64,000 bases of DNA. It comes from Yuukianura sp. NJ FZ-2021. Its lineage: Eukaryota. Location: the NCBI GenBank assembly GCA_046563655.1, contig JAJCTO010000011.1:620001-684000 (forward strand), in the 5' to 3' direction. Positions 1 to 64,000 of this stretch are shown here, piece by piece. Under the pieces are notes generated by a model. The model had not been told where the DNA came from. It worked only from the letters and a program-made list of their open reading frames with translations, and made no database searches. How positions within the stretch are numbered: position 1 is the first letter of the stretch; each line of letters begins with the position of its first letter. The position numbers were made by a program, and so were the translations under genes.

Positions 1-162
1 AACTTTAAACAAACGTAACTTACCCAATCTAAACCCTGGAGACGTAATCAGTATTGCGAATTTAAAAACCTAACACCGCGCCTTCGGCGCGGAAACTCCT
101 GGATTGTGGATAACTACCCTTGTTGGACAACTCCAACTTGTAATTGAATTAAACCAAATATA

Positions 163-335
163 CGCTGAATCTATACTTTTCCGTTCCCGTGCCAGTCTAC
201 GCAAAAACTTTTGTGGTAGGCCACCATAACAACGTCGCGAATTAGCGAAAGCGCTAAATAAAAAATAGAACAGGAAGGCCTACGACAAAGCTTTTGCATG
301 GAATGGCACGGGAACGGAAAAGTATAGATTCAGCG
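163..335. mobile_element. MITE / non-autonomous DNA transposon, 173 bp
   Basis: Perfect 32-bp terminal inverted repeats (cgctgaatctatacttttccgttcccgtgcca 163-194; reverse complement 304-335), extending imperfectly to ~60 bp. ATA on both sides (160-162, 336-338) is a candidate 3-bp TSD. No coding capacity; superfamily not assigned. Confidence 0.85.
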
Positions 336-356
336 ATACCTGGTATTTAATTGGAG

Positions 357-496
357 CTGGAGGCGCATTTTGGCTTGGGGCGCATCTTGGATGGAGGAGC
401 ATATTTTTAAAGCGCATATTGATGGAGGCGCATTTTGGCTGGAGGCGCACTTTGGATGGAGGCGCATATTGGAGAGGCGCACTTTGGTTAGGCGCT
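357..496. repeat. Degenerate ~17-18-bp minisatellite (ggaggcgcattttggat-like), about 8 copies
   Basis: Recurring ggaggcgca(t/c)(t/a)ttgg motif visible directly. Confidence 0.8.
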
Positions 497-1059
497 GATG
501 GGTTGCTTGCTGTTGCTACTTGCTACGCTTTATTTTGTGCTTTTGAACATCTTAAGGTGAATGCTACTTTTTAACAATAGAAAAAGTTCTCCGAGTCGAG
601 CTATGCTCAGGTTTGAACAAATCAGCGATCTGAAGTTGGAAAGTGAATATAAATAAAACAAAAATTAATTTCTGGAGATTTTCTCCAGAAATTTCTGGAG
701 AGTGGATTCGATTCGATTGTACTTTGACTCCATTTCGTCAGTGGAGCTGGGATCTGTTGTGGTATACGTTGAGGCTGTGGAACAGTCGCTAAACTTCCGA
801 CTTAGGTCGAATGTTCCAGAGGTGACTGTGATTGTGCTGGAGCGAACTCTTCTATTGTCCATCGAAGATCTCTTTCTGTGACCACAAATGTGGAAGAGCA
901 TTCACAACTGGAAGCAGAAGAGCACATGCGCAAAGCGTCAACCGATTTCCAAACGACGGACAAAACTTGCTTCTCTGACTTCCTATCTCCAGCGCATCTT
1001 GTTCTGAAACAGGTGAAAATGCTAATAATGATTTTTTTTTAAATAAAAATTTACTATCA

Positions 1060-1217
1060 TCTACGTAAGGAGAGATGTCTGTCCGGGGCTGGCTAAAGGT
1101 CGGATTTGTCTGACTCCTCTGATTTCTTTGAGTGGGTGCACGCAGACTGAGACTGAGTTGCTATTTCTGTCCTATTAGTTCAAGCGCCGCCGGTAGGCGG
1201 CGCCACGGATTGCCTAG
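1060..1217 (+). mobile_element. Non-autonomous Helitron, 158 bp
   Basis: 5' TC(TACGTAA) after an A. GC-rich hairpin gcgccgcc-ggta-ggcggcgc (1184-1203) lies 10 nt before CTAG (1214-1217), followed by T. This is the canonical A|TC…hairpin…CTAG|T layout. The 3' end is more certain than the 5' end. Confidence 0.8.
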
Positions 1218-2115
1218 TTTGATATAATGAGATGGATTTACCGCGCTGGCGCTCTAGGAGCAACGATAGCTTTTTGAATTTCCCCTTTAGCTGCCTGCAT
1301 GTGTTTGGCTTGCAAGTGAAAATGATGAAGATCCAGAGACCTGGCAAGGCATTTATGATGTCAAACGGAATGAAGGTGTCTTATAGCGGTTTATTTGAAC
1401 TGTAAACTTCCACAATCCAGCTGATGATCTCGAAAATTCATAATACGCCCGTTACAATGAAAATCTTCATGAAGAGCACAAACCTAAAAAAATCAAATCA
1501 GAATTGGTATCGAACTAATTACAAGTGCAGAATGTTGCTTGATACTGCAATTCCTGGTAGTATTTTGGTTGAAATTTTTCAAGTGTAGCGCGCGCTAGTA
1601 GGTCTGTTGAGCCTACTTCTAGTCGCCTCTCTGTGCAACAACCCCGCAGTCCCTGTGACCGAAACTGAGATTTCCTCTACAGGGGAATCTGCAGTTCAGG
1701 TCAACTCTTCTCTTCAGGAAGATTTGACCTGAGGTCAACAATGCTAGGTTCTCCTGTTGAGCCAACATCAACTGAGAAATGAAATGGTCGTGACAACAAC
1801 AGTGAACTAATGGAATAGACTTTTATTTAGGTGTTCACTTGTTGAAGGTTGGGAAGAGACTCCCGTACAGAAAATATGAAAAGAATAATTTTTGTGTAAC
1901 CTGTGCTAGAACATAAACTCCTACTCCTCTACCTATCCCTACCTACTCGGTTTAGGCCGGAGTTCCGAATCCGTCCGTCGTCGGTCCCTCTCAGCTTCAT
2001 ATTGCGCCAGGGAAATACGCCTCCATCAGCGCCATCCTCATGCGCGGTCCTCCGACCTCGACAAGCGGACAAAATCTTCGTCTTCTTCTCGCCTCGTTTC
2101 CACTCGACACGTCTG

Positions 2116-2175
2116 GAATTCCTGGATGAGCATGCAGAATTCCTAGATGAACGTGCAGAATTCTCAGATGATCGT
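2116..2175. repeat. 21-bp tandem repeat, ~3 copies (gaattcctrgatgarcrtgca)
   Basis: gaattc starts at 2116, 2137 and 2158. Confidence 0.8.
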
Positions 2176-2799
2176 TTTTTCTTAATTTTCTCCCGTCTTT
2201 TCACGTTCATTTTATGAGTCAAATGCGTTCTTTTTTCTGGATGTTTTTTGAAGTAATGCTTGCGACTTTCTTTTCGTTCCAGAGTTCTTCTTGCGTCCGG
2301 TTCTTGGTTGATTTTTGGACAGTCTTGTCAGCTATAGTCAAGTAGAATGGAATTATCACTTTTCCAAGATGGCCCCCCTTCCCCGGGCGCCCACTAGGCG
2401 CACGGGTAATGAGAATTGGGTTAGCATGTATATGTTTATTGGGGGGAGCAGTCACCTATAATTAGGTGACTGACTCACGCTGAGCATACGCTTATGGTAT
2501 ATTTCAGACCTACCCCTTTAGAAACAGCGTTATTTTATGTCCTTTATGAGCAAATACACATTATGGTAATCTGAATGCTATCATCCTACGGAGGTCGTCC
2601 GTATCCCGATAAGCAAATCAGATTGAATGAGTATTTTTTGCGTAATGGACTGCTTCAAGGAGTAGTGACCGGCAACCACCACAAATCCGCGAAGCTCTTA
2701 CCCGCTGTCACAGCAGACCACAGACACCTCTGACTCAAGGTCAGCTCCTTCTGTGGTTTCAGCAGGCAGTGCTTGCAGATGCGGCACCCCCCAATATAC

Positions 2800-3024
2800 T
2801 CCTTTATATAGGGGTGTCCACACAACAGCCGCTGGAAAGACAGAAGTCCAGCACTTGCCTTCCTGCTTCGGAAAGGGAGGACCCACGGCCTCGACTTCTT
2901 TTTTCTCTCCCGCTGACTGGGTGCGAACACAGGCCGGCCAGTGGAAAAGCATTGAAGGCTTAACCACTGAGCCAACTCGCCCCTATTATTGGGTTAGCAT
3001 AAGCCAAGTGCCCTATATAAAGGA
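2800..3024. promoter_or_regulatory. Pair of outward-facing TATA-box-like 14-mers (CCCTATATAAAGGA)
   Basis: tcctttatataggg at 2800-2813 and its exact reverse complement at 3011-3024. Function not shown. Confidence 0.35.
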
Positions 3025-3889
3025 TCGTCACCCCTCCCCCTTTGGCCCTTCCTCCCCCCCTAATTGGCCAAGGCCACCCCCCATCTTCCTTCCGTCGGAT
3101 ACCCCCTCCTCAGTATTCTCCCCTCCCCTTGTCACTATGCCCCCTCCCCCCCTGACTGGCTCATCCTACACACAAGTATGAGATTAATAACTCAAACGTT
3201 TAACCGAGACTCAGCCTGCCCCCCAGAATGTCAAGGTCGCGCCAATCCTTTAACCCCAAGGTCACGGCACATGTAATAGGGAAATGAAGTTTCACCGGGA
3301 TCACGACATTGCCTTTATCAACACCTCCCCTTCGAGGTCACACGATTCCCTGCACCCCATTCTCAAGGTCACGTTTGGGAGAAAAGCTTTCACTACATGA
3401 CTTGAACTTGACCCATCTCAAGGTCCCGTGCGCAAATGAAAAACAGTAGCTTTATCAAATGACTTTCACTTACCCCGAGATCAAGAAAGCAATTTTGAGG
3501 GTGCAGTGTAAACTCAAATGCAACCATTGGGTATGCGCCCGTTATAGTACAACACTATACATGGTCGTAGCATATAAAAGTAAATGCAAATTCAAAATGT
3601 GGCACTTGTATTGTGGGAATTGGTGGCAGGTGCATTTTCCGCGTTCCCCTCGCTTCCGTCACGCGTCCCTTTCTCCACACACTGCTTTCTCTGACCAACA
3701 GACAATACCCCCACATTACCACATGATTACACATGTACACATTACACATACCACATGATTTTTTTTAAAAAAAAATCAATTTTTGAGAAACAATTCAATT
3801 TTTGAAAAAAAAAGAGAATTTTTTCTGCCACTTCCATTAGCTGTGGTTTTGATAACTGGGAAAGCCAAGAAGGGTGGGCGAGACAACTC

Positions 3890-4020
3890 AAATAGGTCAA
3901 AGGTCAAATATCCGAGTGACACTACGCCGGGGGGCGTGGCAAGCCTCAGTCTTGGGCCAGTCAGTCTTTAGCATTTCAATGGGGGGCGTGGCTAAAGGAA
4001 ATGGTGCAATTTGATTGGTC
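3890..4020. promoter_or_regulatory. Promoter-like motif cluster (tandem AGGTCA, two GGGGCGTGGC boxes, inverted CCAAT)
   Basis: aggtcaaaggtcaa ~3894-3908, ggggggcgtggc twice (~3929, ~3981), gattgg ~4013. Motif match only. Confidence 0.3.
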
Positions 4021-4177
4021 GACGCACATTGTACGCACGGCCATAAGCCAAAGTGTTAACGGTTTACATGTTGGCGGTTAGATTGACGCTGAGGTCACAC
4101 CTTAAGTTTTCGTGGTCTGCAATAAAGAATTGAGGCGATTATATTTTTTGTCAAGTGGATTTGTATTGATTTTTAGA

Positions 4178-4865
4178 GAGCTTACCTCACGACAGGGGGT
4201 CCTTGGATTTGGGGGAGATCGCGTATGCAAAGTAGCATCTTCCTTATTTTTCAAAATCACATTACAGTAATATACTTTGTGCCAAATCGGAATGGCATCT
4301 TGTCAAGTGCTGAGGCCCCTCTGGGGTGAAACAATCCAACTCGAAATGACTTATACAAATGCGGAGCCTTTACATTTCATTTTGGCGACATGTTCTGCCA
4401 AATCGTGAAAGCTTGACGCTGCACTTTCCCTCAACTTATGAAACCCATAGATGACAAGCGTAGAGAGTTTAGTGGTGCATACTTTAATGTTTCGTAAAAA
4501 CTGGTATCATTGCTTAGCCAGCCAGGTTCGTACGCTGCATAAAAAATTTTGCCACTAACCGTCAAGATTTACAATCTACAGCACATTAGCGTTTAACTTC
4601 TCTACCAATAAATTTACACAAATTCATTCTCTCAAATTTAAGTCGTTTTCGGCAAAATGGTGCTCGGCATTGCTCTGGGTGCCGTTTACCAACCCAAGAT
4701 AAACTCCGAGGCAGAGCGGTTCATCCAGACTTTTAAGTACACTCTAACCAGATTTAATGGCGATCTATCCACGCCAATCAAACTTGCGTTCCTGTAGTAC
4801 TTTTCAGGAGGATTTCAGAAAAGTAACCCATTTTCACCCGGCATCGCTCCGAGTGGAGGTTTCTG
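4178..4865 (+). pseudogene. Decayed Ty3/Gypsy integrase (pre-IN linker, H2C2 zinc finger, rve core), with frameshifts and stops
   Basis: Manual translation gives, in order: ELTSRQGVLGFGGDRVC (4178-4228), QIGMASCQVLR (4283), KCGAF (4357), KPIDDKRREFSGAY (4441), STNKFTQIHSLKFKSF (4601), QNGARH, GAVYQPKINSEAERFIQTFKYTLTR (4678-4752), then FRKVTHF / GIAP. Order and spacing match the Gypsy consensus ELSVEDGCLLWGxRV…HPG…CxxC…RPWERIHIDFAGP…SDNGPQFTSEEFKxF…NGIRH…APYHPxxNGxAERFVQTFK…YRxTPHSTTGxxP. Confidence 0.7.
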
Positions 4866-7800
4866 AAACAAATTTTCATAAAGAAAAGTAACGAGATGAG
4901 GGACGACACGGCAAGTGAAAGTGGGTTCCTGTAGCACTTTTTATGAGGATTTCGAAAATGTAGTCGACTTTCTGTTCATTCTCACCTTTGCATGTTCATT
5001 CTCACAAATTTAAGTCGTTTTCGGCAAAATGGTGCTCGGCATTGCTCTGGGTGCCGTTTACCAACCCAAGATAAACTCCAAGGCAGAGCGGTTCATCCAG
5101 ACTTTTAAGTACACTCTAACCAGATTTAATGGCGATCTATCCACGCCAATCAAACTTGGGTTCCTGTAGTACTTTTCATGAGGATTTCAGAAAAGTAACC
5201 CATTTTCACCCGGCATCGCTCCGAGGAGGTTTCTGAAACAAATTTTCATAAAGAAAAGTAACGAGATGAGGGACGCCACGGCAAGTGAAAGTGGGCTCCT
5301 GTAGCACTTTTTATGAGGATTTCGAAAATGTAGTTGACTTTTACCCAGCATCGTTCCGGAATGCATTTCTTTTGAATTCTTTGTTTTGAAACTTGAATTT
5401 TCATAAAGAAAAGTAACGACATGAGGGACGCCACGGCAAGTGAAAGTGGGTTCCTGTAGCACTTTTTATGAGGATTTCGAAAATGTAGTTGACTTTTACC
5501 CAGCACCGTTCCGGAATGCATTTCTTTTGAATTCTTTGTTTTGAGACTTGAATTTTCATAAATAAAGGTAACAAGATGAGGCACGACACAGCAAGTGAAA
5601 GTGGGCTCCTGTAGCACTTTTTATGAGGGTTTCGAAAATGTAGTCGACTTTCTGTTCATTCTCACATTTGCATGTTCATTCTCACAAATTTAAGTCGTTT
5701 TCGGCAAAATGGTGCTCGGCATTGCTCTGGGTGCCGTTTACCAACCCAAGATAAACTCCGAGGCAGAGCGGTTCATCCAGACTTTTATGTACACTCTAAC
5801 CAGATTTAATGACGATCTATCCACGCCAATCAAACTTGGGTTCCTGTAGTACTTTTCATGAGGATTTCAGAAAAGTAACCCATTTTCACCCGGCATCGCT
5901 CCGAGGAGGTTTCTGAAACAAATTTTCATAAAGAAAAGTAACGAGATGAGGGACGCCACGGCAAGTGAAAGTGGGTTCCTGTAGCACTTTTTATGAGGAT
6001 TTCGAAAATGAAGTTGACTTTTACCCAGCATCGTTCTGGAATGCATTTCTTTTGAATTCTTTGTTTTGAAACTTGAATTTTCATAAAGAAAAGCAACGAG
6101 ATGAGGGACGCCACGGCAAGTGAAAGTGGGTTCCTGTAGCACTTTTTATGAGGATTTCGAAAATGTAGTTGACTTTTACCCAGCACCGTTCCGGAATGCA
6201 TTTCTTTTGAATTCTTTGTTTTGAGACTTGAATTTTCATAAAGAAAAGTAACGACATGAGGGACGCCACGGCAAGTGAAAGTGGGTTCCTGTAGCACTTT
6301 TTATGAGGATTTCGAAAATGTAGTTGACTTTTACCCAGCACCGTTCCGGAATGCATTTCTTTTGAATTCTTTGTTTTGAGACTTGAATTTTCATAAATAA
6401 AGGTAACAAGATGAGGCACGACACAGCAAGTGAAAGTGGGCTCCTGTAGCACTTTTTATGAGGGTTTCGAAAATGTAGTCGACTTTCTGTTCATTCTCAC
6501 ATTTGCATGTTCATTCTCACAAATTTAAGTCGTTTTCGGCAAAATGGTGCTCGGCATTGCTCTGGGTGCCGTTTACCAACCCAAGATAAACTCCGAGGCA
6601 GAGCGGTTCATCCAGACTTTTATGTACACTCTAACCAGATTTAATGACGATCTATCCACGCCAATCAAACTTGGGTTCCTGTAGTACTTTTCATGAGGAT
6701 TTCAGAAAAGTAACCCATTTTCACCCGGCATCGCTCCGAGGATTTTTCTGAAACAAATTTTCATAAAGAAAAGTAACGAGATGAGGGACGCCACGGCAAG
6801 TGAAAGTGGGTTCCTGTAGCACTTTTTATGAGGATTTCGAAAATGAAGTTGACTTTTACCCAGCATCGTTCTGGAATGCATTTCTTTTGAATTCTTTGTT
6901 TTGAAACTTGAATTTTCATAAAGAAAAGCAACGAGATGAGGGACGCCACGGCAAGTGAAAGTGGGTTCCTGTAGCACTTTTTATGAGGATTTCGAAAATG
7001 TAGTTGACTTTTACCCAGCACCGTTCCGGAATGCATTTCTTTTGAATTCTTTGTTTTGAGACTTGAATTTTCATAAATAAAGGTAACAAGATGAGGCACG
7101 ACACAGCAATTGAAAGTGGGCTCCTGTAGCACTTTTTATGAGGGTTTCAAAAATGTAGTTGACTTTTACCTAGCATCGTTCCGGAATGCATTTCTTTTGA
7201 ATTCTTTGTTTTGAAACTTGGATTTTCATAAAGAAAAGTAACGAGATGAGGGACGACACGGCAAGTGAAAGTGGGTTCCTGTAGCACTTTTTATGAGGAT
7301 TTCGAAAATGTAGTTGACTTTTACCCAGCATCGTTCCGGAATGCATTTCTTTTGAATTCTTTGTTTTGAAACTTGAATTTTCATAAAGAAAAGTAACGAG
7401 ATGAGGGACGCCACGGCAAGTGAAAGTGGGTTCCTGTAGCACTTTTTATGAGGATTTCGAAAATGTAGTTGACTTTTACCCAGCACCGTTCCGGAATGCA
7501 TTTCTTTTGAATTCTTTGTTTTGAGACTTGAATTTTCATAAATAAAGGTAACAAGATGAGGCACGACACAGCAAGTGAAAGTGGGCTCCTGTAGCACTTT
7601 TTATGAGGGTTTCAAAAATGTAGTTGACTTTTACCTAGCATCGTTCCGGAATGCATTTCTTTTGAATTCTTTGTTTTGAAACTTGAATTTTCATAAAGAA
7701 AAGTAACGAGATGAGGGACGACACGGCAAGTGAAAGTGGGTTCCTGTAGCACTTTTTATGAGGATTTCGAAAATGTAGTCGACTTTCTTTTCATTCTCAC

Positions 7801-10800
7801 ATTTGCATGTTCATTCTCACAAATTTAAGTCGTTTTCGGCAAAATGGTGCTCGGCATTGCTCTGGGTGCCGTTTACCAACCCAAGATAAACTCCAAGGCA
7901 GAGCGGTTCATCCAGACTTTTAAGTACACTCTAACCAGATTTAATGGCGATCTATCCACGCCAATCAAACTTGGGTTCCTGTAGTACTTTTCATGAGGAT
8001 TTCAGAAAAGTAACCCATTTTCACCCGGCATCGCTCCGAGGAGGTTTCTGAAACAAATTTTCATAAAGAAAAGTAACGAGATGAGGGACGCCACGGCAAG
8101 TGAAAGTGGGTTCCTGTAGCACTTTTTATGAGGATTTCGAAAATGAAGTTGACTTTTACCCAGCATCGTTCTGGAATGCATTTCTTTTGAATTCTTTGTT
8201 TTGAAACTTGAATTTTCATAAAGAAAAGCAACGAGATGAGGGACGCCACGGCAAGTGAAAGTGGGTTCCTGTAGCACTTTTTATGAGGATTTCGAAAATG
8301 TAGTTGACTTTTACCCAGCACCGTTCCGGAATGCATTTCTTTTGAATTCTTTGTTTTGAGACTTGAATTTTCATAAATAAAGGTAACAAGATGAGGCACG
8401 ACACAGCAAGTGAAAGTGGGCTCCTGTAGCACTTTTTATGAGGGTTTCAAAAATGTAGTTGACTTTTACCTAGCATCGTTCCGGAATGCATTTCTTTTGA
8501 ATTCTTTGTTTTGAAACTTGGATTTTCATAAAGAAAAGTAACGAGATGAGGGACGACACGGCAAGTGAAAGTGGGTTCCTGTAGCACTTTTTATGAGGAT
8601 TTCGAAAATGTAGTTGACTTTTACCCAGCATCGTTCCGGAATGCATTTCTTTTGAATTCTTTGTTTTGAAACTTGAATTTTCATAAAGAAAAGTAACGAG
8701 ATGAGGGACGCCACGGCAAGTGAAAGTGGGTTCCTGTAGCACTTTTTATGAGGATTTCGAAAATGTAGTTGACTTTTACCCAGCACCGTTCCGGAATGCA
8801 TTTCTTTTGAATTCTTTGTTTTGAGACTTGAATTTTCATAAATAAAGGTAACAAGATGAGGCACGACACAGCAAGTGAAAGTGGGCTCCTGTAGCACTTT
8901 TTATGAGGGTTTCAAAAATGTAGTTGACTTTTACCTAGCATCGTTCCGGAATGCATTTCTTTTGAATTCTTTGTTTTGAAACTTGGATTTTCATAAAGAA
9001 AAGTGACGAGATGAGGGACGACACGGCAAGTGAAAGTGGGTTCCTGTAGCACTTTTTATGAGGATTTCGAAAATGTAGTCGACTTTCTTTTCATTCTCAC
9101 ATTTGCATGTTCATTCTCACAAATTTAAGTCGTTTTCGGCAAAATGGTGCTCGGCATTGCTCTGGGTGCCGTTTACCAACCCAAGATAAACTCCAAGGCA
9201 GAGCGGTTCATCCAGACTTTTAAGTACACTCTAACCAGATTTAATGGCGATCTATCCACGCCAATCAAACTTGGGTTCCTGTAGTACTTTTCATGAGGAT
9301 TTCAGAAAAGTAACCCATTTTCACCCGGCATCGCTCCGAGGAGGTTTCTGAAACAAATTTTCATAAAGAAAAGTAACGAGATGAGGGACGCCACGGCAAG
9401 TGAAAGTGGGTTCCTGTAGCACTTTTTATGAGGATTTCGAAAATGTAGTTGACTTTTACCCAGCATCGTTCCGGAATGCATTTCTTTTGAATTCTTTGTT
9501 TTGAAACTTGAATTTTCATAAAGAAAAGCAACGAGATGAGGGACGCCACGGCAAGTGAAAGTGGGTTCCTGTAGCACTTTTTATGAGGATTTCGAAAATG
9601 TAGTTGACTTTTACCCAGCACCGTTCCGGAATGCATTTCTTTTGAATTCTTTGTTTTGAGACTTGAATTTTCATAAATAAAGGTAACAAGATGAGGCACG
9701 ACACAGCAAGTGAAAGTGGGCTCCTGTAGCACTTTTTATGAGGGTTTCAAAAATGTAGTTGACTTTTACCTAGCATCGTTCCGGAATGCATTTCTTTTGA
9801 ATTCTTTGTTTTGAAACTTGAATTTTCATAAAGAAAAGTAACGAGATGAGGGACGCCACGGCAAGTGAAAGTGGGTTCCTGTAGCACTTTTTATGAGGAT
9901 TTCGAAAATGTAGTTGACTTTTACCCAGCACCGTTCCGGAATGCATTTCTTTTGAATTCTTTGTTTTGAGACTTGAATTTTCATAAATAAAGGTAACAAG
10001 ATGAGGCACGACACAGCAAGTGAAAGTGGGCTCCTGTAGCACTTTTTATGAGGGTTTCAAAAATGTAGTTGACTTTTACCTAGCATCGTTCCGGAATGCA
10101 TTTCTTTTGAATTCTTTGTTTTGAAACTTGGATTTTCATAAAGAAAAGTGACGAGATGAGGGACGACACGGCAAGTGAAAGTGGGTTCCTGTAGCACTTT
10201 TTATGAGGATTTCGAAAATGTAGTCGACTTTCTTTTCATTCTCACATTTGCATGTTCATTCTCACAAATTTAAGTCGTTTTCGGCAAAATGGTGCTCGGC
10301 ATTGCTCTGGGTGCCGTTTACCAACCCAAGATAAACTCCAAGGCAGAGCGGTTCATCCAGACTTTTAAGTACACTCTAACCAGATTTAATGGCGATCTAT
10401 CCACGCCAATCAAACTTGGGTTCCTGTAGTACTTTTCATGAGGATTTCAGAAAAGTAACCCATTTTCACCCGGCATCGCTCCGAGGAGGTTTCTGAAACA
10501 AATTTTCATAAAGAAAAGTAACGAGATGAGGGACGCCACGGCAAGTGAAAGTGGGTTCCTGTAGCACTTTTTATGAGGATTTCGAAAATGTAGTTGACTT
10601 TTACCCAGCATCGTTCCGGAATGCATTTCTTTTGAATTCTTTGTTTTGAAACTTGAATTTTCATAAAGAAAAGCAACGAGATGAGGGACGCCACGGCAAG
10701 TGAAAGTGGGTTCCTGTAGCACTTTTTATGAGGATTTCGAAAATGTAGTTGACTTTTACCCAGCACCGTTCCGGAATGCATTTCTTTTGAATTCTTTGTT

Positions 10801-13800
10801 TTGAGACTTGAATTTTCATAAATAAAGGTAACAAGATGAGGCACGACACAGCAAGTGAAAGTGGGCTCCTGTAGCACTTTTTATGAGGGTTTCAAAAATG
10901 TAGTTGACTTTTACCTAGCATCGTTCCGGAATGCATTTCTTTTGAATTCTTTGTTTTGAAACTTGAATTTTCATAAAGAAAAGTAACGAGATGAGGGACG
11001 CCACGGCAAGTGAAAGTGGGTTCCTGTAGCACTTTTTATGAGGATTTCGAAAATGTAGTTGACTTTTACCCAGCACCGTTCCGGAATGCATTTCTTTTGA
11101 ATTCTTTGTTTTGAGACTTGAATTTTCATAAATAAAGGTAACAAGATGAGGCACGACACAGCAAGTGAAAGTGGGCTCCTGTAGCACTTTTTATGAGGGT
11201 TTCAAAAATGTAGTTGACTTTTACCTAGCATCGTTCCGGAATGCATTTCTTTTGAATTCTTTGTTTTGAAACTTGGATTTTCATAAAGAAAAGTGACGAG
11301 ATGAGGGACGACACGGCAAGTGAAAGTGGGTTCCTGCAGCACTTTTTATGAGGATTTCGAAAATGTAGTCGACTTTCTTTTCATTCTCACATTTGCATGT
11401 TCATTCTCACAAATTTAAGTCGTTTTCGGCAAAATGGTGCTCGGCATTGCTCTGGGTGCCGTTTACCAACCCAAGATAAACTCCAAGGCAGAGCGGTTCA
11501 TCCAGACTTTTAAGTACACTCTAACCAGATTTAATGGCGATCTATCCACGCCAATCAAACTTGGGTTCCTGTAGTACTTTTCATGAGGATTTCAGAAAAG
11601 TAACCCATTTTCACCCGGCATCGCTCCGAGGAGGTTTCTGAAACAAATTTTCATAAAGAAAAGTAACGAGATGAGGGACGACACGGCAAGTGGAAGTGGG
11701 TTCCTGTAGCACTTTTTATGAGGATTTCGAAAATGTAGTCGACTTTCTGTTCATTCTCACATTTGCATGTTCATTCTCACAAATTTAAGTCGTTTTCGGC
11801 AAAATGGTGCTCGGCATTGCTCTGGGTGCCGTTTACCAACCCAAGATAAACTCCAAGGCAGAGCGGTTCATCCAGACTTTTAAGTACACTCTAACCAGAT
11901 TTAATGGCGATCTATCCACGCCAATCAAACTTGGGTTCCTGTAGTACTTTTCATGAGGATTTCGAAAATGAAGTTGACTTTTACCCAGCATCGTTCTGGA
12001 ATGCATTTCTTTTGAATTCTTTGTTTTGAAACTTGAATTTTCATAAAGAAAAGCAACGAGATGAGGGACGCCACGGCAAGTGAAAGTGGGTTCCTGTAGC
12101 ACTTTTTATGAGGATTTCGAAAATGTAGTTGACTTTTACCCAGCACCGTTCCGGAATGCATTTCTTTTGAATTCTTTGTTTTGAGACTTGAATTTTCATA
12201 AAGAAAAGTAACGACATGAGGGACGCCACGGCAAGTGAAAGTGGGTTCCTGTAGCACTTTTTATGAGGATTTCGAAAATGTAGTTGACTTTTACCCAGCA
12301 CCGTTCCGGAATGCATTTCTTTTGAATTCTTTGTTTTGAGACTTGAATTTTCATAAATAAAGGTAACAAGATGAGGCACGACACAGCAAGTGAAAGTGGG
12401 CTCCTGTAGCACTTTTTATGAGGGTTTCGAAAATGTAGTCGACTTTCTGTTCATTCTCACATTTGCATGTTCATTCTCACAAATTTAAGTCGTTTTCGGC
12501 AAAATGGTGCTCGGCATTGCTCTGGGTGCCGTTTACCAACCCAAGATAAACTCCGAGGCAGAGCGGTTCATCCAGACTTTTATGTACACTCTAACCAGAT
12601 TTAATGGCGATCTATCCACGCCAATCAAACTTGGGTTCCTGTAGTACTTTTCATGAGGATTTCAGAAAAGTAACCCATTTTCACCCGGCATCGCTCCGAG
12701 GAGGTTTCTGAAACAAATTTTCATAAAGAAAAGTAACGAGATGAGGGACGCCACGGCAAGTGAAAGTGGGTTCCTGTAGCACTTTTTATGAGGATTTCGA
12801 AAATGTAGTTGACTTTTACCCAGCATCGTTCCGGAATGCATTTCTTTTGAATTCTTTGTTTTGAAACTTGAATTTTCATAAAGAAAAGCAACGAGATGAG
12901 GGACGCCACGGCAAGTGAAAGTGGGTTCCTGTAGCACTTTTTATGAGGATTTCGAAAATGTAGTTGACTTTTACCCAGCATCGTTCCGGAATGCATTTCT
13001 TTTGAATTCTTTGTTTTGAAACTTGAATTTTCATAAATAAAGGTAACAAGATGAGGCACGACACAGCAAGTGAAAGTGGGTTCCTGTAGCACTTTTTATG
13101 AGGATTTCAAAAATGTAGTTGACTTTTACCTAGCATCGTTCCGGAATGCATTTCTTTTGAATTCTTTGTTTTGAAACTTGAATTTTCATAAAGAAAAGTA
13201 ACGAGATGAGGGACGCCACGGCAAGTGAAAGTGGGTTCCTGTAGCACTTTTTATGAGGATTTCGAAAATGTAGTTGACTTTTACCCAGCACCGTTCCGGA
13301 ATGCATTTCTTTTGAATTCTTTGTTTTGAGACTTGAATTTTCATAAATAAAGGTAACAAGATGAGGCACGACACAGCAAGTGAAAGTGGGCTCCTGTAGC
13401 ACTTTTTATGAGGGTTTCAAAAATGTAGTTGACTTTTACCTAGCATCGTTCCGGAATGCATTTCTTTTGAATTCTTTGTTTTGAAACTTGGATTTTCATA
13501 AAGAAAAGTGACGAGATGAGGGACGACACGGCAAGTGAAAGTGGGTTCCTGCAGCACTTTTTATGAGGATTTCGAAAATGTAGTCGACTTTCTTTTCATT
13601 CTCACATTTGCATGTTCATTCTCACAAATTTAAGTCGTTTTCGGCAAAATGGTGCTCGGCATTGCTCTGGGTGCCGTTTACCAACCCAAGATAAACTCCA
13701 AGGCAGAGCGGTTCATCCAGACTTTTAAGTACACTCTAACCAGATTTAATGGCGATCTATCCACGCCAATCAAACTTGGGTTCCTGTAGTACTTTTCATG

Positions 13801-16800
13801 AGGATTTCAGAAAAGTAACCCATTTTCACCCGGCATCGCTCCGAGGAGGTTTCTGAAACAAATTTTCATAAAGAAAAGTAACGAGATGAGGGACGACACG
13901 GCAAGTGGAAGTGGGTTCCTGTAGCACTTTTTATGAGGATTTCGAAAATGTAGTCGACTTTCTGTTCATTCTCACATTTGCATGTTCATTCTCACAAATT
14001 TAAGTCGTTTTCGGCAAAATGGTGCTCGGCATTGCTCTGGGTGCCGTTTACCAACCCAAGATAAACTCCAAGGCAGAGCGGTTCATCCAGACTTTTAAGT
14101 ACACTCTAACCAGATTTAATGGCGATCTATCCACGCCAATCAAACTTGGGTTCCTGTAGTACTTTTCATGAGGATTTCGAAAATGAAGTTGACTTTTACC
14201 CAGCATCGTTCTGGAATGCATTTCTTTTGAATTCTTTGTTTTGAAACTTGAATTTTCATAAAGAAAAGCAACGAGATGAGGGACGCCACGGCAAGTGAAA
14301 GTGGGTTCCTGTAGCACTTTTTATGAGGATTTCGAAAATGTAGTTGACTTTTACCCAGCACCGTTCCGGAATGCATTTCTTTTGAATTCTTTGTTTTGAG
14401 ACTTGAATTTTCATAAAGAAAAGTAACGACATGAGGGACGCCACGGCAAGTGAAAGTGGGTTCCTGTAGCACTTTTTATGAGGATTTCGAAAATGTAGTT
14501 GACTTTTACCCAGCACCGTTCCGGAATGCATTTCTTTTGAATTCTTTGTTTTGAGACTTGAATTTTCATAAATAAAGGTAACAAGATGAGGCACGACACA
14601 GCAAGTGAAAGTGGGCTCCTGTAGCACTTTTTATGAGGGTTTCGAAAATGTAGTCGACTTTCTGTTCATTCTCACATTTGCATGTTCATTCTCACAAATT
14701 TAAGTCGTTTTCGGCAAAATGGTGCTCGGCATTGCTCTGGGTGCCGTTTACCAACCCAAGATAAACTCCGAGGCAGAGCGGTTCATCCAGACTTTTATGT
14801 ACACTCTAACCAGATTTAATGACGATCTATCCACGCCAATCAAACTTGGGTTCCTGTAGTACTTTTCATGAGGATTTCAGAAAAGTAACCCATTTTCACC
14901 CGGCATCGCTCCGAGGATTTTTCTGAAACAAATTTTCATAAAGAAAAGTAACGAGATGAGGGACGCCACGGCAAGTGAAAGTGGGTTCCTGTAGCACTTT
15001 TTATGAGGATTTCGAAAATGAAGTTGACTTTTACCCAGCATCGTTCTGGAATGCATTTCTTTTGAATTCTTTGTTTTGAAACTTGAATTTTCATAAAGAA
15101 AAGCAACGAGATGAGGGACGCCACGGCAAGTGAAAGTGGGTTCCTGTAGCACTTTTTATGAGGATTTCGAAAATGTAGTTGACTTTTACCCAGCACCGTT
15201 CCGGAATGCATTTCTTTTGAATTCTTTGTTTTGAGACTTGAATTTTCATAAATAAAGGTAACAAGATGAGGCACGACACAGCAAGTGAAAGTGGGCTCCT
15301 GTAGCACTTTTTATGAGGGTTTCAAAAATGTAGTTGACTTTTACCTAGCATCGTTCCGGAATGCATTTCTTTTGAATTCTTTGTTTTGAAACTTGGATTT
15401 TCATAAAGAAAAGTAACGAGATGAGGGACGACACGGCAAGTGAAAGTGGGTTCCTGTAGCACTTTTTATGAGGATTTCGAAAATGTAGTTGACTTTTACC
15501 CAGCATCGTTCCGGAATGCATTTCTTTTGAATTCTTTGTTTTGAAACTTGAATTTTCATAAAGAAAAGTAACGAGATGAGGGACGCCACGGCAAGTGAAA
15601 GTGGGTTCCTGTAGCACTTTTTATGAGGATTTCGAAAATGTAGTTGACTTTTACCCAGCACCGTTCCGGAATGCATTTCTTTTGAATTCTTTGTTTTGAG
15701 ACTTGAATTTTCATAAATAAAGGTAACAAGATGAGGCACGACACAGCAAGTGAAAGTGGGCTCCTGTAGCACTTTTTATGAGGGTTTCAAAAATGTAGTT
15801 GACTTTTACCTAGCATCGTTCCGGAATGCATTTCTTTTGAATTCTTTGTTTTGAAACTTGGATTTTCATAAAGAAAAGTGACGAGATGAGGGACGACACG
15901 GCAAGTGAAAGTGGGTTCCTGTAGCACTTTTTATGAGGATTTCGAAAATGTAGTCGACTTTCTTTTCATTCTCACATTTGCATGTTCATTCTCACAAATT
16001 TAAGTCGTTTTCGGCAAAATGGTGCTCGGCATTGCTCTGGGTGCCGTTTACCAACCCAAGATAAACTCCAAGGCAGAGCGGTTCATCCAGACTTTTAAGT
16101 ACACTCTAACCAGATTTAATGGCGATCTATCCACGCCAATCAAACTTGGGTTCCTGTAGTACTTTTCATGAGGATTTCAGAAAAGTAACCCATTTTCACC
16201 CGGCATCGCTCCGAGGAGGTTTCTGAAACAAATTTTCATAAAGAAAAGTAACGAGATGAGGGACGCCACGGCAAGTGAAAGTGGGTTCCTGTAGCACTTT
16301 TTATGAGGATTTCGAAAATGAAGTTGACTTTTACCCAGCATCGTTCTGGAATGCATTTCTTTTGAATTCTTTGTTTTGAAACTTGAATTTTCATAAAGAA
16401 AAGCAACGAGATGAGGGACGCCACGGCAAGTGAAAGTGGGTTCCTGTAGCACTTTTTATGAGGATTTCGAAAATGTAGTTGACTTTTACCCAGCACCGTT
16501 CCGGAATGCATTTCTTTTGAATTCTTTGTTTTGAGACTTGAATTTTCATAAATAAAGGTAACAAGATGAGGCACGACACAGCAAGTGAAAGTGGGCTCCT
16601 GTAGCACTTTTTATGAGGGTTTCAAAAATGTAGTTGACTTTTACCTAGCATCGTTCCGGAATGCATTTCTTTTGAATTCTTTGTTTTGAAACTTGGATTT
16701 TCATAAAGAAAAGTAACGAGATGAGGGACGACACGGCAAGTGAAAGTGGGTTCCTGTAGCACTTTTTATGAGGATTTCGAAAATGTAGTTGACTTTTACC

Positions 16801-19800
16801 CAGCATCGTTCCGGAATGCATTTCTTTTGAATTCTTTGTTTTGAAACTTGAATTTTCATAAAGAAAAGTAACGAGATGAGGGACGCCACGGCAAGTGAAA
16901 GTGGGTTCCTGTAGCACTTTTTATGAGGATTTCGAAAATGTAGTTGACTTTTACCCAGCACCGTTCCGGAATGCATTTCTTTTGAATTCTTTGTTTTGAG
17001 ACTTGAATTTTCATAAATAAAGGTAACAAGATGAGGCACGACACAGCAAGTGAAAGTGGGCTCCTGTAGCACTTTTTATGAGGGTTTCAAAAATGTAGTT
17101 GACTTTTACCTAGCATCGTTCCGGAATGCATTTCTTTTGAATTCTTTGTTTTGAAACTTGGATTTTCATAAAGAAAAGTGACGAGATGAGGGACGACACG
17201 GCAAGTGAAAGTGGGTTCCTGTAGCACTTTTTATGAGGATTTCGAAAATGTAGTCGACTTTCTTTTCATTCTCACATTTGCATGTTCATTCTCACAAATT
17301 TAAGTCGTTTTCGGCAAAATGGTGCTCGGCATTGCTCTGGGTGCCGTTTACCAACCCAAGATAAACTCCAAGGCAGAGCGGTTCATCCAGACTTTTAAGT
17401 ACACTCTAACCAGATTTAATGGCGATCTATCCACGCCAATCAAACTTGGGTTCCTGTAGTACTTTTCATGAGGATTTCAGAAAAGTAACCCATTTTCACC
17501 CGGCATCGCTCCGAGGAGGTTTCTGAAACAAATTTTCATAAAGAAAAGTAACGAGATGAGGGACGCCACGGCAAGTGAAAGTGGGTTCCTGTAGCACTTT
17601 TTATGAGGATTTCGAAAATGTAGTTGACTTTTACCCAGCATCGTTCCGGAATGCATTTCTTTTGAATTCTTTGTTTTGAAACTTGAATTTTCATAAAGAA
17701 AAGCAACGAGATGAGGGACGCCACGGCAAGTGAAAGTGGGTTCCTGTAGCACTTTTTATGAGGATTTCGAAAATGTAGTTGACTTTTACCCAGCACCGTT
17801 CCGGAATGCATTTCTTTTGAATTCTTTGTTTTGAGACTTGAATTTTCATAAATAAAGGTAACAAGATGAGGCACGACACAGCAAGTGAAAGTGGGCTCCT
17901 GTAGCACTTTTTATGAGGGTTTCAAAAATGTAGTTGACTTTTACCTAGCATCGTTCCGGAATGCATTTCTTTTGAATTCTTTGTTTTGAAACTTGAATTT
18001 TCATAAAGAAAAGTAACGAGATGAGGGACGCCACGGCAAGTGAAAGTGGGTTCCTGTAGCACTTTTTATGAGGATTTCGAAAATGTAGTTGACTTTTACC
18101 CAGCACCGTTCCGGAATGCATTTCTTTTGAATTCTTTGTTTTGAGACTTGAATTTTCATAAATAAAGGTAACAAGATGAGGCACGACACAGCAAGTGAAA
18201 GTGGGCTCCTGTAGCACTTTTTATGAGGGTTTCAAAAATGTAGTTGACTTTTACCTAGCATCGTTCCGGAATGCATTTCTTTTGAATTCTTTGTTTTGAA
18301 ACTTGGATTTTCATAAAGAAAAGTGACGAGATGAGGGACGACACGGCAAGTGAAAGTGGGTTCCTGTAGCACTTTTTATGAGGATTTCGAAAATGTAGTC
18401 GACTTTCTTTTCATTCTCACATTTGCATGTTCATTCTCACAAATTTAAGTCGTTTTCGGCAAAATGGTGCTCGGCATTGCTCTGGGTGCCGTTTACCAAC
18501 CCAAGATAAACTCCAAGGCAGAGCGGTTCATCCAGACTTTTAAGTACACTCTAACCAGATTTAATGGCGATCTATCCACGCCAATCAAACTTGGGTTCCT
18601 GTAGTACTTTTCATGAGGATTTCAGAAAAGTAACCCATTTTCACCCGGCATCGCTCCGAGGAGGTTTCTGAAACAAATTTTCATAAAGAAAAGTAACGAG
18701 ATGAGGGACGCCACGGCAAGTGAAAGTGGGTTCCTGTAGCACTTTTTATGAGGATTTCGAAAATGTAGTTGACTTTTACCCAGCATCGTTCCGGAATGCA
18801 TTTCTTTTGAATTCTTTGTTTTGAAACTTGAATTTTCATAAAGAAAAGCAACGAGATGAGGGACGCCACGGCAAGTGAAAGTGGGTTCCTGTAGCACTTT
18901 TTATGAGGATTTCGAAAATGTAGTTGACTTTTACCCAGCACCGTTCCGGAATGCATTTCTTTTGAATTCTTTGTTTTGAGACTTGAATTTTCATAAATAA
19001 AGGTAACAAGATGAGGCACGACACAGCAAGTGAAAGTGGGCTCCTGTAGCACTTTTTATGAGGGTTTCAAAAATGTAGTTGACTTTTACCTAGCATCGTT
19101 CCGGAATGCATTTCTTTTGAATTCTTTGTTTTGAAACTTGAATTTTCATAAAGAAAAGTAACGAGATGAGGGACGCCACGGCAAGTGAAAGTGGGTTCCT
19201 GTAGCACTTTTTATGAGGATTTCGAAAATGTAGTTGACTTTTACCCAGCACCGTTCCGGAATGCATTTCTTTTGAATTCTTTGTTTTGAGACTTGAATTT
19301 TCATAAATAAAGGTAACAAGATGAGGCACGACACAGCAAGTGAAAGTGGGCTCCTGTAGCACTTTTTATGAGGGTTTCAAAAATGTAGTTGACTTTTACC
19401 TAGCATCGTTCCGGAATGCATTTCTTTTGAATTCTTTGTTTTGAAACTTGGATTTTCATAAAGAAAAGTGACGAGATGAGGGACGACACGGCAAGTGAAA
19501 GTGGGTTCCTGCAGCACTTTTTATGAGGATTTCGAAAATGTAGTCGACTTTCTTTTCATTCTCACATTTGCATGTTCATTCTCACAAATTTAAGTCGTTT
19601 TCGGCAAAATGGTGCTCGGCATTGCTCTGGGTGCCGTTTACCAACCCAAGATAAACTCCAAGGCAGAGCGGTTCATCCAGACTTTTAAGTACACTCTAAC
19701 CAGATTTAATGGCGATCTATCCACGCCAATCAAACTTGGGTTCCTGTAGTACTTTTCATGAGGATTTCAGAAAAGTAACCCATTTTCACCCGGCATCGCT

Positions 19801-21662
19801 CCGAGGAGGTTTCTGAAACAAATTTTCATAAAGAAAAGTAACGAGATGAGGGACGACACGGCAAGTGGAAGTGGGTTCCTGTAGCACTTTTTATGAGGAT
19901 TTCGAAAATGTAGTCGACTTTCTGTTCATTCTCACATTTGCATGTTCATTCTCACAAATTTAAGTCGTTTTCGGCAAAATGGTGCTCGGCATTGCTCTGG
20001 GTGCCGTTTACCAACCCAAGATAAACTCCAAGGCAGAGCGGTTCATCCAGACTTTTAAGTACACTCTAACCAGATTTAATGGCGATCTATCCACGCCAAT
20101 CAAACTTGGGTTCCTGTAGTACTTTTCATGAGGATTTCAGAAAAGTAACCCATTTTCACCCGGCATCGCTCCGAGGAGGTTTCTGAAACAAATTTTCATA
20201 AAGAAAAGTAACGAGATGAGGGACGCCACGGCAAGTGAAAGTGGGTTCCTGTAGCACTTTTTATGAGGATTTCGAAAATGTAGTTGACTTTTACCCAGCA
20301 TCGTTCCGGAATGCATTTCTTTTGAATTCTTTGTTTTGAAACTTGAATTTTCATAAAGAAAAGTAACGAGATGAGGGACGCCACGGCAAGTGAAAGTGGG
20401 TTCCTGTAGCACTTTTTATGAGGATTTCGAAAATGTAGTTGACTTTTACCCAGCATCGTTCCGGAATGCATTTCTTTTGAATTCTTTGTTTTGAAACTTG
20501 AATTTTCATAAATAAAGGTGACAAGATGAAAGACGACGCAGCCAGTGAAAGTGGGCTCCTGTAGCACTTTTTATGAGGATTTCAAAAATGTAATTTACTT
20601 TCTGTTCATTCTCACATTTGCATGTTCATTCTCATAAATTTAAGTCGTTTTCGGCAAAATGGTGCTCGGCATTGCTCTGGGTGCCGTTTACCAACCCAAG
20701 ATAAACTCCAAGGCAGAGCGGTTCATCCAGACTTTTAAGTACACTCTAACCAGATTTAATGGCGATCTATCCACGCCAATCAAACTTGGGTTCCTGTAGT
20801 ACTTTTCATGAGGATTTCAGAAAAGTAACCCATTTTCACCCGGCATCGCTCCGAGGAGGTTTCTGAAACAAATTTTCATAAAGAAAAGTAACGAGATGAG
20901 GGACGCCACGGCAAGTGAAAGTGGGTTCCTGTAGCACTTTTTATGAGGATTTCGAAAATGTAGTTGACTTTTACCCAGCATCGTTCCGGAATGCATTTCT
21001 TTTGAATTCTTTGTTTTGAAACTTGAATTTTCATAAAGAAAAGTAACGAGATGAGGGACGCCACGGCAAGTGAAAGTGGATTCCTGTAGCACTTTTTATG
21101 AGGATTTCGAAAATGTAGTTGACTTTTACCCAGCATCGTTCCGGAATGCATTTCTTTTGAATTCTTTGTTTTGAAACTTGAATTTTCATAAATAAAGGTA
21201 ACAAGATGAGGGACGACACGGCAAGTGAATGTGGGGTTCTGTAGCACTTTTTATGAGGATTTCAAAAATGTAGTTGACTTTTACCTAGCATCGTTCCGGA
21301 ATGCATTTCTTTTGAATTCTTTGTTTTGAAACTTGAATTTTCATAAATAAAGGTAACAAGATGAGGCACGACACAGCAAGTGAAAGTGGGCTCCTGTAGC
21401 ACTTTTTATGAGGATTTCAAAAATGTAGTCGACTTTCTGTTCATTCTCACATTTGCATGTTCATTCTCACAAATTTAAGTCGTTTTCGACAAAATGGTGC
21501 TCGGCATTGCCCTGGGTGCCGTTTACCAACCCAAGATAAACTCCGAGGCAGAGCGGTTCATCCAGACTTTTAAGTACACTCTAACCAGATTTAATGGCGA
21601 TCTATCCACGCCAATCAAACTTGGGTTCCTGTAGTACTTTTCAGGAGGATTTCAGAAAAGTA

Positions 21663-23608
21663 CCCGAATGTCTGCCAACAATTAAGAAAAAGTTTCAATT
21701 TAAAAACGTCACAACACGAGAGGTCGCTACATCATGGAACAATATGAAAAAAGAATTCAACTACAACCGACACTACTGGACTATGCGCATACATGATTGA
21801 ACTAACTTTACGGGCCCCTAACATACTCAACAGTGTGACAGACATAATCAACGAAAGTTTCAAATCGTCAGTGGTTCCAGACTCTCTTAAGCAAGCGCAA
21901 ATTATTCTAATTCCCAAATGCCGGAAGCCCTGTGGTCTAAAGGATTACAGACCCATATCAATTCTTCCTGTACTTTTTAAAATCATTGAAAAGTGCGCAA
22001 AATCTCAACTGCTGAAACATTTGGAACATAATAATGTAATACACGAAAATCAATTCGGGTTTATCAAAGGAAGTTCAACAGTTCACGCCCAACTCGCAGT
22101 AACCGATGCCTTATACGATGGCTTTCATAAAAACAAAGTCTGCGCCGTCATAACACTAGATTTATCCAAAGCTTTCGACACGGTCAACCAGAAGATTTTA
22201 CTTGAAAAGCTGTCATGGTACGAAATCGAACACAAATGGTTTTCCTCTTATCTATCTTCACGGAAACAATTCGTCTCACTGGGCGGGGAAAAATCCTCAA
22301 ACATAGAAATTAAACTTGGAACTCCACAAGGCGGAATACTTTCACCTCTACTTTTCACCATCATGGTCAATGATCTCCTACTGCAATTCCAAAAATTTAG
22401 CAAAAATCTCCTCATCATGTTTGCTGACGACAACACTATGGTCGTTACAGGTGACCCAAGCACCCTTCAACAATTTAAACAAGAAGTAGAAGAAAGTGTG
22501 GAATTTGTCGTTAAGTGGATGAGTGAAAATCAGTTGATCATTAACCCAACAAAAAGTGCAATTCTATTATGCGCCAAACCCAGTATCCTAAAAAGTGTCG
22601 GCGAAATGAACTTTCTAATTTGCGGAGAAAATGTTCAGTCAAGTAAAGAAATTACCAGCTTAGGATTAATCATTGACAATTCAATGAAATGGGACGCTCA
22701 CATTACATCAATTTCTAAGAAAACACGCAGTGTCATAGCTTCACTCTATCCTCTACAAAGATTTCTTAATATGAAAAACCGGAAAACTATGATGGAAGCT
22801 TACGTTCTCTCCAAAGTTACATATATGTGCGAGATCTGGGGAAAAGCAAACAAGCAAAACCTTAAAACTGTGGAAAAAGTTATTTGTGCTGCAGGAAGAT
22901 TTGTACTCAACGGGAAAAAATATGACCCAGTGAAAGCGAAGGTCACGACCGAATTGAACTGGCTCTTTCCCAAACATCTAACTGATTTCCGTACAACATG
23001 GCTAGTTTCGACTATCATCTTAGGAAACTGCCCAAATTACTTTACAAATTACTTCAGCGAAGTCCAGTATACTCAATCAAGTACAACTACTAGAAGGAAG
23101 ACTCATGTAGCAAATTTAAACCGGAGAATTCATCCTCAATCCTTCAAAGCAAGTGGTTTTCGCAAGTGGATGGAAACGGAAGAGGATGTACGACGACTTA
23201 CCAATCCAACTGCAATAAAAATGAAGCTTCAGGACCATTTTTTGAAAGCTCAACAAAAGGAACTCGAACGCGGAAATGATATTCATATTGAGGATGAGGA
23301 TTGAAAAAATTCAATACGTAAAACACCTATTTTAGTAATGTAAGCTTTAAAGCAAAATAATTATAAATAAGTCATTCCATCACAAACATAATTTTATAAT
23401 TTTACAACAATTTAAAAAAAAACCAATTAGAAAAGCCATTTCTCAATAATCCTAGTAACTATTAAGACACACATCTTTCTTTAAATTACAACCGATACAG
23501 GTACACTAAATATTAGCAATATTAATTATAAGCCACTAAAACTATCACTAATTCTTATTCTGAAAAGCCTGCCATAAACAGGAGAATAAATGAAAATGAA
23601 AATGAAAA
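21663..23608 (+). mobile_element. 5'-truncated non-LTR retrotransposon, CR1/L2 group, copy 1
   Basis: RT ORF, AT-rich 3' UTR, short stem-loop cctg-ccataaa-cagg (23568-23582), AATAAA, then (TGAAAA)n tail. Inserted at satellite site gaaaagta(a)ccc, with aaaagta on both sides as candidate TSD. No endonuclease domain. Confidence 0.93.
21793..23304 (+). CDS. Non-LTR reverse transcriptase and C-terminal region (503 aa, N-terminally truncated)
   Basis: Motifs YRPISILP, QFGF, LDLSKAFDTV, WFSSYLSSRKQFV, GTPQGGILSPLLF, MFADD, LGLIID. Frameshifted relative to copy 2 in an A-run at ~21746. Confidence 0.92.
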   Translation: MIELTLRAPNILNSVTDIINESFKSSVVPDSLKQAQIILIPKCRKPCGLKDYRPISILPVLFKIIEKCAKSQLLKHLEHNNVIHENQFGFIKGSSTVHAQLAVTDALYDGFHKNKVCAVITLDLSKAFDTVNQKILLEKLSWYEIEHKWFSSYLSSRKQFVSLGGEKSSNIEIKLGTPQGGILSPLLFTIMVNDLLLQFQKFSKNLLIMFADDNTMVVTGDPSTLQQFKQEVEESVEFVVKWMSENQLIINPTKSAILLCAKPSILKSVGEMNFLICGENVQSSKEITSLGLIIDNSMKWDAHITSISKKTRSVIASLYPLQRFLNMKNRKTMMEAYVLSKVTYMCEIWGKANKQNLKTVEKVICAAGRFVLNGKKYDPVKAKVTTELNWLFPKHLTDFRTTWLVSTIILGNCPNYFTNYFSEVQYTQSSTTTRRKTHVANLNRRIHPQSFKASGFRKWMETEEDVRRLTNPTAIKMKLQDHFLKAQQKELERGNDIHIEDED

Positions 23609-26600
23609 AAAGTAACCCAGTTTCACCCGGCATCGCTCCGAAGAGGTTTCTGAAACAAATTTTCATAAAGAAAAGTAACGAGATGAGGGACGCCACGGCA
23701 AGTGAAAGTGGGTTCCTGTAGCACTTTTTATGAGGATTTCGAAAATGTAGTTGACTTTTACCCAGCATCGTTCCGGAATGCATTTCTTTTGAATTCTTTG
23801 TTTTGAAACTTGAATTTTCATAAAGAAAAGTAACGAGATGAGGGACGACACGGCAAGTGAAAGTGGGTTCCTGTAGCACTTTTTATGAGGATTTCGAAAA
23901 TGTAGTCGACTTTCTGTTCATTCTCACATTTGCATGTTCATTCTCACAAATTTAAGTCGTTTTCGGCAAAATGGTGCTCGGCATTGCTCTGGGTGCCGTT
24001 TACCAACCCAAGATAAACTCCAAGGCAGAGCGGTTCATCCAGACTTTTAAGTACACTCTAACCAGATTTAATGGCGATCTATCCACGCCAATCAAACTTG
24101 GGTTCCTGTAGTACTTTTCATGAGGATTTCAGAAAAGTAACCCATTTTCACCCGGCATCGCTCCGAGGAGGTTTGTGAAACAAATTTTCATAAAGAAAAG
24201 TAACGAGATGAGGGACGCCACGGCAAGTGAAAGTGGGTTCCTGTAGCACTTTTTATGAGGATTTCGAAAATGTAGTTGACTTTTACCCAGCATCGTTCCG
24301 GAATGCATTTCTTTTGAATTCTTTGTTTTGAAACTTGAATTTTCATAAAGAAAAGTAACGAGATGAGGGACGCCACGGCAAGTGAAAGTGGGTTCCTGTA
24401 GCACTTTTTATGAGGATTTCGAAAATGTAGTTGACTTTTACCCAGCACCGTTCCGGAATGCATTTCTTTTGAATTCTTTGTTTTGAGACTTGAATTTTCA
24501 TAAATAAAGGTAACAAGATGAGGCACGACACAGCAAGTGAAAGTGGGCTCCTGTAGCACTTTTTATGAGGGTTTCAAAAATGTAGTTGACTTTTACCTAG
24601 CATCGTTCCGGAATGCATTTCTTTTGAATTCTTTGTTTTGAAACTTGGATTTTCATAAAGAAAAGTAACGAGATGAGGGACGACACGGCAAGTGAAAGTG
24701 GGTTCCTGTAGCACTTTTTATGAGGATTTCGAAAATGTAGTCGACTTTCTGTTCATTCTCACATTTGCATGTTCATTCTCACAAATTTAAGTCGTTTTCG
24801 ACAAAATGGTGCTCGGCATTGCCCTGGGTGCCGTTTACCAACCCAGGATAAACTCCGAGGCAGAGCGGTTCATCCAGACTTTTAAGTACACTCTAACCAG
24901 ATTTAATGGCGATCTATCCACGCCAATCAAACTTGGGTTCCTGTAGTACTTTTCATGAGGATTTCAGAAAAGTAACCCATTTTCACCCGGCATCGCTCCG
25001 AGGAGGTTTCTGAAACAAATTTTCATAAAGAAAAGTAACGAGATGAGGGACGCCACGGCAAGTGAAAGTGGGTTCCTGTAGCACTTTTTATGAGGATTTC
25101 GAAAATGTAGTTGACTTTTACCCAGCATCGTTCCGGAATGCATTTCTTTTGAATTCTTTGTTTTGAAACTTGAATTTTCATAGATAAAGGTGACAAGATG
25201 AAAGACGACGCAGCCAGTGAAAGTGGGCTCCTGTAGCACTTTTTATGAGGATTTCAAAAATGTAATTTACTTTCTGTTCATTCTCACATTTGCATGTTCA
25301 TTCTCATAAATTTAAGTCGTTTTCGGCAAAATGGTGCTCGGCATTGCTCTGGGTGCCGTTTACCAACCCAAGATAAACTCCAAGGCAGAGCGGTTCATCC
25401 AGACTTTTAAGTACACTCTAACCAGATTTAATGGCGATCTATCCACGCCAATCAAACTTGGGTTCCTGTAGTACTTTTCATGAGGATTTCAGAAAAGTAA
25501 CCCATTTTCACCCGGCATCGCTCCGAGGAGGTTTCTGAAACAAATTTTCATAAAGAAAAGTAACGAGATGAGGGACGCCACGGCAAGTGAAAGTGGGTTG
25601 CTGTAGCACTTTTTATGAGGATTTCGAAAATGTAGTTGACTTTTACCCAGCATCGTTCCGGAATGCATTTCTTTTGAATTCTTTGTTTTGAAACTTGAAT
25701 TTTCATAAAGAAAAGTAACGAGATGAGGGACGCCACGGCAAGTGAAAGTGGGTTCCTGTAGCACTTTTTATGAGGATTTCGAAAATGTAGTTGACTTTTA
25801 CCCAGCATCGTTCCGGAATGCATTTCTTTTGAATTCTTTGTTTTGAAACTTGAATTTTCATAAATAAAGGTAACAAGATGAGGGACGACACGGCAAGTGA
25901 ATGTGGGGTTCTGTAGCACTTTTTATGAGGGTTTCAAAAATGTAGTTGACTTTTACCTAGCATCGTTCCGGAATGCATTTCTTTTGAATTCTTTGTTTTG
26001 AAACTTGAATTTTCATAAATAAAGGTAACAAGATGAGGCACGACACAGCAAGTGAAAGTGGGTTCCTGTAGCACTTTTTATGAGGATTTCAAAAATGTAG
26101 TTGACTTTTACCTAGCATCGTTCCGGAATGCATTTCTTTTGAATTCTTTGTTTTGAAACTTGAATTTTCATAAATAAAGGTAACAAGATGAGGCACGACA
26201 CAGCAAGTGAAAGTGGGTTCCTGTAGCACTTTTTATGAGGATTTCAAAAATGTAGTCGACTTTCTGTTCATTCTCACATTTGCATGTCCATTCTCACAAA
26301 TTTAAGTCGTTTTCGACAAAATGGTGCTCGGCATTGCCCTGGGTGCCGTTTACCAACCCAAGATAAACTCCGAGGCAGAGCGGTTCATCCAGACTTTTAA
26401 GTACACTCTAACCAGATTTAATGGCGATCTATCCACGCCAATCAAACTTGGGTTCCTGTAGTACTTTTCATGAGGATTTCAGAAAAGTAACCCATTTTCA
26501 CCCGGCATCGCTCCGAGGAGGTTTCTGAAACAAATTTTCATAAAGAAAAGTAACGAGATGAGGGACGCCACGGCAAGTGAAAGTGGGTTCCTGTAGCACT

Positions 26601-29600
26601 TTTTATGAGGATTTCGAAAATGTAGTTGACTTTTACCCAGCATCGTTCCGGAATGCATTTCTTTTGAATTCTTTGTTTTGAAACTTGAATTTTCATAAAG
26701 AAAAGCAACGAAATGAGGGACGCCACGGTAAGTGAAAGTGGGTTCCTGTAGCACTTTTTATGAGGATTTCGAAAATGTAGTTGACTTTTACCCAGCACCG
26801 TTCCGGAATGCATTTCTTTTGAATTCTTTGTTTTGAGACTTGAATTTTCATAAATAAAGGTAACAAGATGAGGCACGACACAGCAAGTGAAAGTGGGCTC
26901 CTGTAGCACTTTTTATGAGGGTTTCAAAAATGTAGTTGACTTTTACCTAGCATCGTTCCGGAATGCATTTCTTTTGAATTCTTTGTTTTGAAACTTGGAT
27001 TTTCATAAAGAAAAGTAACGAGATGAGGGACGACACGGCAAGTGAAAGTGGGTTCCTGTAGCACTTTTTATGAGGATTTCGAAAATGTAGTCGACTTTCT
27101 TTTCATTCTCACATTTGCATGTTCATTCTCACAAATTTAAGTCGTTTTCGGCAAAATGGTGCTCGGCATTGCTCTGGGTGCCGTTTACCAACCCAAGATA
27201 AACTCCAAGGCAGAGCGGTTCATCCAGACTTTTAAGTACACTCTAACCAGATTTAATGGCGATCTATCCACGCCAATCAAACTTGGGTTCCTGTAGTACT
27301 TTTCATGAGGATTTCAGAAAAGTAACCCATTTTCACCCGGCATCGCTCCGAGGAGGTTTCTGAAACAAATTTTCATAAAGAAAAGTAACGAGATGAGGGA
27401 CGCCACGGCAAGTGAAAGTGGGTTCCTGTAGCACTTTTTATGAGGATTTCGAAAATGTAGTTGACTTTTACCCAGCATCGTTCCGGAATGCATTTCTTTT
27501 GAATTCTTTGTTTTGAAACTTGAATTTTCATAAAGAAAAGCAACGAGATGAGGGACGCCACGGCAAGTGAAAGTGGGTTCCTGTAGCACTTTTTATGAGG
27601 ATTTCGAAAATGTAGTTGACTTTTACCCAGCACCGTTCCGGAATGCATTTCTTTTGAATTCTTTGTTTTGAGACTTGAATTTTCATAAATAAAGGTAACA
27701 AGATGAGGCACGACACAGCAAGTGAAAGTGGGTTCCTGTAGCACTTTTTATGAGGGTTTCAAAAATGTAGTTGACTTTTACCTAGCATCGTTCCGGAATG
27801 CATTTCTTTTGAATTCTTTGTTTTGAAACTTGAATTTTCATAAAGAAAAGTAACGAGATGAGGGACGCCACGGCAAGTGAAAGTGGGTTCCTGTAGCACT
27901 TTTTATGAGGATTTCGAAAATGTAGTTGACTTTTACCCAGCACCGTTCCGGAATGCATTTCTTTTGAATTCTTTGTTTTGAGACTTGAATTTTCATAAAT
28001 AAAGGTAACAAGATGAGGCACGACACAGCAAGTGAAAGTGGGTTCCTGTAGCACTTTTTATGAGGGTTTCAAAAATGTAGTTGACTTTTACCTAGCATCG
28101 TTCCGGAATGCATTTCTTTTGAATTCTTTGTTTTGAAACTTGGATTTTCATAAAGAAAAGTGACGAGATGAGGGACGACACGGCAAGTGAAAGTGGGTTC
28201 CTGTAGCACTTTTTATGAGGATTTCGAAAATGTAGTCGACTTTCTTTTCATTCTCACATTTGCATGTTCATTCTCACAAATTTAAGTCGTTTTCGGCAAA
28301 ATGGTGCTCGGCATTGCTCTGGGTGCCGTTTACCAACCCAAGATAAACTCCAAGGCAGAGCGGTTCATCCAGACTTTTAAGTACACTCTAACCAGATTTA
28401 ATGGCGATCTATCCACGCCAATCAAACTTGGGTTCCTGTAGTACTTTTCATGAGGATTTCAGAAAAGTAACCCATTTTCACCCGGCATCGCTCCGAGGAG
28501 GTTTCTGAAACAAATTTTCATAAAGAAAAGTAACGAGATGAGGGACGACACGGCAAGTGAAAGTGGGTTCCTGTAGCACTTTTTATGAGGATTTCGAAAA
28601 TGTAGTCGACTTTCTGTTCATTCTCACATTTGCATGTTCATTCTCACAAATTTAAGTCGTTTTCGGCAAAATGGTGCTCGGCATTGCTCTGGGTGCCGTT
28701 TACCAACCCAAGATAAACTCCAAGGCAGAGCGGTTCATCCAGACTTTTAAGTACACTCTAACCAGATTTAATGGCGATCTATCCACGCCAATCAAACTTG
28801 GGTTCCTGTAGTACTTTTCATGAGGATTTCAGAAAAGTAACCCATTTTCACCCGGCATCGCTCCGAGGAGGTTTCTGAAACAAATTTTCATAAAGAAAAG
28901 TAACGAGATGAGGGACGCCACGGCAAGTGAAAGTGGGTTCCTGTAGCACTTTTTATGAGGATTTCGAAAATGTAGTTGACTTTTACCCAGCATCGTTCCG
29001 GAATGCATTTCTTTTGAATTCTTTGTTTTGAAACTTGAATTTTCATAAAGAAAAGTAACGAGATGAGGGACGCCACGGCAAGTGAAAGCGGGTTCCTGTA
29101 GCACTTTTTATGAGGATTTCGAAAATGTAGTTGACTTTTACCCAGCATCGTTCCGGAATGCATTTCTTTTGAATTCTTTGTTTTGAAACTTGAATTTTCA
29201 TAAATAAAGGTGACAAGATGAAAGACGACGCAGCCAGTGAAAGTGGGTTCCTGTAGCACTTTTTATGAGGATTTCAAAAATGTAATTTACTTTCTGTTCA
29301 TTCTCACATTTGCATGTTCATTCTCATAAATTTAAGTCGTTTTCGGCAAAATGGTGCTCGGCATTGCTCTGGGTGCCGTTTACCAACCCAAGATAAACTC
29401 CAAGGCAGAGCGGTTCATCCAGACTTTTAAGTACACTCTAACCAGATGTAATGGCGATCTATCCACGCCAATCAAACTTGGGTTCCTGTAGTACTTTTCA
29501 TGAGGATTTCAGAAAAGTAACCCATTTTCACCCGGCATCGCTCCGAGGAGGTTTCTGAAACAAATTTTCATAAAGAAAAGTAACGAGATGAGGGACGCCA

Positions 29601-30810
29601 CGGCAAGTGAAAGTGGGTTCCTGTAGCACTTTTTATGAGGATTTCGAAAATGTAGTTGACTTTTACCCAGCATCGTTCCGGAATGCATTTCTTTTGAATT
29701 CTTTGTTTTGAAACTTGAATTTTCATAAATAAAGGTGACAAGATGAAAGACGACGCAGCCAGTGAAAGTGGGCTCCTGTAGCACTTTTTATGAGGATTTC
29801 AAAAATGTAATTTACTTTCTGTTCATTCTCACATTTGCATGTTCATTCTCATAAATTTAAGTCGTTTTCGGCAAAATGGTGCTCGGCATTGCTCTGGGTG
29901 CCGTTTACCAACCCAAGATAAACTCCAAGGCAGAGCGGTTCATCCAGACTTTTAAGTACACTCTAACCAGATTTAATGGCGATCTATCCACGCCAATCAA
30001 ACTTGGGTTCCTGTAGTACTTTTCATGAGGATTTCAGAAAAGTAACCCATTTTCACCCGGCATCGCTCCGAGGAGGTTTCTGAAACAAATTTTCATAAAG
30101 AAAAGTAACGAGATGAGGGACGCCACGGCAAGTGAAAGTGGGTTCCTGTAGCACTTTTTATGAGGATTTCGAAAATGTAGTTGACTTTTACCCAGCATCG
30201 TTCCGGAATGCATTTCTTTTGAATTCTTTGTTTTGAAACTTGAATTTTCATAAAGAAAAGTAACGAGATGAGGGACGCCACGGCAAGTGAAAGTGGATTC
30301 CTGTAGCACTTTTTATGAGGATTTCGAAAATGTAGTTGACTTTTACCCAGCATCGTTCCGGAATGCATTTCTTTTGAATTCTTTGTTTTGAAACTTGAAT
30401 TTTCATAAATAAAGGTAACAAGATGAGGGACGACACGGCAAGTGAATGTGGGGTTCTGTAGCACTTTTTATGAGGATTTCAAAAATGTAGTTGACTTTTA
30501 CCTAGCATCGTTCCGGAATGCATTTCTTTTGAATTCTTTGTTTTGAAACTTGAATTTTCATAAATAAAGGTAACAAGATGAGGCACGACACAGCAAGTGA
30601 AAGTGGGCTCCTGTAGCACTTTTTATGAGGATTTCAAAAATGTAGTCGACTTTCTGTTCATTCTCACATTTGCATGTTCATTCTCACAAATTTAAGTCGT
30701 TTTCGACAAAATGGTGCTCGGCATTGCCCTGGGTGCCGTTTACCAACCCAAGATAAACTCCGAGGCAGAGCGGTTCATCCAGACTTTTAAGTACACTCTA
30801 ACCAGATTTA

Positions 30811-32523
30811 ATGGCGATCTATCCACGCCAATCAAACTTGGGTTCCTGTAGTACTTTTCAGGAGGATTTCAGAAAAGTACCCGAATGTCTGCCAACAATT
30901 AAGAAAAAGTTTCAATTTAAAAACGTCACAACACGAGAGGTCGCTACATCATGGAACAATATGAAAAAAAAGAATTCAACTACAACCGACACTACTGGAC
31001 TATGCGCATACATGATTGAACTAACTTTACGGGCCCCTAACATACTCAACAGTGTGACAGACATAATCAACGAAAGTTTCAAATCGTCAGTGGTTCCAGA
31101 CTCTCTTAAGCAAGCGCAAATTATTCTAATTCCCAAATGCCGGAAGCCCTGTGGTCTAAAGGATTACAGACCCATATCAATTCTTCCTGTACTTTTTAAA
31201 ATCATTGAAAAGTGCGCAAAATCTCAACTGCTGAAACATTTGGAACATAATAATGTAATACACGAAAATCAATTCGGGTTTATCAAAGGAAGTTCAACAG
31301 TTCACGCCCAACTCGCAGTAACCGATGCCTTATACGATGGCTTTCATAAAAACAAAGTCTGCGCCGTCATAACACTAGATTTATCCAAAGCTTTCGACAC
31401 GGTCAACCAGAAGATTTTACTTGAAAAGCTGTCATGGTACGAAATCGAACACAAATGGTTTTCCTCTTATCTATCTTCACGGAAACAATTCGTCTCACTG
31501 GGCGGGGAAAAATCCTCAAACATAGAAATTAAACTTGGAACTCCACAAGGCGGAATACTTTCACCTCTACTTTTCACCATCATGGTCAATGATCTCCTAC
31601 TGCAATTCCAAAAATTTAGCAAAAATCTCCTCATCATGTTTGCTGACGACAACACTATGGTCGTTACAGGTGACCCAAGCACCCTTCAACAATTTAAACA
31701 AGAAGTAGAAGAAAGTGTGGAATTTGTCGTTAAGTGGATGAGTGAAAATCAGTTGATCATTAACCCAACAAAAAGTGCAATTCTATTATGCGCCAAACCC
31801 AGTATCCTAAAAAGTGTCGGCGAAATGAACTTTCTAATTTGCGGAGAAAATGTTCAGTCAAGTAAAGAAATTACCAGCTTAGGATTAATCATTGACAATT
31901 CAATGAAATGGGACGCTCACATTACATCAATTTCTAAGAAAACACGCAGTGTCATAGCTTCACTCTATCCTCTACAAAGATTTCTTAATATGAAAAACCG
32001 GAAAACTATGATGGAAGCTTACGTTTTCTCCAAAGTTACATATATGTGCGAGATCTGGGGAAAAGCAAACAAGCAAAACCTTAAAACTGTGGAAAAAGTT
32101 ATTCGTGCTGCAGGAAGATTTGTACTCAACGGGAAAAAATATGACCCAGTGAAAGCGAAGGTCACGACCGAATTGAACTGGCTCTTTCCCAAACATCTAA
32201 CTGATTTCCGTACAACATGGCTAGTTTCGACTATCATCTTAGGAAACTGCCCAAATTACTTTACAAATTACTTCAGCGAAGTCCAGTATACTCAATCAAG
32301 TACAACTACTAGAAGGAAGACTCATGTAGCAAATTTAAACCGGAGAATTCATCCTCAATCCTTCAAAGCAAGTGGTTTTCGCAAGTGGATGGAAACGGAA
32401 GAGGATGTACGACGACTTACCAATCCAACTGCAATAAAAATGAAGCTTCAGGACCATTTTTTGAAAGCTCAACAAAAGGAACTCGAACGCGGAAATGATA
32501 TTCATATTGAGGATGAGGATTGA
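30811..32523 (+). CDS. 570-aa ORF: 23 satellite-derived codons fused in frame to LINE reverse transcriptase
   Basis: The ATG and MAIYPRQSNLGSCSTFQEDFRKV come from satellite unit A/B (30811-30879). The rest is LINE ORF2 with all RT motifs. Confidence 0.85.
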   Translation: MAIYPRQSNLGSCSTFQEDFRKVPECLPTIKKKFQFKNVTTREVATSWNNMKKKNSTTTDTTGLCAYMIELTLRAPNILNSVTDIINESFKSSVVPDSLKQAQIILIPKCRKPCGLKDYRPISILPVLFKIIEKCAKSQLLKHLEHNNVIHENQFGFIKGSSTVHAQLAVTDALYDGFHKNKVCAVITLDLSKAFDTVNQKILLEKLSWYEIEHKWFSSYLSSRKQFVSLGGEKSSNIEIKLGTPQGGILSPLLFTIMVNDLLLQFQKFSKNLLIMFADDNTMVVTGDPSTLQQFKQEVEESVEFVVKWMSENQLIINPTKSAILLCAKPSILKSVGEMNFLICGENVQSSKEITSLGLIIDNSMKWDAHITSISKKTRSVIASLYPLQRFLNMKNRKTMMEAYVFSKVTYMCEIWGKANKQNLKTVEKVIRAAGRFVLNGKKYDPVKAKVTTELNWLFPKHLTDFRTTWLVSTIILGNCPNYFTNYFSEVQYTQSSTTTRRKTHVANLNRRIHPQSFKASGFRKWMETEEDVRRLTNPTAIKMKLQDHFLKAQQKELERGNDIHIEDED

Positions 32524-32827
32524 AAAAATTCAATACGTAAAACACCTATTTTAGTAATGTAAGCTTTAAAGCAAAATAATTATAAATAAGTCATTCCATC
32601 ACAAACATAATTTTATAATTTTACAACAATTTAAAAAAAAAACCAATTAGAAAAGCCATTTCTCAATAATCCTAGTAACTATTAAGACACACATCTTTCT
32701 TTAAATTACAACCGATACAGGTACACTAAATATTAGCAATATTAATTATAAGCCACTAAAACTATCACTAATTCTTATTCTGAAAAGCCTGCCATAAACA
32801 GGAGAATAAATGAAAATGAAAATGAAA
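30880..32827 (+). mobile_element. 5'-truncated CR1/L2-group LINE, copy 2
   Basis: Near-identical to 21663-23608 at offset 9217, with the same truncation point and flanks. Confidence 0.93.
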
Positions 32828-35800
32828 AAGTAACCCAGTTTCACCCGGCATCGCTCCGAAGAGGTTTCTGAAACAAATTTTCATAAAGAAAAGTAACGAG
32901 ATGAGGGACGCCACGGCAAGTGAAAGTGGGTTCCTGTAGCACTTTTTATGAGGATTTCGAAAATGTAGTTGACTTTTACCCAGCATCGTTCCGGAATGCA
33001 TTTCTTTTGAATTCTTTGTTTTGAAACTTGGATTTTCATAAAGAAAAGTAACGAGATGAGGGACGACACGGCAAGTGAAAGTGGGTTCCTGTAGCACTTT
33101 TTATGAGGATTTCGAAAATGTAGTCGACTTTCTGTTCATTCTCACATTTGCATGTTCATTCTCACAAATTTAAGTCGTTTTCGGCAAAATGGTGCTCGGC
33201 ATTGCTCTGGGTGCCGTTTACCAACCCAAGATAAACTCCAAGGCAGAGCGGTTCATCCAGACTTTTAAGTACACTCTAACCAGATTTAATGGCGATCTAT
33301 CCACGCCAATCAAACTTGGGTTCCTGTAGTACTTTTCATGAGGATTTCAGAAAAGTAACCCATTTTCACCCGGCATCGCTCCGAGGAGGTTTGTGAAACA
33401 AATTTTCATAAAGAAAAGTAACGAGATGAGGGACGCCACGGCAAGTGAAAGTGGGTTCCTGTAGCACTTTTTATGAGGATTTCGAAAATGTAGTTGACTT
33501 TTACCCAGCATCGTTCCGGAATGCATTTCTTTTGAATTCTTTGTTTTGAAACTTGAATTTTCATAAAGAAAAGTAACGAGATGAGGGACGCCACGGCAAG
33601 TGAAAGTGGGTTCCTGTAGCACTTTTTATGAGGATTTCGAAAATGTAGTTGACTTTTACCCAGCACCGTTCCGGAATGCATTTCTTTTGAATTCTTTGTT
33701 TTGAGACTTGAATTTTCATAAATAAAGGTAACAAGATGGGGCACGACACAGCAAGTGAAAGTGGGCTCCTGTAGCACTTTTTATGAGGGTTTCAAAAATG
33801 TAGTTGACTTTTACCTAGCATCGTTCCGGAATGCATTTCTTTTGAATTCTTTGTTTTGAAACTTGGATTTTCATAAAGAAAAGTAACGAGATGAGGGACG
33901 ACACGGCAAGTGAAAGTGGGTTCCTGTAGCACTTTTTATGAGGATTTCGAAAATGTAGTCGACTTTCTGTTCATTCTCACATTTGCATGTTCATTCTCAC
34001 AAATTTAAGTCGTTTTCGACAAAATGGTGCTCGGCATTGCCCTGGGTGCCGTTTACCAACCCAGGATAAACTCCGAGGCAGAGCGGTTCATCCAGACTTT
34101 TAAGTACACTCTAACCAGATTTAATGGCGATCTATCCACGCCAATCAAACTTGGGTTCCTGTAGTACTTTTCATGAGGATTTCAGAAAAGTAACCCATTT
34201 TCACCCGGCATCGCTCCGAGGAGGTTTCTGAAACAAATTTTCATAAAGAAAAGTAACGAGATGAGGGACGCCACGGCAAGTGAAAGTGGGTTCCTGTAGC
34301 ACTTTTATGAGGATTTCGAAAATGTAGTTGACTTTTACCCAGCATCGTTCCGGAATGCATTTCTTTTGAATTCTTTGTTTTGAAACTTGAATTTTCATAA
34401 AGAAAAGTAACGAGATGAGGGACGCCACGGCAAGTGAAAGTGGGTTCCTGTAGCACTTTTTATGAGGATTTCGAAAATGTAGTTGACTTTTACCCAGCAT
34501 CGTTCCGGAATGCATTTCTTTTGAATTCTTTGTTTTGAAACTTGAATTTTCATAAATAAAGGTAACAAGATGAGGGACGACACGGCAAGTGAATGTGGGG
34601 TTCTGTAGCACTTTTTATGAGGGTTTCAAAAATGTAGTTGACTTTTACCTAGCATCGTTCCGGAATGCATTTCTTTTGAATTCTTTGTTTTGAAACTTGA
34701 ATTTTCATAAATAAAGGTAACAAGATGAGGCACGACACAGCAAGTGAAAGTGGGTTCCTGTAGCACTTTTTATGAGGATTTCAAAAATGTAGTTGACTTT
34801 TACCTAGCATCGTTCCGGAATGCATTTCTTTTGAATTCTTTGTTTTGAAACTTGAATTTTCATAAATAAAGGTAACAAGATGAGGCACGACACAGCAAGT
34901 GAAAGTGGGTTCCTGTAGCACTTTTTATGAGGATTTCAAAAATGTAGTCGACTTTCTGTTCATTCTCACATTTGCATGTCCATTCTCACAAATTTAAGTC
35001 GTTTTCGACAAAATGGTGCTCGGCATTGCCCTGGGTGCCGTTTACCAACCCAAGATAAACTCCGAGGCAGAGCGGTTCATCCAGACTTTTAAGTACACTC
35101 TAACCAGATTTCATGGCGATCTATCCACGCCAATCAAACTTGGGTTCCTGTAGTACTTTTCAGGAGGATTTCAGAAAAGTAACCCAGTTTCACCCGGCAT
35201 CGCTCCGAGGAGGTTTCTGAAACAAATTTTCATAAAGAAAAGTAACGAGATGAGGGACGCCACGGCAAGTGAAAGTGGGTTCCTGTAGCACTTTTTATGA
35301 GGATTTCGAAAATGTAGTTGACTTTTACCCAGCATCGTTCCGGAATGCATTTCTTTTGAATTCTTTGTTTTGAAACTTGAATTTTCATAAAGAAAAGTAA
35401 CGAGATGAGGGACGCCACGGCAAGTGAAAGTGGGTTCCTGTAGCACTTTTTATGAGGATTTCGAAAATGTAGTTGACTTTTACCCAGCATCGTTCCGGAA
35501 TGCATTTCTTTTGAATTCTTTGTTTTGAAACTTGAATTTTCATAAATAAAGGTAACAAGATGAGGGACGACACGGCAAGTGAAATGTGGGGTTCTGTAGC
35601 ACTTTTTATGAGGGTTTCAAAAATGTAGTTGACTTTTACCTAGCATCGTTCCGGAATGCATTTCTTTTGAATTCTTTGTTTTGAAACTTGAATTTTCATA
35701 AATAAAGGTAACAAGATGAGGCACGACACAGCAAGTGAAAGTGGGTTCCTGTAGCACTTTTTATGAGGATTTCAAAAATGTAGTTGACTTTTACCTAGCA

Positions 35801-38800
35801 TCGTTCCGGAATGCATTTCTTTTGAATTCTTTGTTTTGAAACTTGAATTTTCATAAATAAAGGTAACAAGATGAGGCACGACACAGCAAGTGAAAGTGGG
35901 TTCCTGTAGCACTTTTTATGAGGATTTCAAAAATGTAGTCGACTTTCTGTTCATTCTCACATTTGCATGTCCATTCTCACAAATTTAAGTCGTTTTCGAC
36001 AAAATGGTGCTCGGCATTGCCCTGGGTGCCGTTTACCAACCCAAGATAAACTCCGAGGCAGAGCGGTTCATCCAGACTTTTAAGTACACTCTAACCAGAT
36101 TTAATGGCGATCTATCCACGCCAATCAAACTTGGGTTCCTGTAGTACTTTTCAGGAGGATTTCAGAAAAGTAACCCAGTTTCACCCGGCATCGCTCCGAG
36201 GAGGTTTCTGAAACAAATTTTCATAAAGAAAAGTAACGAGATGAGGGACGCCACGGCAAGTGAAAGTGGGTTCCTGTAGCACTTTTTATGAGGATGTCGA
36301 AAATGTAGTTGACTTTTACCCAGCATCGTTCCGGAATGCATTTCTTTTGAATTCTTTGTTTTGAAACTTGAATTTTCATAAAGAAAAGTAACGAGATGAG
36401 GGACGCCACGGCAAGTGAAAGTGGGTTCCTGTAGCACTTTTTATGAGGATTTCGAAAATGTAGTTGACTTTTACCCAGCATCGTTCCGGAATGCATTTCT
36501 TTTGAATTCTTTGTTTTGAAACTTGAATTTTCATAAGTAAAGGTAACAAGATGAGGCACGACACAGCAAGTGAAAGTGGGTTCCTGTAGCACTTTTTATG
36601 AGGATTTCAAAAATGTAGTTGACTTTTACCTAGCATCGTTCCGGAATGCATTTCTTTTGAATTCTTTGTTTTGAAACTTGAATTTTCATAAATAAAGGTA
36701 ACAAGATGAGGCACGACACAGCAAGTGAAAGTGGGTTCCTGTAGCACTTTTTATGAGGATTTCAAAAATGTAGTCGACTTTCTGTTCATTCTCACATTTG
36801 CATGTTCATTCTCATAAATTTAAGTCGTTTTCGGCAAAATGGTGCTCGGCATTGCTCTGGGTGCCGTTTACCAACCCAAGATAAACTCCAAGGCAGAGCG
36901 GTTCATCCAGACTTTTAAGTACACTCTAACCAGATTTAATGGCGATCTATCCACGCCAATCAAACTTGGGTTCCTGTAGTACTTTTCATGAGGATTTCAG
37001 AAAAGTAACCCATTTTCACCCGGCATCGCTCCGAGGAGGTTTCTGAAACAAATTTTCATAAAGAAAAGTAACGAGATGAGGGACGCCACGGCAAGTGAAA
37101 GTGGGTTCCTGTAGCACTTTTTATGAGGATTTCGAAAATGTAGTTGACTTTTACCCAGCATCGTTCCGGAATGCGTTTCTTTTGAATTCTTTGTTTTGAA
37201 ACTTGAATTTTCATAAAGAAAAGTAACGAGATGAGGGACGCCACGGCAAGTGAAAGTGGGTTCCTGTAGCACTTTTTATGAGGATTTCGAAAATGTAGTT
37301 GACTTTTACCCAGCATCGTTCCGGAATGCATTTCTTTTGAATTCTTTGTTTTGAAACTTGAATTTTCATAAATAAAGGTAACAAGATGAGGGACGACACG
37401 GCAAGTGAATGTGGGGTTCTGTAGCACTTTTTATGAGGGTTTCAAAAATGTAGTTGACTTTTACCTAGCATCGTTCCGGAATGCATTTCTTTTGAATTCT
37501 TTGTTTTGAAACTTGAATTTTCATAAATAAAGGTAACAAGATGAGGCACGACACAGCAAGTGAAAGTGGGTTCCTGTAGCACTTTTTATGAGGATTTCAA
37601 AAATGTAGTTGACTTTTACCTAGCATCGTTCCGGAATGCATTTCTTTTGAATTCTTTGTTTTGAAACTTGAATTTTCATAAATAAAGGTAACAAGATGAG
37701 GCACGACACAGCAAGTGAAAGTGGGTTCCTGTAGCACTTTTTATGAGGATTTCAAAAATGTAGTCGACTTTCTGTTCATTCTCACATTTGCATGTCCATT
37801 CTCACAAATTTAAGTCGTTTTCGACAAAATGGTGCTCGGCATTGCCCTGGGTGCCGTTTACCAACCCAAGATAAACTCCGAGGCAGAGCGGTTCATCCAG
37901 ACTTTTAAGTACACTCTAACCAGATTTAATGGCGATCTATCCACGCCAATCAAACTTGGGTTCCTGTAGTACTTTTCAGGAGGATTTCAGAAAAGTAACC
38001 CAGTTTCACCCGGCATCGCTCCGAGGAGGTTTCTGAAACAAATTTTCATAAAGAAAAGTAACGAGATGAGGGACGCCACGGCAAGTGAAAGTGGGTTCCT
38101 GTAGCACTTTTTATGAGGATTTCGAAAATGTAGTTGACTTTTACCCAGCATCGTTCCGGAATGCATTTCTTTTGAATTCTTTGTTTTGAAACTTGAATTT
38201 TCATAAAGAAAAGTAACGAGATGAGGGACGCCACGGCAAGTGAAAGCGAGTTCCTGTAGCACTTTTTATGAGGATTTCGAAAATGTAGTTGACTTTTACC
38301 CAGCATCGTTCCGGAATGCATTTCTTTTGAATTCTTTGTTTTGAAACTTGAATTTTCATAAATAAAGGTAACAAGATGAGGCACGACACAGCAAGTGAAA
38401 GTGGGTTCCTGTAGCACTTTTTATGAGGATTTCAAAAATGTAGTTGACTTTTACCTAGCATCGTTCCGGAATGCATTTCTTTTGAATTCTTTGTTTTGAA
38501 ACTTGAATTTTCATAAATAAAGGTAACAAGATGAGGCACGACACAGCAAGTGAAAGTGGGTTCCTGTAGCACTTTTTATGAGGATTTCAAAAATGTAGTC
38601 GACTTTCTGTTCATTCTCACATTTGCATGTCCATTCTCACAAATTTAAGTCGTTTTCGACAAAATGGTGCTCGGCATTGCCCTGGGTGCCGTTTACCAAC
38701 CCAAGATAAACTCCGAGGCAGAGCGGTTCATCCAGACTTTTAAGTACACTCTAACCAGATTTAATGGCGATCTATCCACGCCAATCAAACTTGGGTTCCT

Positions 38801-38949
38801 GTAGTACTTTTCAGGAGGATTTCAGAAAAGTAACCCAGTTTCACCCGGCATCGCTCCGAGGAGGTTTCTGAAACAAATTTTCATAAAGAAAAGTAACGAG
38901 ATGAGGGACGCCACGGCAAGTGAAAGTGGGTTCCTGTAGCACTTTTTAT

Positions 38950-41900
38950 GAGGATTTCGAAAATACAGTTGACTTTTACCCAGCATCGTTCTGGAATGCA
39001 TTTCTTTTGAATTCTTTGTTTTGAAATATGAATTTTCATAAATAAAGGTAACAAGATGATGAACGACACAGCAAGTGAAAGTGGGTTCCTGTAGCCCTTT
39101 TTATGAGGATTTCAAAAATACAGTTGACTTTTACCCAGCATCGTTCTGGAATGCATTTCTTTTGAATTCTTTGTTTTGAAATATGAATTTTCATAAATAA
39201 AGGTAACAAGATGATGAACGACACAGCAAGTGAAAGTGGGTTCCTGTAGCCCTTTTTATGAGGATTTCAAAAATACAGTTGACTTTTACCCAGCATCGTT
39301 CTGGAATGCATTTCTTTTGAATTCTATGTTTTGAAACATGAATTTTCATAAATAAAGGTAACAAGATGATGGACGACACAGCAAGTGAAAGTGGGTTCCT
39401 GTAGCACTTTTTATGAGGATTTCAAAAATGTAATTTACTTTCTGTTCATTCTCACATTTGCATGTTCACTCTCACAAATTTAAGTCGCTTTGTGTCAAAA
39501 TGGTGCTCGACATTGCCCTGGGTGCCGTATTCCAACCCGAGATAAAATCCGTGTTTGAGCGGTTCATTCAGACTTTTAAGTACGCTCTAACCAGATTTAA
39601 TTGCGATCCATCCACGCGAGTTAAACTTGGGTTCCTGTAGTACTTTTCAGGAGGATTTCAGAAAAGTAACTCATTTTCACACGGCATCGCTCCGCGTGGA
39701 GGTTTTTCGAATAATTTGTTTTGAAACAATTTTCATAAAAAAAAGTCAGAAGATGAGGGACGACACAGCAAGTGAAAGCGGGTTCCCGTAGCCTTTTTTA
39801 TGAGGATTTCAAAAATATAGTTGACTTTTACCCAGCATCGTTCTGGAATGCATTTCTTTTGAATTCTTTGTTTTGAAATATGAATCTTCATAAATAAAGG
39901 TAACAAGATGATGAACGACACAGCAAGTGAAAGTGGGTTCCTGTAGCCCTTTTTATGAGGATTTCGAAAATACAGTTGACTTTTACCCAGCATCGTTCTG
40001 GAATGCATTTCTTTTGAATTCTTTGTTTTGAAATATGAATTTTCATAAATAAAGGTAACAAGATGATGAACGACACAGCAAGTGAAAGTGGGTTCCTGTA
40101 GCCCTTTTTATGAGGATTTCAAAAATACAGTTGACTTTTACCCAGCATCGTTCTGGAATGCATTTCTTTTGAATTCTTTGTTTTGAAATATGAATTTTCA
40201 TAAATAAAGGTAACAAGATGATGAACGACACAGCAAGTGAAAGTGGGTTCCTGTAGCATTTTTTATGAGGATTTCAAAAATATAGTTGACTTTTACCAAG
40301 CATCGTTCCGGAATGCATTTCTTTTGAATTCTATGTTTTGAAACATGAATTTTCATAAATAAAGGTAACAAGATGATGGACGACACAGCAAGTGAAGGTT
40401 TGTTCCTGTAGCACTTTTTATGAGGATTTCAAAAATGTAATTTACTTTCTGTTCATTCTCACATTTGCATGTTCACTCTCACAAATTTAAGTCGCTTTGT
40501 GTCAAAATGGTGCTCGACATTGCCCTGGGTGCCGTATTCCAACCCGAGATAAAATCCGTGTTTGAGCGGTTCATTCAGACTTTTAAGTACGCTCTAACCA
40601 GATTTAATTGCGATCTATCCACGCCAGTTAAACTTGGGTTCCTGTAGTACTTTTCAGGAGGATTTCAGAAAAGTAACTCATTTTCACACGGCATCGCTCC
40701 GCGTGGAGGTTTTTCGAATAATTTGTTTTGAAACAATTTTCATAAAAAAAAAGTCAGAAGATGAGGGACGACACAGCAAGTGAAAGCGGGTTCCCGTAGC
40801 CTTTTTTATGAGGATTTCAAAAATATAGTTGACTTTTACCCAGCATCGTTCTGGAATGCATTTCTTTTGAATTCTTTGTTTTGAAATATGAATTTTCATA
40901 AATAAAGGTAACAAGATGATGGACGACACAGCAAGTGAAAGTGGGTTCCTGTAGCACTTTTTATGAGGATTTCAAAAATACAGTTGACTTTTGCCCAGCA
41001 TCGTTCTGGAATGCATTTCTTTTGAATTCTTTGTTTTGAAATATGAATTTTCATAAATAAAGGTAACAAGATGATGAACGACACAGCAAGTGAAAGTGGG
41101 TTCCTGTAGCACTTTTTATGAGGATTTCAAAAATGTAATTTACTTTCTGTTCATTCTCACATTTGCATGTTCACTCTCACAAATTTAAGTCGCTTTGTGT
41201 CAAAATGGTGCCCGACATTGCCCTGGGTGCCGTATTCCAACCCGAGATAAAATCCGAGGTTGAGCGGTTCATTCAGACTTTTAAGTACGCTCTAACCAGA
41301 TTTAATTGCGATCTATCCACGCCAGTTAAACTTGGGTTCCTGTAGTACTTTTCAGGAGGATTTCAGAAAAGTAACTCATTTTCACACGGCATCGCTCCGC
41401 GTGGAGGTTTTTCGAATAATTTGTTTTGAAACAATTTTCATAAAAAAAAGTCAGAAGATGAGGGACGACACAGCAAGTGAAAGCGGGTTCCCGTAGCCTT
41501 TTTTATGAGGATTTCAAAAATATAGTTGACTTTTACCAAGCATCGTTCCGGAATGCATTTCTTTTGAATTCTATGTTTTGAAACATGAATTTTCATAAAT
41601 AAAGGTAACAAGATGATGGACGACACAGCAAGTGAAAGTGGGTTCCTGTAGCACTTTTTATGAGGATTTCAAAAATGTAATTTACTTTCTGTTCATTCTC
41701 ACATTTGCATGTTCACTCTCACAAATTTAAGTCGCTTTGTGTCAAAATGGTGCTCGACATTGCCCTGGGTGCCGTATTCCCACCCGAGATAAAATCCGAG
41801 GTTGAGCGGTTCATTCAGACTTTTAAGTACGCTCTAACCAGATTTAATTGCGATCTATCCACGCCAGTTAAACTTGGGTTCCTGTAGTACTTTTCAGGAG

Positions 41901-44900
41901 GATTTCAGAAAAGTAACTCATTTTCACACGGCATCGCTCCGCGTGGAGGTTTTTCGAATAATTTGTTTTGAAACAATTTTCATAAAAAAAAGTCAGAAGA
42001 TGAGGGACGACATAGCAAGTGAAAGCGGGTTCCCGTAGCCTTTTTTATGAGGATTTCAAAAATATAGTTGACTTTTACGAAGCATCGTTCCGGAATGCAT
42101 TTCTTTTGAATTCTATGTTTTGAAACATGAATTTTCATAAATAAAGGTAACAAGATGATGGACGACACAGCAAGTGAAAGTGGGTTCCTGTAGCACTTTT
42201 TATGAGGATTTCAAAAATACAGTTGACTTTTGCCCAGCATCGTTCTGGAATGCATTTCTTTTGAATTCTTTGTTTTGAAATATGAATTTTCATAAATAAA
42301 GGTAACAAGATGATGAACGACACAGCAAGTGAAAGTGGGTTCCTGTAGCACTTTTGATTAGGATTTCAAAAATATAGTTGACTTTTACCCAGCATCGTTC
42401 CGGAATGCATTTCTTTTGAATTTTTTGTTTTTGAACATGAATTTTCATAAATAAAGGTAACAAGATGATGGACGACACAACAAGTGAAAGTGGGTTCCTG
42501 TAGCACTTTTTATGAGGATTTCAAAAATGTAATTTACTTTCTGTTCATTCTCACATTTGCATGTTCACTCTCACAAATTTAAGTCGCTTTGTGTCAAAAT
42601 GGTGCTCGACATTGCCCTGGGTGCCGTATTCCAACCCGAGATAAAATCCGAGGTTGAGCGGTTCATTCAGACTTTTAAGTACGCTCTAACCAGATTTAAT
42701 TGCGATCTATCCACGCCAGTTAAACTTGGGTTCCTGTAGTACTTTTCAGGAGGATTTCAGAAAAGTAACTCATTTTCACACGGCATCGCTCCGCGTGGAG
42801 GTTTTTCGAATAATTTGTTTTGAAACAAATTTTCATAAAAAAAAGTCAGAAGATGAGGGACGACATAGCAAGTGAAAGCGGGTTCCCGTAGCCTTTTTTA
42901 TGAGGATTTCAAAAATATAGTTGACTTTTACCAAGCATCGTTCCGGAATGCATTTCTTTTGAATTCTATGTTTTGAAACATGAATTTTCATAAATAAAGG
43001 TAACAAGATGATGGGACGACACAGCAAGTGAAAGTGGGTTCCTGTAGCACTTTTTATGAGGATTTCAAAAATACAGTTGACTTTTGCCCAGCATCGTTCT
43101 GGAATGCATTTCTTTTGAATTCTTTGTTTTGAAATATGAATTTTCATAAATAAAGGTAACAAGATGATGAACGACACAGCAAGTGAAAGTGGGTTCCTGT
43201 AGCACTTTTTATGAGGATTTCAAAAATATAGTTGACTTTTACCCAGCATCGTTCCGGAATGCATTTCTTTTGAATTTTTTGTTTTTAAACATGAATTTTC
43301 ATAAATAAAGGTAACAAGATGATGGACGACACAACAAGTGAAAGTGGGTTCCTGTAGCACTTTTTATGAGGATTTCAAAAATGTAATTTACTTTCTGTTC
43401 ATTCTCACATTTGCATGTTCACTCTCACAAATTTAAGTCGCTTTGTGTCAAAATGGTGCTCGACATTGCCCTGGGTGCCGTATTCCAACCCGAGATAAAA
43501 TCCGAGGTTGAGCGGTTCATTCAGACTTTTAAGTACGCTCTAACCAGATTTAATTGCGATCTATCCACGCCAGTTAAACTTGGGTTCCTGTAGTACTTTT
43601 CAGGAGGATTTCAGAAAAGTAACTCATTTTCACACGGCATCGCTCCGCGTGGAGGTTTTTCGAATAATTTGTTTTGAAACAAATTTTCATAAAAAAAAAG
43701 TCAGAAGATGAGGGACGACACAGCAAGTGAAAGCGGGTTCCCGTAGCCCTTTTTATGAGGATTTCAAAAATACAGTTGACTTTTACCCAGCATCGTTCTG
43801 GAATGCATTTCTTTTGAATTCTTTGTTTTGAAATATGAATTTTCATAAATAAGGGTAACAAGATGATGAACGACACAGCAAGTGAAAGTGGGTTCCTGTA
43901 GCCCTTTTTATGAGGATTTCAAAAATACAGTTGACTTTTACCCAGCATCGTTCTGGAATGCATTTCTTTTGAATTTTTTGTTTTTAAACATGAATTTTCA
44001 TAAATAAAGGTAACAAGATGATGGACGACACAACAAGTGAAAGTGGGTTCCTGTAGCCCTTTTTATGAGGATTTCAAAAATACAGTTGACTTTTACCCAG
44101 CATCGTTCTGGAATGCATTTCTTTTGAATTCTTTGTTTTGAAATATGAATTTTCATAAATAAAGGTAACAAGATGATGAACGACACAGCAAGTGAAAGTG
44201 GGTTCCTGTAGCATTTTTATGAGGATTTCAAAAATATAGTTGACTTTTACCAAGCATCGTTCCGGAATGCATTTCTTTTGAATTCTATGTTTTGAAACAT
44301 GAATTTTCATAAATAAAGGTAACAAGATGATGGACGACACAACAAGTGAAAGTGGGTTCCTGTAGCACTTTTTATGAGGATTTCAAAAATGTAATTTACT
44401 TTCTGTTCATTCTCACATTTGCATGTTCACTCTCACAAATTTAAGTCGCTTTGTGTCAAAATGGTGCTCGACATTGCCCTGGGTGCCGTATTCCAACCCG
44501 AGATAAAATCCGAGGTTGAGCGGTTCATTCAGACTTTTAAGTACGCTCTAACCAGATTTAATTGCGATCTATCCACGCCAGTTAAACTTGGGTTCCTGTA
44601 GTACTTTTCAGGAGGATTTCAGAAAAGTAACTCATTTTCACACGGCATCGCTCCGCGTGGAGGTTTTTCGAATAATTTGTTTTGAAACAATTTTCATAAA
44701 AAAAAGTCAGAAGATGAGGGACGACACAGCAAGTGAAAGCGGGTTCCCGTAGCCTTTTTTATGAGGATTTCAAAAATATAGTTGACTTTTACCAAGCATC
44801 GTTCCGGGAATGCATTTCTTTTGAATTCTATGTTTTGAAACATGAATTTTCATAAATAAAGGTAACAAGATGATGGACGACACAGCAAGTGAAAGTGGGT

Positions 44901-47789
44901 TCCTGTAGCCCTTTTTATGAGGATTTCAAAAATACAGTTGACTTTTACCCAGCATCGTTCTGGAATGCATTTCTTTTGAATTCTTTGTTTTGAAATATGA
45001 ATTTTCATAAATAAAGGTAACAAGATGATGAACGACACAGCAAGTGAAAGTGGGTTCCTGTAGCACTTTTTATGAGGATTTCAAAAGTGTAGTTGACTTT
45101 TACCCAGCATTGTTCCGGAATGCATTTCTTTTGAATTTTTTGTTTTGAAACATGAATTTTCATAAATAATGGTGACAAGATAAGGGACGACACAGCAAGT
45201 GAAAGTGGGTTCCTGTAGCACTTTTTATGAGGATTTCAAAAATGTAATTTACTTTCTGTTCATTCTCACATTTGCATGTTCACTCTCACAAATTTAAGTC
45301 GCTTTGTGTCAAAATGGTGCTCGACATTGCCCTGGGTGCCGTATTCCAACCCGAGATAAAATCCGAGGTTGAGCGGTTCATTCAGACTTTTAAGTACGCT
45401 CTAACCAGATTTAATTGCGATCTATCCACGCCAGTTAAACTTGGGTTCCTGTAGTACTTTTCAGGAGGATTTCAGAAAAGTAACTCATTTTCACACGGCA
45501 TCGCTCCGCGTGGAGGTTTTTCGAATAATTTGTTTTGAAACAATTTTCATAAAAAAAGTCAGAAGATGAGGGACGACACAGCAAGTGAAAGCGGGTTCCC
45601 GTAGCCTTTTTTATGAGGATTTCAAAAATATAGTTGACTTTTACCAAGCATCGTTCCGGAATGCATTTCTTTTGAATTCTATGTTTTGAAACATGAATTT
45701 TCATAAATAAAGGTAACAAGATGATGGACGACACAGCAAGTGAAAGTGGGTTCCTGTAGCACTTTTTATGAGGACTTCAAAAATGTAATTTACTTTCTGT
45801 TCATTCTCACATTTGCGTGTTCACTCTCACAAATTTAAGTCGCTTTGTGTCAAAATGGTGCTCGACATTGCCCTGGGTGCCGTATTCCAACCCGAGATAA
45901 AATCCGAGGTTGAGCGGTTCATTCAGACTTTTAAGTACGCTCTAACCAGATTTAATTGCGATCTATCCACGCCAGTTAAACTTGGGTTCCTGTAGAACTT
46001 TTCAGGAGGATTTCAGAAAAGTAACTCATTTTCACACGGCATCGCTCCGCGTGGAGGTTTTTCGAATAATTTGTTTTGAAACAAATTTTCATAAAAAAAG
46101 TCAGAAGATGAGGGACGACACAGCAAGTGAAAGCGGGTTCCCGTAGCCCTTTTTATGAGGATTTCAAAAATACAGTTGACTTTTACCCAGCATCGTTCTG
46201 GAATGCATTTCTTTTGAATTCTATGTTTTGAAACATGAATTTTCATAAATAAAGGTAACAAGATGATGGACGACACAGCAAGTGAAAGTGGGTTCCTGTA
46301 GCACTTTTTATGAGGATTTCAGAAAAGTAACTCATTTTCGCCCGGCATCGCTCCGCGTGGAGGTTTTTCGTGTGATTTGTTTTGAAAAAAATTTTTATAA
46401 AAAAGGGTCACGAGATGAGGGACGACACAGCAACTGAACGCGGGTTCCTGTAGCCCTTTTTATGAGGATTTCAAAAATACAGTTGACTTTTGCCCAGCAT
46501 CGTTCTGGAATGCATTTCTTTTGAATTTTTTGTTTTTAAACATGAATTTTCATAAATAAAGGTAACAAGATGATGGACGACACAACAAGTGAAAGTGGGT
46601 TCTTGTAGCACTTTTTATGAGGATTTCAAAAATGTAATTTACTTTCTGTTCAGTCTCATATTTGCATGTTCACTCTCACAAATTTAAGTCGCTTTGTGTC
46701 AAAATGGTGCTCGACATTGCCCTGGGTGCCGTATTCCAACCCGAGATAAAATCCGAGGTTGAGCGGTTCATTCAGACTTTTAAGTACGCTCTAACCAGAT
46801 TTAATTGCGATCTATCCACGCCAGTTAAACTTGGGTTCCTGTAGTACCCTTTTCAGGAGGATTTCAGAAAAGTAACTCATTTTCACACGGCATCGCTCCG
46901 CGTGGAGGTTTTTCGAATAATTTGTTTTGAAACAAATTTTCATAAATAAAGGTAGAAGATGAGGGACGACACAGCAAGTGAAAGCGGGTTCCCGTAGCCC
47001 TTTTTATGAGGATTTCAAAAATACAGTTGACTTTTACCCAGCATCGTTCTGGAATGCATTTCTTTTGAATTCTTTTGTTTTGAAACATGAATTTTCATAA
47101 ATAAAGGTAACAAGATGATGGACGACACAACAAGTGAAAGTGGGTTCCTGTAGCACTTTTTATGAGGATTTCAAAAATGTAATTTACTTTCTGTTCATTC
47201 TCACATTTGCATGTTCACTCTCACAAATTTAAGTCGCTTTGTGTCAAAATGGTGCTCGACATTGCCCTGGGTGCCGTATTCCAACCCGAGATAAAATCCG
47301 AGGTTGAGCGGTTCATTCAGACTTTTAAGTACGCTCTAACCAGATTTAATTGCGATCTATCCACGCCAGTTAAACTTGGGTTCCTGTAGTACTTTTCAGG
47401 AGGATTTCAGAAAAGTAACTCATTTTCACACGGCATCGCTCCGCGTGGAGGTTTTTCGAATAATTTGTTTTGAAACAAATTTTCATAAAAAAAAGTCAGA
47501 AGATGAGGGACGACACAGCAAGTGAAAGCGGGTTCCCGTAGCCCTTTTTATGAGGATTTCAAAAATACAGTTGACTTTTACCCAGCATCGTTCTGGAATG
47601 CATTTCTTTTGAATTCTTTGTTTTGAAATATGAATTTTCATAAATAAAGGTAACAAGATGATGAACGACACAGCAAGTGAAAGTGGGTTCCTGTAGCCTT
47701 TTTTATGAGGATTTCAAAAATACAGTTGACTTTTACCCAGCATCGTTCTGGAATGCATTTCTTTTGAATTCTTTGTTTTGAAATATGAA
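38950..47789. repeat. Satellite 1, subfamily II (diverged; B unit ~152 bp; more heterogeneous)
   Basis: Diagnostic variants begin abruptly: aaatacagtt, gaaatatgaa, gatgatgaacg, gtcgctttgtgtc. B carries extra ttttcgaataatttgt. Example period 542 = 387+155. Confidence 0.93.
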
Positions 47790-47889
47790 NNNNNNNNNNN
47801 NNNNNNNNNNNNNNNNNNNNNNNNNNNNNNNNNNNNNNNNNNNNNNNNNNNNNNNNNNNNNNNNNNNNNNNNNNNNNNNNNNNNNNNNN
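47790..47889. other. Assembly gap (100 N)
   Basis: Run of 100 N, typical of an unsized scaffolding gap. Confidence 0.99.
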
Positions 47890-49156
47890 GTTCGGCAAAA
47901 ATTCTTTCTAAGAAACTGAGTCCACTACACTTCCACAAACTTTCAGCACCTCCTTCCTTCACTTTACGGGACAGTGAGACCCTCGGCTGAACATGTGGAC
48001 AATGAGCACAACAAAAACACAAATAAGCGGAGGCCAATAAATTGACTCCCAGTAACTGCCACAGATTCTGAGTTCCACCTTCCTTCACTTTACGGGACAG
48101 TGAGACCCACGACTCAGAACTTGTGCACAGAAAACCGCCGCACTTCAACCAAACTATAGCCAATAATTTTACATCATCACATTTGCACGAACTTTTGACT
48201 TTTTCGATTTTTAAATCTTGAGGGAATGAGACCCTGAACAACACAATGCATGTAGCATAAGATGCGCTGCGAGCCAGCAATGCCAGGACAACGATCTTCA
48301 CTTCAATTTTAAATTCACTTCCAATTTCTTCTTTCTTATCACCTAGTACCGCAGCACTGTAACTTTCACTTTTGACAACTTGAGTAACGCCGCACTTCAG
48401 CACTGCCGGGCTAACGTTCTCCATCATTTTAACTCTCACAATTAACACTTTTTGTAGATACTCACTGTTTGAATCTTGAGTAACGCCGCACTTCAGCATC
48501 GCCGGGCGTACGTTCTCCTTACGTTTAACACTCAGAACTAACACTTTTTGTAAAAGCCCACATTTTGGAGCTTGAGCGACGCTGCGAGCCTCGCCGATTG
48601 TGGCTGGGACAACGATCTCAGTCTTGGCAACTTTCATACCGAAGACTTTCTTTAGAAGCTCTCTTTTTGGAGCTTGAGTAACGCTGCGAGCCTTGTCACT
48701 TGGGACCGGGACAACGTACTCTGGAGCGACGTCGGAAGATTGAGGCCTCGTTCCCGAACATCTCTCCTTAATGAGGACTACTTTCAACCCCTCATTCTGC
48801 GTTAGTATGCCACCCCCGTGGTCATACTCTTCTTTTTTGTTAACACTTCTCACTACACACTTCACTTCTCTTCTCACTTCCTGGATCCACACTATATACA
48901 AATGATGCCAGTTGCTAAAACGCAACTCATTAGGCACTAACACTAACTTAAACTGTGCAAAAATATTTACAATAATGAGTGACACACAGCACTCAATGAC
49001 TACTTCAACCAAAACTTTTGACACAAAACTGGAAACACTCTTAACTTTTCCATAATCGTCTAAAAACTGAAGAATTTCGTCCGCACTTAACTGTACACTA
49101 TGGAGAATGATGGACGAACTGTCATTCCCCTTTTTTAGTTTAAATTTTCTTGACAT
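47890..49156 (-). CDS. ORF2-like frame of the LTR element, unknown function, with internal 32-34-aa repeats; runs into the gap
   Basis: Open for ~420 codons in this copy but split into three ORFs in copy 2. No RT, RNase H, protease or integrase motifs seen. Confidence 0.35.
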
Positions 49157-49733
49157 TTTTCATCTTCAGCACAATCACTTTCCTCTCCATATTCGCCATA
49201 CCCCTCTAAAACACTTTCACAATAACTTCCATACAAACCTCCACTTTCAAAAATTTCCGTCGAGGGGAAGCCAACGGTGTTGACTCCCATAGGTTTTGGA
49301 TAATTTCCATGATTTTGGTGGCTCTCCTGTGCCACCATAATGTAACTTGTCACTTTTCTTGATTTTAAAACTTTTGACTGCACTTGGTCACATTTCACAC
49401 ATTTTTGTTCACTTGGTCACATTTGTCACATTTCTGGTTCACTTCAACTTCTGCGTCACTCAACTTTTTCACATTACTGATACACACTACTGCCAACTTC
49501 TTACTAGTGGCAGACTTTGGAACTTTCGACTTGGTTGGTGCTGAGACGAGTTGCACGCTTTGCAGGGCCGAACTCAGCGCCTCTGTCGAATGTGCACTTT
49601 CACTTTCACTAGAAGCCACCGCAGCGACTCCCTCGGACACTTTTCTCACTATTTTCTCTTCCACGCCTCGCAAGGCATTGGCTACCGCAGCAGCCACTAT
49701 TTTCTCTACATCTTCCTGTGTGTAAGTTGCCAT
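49135..49733 (-). pseudogene. Frameshifted copy of ORF1 of the LTR element
   Basis: ORFs 49395-49733 and 49135-49398 together match the single ORF 53358-53957. Confidence 0.6.
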
Positions 49734-50452
49734 GGCCTAATCACCCGCAGGAGACGGCACTGTATCACTAAGCACGCACACTGAGGCGAATTACACAATG
49801 AATGAAATGTTCTGCCGCAGCAAAAACTAGATCCGTCTTCGGTACCAAAATGGTACTAATTAATCACTTCTTTATCTCGGAATTACACAAATTACACTGA
49901 TTCTTGGTCATTCGTGACCTTTGACATGAGCGGAAACCACTGCCAGTGACTCCCATGTGCTAAAACGGAGGCCGCTGTTAGCGACTCCCACATGTTAAAT
50001 GCATGAAAAACACTTTTTAGGCACAAATTTTAACAAATTTCACACACTTTACCTTACTTGACCTTTGGTGACCTCCAGGTCACTGGATCTGCACTCGAAC
50101 GGTCGCCATGTGTAACGCCCTACGACGCTAAACAACTGAAAAACACAACTGGAGCAAACACTGCCGCTCCGCACCAGACTACTCTCTGAGTCCGCAGACT
50201 CTCAGACCCAAATGACCCCAAAACAATCAGCACTGCTCACAACTACATCGGCGAATAAATGTATGAAATATATTTATTCGTCGAGAATAAAATATATACA
50301 ACAAAACCTCCGTCTCACGAAGAGACCCAAAAACCGACTAACCACTAAAACTAAATCTCTCCTCTCTCTCTCTACCACACCGTATCTCGAATCTCCCGCG
50401 GCTCATCTCCGCAACCTAACCTAACTAATCCCCGGAGTAGCAGACGCCAACA

Positions 50453-51434
50453 CAACGAGTACAAGCATGATATTCAGCTGTCACGACTAGAGATAAAATT
50501 TTTTACATGTTGGCGTCATTGGGTCGTTCTGCAAAATTTTCTTTTAGTGCAACCGAGAGGTGCCAGGAATCGACATGTGGCGAAAAGTGCGACAACTAGT
50601 GTGTTCCTAAGTAAAACACAGTAGCAGTTAGAGGTCAAATGTAACCAACAACGAGTACAAGCATGATATTCAGCTGTCATGACTAGAGATAAAAATTTTT
50701 ACATGTTGGCGTCATGGGGTCGTTCTGCAAAATTTTCTTTTAGTGCAACCGAGAGGTGCCAGGAATCGACATGTGGCGAAAAGTGCGACAACTAGTGTGT
50801 TCCTAAGTAAAATACAGTAGCAGTTAGAGGTCAAATGTAACCAACAACGAGTACAAGCATGATATTCAGCTGTCACGACTAGAGATAAAATTTTTTACAT
50901 GTTGGCGTCATGGGGTCGTTCTGCAAAATTTTCTTTTAGTGCAATCGAGAGGTGCCATGAATCGACATGTGGCGAAAAGTGCGACAACTAGTGTGTTCCT
51001 AAGTAAAACACAGTAGCAGTTAGAGGTCAAATGTAACCAACAACGGGTACAAGCATGATATTCAGCTGTCATGACTAGAGATAAAATTTTTACATGTTGG
51101 CGTCATGGGGTCGTTCTGCAAAATTTTCTTTTAGTGCAATCGAGAGGTGCCATGAATCGACATGTGGCGAAAAGTGCGACAACTAGTGTGTTCCTAAGTA
51201 AAACACAGTAGCAGTTAGAGGTCAAATGTAACCAACAACGAGTACAAGCATGATATTCAGCTGTCATGACTAGAGATAAAATTTTTACATGTTGGCGTCA
51301 TGGGGTCGTTCTGCAAAATTTTCTTTTAGTGCAATCGAGAGGTGCCAGGAATCGACATGTGGCGAAAGGTGCGACAACTAGTGTGTTCCTAAGTAAAACA
51401 CAGTAGCAGTTAGAGGTCAAATGTAACCAACAAC
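50453..51434. repeat. Satellite 2 (~196-bp monomer), 5 copies between the two LTR elements
   Basis: 982 bp, five tandem copies of caacgagtacaagcatgatattcagctgtc…gtcaaatgtaaccaa. Confidence 0.97.
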
Positions 51435-51803
51435 TGTAACGCCTCGACGTCACGGTCAGCCATGTGTAACGCCCTACGACGCTAAACAACTGAAAAACAC
51501 AACTGGAGCAAACACTGCCGCTCCGCACCAGACTACCTCTCTGAGCCCACAGGCTCTCAGACCCAAATGACCCCAAAACAATCACCACTGCTCACTACAT
51601 CATCGACGAATAAATGTAAATGTATATTTATTCGTCGCAATAAATATAATACAACAAAACCTCCGTCTCACGCAGAGACCAAAAAACCGACTAACCACTA
51701 AAACTAAATCTCTCCTCTCTCTCTACCACACCGTATCTCGAATCTCCCGCGGCTCATCTCCGCAACCTAACCTAACTAATCCCCGGAGTAGCAGACGCCA
51801 ACA
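51435..51803 (-). repeat. 3' LTR (369 bp)
   Basis: Direct repeat of 54334-54706 with several substitutions and indels. Confidence 0.93.
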
Positions 51804-53379
51804 CATTCCTCTCCAGATGATGGGTGTCGAGCCTGACGACCCTGGCCGACATCCATCAGCGACAACTCCAAAGGCGACTGCGACTCCCGAACCTCTGCAT
51901 CTCCGTGGCCATCATCCTCATCCATGGACATCAGCGGAGTCTTCATCATGGTAATCGTCAACCGCAGCATCCGATTCCTCCCGAGTGCTCCATCCAACAC
52001 GTCAGGCACTTCCACATTGTCACTCACTAAATCACTTTTCACTTGAAGGGAAGTTGTCAAGACAACTCCCTTTGTACCCACATCATCATATTCACTTTTT
52101 AAATTCATGTTCGGCAAAATTCTTTCTAAGAAACTGAGTCCACTACACTTCCACAAACTTTCAGCACCTCCTTCCTTCACTTTACGGGACAGTGAGACCC
52201 TCGGCTGAACATGTGGACAATGAGCACAACAAAAACACAAATAAGCGGAGGCCAATAAATTGACTCCCAGTAACTGCCACAGATTCTGAGTTCCACCTTC
52301 CTTCACTTTACGGGACAGTGAGACCCACGACTCAGAACTTGTGCACAGAAAACCACCGCACTTCAACCAAACTATAGCCAATAATTTCACATCATCACAC
52401 TTGCACGAACTTTTCACTTTTTCAATTTTTAAATCTTGAGGGAATGAGACCCTGAACAACACAATGCATGTAGCATAAGATGCGCTGCGAACCAGCAATG
52501 CCAGGACAACGATCTTCATTTCAATTCTAAATTCACATCCAATTTCTTCTTTCTTATTCCATAGTACCGCAGCACTGTAACTTTCACTTTTGACAACTTG
52601 AGTAACGCCGCACTTCAGCACTGCCGGGCAAACGTTCTCCATACTTTTAACTTACACAATTAACACTTTTTGTAGATACTCACTGTTTGAATCTTGAGTA
52701 ACGCCGCACTTCAGCATCGCCGGGCGTACGTTCTCCTTACGTTTAACACTCAGAACTAACACTTTTTGTAAAAGCCCACATTTTGGAGCTTGAGCGACGC
52801 TGCGAGCCTCGCCGATTGTGGCTGGGACAACGTTCTCTGTCTTGGTAACTTTCATACCGAAGACTTTCCGTAGAAGCTCTCTTTTTGGAGCTTGAGTAAC
52901 GCTGCGAGCCTTGTCACTTGGGACCGGGACAACGTACTCTGGAGCGACGTCGGAAGATTGAGGCCTCGTTCCCGAACATCTCTCCTTAATGAGGACTACT
53001 TTCAACCCCTCATTCTGCTGTAGTATGCCACCCCCGTGGTCATACTCTTCTTTTTGTTAACACTTCTCACTACACACTTCACTTCTCTTCTCACTTCCTG
53101 GATCCACACTATATACAAATGATGCCAGTTGCTAAAACGCAACTCATAAGGCACTAACACTAACACTAACTGAAACTGTGCAAAAATATTTACAATAATG
53201 AGTGACACACAGCACTCAATGACTACTTCAACCAAAACTTTTGACACAAAACTGGAAACACTCTTAACTTTTCCATAATCGTCTAAAAACTGAAGAATTT
53301 CGTCCGCACTTAACTGTACACTATGGAGAATGATGGACGAACTGTCATTCCCCTCTCTTAGTTTAAATTTTCTTGACAT
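51776..53379 (-). pseudogene. Disrupted ORF2-like region of copy 2 (53002-53379, 52652-53005, 51776-52642)
   Basis: Three fragments collinear with the continuous frame 47890-49156. The last fragment ends inside the 3' LTR. Confidence 0.4.
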
Positions 53380-53957
53380 TTTTCATCTTCAGCACAATCA
53401 CTTTCCTCTCCATATTCGCCATACCCCTCTAAAACACTTTCGACATAACTTCCATCAAAACCTCCACTTTCAAAAATTTTCGTCGAGCGGAAGCCAACGG
53501 TGTTGACTCCCATTAGTTTTGAATAATTTCCATGATTTTGGTGGCTCTCCTGTGCCACCATAATGTAACTTGTCACTTTTCTTGATTTTAAAACTTTTGA
53601 CTGCACTTGGTCACATTTCACACATTTCTTGTTCACTTGTTCACATTTGTCACATTTCTGGTTCACTTCAACTTCTGCGTCACTCAACTTTTTCACATTA
53701 CTGATACACACTACTGCCAACTTCTTACTAGTGGCAGACTTTGGAACTTTCGACTTGGTTGGTGCTGAAACGAGTTGCAGGTTTTGCAGGGCCGAATTCA
53801 GCGCCTCTGTCGAATGTGCACTTTCACTTTCACTAGAAGCCACCGCAGCGACTCCCTCGGACACTTTTCTCACTATTTTCTCTTCCACGCCTCGCAAGGC
53901 ATTGGCTACCGCAGCAGCCACTATTTTCTCTACATCTTCCTGTGTGTAAGTTGCCAT
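53358..53957 (-). CDS. ORF1 of the LTR element, 199 aa, in the gag position; helical N-terminus MATYTQEDVEKIVAAAVANALRG
   Basis: First ORF after the PBS/leader, with ATG in gccATGg Kozak context at 53957. No CCHC knuckle seen; Gag identity inferred from position only. Confidence 0.5.
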   Translation of the reverse strand: MATYTQEDVEKIVAAAVANALRGVEEKIVRKVSEGVAAVASSESESAHSTEALNSALQNLQLVSAPTKSKVPKSATSKKLAVVCISNVKKLSDAEVEVNQKCDKCEQVNKKCVKCDQVQSKVLKSRKVTSYIMVAQESHQNHGNYSKLMGVNTVGFRSTKIFESGGFDGSYVESVLEGYGEYGEESDCAEDEKCQENLN

Positions 53958-54321
53958 GGCCCAATCACCCGCAGGAGACGGCACTGTATCACTAAACACG
54001 CACACTGAGGCGAATTACACAATGAATGAAATGTTCTGCCGCAGCAAAAACTAGATCCGTCTTCGGTACCAAAATGGTACTAATTAATCACTTCTTTATC
54101 TCGGAATTACACAAATTACACTGATTCTTGGTCATTCGTGACCTTTGACATGAGCGGAAACCACTGCCAGTGACTCCCATGTGCTAAAACGGAGGCCGCT
54201 GTTAGCGACTCCCATATGTTGAATGCATGAACATCACTTTTAGGCACAAATTTTAACAAATTTCACACACTTTATCTTACTTGACCTTTGGTGACCTCCA
54301 GGTCACTGGATCTGTACGCAA

Positions 54322-54331
54322 ACGGTCGCCA
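54322..54331 (-). promoter_or_regulatory. Primer-binding site TGGCGACCGT, probably tRNA-Arg
   Basis: Begins with TGG 2 nt inside the 5' LTR. Matches my recollection of the tRNA-Arg(UCG) 3' end …CACGGUCGCCA. Confidence 0.75.
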
Positions 54332-54333
54332 TG

Positions 54334-54706
54334 TGTAACGCCTCGACGTCACGGTCAGCCATGTGTAACGCCCTACGACGCTAAACAACTGAAAAACACA
54401 ACTGGAGCAAACACTGCCGCTCCGCACCAGACTATCTCTCTGAGTCCGCAGACTCTCAGACCCAAATGACCCCAAAACAATCACCACTGCTCACAACGGC
54501 ATCGACGAATAAATGTATGAAATATATTTATTCGTCGAGAATAAAATATATACAACAAAACCTCCGTCTCACGAAGAGACCCAAAAACCGACTAACCACT
54601 AAAACTAAATCTCTCCTCTCTCTCTCTACCACACCGTATCTCGAATCTCCCGCGGCTCATCTCCGCAACCTAACCTAACTAATCCCCGGAGTAGCAGACG
54701 CCAACA
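54334..54706 (-). repeat. 5' LTR (373 bp)
   Basis: TGTTGGCGTC…GGCGTTACA on the minus strand, adjacent to the PBS. Confidence 0.93.
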
Positions 54707-57700
54707 CAACGAGTACAAGCATGATATTCAGCTGTCACGACTAGAGATAAAATTTTTACATGTTGGCGTCATTGGGTCGTTCTGCAAAATTTTCTTTTAG
54801 TGCAACCGAGAGGTGCCAGGAATCGACATGTGGCGAAAAGTGCGACAACTAGTGTGTTCCTAAGTAAAACACAGTAGCAGTTAGAGGTCAAATGTAACCA
54901 ACAACGAGTACAAGCATGATATTCAGCTGTCATGACTAGAGATAAAAATTTTTACATGTTGGCGTCATGGGGTCGTTCTGCAAAATTTTCTTTTAGTGCA
55001 ACCGAGAGGTGCCAGGAATCGACATGTGGCGAAAAGTGCGACAACTAGTGTGTTCCTAAGTAAAATACAGTAGCAGTTAGAGGTCAAATGTAACCAACAA
55101 CGAGTACAAGCATGATATTCAGCTGTCACGACTAGAGATAAAATTTTTTACATGTTGGCGTCATGGGGTCGTTCTGCAAAATTTTCTTTTAGTGCAATCG
55201 AGAGGTGCCATGAATCGACATGTGGCGAAAAGTGCGACAACTAGTGTGTTCCTAAGTAAAACACAGTAGCAGTTAGAGGTCAAATGTAACCAACAACGAG
55301 TACAAGCATGATATTCAGCTGTCATGACTAGAGATAAAATTTTTTACATGTTGGCGTCATGGGGTCGTTCTGCAAAATTTTCTTTTAGTGCAATCGAGAG
55401 GTGCCATGAATCGACATGTGGCGAAAAGTGCGACAACTAGTGTGTTCCTAAGTAAAACACAGTAGCAGTTAGAGGTCAAATGTAACCAACAACGAGTACA
55501 AGCATGATATTCAGCTGTCATGACTAGAGATAAAATTTTTTACATGTTGGCGTCATGGGGTCGTTCTGCAAAATTTTCTTTTAGTGCAATCGAGAGGTGC
55601 CAGGAATCGACATGTGGCGAAAAGTGCGACAACTAGTGTGTTCCTAAGTAAAACACAGTAGCAGTTAGAGGTCAAATGTAACCAACAACGGGTACAAGCA
55701 TGATATTCAGCTGTCATGACTAGAGATAAAATTTTTTACATGTTGGCGTCATTGGGTCGTTCTGCAAAATTTTCTTTTAGTGCAATCCGAGAGGTGCCAG
55801 GAATCGACATGTGGCGAACAGTGCGACAACTAGTGTGTTCCTAAGTAAAACACAGTAGCAGTAAGAGGTCAAATGTAACCAACAACAAGTACAAGCATGA
55901 TATTCAGCTGTCATGACTAGAGATAAAAATTTTTACATTTTGGCGTCATGGGGTCGTTCTGCAAAATTTTCTTTTAGTGCAATCGAGAGGTGCCAGGAAT
56001 CGACATGTGGCGAAAAGTGCGACAACTAGTGTGTTCCTAAGTAAAATACAGTAGCAGTTAGAGGTCAAATGTAACCAACAACGAGTACAAGCATGATATT
56101 CAGCTGTCACGACTAGAGATAAAATTTTTTACATGTTGGCGTCATTAGGTCGTTCTGCAAAATTTTCTTTTAGTGCAATCGAGAGTGCCAGGAATCGACA
56201 TGTGGCGAAAAGTGAGACAACTAGTGTGTTCCTAAGTAAAACACAGTAGCAGTTAGAGGTCAAATGTAACCAACAACGAGTACAAGCATGATATTCAGCT
56301 GTCATGATTAGAGATAAAAATTTTTACATGTTGGCGTCATGGGGTCGTTCTGCAAAATTTTCTTTTAGTGCAATCGAGAGGTGCCAGGAATCGACATGTA
56401 GCGAAAAGGTGCGACAACTAGTGTGTTCCTAAGTAAAACACAGTAGCAGTTAGAGGTCAAATGTAACCAACAACGGGTACAAGCATGATATTCAGCTGTC
56501 ATGACTAGAGATAAAATTTTTACATGTTGGCGTCATGGGGTCGTTCTGCAAAATTTTCTTTTAGTGCAATCGAGAGGTGCCAGGAATCGACATGTGGCGA
56601 AAAGTGCGACAACTAGTGTGTTCCTAAGTAAAACACAGTAGCAGTTAGAGGTCAAATGTAACCAACAACGGGTACAAGCATGATATTCAGCTGTCATGAC
56701 TAGAGATAAAATTTTTACATGTTGGCGTCACTGGGTCGTTCTGCAAAATTTTCTTTTAGTGCAATCGAGAGGTGCCAGGAATCGACATGTGGCGAAAAGT
56801 GCGACAACTAGTGTGTTCCTAAGTAAAACACAGTAGCAGTTAGAGGTCAAATGTAACCAACAACGAGTACAAGCATGATATTCAGCTGTCATGACTAGAG
56901 ATAAAAATTTTACATTTTGGCGTCATGGGGTCGTTCTGCAAAATTTTCTTTTAGTGCAATCGAGAGGTGCCAGGAATCGACATGTGGCGAAAAGTGCGAC
57001 AACTAGTGTGTTCCTAAGTAAAATACAGTAGCAGTTAGAGGTCAAATGTAACCAACAACGAGTACAAGCATGATATTCAGCTGTCATGACTAGAGATAAA
57101 ATTTTTACATGTTGGCGTCATTGGGTCGTTCTGCAAAATTTTCTTTTAGTGCAACCGAGAGGTGCCAGGAATCGACATGTGGCGAAAAGTGCGACAACTA
57201 GTGTGTTCCTAAGTAAAACACAGTAGCAGTTAGAGGTCAAATGTAACCAACAACGAGTACAAGCATGATATTCAGCTGTCATGACTAGAGATAAAAATTT
57301 TTACATGTTGGCGTCATGGGGTCGTTCTGCAAAATTTTCTTTTAGTGCAATCGAGAGGTGCCAGGAATCGACATGTGGCGAAAAGTGCGACAACTAGTGT
57401 GTTCCTAAGTAAAATACAGTAGCAGTTAGAGGTCAAATGTAACCAACAACGAGTACAAGCATGATATTCAGCTGTCATGACTAGAGATAAAATTTTTTAC
57501 ATGTTGGCGTCATGGGGTCGTTCTGCAAAATTTTCTTTTAGTGCAATCGAGAGGTGCCAGGAATCGACATGTGGCGAAAAGTGCGACAACTAGTGTGTTC
57601 CTAAGTAAAACACAGTAGCAGTTAGAGGTCAAATGTAACCAACAACGAGTACAAGCATGATATTCAGCTGTCATGACTAGAGATAGAAATTTTTACATGT

Positions 57701-60700
57701 TGGCGTCACGGGGTCTTTCTGCAAAATTTTCTTTTAGTGCAATCGAGAGGTGCCATGAATCGACATGTGGCGAAAAGTGCGACAACTAGTGTGTTCCTAA
57801 GTAAAACACAGTAGCAGTTAGAGGTCAAATGTAACCAACAACGAGTACAAGCATGATATTCAGCTGTCATGACTAGAGATAAAAATTTTTACATGTTGGC
57901 GTCATGGGTCGTTCTGCAAAATTTTCTTTTAGTGCAATCGAGAGGTGCCAGGAATCGACATGTGGCGAAAAGGTGCGACAACTAGTGTGTTCCTTAGTAA
58001 AACACAGTAGCAGTTAGAGGTCAAATGTAACCAACAACGAGTACAAGCATGATATTCGGCTGTCATGACTAGAGATAAAAATTTTTACATGTTGGCGTCA
58101 TGGGGTCGTTCTGCAAAATTTTCTTTTAGTGCAATCGAGAGGTGCCAGGAATCGACATGTGGCGAAAAGTGCGACAACTAGTGTGTTCCTAAGTAAAACA
58201 CAGTAGCAGTTAGAGGTCAAATGTAACCAACAACGAGTACAAGCATGATATTCAGCTGTCATGACTAGAGATAAAAAATTTTTACATGTTGGCGTCATGG
58301 GGTCGTTCTGCAAAATTTTCTTTTAGTGCAATCGAGAGGTGCCAGGAATCGACATGTGGCGAAAGGTGCGACAACTAGTGTGTTCCTAAGTAAAACACAG
58401 TAGCAGTTAGAGGTCAAATGTAACCAACAACGGGTACAAGCATGATATTCAGTTGTCATGACTAGAGATAAAAATTTTTACATGTTGGCGTCATGGGGTC
58501 GATCTGCAAAATTTTCTTTTAGTGCAATCGAGAGGTGCCATGAATCGACATGTGGCGAAAAGTGCGACAACTAGTGTGTTCCTAAGTAAAACACAGTAGC
58601 AGTTAGAGGTCAAATGTAACCAACAACGGGTACAAGCATGACATTCAGCTGTCATGACTAGAGATAGAATTTTTTACATGTTGGCGTCATGGGGTCGTTC
58701 TGCAAAATTTTCTTTTAGTGCAATCGAGAGGTGCCATGAATCGACATGTGGCGAAAAGTGCGACAACTAGTGTGTTCCTAAGTAAAACACAGTAGCAGTT
58801 AGAGGTCAAATGTAACCAACAACGAGTACAAGCATGATATTCAGCTGTCATGACTAGAGATAAAAATTTTTACATGTTGGCGTCATGGGTCGTTCTGCAA
58901 AATTTTCTTTTAGTGCAATCGAGAGGTGCCAGGAATCGACATGTGGCGAAAAGGTGCGACAACTAGTGTGTTCCTTAGTAAAACACAGTAGCAGTTAGAG
59001 GTCAAATGTAACCAACAACGAGTACAAGCATGATATTCAGCTGTCATGACTAGAGATAAAAATTTTTACATGTTGGCGTCATGGGGTCGTTCTGCAAAAT
59101 TTTCTTTTAGTGCAATCGAGAGGTGCCAGGAATCGACATGTGGCGAAAAGTGCGACAACTAGTGTGTTCCTAAGTAAAACACAGTAGCAGTTAGAGGTCA
59201 AATGTAACCAACAACGGGTACAAGCATGATATTCAGCTGTCATGACTAGAGATAAAAAATTTTTACATGTTGGCGTCATGGGGTCGTTCTGCAAAATTTT
59301 CTTTTAGTGCAATCGAGAGGTGCCAGGAATCGACATGTGGCGAAAAGTGCGACAACTAGTGTGTTCCTAAGTAAAACACAGTAGCAGTTAGAGGTCAAAT
59401 GTAACCAACAACGAGTACAAGCATGATATTCAGTTGTCATGACTAGAGATAAAATTTTTACATGTTGGCGTCATTAGGTCGTTCTGCAAAATTTTCTTTT
59501 AGTGCAATCGAGAGGTGCCAGGAATCGACATGTGGCGAAAAGTGCGACAACTAGTGTGTTCCTAAGTAAAACACAGTAGCAGTTAGAGGTCAAATGTAAC
59601 CAACAACGAGTACAAGCATGATATTCAGCTGTCATGACTAGAGATAAAAATTTTTACATGTTGGCGTCATGGGGTCGTTCTGCAAAATTTTCTTTTAGTG
59701 CAATCGAGAGGTGCCAGGAATCGACATGTGGCGAAAAGTGCGACAACTAGTGTGTTCCTAAGTAAAACACAGTAGCAGTTAGAGGTCAAATGTAACCAAC
59801 AACGAGTACAAGCATGATATTCAGCTGTCATGACTAGAGATAAAATTTTTTACATGTTGGCGTCATGGGGTCGTTCTGCAAAATTTTCTTTTAGTGCAAT
59901 CGAGAGGTGCCAGGAATCGACATGTGGCGAAAGGTGCGACAACTAGTGTGTTCTTAAGTAAAACACAGTAGCAGTTAGAGGTCAAATGTAACCAACAACG
60001 GGTACAAGCATGATATTCAGCTGTCATGACTAGAGATAAAATTTTTTACATGTTGGCGTCATTGGGTCGTTCTGCAAAATTTTCTTTTAGTGCAACCGAG
60101 AGGTGCCAGGAATCGACATGTGGCGAAAAGTGCGACAACTAGTGTGTTCCTAAGTAAAACACAGTAGCAGTTAGAGGTCAAATGTAACCAACAACGAGTA
60201 CAAGCATGATATTCAGCTGTCATGACTAGAGATAAAAAATTTTACATTTTGGCGTCATGGGGTCGTTCTGCAAAATTTTCTTTTAGTGCAATCGAGAGGT
60301 GCCAGGAATCGACATGTGGCGAAAAGTGCGACAACTAGTGTGTTCCTAAGTAAAATACAGTAGCAGTTAGAGGTCAAATGTAACCAACAACGAGTACAAG
60401 CATGATATTCAGCTGTCACGACTAGAGATAAAATTTTTTACATGTTGGCGTCATTGGGTCGTTCTGCAAAATTTTCTTTTAGTGCAATCGAGAGGTGCCA
60501 GGAATCGACATGTGGCGAAAAGTGAGACAACTAGTGTGTTCCTAAGTAAAACACAGTAGCAGTTAGAGGTCAAATGTAACCAACAACGAGTACAAGCATG
60601 ATATTCAGCTGTCATGACTAGAGATAAAAATTTTTACATGTTGGCGTCATGGGGTCGTTCTGCAAAATTTTCTTTTAGTGCAATCGAGAGGTGCCAGGAA

Positions 60701-63700
60701 TCGACATGTGGCGAAAAGTGCGACAACTAGTGTGTTCCTAAGTAAAATACAGTAGCAGTTAGAGGTCAAATGTAACCAACAACGAGTACAAGCATGATAT
60801 TCAGCTGTCACGACTAGAGATAAAATTTTTTACATGTTGGCGTCATGGGGTCGTTCTGCAAAATTTTCTTTTAGTGCAATCGAGAGGTGCCAGGAATCGA
60901 CATGTGGCGAAAAGTGCGACAACTAGTGTGTTCCTAAGTAAAACACAGTAGCAGTTAGAGGTCAAATGTAACCAACAACGGGTACAAGCATGACATTCAG
61001 CTGTCATGACTAGAGATAGAATTTTTTACATGTTGGCGTCATGGGGTCGTTCTGCAAAATTTTCTTTTAGTGCAATCGAGAGGTGCCAGGAATCGACATG
61101 TGGCGAAAAGTGCGACAACTAGTGTGTTCCTAAGTAAAACACAGTAGCAGTTAGAGGTCAAATGTAACCAACAACGAGTACAAGCATGATATTCAGCTGT
61201 CATGACTAGAGATAAAAATTTTTACATGTTGGCGTCATGGGTCGTTCTGCAAAATTTTCTTTTAGTGCAATCGAGAGGTGCCAGGAATCGACATGTGGCG
61301 AAAAGGTGCGACAACTAGTGTGTTCCTTAGTAAAACACAGTAGCAGTTAGAGGTCAAATGTAACCAACAACGAGTACAAGCATGATATTCAGCTGTCATG
61401 ACTAGAGATAAAAATTTTTACATGTTGGCGTCATGGGGTCGTTCTGCAAAATTTTCTTTTAGTGCAATCGAGAGGTGCCAGGAATCGACATGTGGCGAAA
61501 AGTGCGACAACTAGTGTGTTCTTAAGTAAAACACAGTAGCAGTTAGAGGTCAAATGTAACCAACAACGAGTACAAGCATGATATTCAGCTGTCATGACTA
61601 GAGATAAAAAATTTTACATGTTGGCGTCATGGGGTCGTTCTGCAAAATTTTCTTTTAGTGCAATCGAGAGGTGCCAGGAATCGACATGTGGCGAAAGGTG
61701 CGACAACTAGTGTGTTCCTAAGTAAAACACAGTAGCAGTTAGAGGTCAAATGTAACCAACAACGGGTACAAGCATGATATTCAGCTGTCATGACTAGAGA
61801 TAAAAATTTTTACATGTTGGCGTCATGGGGTCGATCTGCAAAATTTTCTTTTAGTGCAATCGAGAGGTGCCATGAATCGACATGTGGCGAAAAGTGCGAC
61901 AACTAGTGTGTTCCTAAGTAAAACACAGTAGCAGTTAGAGGTCAAATGTAACCAACAACGAGTACAAGCATGATATTCAGCTGTCATGACTAGAGATAGA
62001 ATTTTTACATGTTGGCGTCATGGGGTCGTTCTGCAAAATTTTCTTTTAGTGCAATCGAGAGGTGCCAGGAATCGACATGTGGCGAAAAGTGCGACAACTA
62101 GTGTGTTCCTAAGTAAAACACAGTAGCAGTTAGAGGTCAAATGTAACCAACAACGAGTACAAGCATGATATTCAGCTGTCATGACTAGAGATAAAAATTT
62201 TTACATGTTGGCGTCATGGGGTCGTTCTGCAAAATTTTCTTTTAGTGCAATCGAGAGGTGCCAGGAATCGACATGTGGCGAAAGGTGCGACAACTAGTGT
62301 GTTCCTTAGTAAAACACAGTAGCAGTTAGAGGTCAAATGTAACCAACAACGAGTACAAGCATGATATTCGGCTGTCATGACTAGAGATAAAAATTTTTAC
62401 ATGTTGGCGTCATGGGGTCGTTCTGCAAAATTTTCTTTTAGTGCAATCGAGAGGTGCCAGGAATCGACATGTGGCGAAAAGTGCGACAACTAGTGTGTTC
62501 CTAAGTAAAACACAGTAGCAGTTAGAGGTCAAATGTAACCAACAACGAGTACAAGCATGATATTCAGCTGTCATGACTAGAGATAAAAAATTTTACATGT
62601 TGGCGTCATGGGGTCGTTCTGCAAAATTTTCTTTTAGTGCAATCGAGAGGTGCCAGGAATGGACATGTGGCGAAAAGGTGCGACAACTAGTGTGTTCCTA
62701 AGTAAAACACAGTAGCAGTTAGAGGTCAAATGTAACCAACAACGGGTACAAGCATGATATTCAGCTGTCATGACTAGAGATAAAAATTTTTACATGTTGG
62801 CGTCATGGGGTCGATTCTGCAAAATTTTCTTTTAGTGCAATCGAGAGGTGCCAGGAATCGACATGTGGCGAAAAGTGCGACAACTAGTGTGTTCCTAAGT
62901 AAAATACAGTAGCAGTTAGAGGTCAAATGTAACCAACAACGAGTACAAGCATGATATTCAGCTGTCATGACTAGAGATAAAAAATTTTACATGTTGGCGT
63001 CATGGGGTCGTTCTGCAAAATTTTCTTTTAGTGCAATCGAGAGGTGCCAGGAATCGACATGTGGCGAAAAGTGCGACAACTAGTGTGTTCCCAAGTAAAA
63101 CACAGTAGCAGTTAGAGGTCAAATGTAACCAACAACGAGTACAAGCATGATATTCAGCTGTCATGACTAGAGATAAAAATTTTTACATGTTGGCGTCATG
63201 GGGTCGTTCTGCAAAATTTTCTTTTAGTGCAATCGAGAGGTGCCAGGAATCGACATGTGGCGAAAAGTGCGACAACTAGTGTGTTCCTAAGTAAAACACA
63301 GTAGCAGTTAGAGGTCAAATGTAACCAACAACGAGTACAAGCATGATATTCAGCTGTCATGATTAGAGATAAAAATTTTTACATGTTGGCGTCATGGGGT
63401 CGTTCTGCAAAATTTTCTTTTAGTGCAATCGAGAGGTGCCAGGAATCGACATGTGGCGAAAGGTGCGACAACTAGTGTGTTCCTAAGTAAAACACAGTAG
63501 CAGTTAGAGGTCAAATGTAACCAACAACGAGTACAAGCATGATATTCAGCTGTCATGACTAGAGATAAAAATTTTTACATGTTGGCGTCATGGGGTCGTT
63601 CTGCAAAATTTTCTTTTAGTGCAATCGAGAGGTGCCAGGAATCGACATGTGGCGAAAGGTGCGACAACTAGTGTGTTCCTAAGTAAAACACAGTAGCAGT

Positions 63701-64000
63701 TAGAGGTCAAATGTAACCAACAACGAGTACAAGCATGATATTCGGCTGTCATGACTAGAGATAAAAATTTTTACATGCTGGCGTCACGGGGTCGTTCTGC
63801 AAAATTTTCTTTTAGTGCAATCGAGAGGTGCCAGGAATCGACATGTGGCGAAAAGTGCGACAACTAGTGTGTTCTTAAGTAAAACACAGTAGCAGTTAGA
63901 GGTCAAATGTAACCAACAACGAGTACAAGCATGATATTCAGCTGTCATGACTAGAGATAAAAATTTTTACATGTTGGCGTCATGGGGTCGTTCTGCAAAA
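54707..64000. repeat. Satellite 2, ~196-bp monomer, ~47 copies, continuing past the window end
   Basis: gagtac anchor at 54711, 54906, 55102 and onward (195-197 bp). No evident similarity to satellite 1. Confidence 0.98.

What the first reader, a model, noticed from the sequence alone, without database searches (positions are those of the whole stretch)
4178..47789. A 43-kb higher-order satellite apparently born in situ from a Ty3/Gypsy integrase catalytic core
Seen: unit A (~50 copies) translates, with 1-2 frameshifts, as SHKFKS(F/LC)-QNGARH-GAV(Y/F)QP(K/E)I(N/K)SE(A/V)ERFIQTFKY(T/A)LTR. Known: Gypsy rve cores read FTSEEFKxFCxxNGIRHxxxAPYHPxxNGxAERFVQTFKxAL, including the catalytic E. The single-copy flank just upstream (4178-4620) continues the same protein backwards, in order and at about the expected spacing (linker, H2C2 remnants, KP…EFSG for RPW…DFAG, TNKFTQIHS for SDNGxQFTS). 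The inferred second-D codon (4607) is 107 nt from the E codon (4714), against 108 for D-X35-E. Inference: the array grew from a ~370-390-bp piece of a dead integrase gene and its progenitor locus is still attached. TE-derived satellites are usually described from LTRs/UTRs or TIRs, so a coding-core origin with the source in place would be unusual.
Basis: partly seen in the sequence, partly recalled or inferred. Interest (0 to 1): 0.88.

Follow-up and report, generated by a model that had tools for sequence, protein, structure and literature searches.

The report
Satellite array carrying an integrase fossil
A 43-kb tandem-repeat array carries, in each of its 48 longer units, a decayed 130-140-base piece of a retrotransposon integrase gene, but the DNA beside the array and the main 155-base repeat show no trace of that gene, so it is an ordinary transposon-derived satellite and not a birthplace caught in the act.

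Summary
The array is real. It runs from 4623 to 47789, is built on a 155-bp monomer (B), holds 48 longer A units, and ends in an assembly gap.

The integrase resemblance of unit A is also real, but only a targeted test shows it. General searches fail or are borderline:
- Pfam rve_3 gives E 0.017, no better than noise hits on neighbouring pieces.
- phmmer finds 0 hits among 1.84e9 proteins.

I aligned unit A, allowing frameshifts, to a profile of 105 natural Ty3/Gypsy-type integrases. A scores 37-41 bits. Whole-segment shuffles have mean 13-14 and maximum 22, and 0 of 500 reach the real score in each of three copies.

The homologous stretch is short. In copy 1 it is 4611/4623-4752, from just after the second catalytic D to just past the catalytic E.

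- No RT, RNase H or H2C2 domain lies upstream.
- B and the A tail show no integrase signal.
- Read depth suggests the satellite is far more abundant than this one array, and it occurs under two organism labels.

Verdict: a transposon-fragment-bearing satellite, a new member of a known kind.

The parts
4623..47789 (+). Satellite array. It holds about 230 B-type (155-bp) monomer starts and 48 A units, arranged as A+nB higher-order units. The left domain runs to about 39.4 kb and the right domain from about 39.4 to 47.8 kb.
   Evidence: TRF; core-motif positions and spacings; B-type count; homology to the flank starts at 4623.
4611..4752 (+). Integrase-core fossil in the first A unit. It covers profile positions 203/207-250 of a Ty3/Gypsy-type integrase, with one frameshift near 4674-4677. 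The catalytic-E codon GAG is at 4714. Neither catalytic D is present.
   Evidence: Frameshift-aware profile alignment gives 41.2-42.6 bits, 0 of 500 shuffles. 23 of 47 aligned codons are identical to the best natural integrase. Pfam rve_3 E 0.017 on 4642-4794.
42533..42736 (+). Right-domain variant of A, read as one open 68-codon frame through the same fossil with the motif VERFIQTFK. The best profile path (37.4 bits) runs over window 42569-42694 and still takes 2 frameshifts.
   Evidence: ORF list. Up+motif 23.8 bits against residue shuffles 11.3+-1.7, 0 of 2000. DP 37.4 bits, 0 of 500. ESM Atlas rank 3 is 'Integrase catalytic domain (fragment)' at 0.92.
4788..4870 (+). B* is the diverged B-like tail that follows the insert in every A unit. 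By inference from the unit periods, it is about 135 bp in the left domain and about 152 bp in the right domain.
   Evidence: Sequence; unit arithmetic; no integrase signal.
5241..5651 (+). Example run of plain 155-bp B monomers.
   Evidence: TRF 2.7 copies at 94%; no integrase signal in a B dimer, 234 of 400 and 349 of 400 shuffles.
3600..4622 (+). Left flank, single copy within the window, with no detectable integrase, RT or RNase H remnant.
   Evidence: Pfam on ORF pieces; hmmsearch gives negative scores; DP against shuffles; blastn.
21663..23614 (+). 5'-truncated non-LTR (LINE) element with an RT ORF, inserted in a B* tail.
   Evidence: RVT_1 E 3.1e-38; boundaries.
30880..32832 (+). Second copy of the same LINE insertion at the same B* site, carried by a 9,217-bp block duplication.
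6200..11700 (+). Block repeated 8,175 bp further on (14375-19875) at 99.95% identity, showing recent multi-kb duplication within the array.
   Evidence: Offset identity scan.
47790..47889 (.). Run of 100 N (assembly gap) that ends the array.

Best explanation
This is a non-coding satellite array whose basic repeat is a 155-bp monomer (B).

One monomer type (A) carries a 186-187-bp foreign insert. The insert sits between the first 49 bases of a canonical B and a diverged B-like tail (B*). About 130-140 bp of the insert is a pseudogenised piece of a Ty3/Gypsy-type integrase core. It spans from just after the second catalytic Asp to a few codons past the catalytic Glu (..NG.RH..Y.P..N..AERFIQTFK..). 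It has no function as a protein.

The composite unit was then copied together with 1-7 plain B monomers, which gave the A+nB higher-order units. Later events were multi-kb block duplications and a LINE insertion that was itself duplicated.

Shown here: the array anatomy, the integrase homology and its limits, and the lack of homology in the flank, B* and B.

Inferred: the fragment entered a B-type context by a break-repair or insertion event, and growth was by unequal exchange. I put about 50% on capture by a pre-existing B array and about 35% on A+B* being the founding unit from which B arose. In either case there is no evidence that the event happened at this locus.
For: Array anatomy:
- Searches show 48 A units, about 230 B-type starts, periods of 215/232+155k, and an insert of 186/187 bp.

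Integrase homology:
- The profile of 105 of 120 natural integrases was not selected on the motif.
- Scores are copy 1 41.2, copy 2 40.7 and right variant 37.4 bits. Shuffles have mean 13.3-13.6, sd 1.7-1.9, maximum 22.3, and 0 of 500 reach the real score in each. Reverse complements score 10.7-14.0.
- With the 9-residue motif held fixed, the 130 nt upstream still add 13-18 bits, 0 of 400 shuffles in each of two variants, and 0 of 2000 residue shuffles.
- 23 of 47 codons are identical to the best natural integrase, 15 of 38 outside the motif. Median identity over the 105 is 38%.
- The motif back-translated and scanned in metagenome contigs gave 118 loci, and 98 of 118 lie in the H(P)..N(G).AERF integrase context.
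- All 8 natural ORFs tested carry rve, and all 5 long ones also carry RT_RNaseH and Integrase_H2C2.
- ESM Atlas: rank 3 (0.92) is named an integrase catalytic-domain fragment; rank 14 (0.90) is a cluster with rve on 29% of members.

Limits of the homology:
- Cutting the flank off at 4625 leaves the score unchanged.
- Flank tests are non-significant.
- All 8 downstream tests are non-significant.

Later history:
- A block of 8,175 bp is repeated at 99.95% identity.
- LINE copies sit at the same B* site 9,217 bp apart.
Against: - General-purpose searches do not see the homology. Pfam rve_3 gives only E 0.017 and 15.3 bits against a cut-off of 26.5, no better than noise hits among 92 pieces (DUF5651 0.018, Meleagrin 0.024).
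- The right-variant ORF has no Pfam hit.
- phmmer found 0 hits at E<=0.001 among 1.84e9 proteins.
- The word-based search found none.
- The PDB search returned only globins, at E 0.06-1.3.
- The decisive scores come from my own alignment script with dinucleotide-shuffle nulls, not from a standard tool.
- One flank test with a small 13-sequence profile and lax penalties was borderline. It scored 33.3 bits with 8 of 600 shuffles reaching it, and none of 50 natural windows reached it. It vanished with the 105-sequence profile.
- The array's left edge falls within about 12 bp of both the start of the insert and the start of integrase homology. A random array end would do that only about 1 time in 15-30. 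This fits a preserved original edge better than my capture model.
Confidence: 0.8

Rival explanations
1. The array was born here from a 370-390-bp piece of a dead Gypsy integrase gene, and the upstream part of that gene (H2C2, D1, D2) still lies in the flank 4178-4620.
For: - The array starts with the integrase-like segment directly against single-copy DNA.
- The alignment gains 4 codons (+1.4 bits) into the flank, with Asn at 4611 on the N of the S-D-N-G position.
- One lax test of 3600-4650 reached 33.3 bits, 8 of 600 shuffles.
Against: - Flank against the 105-sequence profile: 262, 79 and 150 of 400 shuffles reach the real score, and the reverse complement scores as high.
- Anchored extension through the junction: 150 of 300.
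- hmmsearch best domain is -1.9 bits, the same as minus-strand frames.
- None of 92 ORF pieces from 1-4900 hit RT, RNase H, H2C2 or rve, apart from the rve_3 piece inside A.
- The A fragment keeps 38-49% identity, so a flank of the same age should be easily detectable.
- B* and B show no integrase signal.
- The satellite is far more abundant than this array.
Confidence: 0.1
2. The integrase likeness of A is a chance resemblance picked out by eye, helped by free choice of frames.
For: - No hit among 1.84e9 proteins.
- The Pfam hit is at noise level.
- The PDB search ranks globins first.
Against: - The nulls allow the same frame hops, and 0 of 500 shuffles reach the score in each of three copies, a gap of 13-16 sd.
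- The signal remains when the motif is held fixed.
- Both A motif variants (AERFIQTFK, VERFIQTFK) occur in natural integrases that were not selected on the motif, in 5 and 4 of 105.
- The Atlas points independently to integrase fragments.
Confidence: 0.04
3. The fragment comes not from a Ty3/Gypsy retrotransposon but from another bearer of a Gypsy-like integrase, such as a Ginger-type DNA transposon or a domesticated integrase-derived host gene.
For: - Only about 45 codons survive, too few for a tree.
- No RT, RNase H or LTR lies nearby.
Against: - The best-matching natural proteins (P0017, P0004) carry RVT_1, RT_RNaseH, Integrase_H2C2 and rve together.
- No test against the other classes was possible with the sequences I held.
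Confidence: 0.06

Closest known systems
Satellite DNAs derived from coding parts of transposable elements. Examples listed in the review PMC9659126 (passages of section 2.2 and Table 1 read): chicken HinfI from CR1 ORF2, hamster PROsat from L1 ORF2, rye E3900 from a gag-like ORF, and Chenopodium CficCl-61-40 from a CACTA transposase. The review PMC12628747 (passages read) states that satDNA can arise from LTR, gag or pol segments.
   Same: The tandemly amplified unit contains a decayed stretch of a TE open reading frame, with no coding role.
   Different: Here the TE-derived part is an integrase catalytic-core piece. It makes up only about a third of the shortest unit, and the main 155-bp monomer has no detectable TE origin. 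The word 'integrase' occurs 0 times in either review.
Arctic lamprey LCA-ApaI repeat (PMC5381345; abstract and passages read).
   Same: [quoted passage not shown]
   Different: LCA-ApaI is 702 bp and 70.7% identical to a named element, so it is young and nearly all integrase. Here the piece is 130-140 bp, far more decayed, with no source element at hand, and embedded in a higher-order satellite unit.
Ty3/Gypsy-type pol proteins, labelled 'uncharacterized protein K02A2.6-like' or 'Gypsy retrotransposon integrase-like' by their sources.
   Same: The same local pattern around the catalytic Glu, with 38-49% identity over 42-47 codons.
   Different: The window holds no ORF, no D1 or D2, no H2C2, no RT or RNase H and no LTR. 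It holds a fragment, not an element.
Retrotransposon-derived centromeric tandem repeats of plants: maize CRM1TR/CRM4TR (PMC3648361, abstract and passages read) and Ogre 3'UTR-derived satellites (PMC7004042, search listing only).
   Same: Tandem repeats traceable to an LTR retrotransposon.
   Different: Those derive from LTR/UTR or pre-existing internal repeats, and the source elements are known. Here the source is a coding core and is unknown.

Membership tests
Satellite DNA with higher-order repeat structure | Long head-to-tail array of a short monomer | tested here: met
   155-bp period from 5241 to 47789 at 92-97% matches; about 230 B-type starts.
Satellite DNA with higher-order repeat structure | Composite units and blocks repeated at higher identity than neighbouring monomers | tested here: met
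   A+nB units at 370-1300 bp. Offsets of 1300, 1145 and 2215 bp show 99.3-99.9% identity, and 8,175 bp shows 99.95%.
Satellite DNA with higher-order repeat structure | High genomic abundance | tested here: inconclusive
   Summed contig depth is 1e5-1e6 on the array against about 1e2 on the flank in X1 and X2, with the same direction in X3 and X4. The tool warns that this is not a copy number.
Integrase core domain (Pfam rve / rve_3), as a derived fossil | Significant match to the family profile | tested here: inconclusive
   Pfam rve_3 scores 15.3 bits, below the 26.5 cut-off, and rve gives no hit. A custom frameshift-aware profile of 105 natural integrases gives 37-41 bits, 0 of 500 shuffles.
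Integrase core domain (Pfam rve / rve_3), as a derived fossil | The D,D-35-E catalytic triad | tested here: not met
   Only the E region is present (GAG at 4714). The D2 position falls at or before the array edge and is not Asp. No D1 region is detectable.
Integrase core domain (Pfam rve / rve_3), as a derived fossil | An open reading frame through the domain | tested here: not met
   Left-domain copies need a frameshift near 4674-4677. The right variant is open for 68 codons only.
Ty3/Gypsy LTR retrotransposon (a copy at this locus) | RT, RNase H and H2C2 upstream of the integrase core, plus LTRs | tested here: not met
   None of 92 ORF pieces from 1-4900 hit these families, and the flank DP is non-significant. 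LTRs were not searched for.
TE-derived satellite born in situ (progenitor attached) | The flank is collinear with the source gene across the array edge | tested here: not met

The most novel reading that the evidence does not exclude
This array edge may be the preserved founding junction of the whole satellite family. A single break-repair event would have pasted a roughly 150-bp scrap of a Gypsy integrase next to a proto-B sequence and started the tandem duplication.

That would explain why three things coincide within about 12 bp (4611-4623): the array's left edge, the start of unit A and the start of integrase homology. The flank would then be the original target site, not the integrase gene.
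Probability: 0.12. Interest if true: 0.6.

Novelty: new member of a known kind. Interest (0 to 1): 0.33.

Why it matters
Satellites that keep a recognisable piece of a transposon coding sequence give a datable anchor for when and from what a repeat family arose. An integrase catalytic-core piece is an uncommon source. Neither of the two reviews I searched mentions integrase. The only integrase-homologous repeat I found in 4 literature searches was the lamprey one.

The practical lesson is that such fossils escape Pfam and billion-sequence phmmer searches. They need frameshift-aware, family-targeted tests.

The larger claim, a satellite caught at its birthplace, would have been notable but is not borne out.

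Tried and rejected
- **Globin origin.** The PDB phmmer search of the 68-residue ORF ranked haemoglobin chains first (E 0.059-1.3, per-domain scores 6.8-7.8 bits). This is noise, and I did not pursue it.
- **Word-based homologue search, 'longer' lengths.** 5 candidates, none at E<=10.
- **phmmer against 1.84e9 representatives.** 0 hits.
- **Own-genome search.** No genome is held for this window.
- **Motif scan of viral contigs.** 0 matches.
- **Earlier findings of this scan.** Nothing by place, by sequence or by words.
- **Integrase origin of B or B\*.** The small profile gave marginal values for the left variant only (12 of 500, lax penalties). The broad profile gave nothing in 8 of 8 tests. 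Rejected.
- **Flank signal at 3818-4407.** Small profile with lax penalties gave 8 of 600. It was not reproduced with stricter penalties (83 of 600, 128 of 600) or with the broad profile. I treat it as a fluke.
- **Expression.** No RNA holder was listed among 4 runs.
- **Reads across the junction.** Only short contigs were laid, and no listed piece spans 4623. One 520-nt contig of run X3 fits 4441-4622 and then runs on for 207 letters that do not fit the window at 90% likeness. I could not see those letters.
- **Timed-out call.** timed out and was rerun with fewer shuffles.
- **Papers read by passages with nothing relevant.** PMC9026859, PMC4107277, PMC12129174, PMC12465393, 10.1101/2021.08.09.455742, PMC9241371.
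- **Supplementary files.** None were opened.
Full report
**What is in the window**

Tandem Repeats Finder reports a 155-bp period from 5241 to 47789, with 370-bp and longer composite periods.

The spacings are 370, 525, 680, 835, 990, 1145 and 1300 bp, that is 215+155k. In the last 8 kb they are 541-1008 bp, about 232+155k.

The array is therefore a 155-bp satellite (B, about 230 B-type starts) in which every 2nd to 8th monomer is replaced by a longer A unit.

Each internal A unit has three parts:
- the first 49 bases of a canonical B;
- a 186-187-bp non-B insert;
- a diverged B-like tail (B*) that restarts at B position 1.

The array ends in 100 N (47790-47889), so its true length is unknown.

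Growth has been recent and in large blocks:
- 6200-11700 recurs 8,175 bp further on at 99.95% identity.
- A 1,952-bp LINE fragment (RVT_1, E 3.1e-38) sits at the same B* site twice, at 21663-23614 and 30880-32832, 9,217 bp apart.

The pieces are true translations.

Left-domain copies need frame changes. The right-domain variant has one base more and reads as a single 68-codon open frame, 42533-42736.

**General searches do not establish an integrase**

| Search | Result |
|---|---|
| Pfam on 13 frame pieces of 4100-4900 | only rve_3, E 0.017, 15.3 bits (cut-off 26.5) |
| Pfam on 92 pieces of 1-4900 | unrelated families reach the same level (DUF5651 0.018, Meleagrin 0.024) |
| Pfam on the 68-residue ORF | no hit |
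| Word-based search | no hit |
| phmmer against 1.84e9 proteins | no hit at E<=0.001 |
| PDB | only globins, E 0.06-1.3 |

**A targeted test does establish it**

I back-translated the window's motif AERF(V/I/M)QTFK and scanned metagenome contigs. This gave 118 loci: 98 with V, 18 with I and 2 with M. In 98 of the 118 the motif follows H(P)..N(G)., the integrase context.

All 8 natural ORFs tested carry rve. All 5 long ones also carry RT_RNaseH and Integrase_H2C2, so they are Ty3/Gypsy-type pol genes.

With the motif held fixed as an anchor, the flanking sequence still contributes:
- The 36 residues upstream in the right-variant ORF raise an HMM score from 13.3 to 23.8 bits. Residue shuffles give 11.3+-1.7, and 0 of 2000 reach the real score.
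- With my own frameshift-aware profile-to-DNA aligner, the 130 nt upstream add 18 bits in copy 1 (44.5 against 26.9+-1.3). They add 13 bits in the right variant (37.0 against 24.1+-1.3). In each case 0 of 400 dinucleotide shuffles reach the real score.

To remove the dependence on motif-selected sequences, I collected 120 relatives of one natural integrase. From 105 of them I built a second profile, in which the motif itself varies. AERFIQTFK occurs 5 times and VERFIQTFK 4 times.

I then shuffled the whole A segment. Results:

| Copy | Real score (bits) |
|---|---|
| copy 1 | 41.2 |
| copy 2 | 40.7 |
| right variant | 37.4 |

The nulls have mean 13.3-13.6, sd 1.7-1.9 and maximum 22.3. In each copy 0 of 500 shuffles reach the real score. 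Reverse complements score 10.7-14.0.

The aligned stretch in copy 1 is 4611/4623-4752, profile positions 203/207-250, with one frameshift near 4674-4677. Of 47 aligned codons, 23 equal the best natural integrase, and 15 of 38 do so outside the motif. Median identity over the 105 is 38%.

The ESM Atlas ranks a cluster named 'Integrase catalytic domain-containing protein (Fragment)' third (0.92). A cluster with rve on 29% of its members is fourteenth (0.90). This is a lead that agrees with the targeted test.

I take the integrase origin of this stretch as established at about 0.9.

**The homology stops at both ends**

- *Upstream.* Cutting the DNA at 4625 leaves the score unchanged.
- *Flank by hmmsearch.* The part of the integrase before D2, searched against six frames of 3300-4640, gives -1.9 bits at best, the same as the minus strand.
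Extending the anchored alignment through the junction does too (150 of 300).
- *One borderline result.* A lax-penalty run with the small 13-sequence profile gave 33.3 bits for 3818-4407 (8 of 600 shuffles, 0 of 50 natural windows). It fails with stricter penalties (83 of 600, 128 of 600). With the 105-sequence profile it disappears (262, 79 and 150 of 400).
- *Upstream domains.* No RT, RNase H or H2C2 family is hit in 1-4900.
- *Downstream.* The A tail, B* and a B dimer are non-significant in 8 of 8 tests.

Since the fragment keeps 38-49% identity, a flank of the same origin and age should have been easy to see.

**Reads**

Four runs hold parts of 3600-5200, three under one organism label and one under another, from two studies.

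Summed contig depth jumps from about 1e2 on the flank to 1e5-1e6 on the array in X1 and X2. The same step is seen in X3 and X4. The tool warns that this is not a copy number. It does suggest far more copies than the 48 A and about 230 B units here, so this locus has no prior claim to be the source.

No listed contig spans 4623. One X3 contig fits 4441-4622 and then continues for 207 letters unlike the window. I could not examine it further.

**Interpretation**

The best reading is a B satellite in which one monomer type carries a short scrap of a dead Ty3/Gypsy-type integrase. That scrap was amplified as part of higher-order units.

Whether the scrap was captured by an existing B array or was part of the founding unit cannot be decided here.

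One observation favours a preserved original edge. The array's left end, the start of the insert and the start of integrase homology fall within about 12 bp of each other. This keeps a modified in-situ model alive at about 0.1. In that model the flank is the target site, not the gene.

**Literature**

Two reviews state that satellites can arise from coding parts of transposons:
- PMC12628747 names gag or pol segments (passages read).
- PMC9659126 lists CR1 ORF2, L1 ORF2, a gag-like ORF and a CACTA transposase. It notes that non-coding repeats predominate as sources (passages read).

Neither review contains the word 'integrase'.

The Arctic lamprey LCA-ApaI repeat is homologous to a Gypsy integrase-coding region (PMC5381345, abstract and passages).

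Four full-text searches turned up no other integrase-core-derived satellite. This is not proof that none is in print, and I opened no supplements.

**Verdict**

The finding is a new member of a known kind. The integrase fossil is real and neat. The birth-in-situ claim, which carried most of the interest, is not supported.

Noticed in passing
54706-64000 and 50452-51434: A second, unrelated satellite with a 196-bp period (47.4 copies at 97% matches) runs off the window's end. A 5-copy outpost lies 3 kb upstream of it.
   Followed up: no
47890-54700: A segment of about 4.2 kb is present twice (for example the 96-bp repeats at 48366 and 52584). Long minus-strand open frames of up to 422 codons have no Pfam match. 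It may be an unclassified mobile element or gene family.
   Followed up: partly
21663-23614 and 30880-32832: A 5'-truncated LINE with an intact-looking RT frame (518 codons; RVT_1 E 3.1e-38) is inserted in the B* tail. In the second copy the frame is open back into the satellite (573 codons).
   Followed up: partly
5246-5620 and many other places, minus strand: The minus strand of B monomers stays open for 124 codons across 2.4 monomers and has no Pfam match. This is probably just a stop-poor repeat phase.
   Followed up: partly
358-495: A 17-bp minisatellite (about 7.6 copies at 73% matches) lies in the left flank.
   Followed up: no
39400-47789: The right end of the array is a distinct domain. 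Its A variant carries VERFIQTFK and an open 68-codon frame. Its B* is longer (unit 232+155k), and TRF scores its B runs at 76-94% matches against 92-99% for most runs further left. This looks like an older or less homogenised edge next to the gap.
   Followed up: partly
L002, L011, L019, L020, L025, L038, L070 (metagenome loci): The same nine-residue motif AERFVQTFK also occurs in transposase-like ORFs. They have a different upstream pattern from the retroelement ones, and I took them to be bacterial IS-type without testing them against Pfam. The motif alone therefore does not prove a retroelement.
   Followed up: no

Follow-up and report, generated by a model that had tools for sequence, protein, structure and literature searches.

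Introduction

Why would nearly every repeat unit of a satellite carry the joined ends of a retrotransposon that sits in the same array? Satellites that derive from transposable elements are well known, and so is the pile-up of retrotransposons in satellites, which is usually put down to chromatin tethering. Both phenomena would be tied at the sequence level if a satellite unit displayed, joined to each other, the recognition ends of its own invading lineage. We examined this question in a window of 64,000 nucleotides, the whole stretch of DNA analyzed here, in which two copies of an LTR element lie among monomers of a tandem repeat that we refer to as satellite 2 (Table 1).

Table 1. Positions in the window of the LTR element, of satellite 2 and of the motifs that they share
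Feature	Position	Strand	Evidence and remarks
Isolated TTTACATGTTGGCG in non-satellite unique DNA	4063..4076	+	14 bases common with the monomer, 13 with the joint of LTR end and LTR start
LTR element, copy 1	47890..50452	-	cut by assembly gap 47790-47889; internal part 97.6% identical to copy 2 over 2,218 columns
5' LTR of copy 1	50111-50452	-	without the 30-bp duplication found in both copy 2 LTRs
Satellite 2 block, 5 monomers of 196 bp, separating copies 1 and 2	50453..51434	+	TRF period 196, 5.0 copies, 97% matches
First instance of the 15-mer TTACA/TGTTGGCGTC	50503..50517	+	exact sequence match
11-mer TGTAACCAACA at the insertion site	51422..51432	+	first 6 and last 6 LTR bases on the + strand, one C overlapping; 52 occurrences in satellite 2
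Target-site duplication CAAC	51431..51434 (left), 54707-54710 (right)	.	read directly
LTR element, copy 2, 3,272 bp	51435..54706	-	complete, non-autonomous, ORFs broken by frameshifts; LTRs, TG..CA tips, target-site duplication, PBS-like and PPT-like sites
3' LTR of copy 2, 369 bp	51435..51803	-	alignment, identity over 368 columns
Purine tract GGAGAGGAA (PPT-like)	51806..51814	-	2 nt (TG) ahead of the 3' LTR; read directly
PBS-like site TGGCGACCGTTTGCG	54317..54331	-	2 nt (CA) past the 5' LTR; read directly
5' LTR of copy 2, 373 bp	54334..54706	-	alignment; 98.8% identical to the copy 1 LTR, 95.4% to the copy 2 3' LTR
Satellite 2 main array, ~47 monomers, reaching the window end	54707..64000	+	TRF period 196, 47.4 copies, 97% matches

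Results

In the sense of the element, all three LTR copies in the window open with TGTTGGCGTC and close with GGCGTTACA (TGTTGG...GTTACA), and a direct repeat of GGCGT lies four bases in from either tip. These tips were not borrowed from the satellite, because two of their boundaries face the element's own interior: 51803/51804 adjoins the purine tract, and 54333/54334 adjoins CA followed by TGGCGACCGT. Directly past this CA spacer after the 5' LTR, TGGCGACCGT may fit an arginine tRNA; the window contains no tRNA genes. A Pfam scan of four element ORFs on the minus strand gave no family above the cut-off, and the gag and pol domains (protease, RT, RNase H, integrase) of an autonomous element of the Ty3/gypsy, BEL/Pao or Ty1/copia kind were not found. 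No homologue of an element ORF at E ≤ 0.001 emerged among 8000 scored candidates, a search of 1.84 billion representatives returned one match (E = 5.7e-4), and the best score in an Atlas search was 0.79. The inserted element is a non-autonomous, LARD-like LTR retrotransposon.

The monomers of the main satellite 2 array are on average 98.7% identical to their consensus. Examined as a coding fossil, the monomer has a longest open frame of only 60 codons, and the single-strand DNA fold is unremarkable (z-score 0.11). No RNA families, including ribozymes, were found in 47890-56000, where one snoRNA match stayed below threshold.

With the LTR end set against the LTR start in element sense (a slash marks the joint), TTACA/TGTTGGCGTC is exact in 48 of the 52 whole satellite 2 monomers, which bears out the claim of a first-pass annotation that nearly all monomers carry a 15-bp exact match to an LTR-LTR junction. 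The U5 end abuts the U3 start directly over 15/15 bases with no target duplication in between, as in a 2-LTR circle junction, and the joint lies in a central ACA/TGT palindrome. Searching the window with up to two mismatches allowed, we obtained 54 matches where shuffles predict 0.13; satellite 2 accounts for 53 of them (49 exact, 4 with one mismatch), and the remaining one, at 4064-4078, has two mismatches. Conservation of the 15-mer does not clearly exceed that of the remaining monomer sequence (48/52 exact against ~43 expected at 98.7% identity). Additional copies could be inspected in read data, which in all four runs are contigs, so that their depth is not a copy number. A diverged monomer variant (run X3) keeps 13/16 motif bases; in the reads of a second organism (run X4, single contigs) the 15-mer is intact and the 11-mer TGTAACCAACA differs by one base.

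The first-pass annotation had likened this match to the junction of a 2-LTR circle. The abutting of the two ends agrees with this comparison, but an unprocessed circle does not. Two-nucleotide spacers separate the LTRs of the element from its interior (CA ahead of the PBS-like site, TG behind the purine tract), and the unprocessed junction should therefore read end-CATG-start. This 19-base form with its four extra bases has no match in the window at up to three mismatches. What the motif reproduces are the ends in their processed, integrated form, set directly against each other.

Since the match had been noticed post hoc, the annotation had left chance open and proposed a shuffle test. When the monomer was dinucleotide-shuffled 20,000 times, no shuffle gave a junction-spanning match of 15 (the maximum of 14 was seen one time), and among pseudo-junctions built from real ...CA and TG... 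sites in the window's other DNA, 6 of 2,166,784 reached this length (2.8e-6). In control DNA, namely 43.6 kb of satellite 1 and 4.7 kb from the interiors of the two element copies, the longest junction match was 7. Comparable matches, which the annotation had named as a point against the link should they be common, were rare in shuffles, pseudo-junctions and control DNA. We consider it highly improbable that the resemblance is fortuitous. It is true that the match was picked by eye out of a very large scan, that no homology extends past the 15 bases, and that the overall k-mer sharing of monomer and LTR is not significant (160/2000 shuffles as good at k = 8 and 227/2000 at k = 10). Against these points stand a junction-specific probability of ~3e-6 to <5e-5, the failure of the control DNA to exceed 7 bases, and two more low-probability coincidences on the same tips, the 11-mer at the insertion site and an isolated copy of the joint (see below). 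An origin of the 15-mer by chance is very unlikely, and the data support a link by more than chance that connects the monomer with the tips by which integrase recognizes this LTR lineage.

The isolated copy lies in unique DNA (Table 1). Of 1000 shuffles of positions 1-4700, 6 match the monomer over 14 bases as this copy does. The flanks of this copy are unrelated to LTR or monomer, with local flank alignments at chance level. We also considered 4069-4266 (198 bp, TGTTGG...ATTACA) as a solo LTR and found this candidate weak, with 17/300 shuffles as good against the monomer and 5/300 against the LTR. Nearby, 4374-4403 resembles monomer positions 50-85 (3/200 shuffles locally, 29/200 over 1 kb).

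A sensitive alignment of satellite and LTR was another check that the annotation had proposed, and here the result counts against its suggestion: the similarity stops at 15 bases. Local alignment of the monomer to LTR+LTR of this one family returned the 15-mer alone, and the score of a global monomer-LTR alignment was equaled or beaten by 86/300 shuffles. Over most of its length the monomer is not alignable to a TE segment, as judged by comparison with this one LTR family, and we saw no LTR family whose body resembles the monomer. The reverse possibility, that the LTRs descended from satellite monomers, was rejected because LTR and monomer fail to align. A scan of metagenomes with a 19-base LTR end gave one match in a 2-kb contig without other resemblance, which we took as chance.

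The monomer contains a further stretch, ACA-TG-TGGCGA, similar to the LTR-end/PBS boundary of the element. Tandem arrays of TRIMs are known, and the monomer could be the very short LTR plus internal domain of such a miniature LTR element, repeated as LTR-internal-LTR-internal. TGTTGGCGTC would then be the LTR start, ...CGACA-TG-TGGCGA (monomer ~118-130) the LTR end with the primer-binding site, and the preceding TTACA a coincidence. Read directly, ACA-NN-TGGCGA in the monomer does look like TTACA-CA-TGGCGACCGT in the element and makes a candidate PBS, and satellites derived from LTR and UTR have been described (PMC3648361). We nevertheless find an origin of this kind improbable: 5/15 matched bases would be left to a coincidence of roughly 1 in 1000; the putative LTR start and the purine-rich stretch are 8 nt apart instead of adjoining; and the two monomer stretches separated by the ACATGT(T)GGCG motifs are dissimilar and do not form sub-repeats (399/1000 shuffles score equally well).

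We then turned to the insertion itself. Read contigs contain the empty site, a joint 51429->54706 with 5 letters fitting either side. Uninterrupted monomers read straight through. The CAAC duplication overlaps the final two bases of TGTAACCAACA, the 11-mer in which the annotation had recognized both plus-strand LTR termini at the insertion site. This observation holds: 7/20,000 shuffles place the two end-hexamers no farther than 15 nt from where the element inserted. AGTAGCAG, which had been noted in the monomer and subterminally in the LTR, is indeed present 52 times in the satellite 2 blocks, but by itself it lacks significance (2.3 shared 8-mers expected, 6 observed; 160/2000 shuffles reach 6). 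Capture of cDNA by microhomology at the 11-mer was rejected, since the observed joints retain a full 11-mer copy and the 4-bp duplication.

The two element copies, which occupy the same monomer phase, do not represent two events. The element inserted once with the 4-bp CAAC duplication and was then copied along with five monomers. Aligned in register, the 5-monomer block between the copies differs from the first five monomers after copy 2 in 9 columns, and from the other 42 blocks in 16-32. Among the loose ends listed for the read contigs, the outer LTR borders show only empty-site ends and no alternative flanks.

Could the target 11-mer be what is left, after collapse, of an earlier insertion by this lineage into the same CAAC, so that the site would be a repeated target? 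A deletion between the GGCGT copies would yield TGTTGGCGTTACA, and the monomer, read directly, has TGTTGGCGTTACA minus CG; the 11-mer is also flanked by CAAA and (CA)AC, near the present duplication CAAC. Such a history seems very unlikely to us. It requires the loss of two more bases, the 11-mer lacks a clean target duplication around it, and the case is a pure reading of patterns.

The same site bears on a functional alternative, in which the end-like motifs of the monomer would be att mimics bound by the integrase of the lineage or by an integrase-derived host protein. The satellite might then be a landing pad that diverts insertions to DNA where they do no harm, or a decoy that titrates integrase away. 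The sole insertion seen has a 4-bp duplication overlapping the end of a permuted end-like 11-mer; just 20 of 196 monomer positions put both hexamers within 15 nt; the second organism keeps the 15-mer intact and the 11-mer to within one base; and HIV-1 integrase is described as acting on its cognate LTR-LTR junction (PMC1905944). We regard both variants of such mimicry as unlikely. There is one independent insertion, and it adjoins the 11-mer motif ~50 bp away from the 15-mer instead of lying inside it. Moreover, motif conservation does not clearly exceed that of the monomer, a diverged monomer variant is without the motif, and the integrase gene of a partner element is absent from the window. 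In its strongest form, each 196-bp unit would show a joined-ends att mimic and a permuted copy beside a preferred cut site, and intasomes of the lineage, or a host protein domesticated from an integrase, would be drawn to megabases of harmless satellite. We give this version little credence. If true, it would parallel, on the side of LTR retrotransposons, the binding of a satellite box by a transposase-derived protein, and through an integrase cue in the satellite, host DNA would channel or blunt retrotransposition in a new way.

Discussion

As the best explanation of these observations we tentatively propose, at somewhat short of even chances, that the satellite 2 motif is a relic of abutted LTR ends, left by a lineage with the same integrase-recognition termini and amplified with the satellite. 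The first-pass annotation had suggested that the satellite may descend from an LTR-junction product; the non-chance link to the LTR tips speaks for this idea, and the end of all homology after 15 bases does not. We infer that the motif descends from a genuine LTR-LTR joint and was amplified passively, as follows.

Each 196-bp unit would hold one relic, a U5 end against a U3 start, both trimmed as in integrated copies, with neither target duplication nor spacer. The ends would come from a retroelement lineage that shares its termini with the 3.3-kb non-autonomous element now in the array. The founder may have been a short LTR repeated head to tail, or a fragment that contained an LTR-LTR joint; the relic would already have been part of this founding unit and would have been amplified passively with it. 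LTR bodies in the lineage probably turn over quickly, and only the tips would still be recognizable for this reason. The element itself arrived a single time, through an ordinary integrase reaction that left the CAAC 4-bp duplication, and later the element and five monomers were copied as a 4.25-kb higher-order unit.

The second end-like motif (7/20,000) and the isolated joint (6/1000) speak for abutted ends of the lineage as sequences that do exist and recur. In read contigs from three runs the element is matched only from the last 14 LTR bases inward, with different sequence upstream (loose ends at 51790), which fits relatives with common tips and different LTR bodies. Routes from transposable elements to satellites have been published, with rare LTR-LTR tandem joints among them (PMC5932611, PMC12628747). 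Other observations speak against a relic. The U5 side contributes only 5 bases, no similarity goes past the 15-mer, the 19-mer circle junction is absent, and the diverged read variant keeps 13 of the 16 bases. The isolated copy at 4064, without LTR-like flanks, looks more like a portable motif than like decayed LTRs, and ACA-TG-TGGCGA in the monomer allows the different TE-derived reading discussed above. If the motif is a relic, it would be a molecular fossil of an LTR-LTR joint and would document a rarely seen route from retroelement to satellite.

Comparison with Known Systems

The 2-LTR circle junction of retroviruses is described as a substrate of integrase (Delelis et al. 2007, PMC1905944; Delelis et al. 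2005, PMC1180852). In the case of HIV-1, integrase is reported to recognize and cleave the cognate LTR-LTR junction, which resembles the integration-site consensus (PMC1905944). The satellite 2 motif has in common with these junctions the U5 end on the U3 start and an ACA/TGT palindrome of the type recognized by an integrase tetramer. Unlike the junctions in these accounts, which keep two extra bases per unprocessed end, the motif comes without the CA and TG spacers; furthermore, it is part of a chromosome, and the window contains tens of tandem copies of it.

Errantivirus-group gypsy elements are reported to insert sequence-specifically, with TATA, CGCG and ATAT as targets and 4-bp duplications (Nefedova and Kim 2017, PMC5408687). 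The targets described there are short and palindromic and the tips are of the AGT...ACT type, whereas the element here has TGT...ACA tips and a non-palindromic CAAC target known from one event. The 4-bp target duplication is the same, and possibly also the sequence-defined target (PMC5408687).

For tandem transposable elements of Drosophila, McGurk and Barbash (2018, PMC5932611) describe tandems with a shared LTR, double insertions that keep the target duplication in the joint, rolling circles, and rare direct LTR-LTR joints. Double insertion predicts a 4-bp target duplication between the ends where we find zero bases, and no full LTR body is recognizable in the satellite 2 monomer. What the two systems would share are mechanisms by which abutted LTR ends arise in chromosomes, followed by expansion of the array (PMC5932611).

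Maize CRM1TR and CRM4TR are satellites made from parts of LTR retrotransposons (Sharma et al. 2013, PMC3648361), and such routes are reviewed in PMC12628747. In these sources, hundreds of monomer bases align to the parent LTR and UTR, compared with 15 here, and satellite 2 joins an LTR end to an LTR start, an arrangement absent from a single integrated element (PMC3648361). Like satellites of the CRM1TR/CRM4TR type, satellite 2 lies in a retrotransposon-rich region, has sequence in common with an LTR boundary region and hosts related insertions (PMC3648361, PMC12628747).

Results and Discussion

The 196-bp unit of satellite 2, the array in the right third of the window, carries a match to the tips of the LTR element inserted in it, joined end to start. 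Read on the strand of the element, the LTR opens with TGTTGGCGTC and closes with GGCGTTACA. The joint TTACA|TGTTGGCGTC (15-mer, first instance 50503-50517) has 53 matches in satellite 2 at up to two mismatches, 49 of them exact. The first-pass annotation had placed it in nearly all monomers, and indeed 48 of the 52 whole monomers, which average 98.7% identity to their own consensus, contain it exactly. A second motif, the 11-mer TGTAACCAACA (51422-51432 in one instance), occurs 52 times and combines the first and last six LTR bases as read on the plus strand; the CAAC target-site duplication overlaps its last two bases. Within the monomer the tips stand in both orders: one strand reads end|start, the opposite strand start|end. 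The actual insertion sits at the start|end motif. Each LTR tip also has GGCGT, in direct orientation and four bases in from the end, so that the remains of an older, collapsed insertion might look much like the 11-mer. Every monomer also has a 12-bp A/T palindrome, TAAAAATTTTTA, just ahead of the 15-mer (50495-50506 in one) and an 8-bp palindrome, GTCATGAC, another 14 bp upstream; despite these, the monomer folded as a single strand is unremarkable (z 0.11).

Features of satellite 2 and of the two element copies that interrupt it
Feature	Position	Strand	Remarks
Assembly gap	47790-47889		100 N, exactly between satellite 1 (the different array further left) and truncated copy 1
Element copy 1	47890-50452	minus	cut by the assembly gap
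Satellite 2, left block	50453-51434		5 units of 196 bp, 97% matches
Element copy 2	51435-54706	minus	complete, 3,272 bp
LTRs of copy 2	51435-51803, 54334-54706	minus	369 and 373 bp, TG...CA tips
Target-site duplication of copy 2			CAAC, 4 bp; 5 bp counting the last LTR A
PBS-like site of copy 2			TGGCGACCGT, 2 bases (CA) past 5' LTR
Purine tract of copy 2			GGAGAGGAA, 2 bases (TG) ahead of 3' LTR
Satellite 2, main block	54707-64000		about 47 units of 196 bp, 97% matches

The tips were confirmed at the borders facing the element's own interior and are therefore not satellite sequence. The minus-strand ORFs of the element contain no Pfam family above cut-off; none of 8000 scored candidates is a homologue, 1.84 billion representatives give one weak match (E = 5.7e-4), and the best atlas score is 0.79. 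With neither family nor clear homologue, the element classifies as a non-autonomous, LARD-like LTR retrotransposon. Its ORF as a whole is an orphan without recognisable gag or pol, and includes three tandem 96-102-bp units (48366-48721, 52584-52939) whose translation repeats a segment of about 32 residues.

Chance is disfavoured as the origin of the 15-mer match. When the monomer was dinucleotide-shuffled 20,000 times, no junction-spanning exact match of 15 arose (best 14, once). As a null from real DNA, every ...CA site in unique DNA, the element interiors and one satellite 1 stretch was joined to every TG... site there, and the resulting 1472 x 1472 pseudo-junctions were compared at the monomer's 10 CATG contexts; a span of 15 was reached by 6 of 2,166,784 (2.8e-6). 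In the controls, 43.6 kb of satellite 1 and both element interiors, the true joint matches at most 7 bases. The 11-mer is unusual as well: 7 of 20,000 shuffles place both end-hexamers no more than 15 nt from the insertion point, and in the real monomer only 20 of the 196 positions would do so. The earlier caveat about chance is thus unlikely to hold for the 15-mer. Overall, the k-mers that monomer and LTR have in common are not significant, either for 8-mers (6 against 2.3 expected; equalled in 160 of 2000 shuffles) or for 10-mers (1 against 0.16; 227 of 2000). The motif AGTAGCAG, also noted earlier and present in the monomers (n = 52), therefore carries no weight alone.

The similarity ends sharply. 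Local alignment of the monomer to LTR+LTR yields only the 15-mer on the plus strand, and on the other a weak gapped match through GTTACAT...CTGCTACT...TTAGG; global monomer-LTR alignment is at chance (86 of 300 shuffles score equally). These alignments give no support for deriving the whole monomer from this LTR family: the proposed link to the LTR tips is real, but similarity goes no further than 15 bases. The motif occurs a third time, as TTTACATGTTGGCG, in non-satellite DNA at 4063-4076, about 100 bp ahead of satellite 1. This copy shares 14 bases with the monomer, a length that 6 of 1000 shuffles of 1-4700 attain, and it is the best junction-spanning match in unique DNA (13 bases). Its flanks resemble neither LTR nor monomer (363, 304, 307 and 273 of 500 shuffles score equally), so that the joint turns up in three unrelated contexts, each time as a module of 13-15 bases with sharp limits. 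Nearby, 4374-4403 is a weaker look-alike of monomer positions 50-85, and the 198-bp stretch 4069-4266 happens to run TGTTGG...ATTACA.

We tentatively favor, at somewhat less than even chances, the reading of the motif as a relic: LTR ends that abutted one another, from a lineage sharing the element's integrase-recognition tips. These ends would have been in the founder unit of satellite 2, whose amplification would have carried them along. A serious alternative, if an unlikely one, is a TRIM-like structure in which TGTTGGCGTC would be an LTR start and CGACA-TG-TGGCGA an LTR end plus PBS; this makes five matched bases a coincidence. Within the element itself, the LTR start (TGT-TGGCG-TC; 51794-51803) resembles the PBS-like site with its spacer (CA-TGGCG-AC; 54322-54333, element strand), so that an LTR end is followed by similar-looking sequence whether the next piece is another LTR or the PBS.

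The element has two-base spacers, one between LTR end and PBS-like site and one between purine tract and LTR start, which qualify the idea of a 2-LTR circle. Given that retroviral integrases trim two nucleotides off each end (PMC1905944), the tips would be extended by CA and TG before integration, and end-CATG-start is the expected junction of an unprocessed circle. This 19-mer has no match at up to three mismatches. The satellite motif equals trimmed, integrated-form ends abutted with nothing between; the 2-LTR circle junction suggested earlier fits in that end abuts start, but the CATG of an unprocessed circle is absent. A circle built from processed ends could give the joint, as could the loss of four bases at the CACATGTG repeat or an insertion using a resident LTR's last four bases as target.

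What looks like two insertions at one phase proved to be a single event. The satellite phase after copy 1 equals that after copy 2. Identity between the LTR of copy 1 and the 5' LTR of copy 2 is 98.8%, against only 95.4% between the two LTRs of copy 2, and the interiors agree at 97.6% (2,218 columns). Compared with the block of five monomers after copy 1, the first five monomers behind copy 2 differ in 9 alignment columns and each of the other 42 five-monomer blocks in 16-32. Element and five monomers (about 4.25 kb) were therefore duplicated after insertion. Both copy 2 LTRs contain a 30-bp duplication of LTR tip and a PBS-like piece (TGGCTGACCGTGACG...; 51435-51464, 54334-54363) that the copy 1 LTR (50111-50452) lacks. 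It appears to have arisen at the LTR/PBS border through reverse transcription or slippage, and because a 14-base direct repeat bounds it, loss by slippage would be easy.

Contigs from four read runs (X1-X4; two organisms by code, X4 being the second) were compared. The empty site is present as the joint 51429->54706 in 5 contigs of X1 and 3 of X2, with 5 ambiguous letters that match the 5-bp count of the target-site duplication. With 875 contigs in X1, across all identity classes, the element family is diverse and multi-copy; summed word depth, which is not a copy number, is one to two orders higher for satellite 2 than for the element. Some contigs of X2, X3 and X4 align to the window from 51790 inward, covering no more of the LTR than its last 14 bases, and differ upstream, consistent with relatives that have the same tips and a different LTR body. 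One X4 contig keeps the 15-mer, one has GGTAACCA in place of the window's TGTAACCA, and a diverged monomer variant in X3 reads ...TTGACAAGTTCGCGTC (13 of 16 bases). No alternative outer LTR flanks occur among the loose ends listed, which has no bearing on enrichment.

A functional role is improbable in our estimation: by analogy, an integrase, or a protein derived from one, might recognize the mimic of joined ends, and the satellite might attract or soak up integration. In HIV-1, the cognate LTR-LTR junction is cut by the integrase and resembles the integration-site consensus (PMC1905944); against this, there is a single insertion only, about 50 bp from the 15-mer.

In the literature searched (LTR-LTR junctions in satellites, LTR-derived satellites, integrase junction cleavage, insertion phase, Collembola satellites and TRIM arrays) we found no description of a satellite monomer with the joined LTR ends of the element inserted in it, and a 2025 review (PMC12628747) nowhere mentions 'integrase'. 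TE-related satellites are a kind already known. Unlike the double-insertion tandem of McGurk and Barbash (PMC5932611), the satellite motif has neither spacer bases nor a target duplication in its joint, and is thus a different structure.
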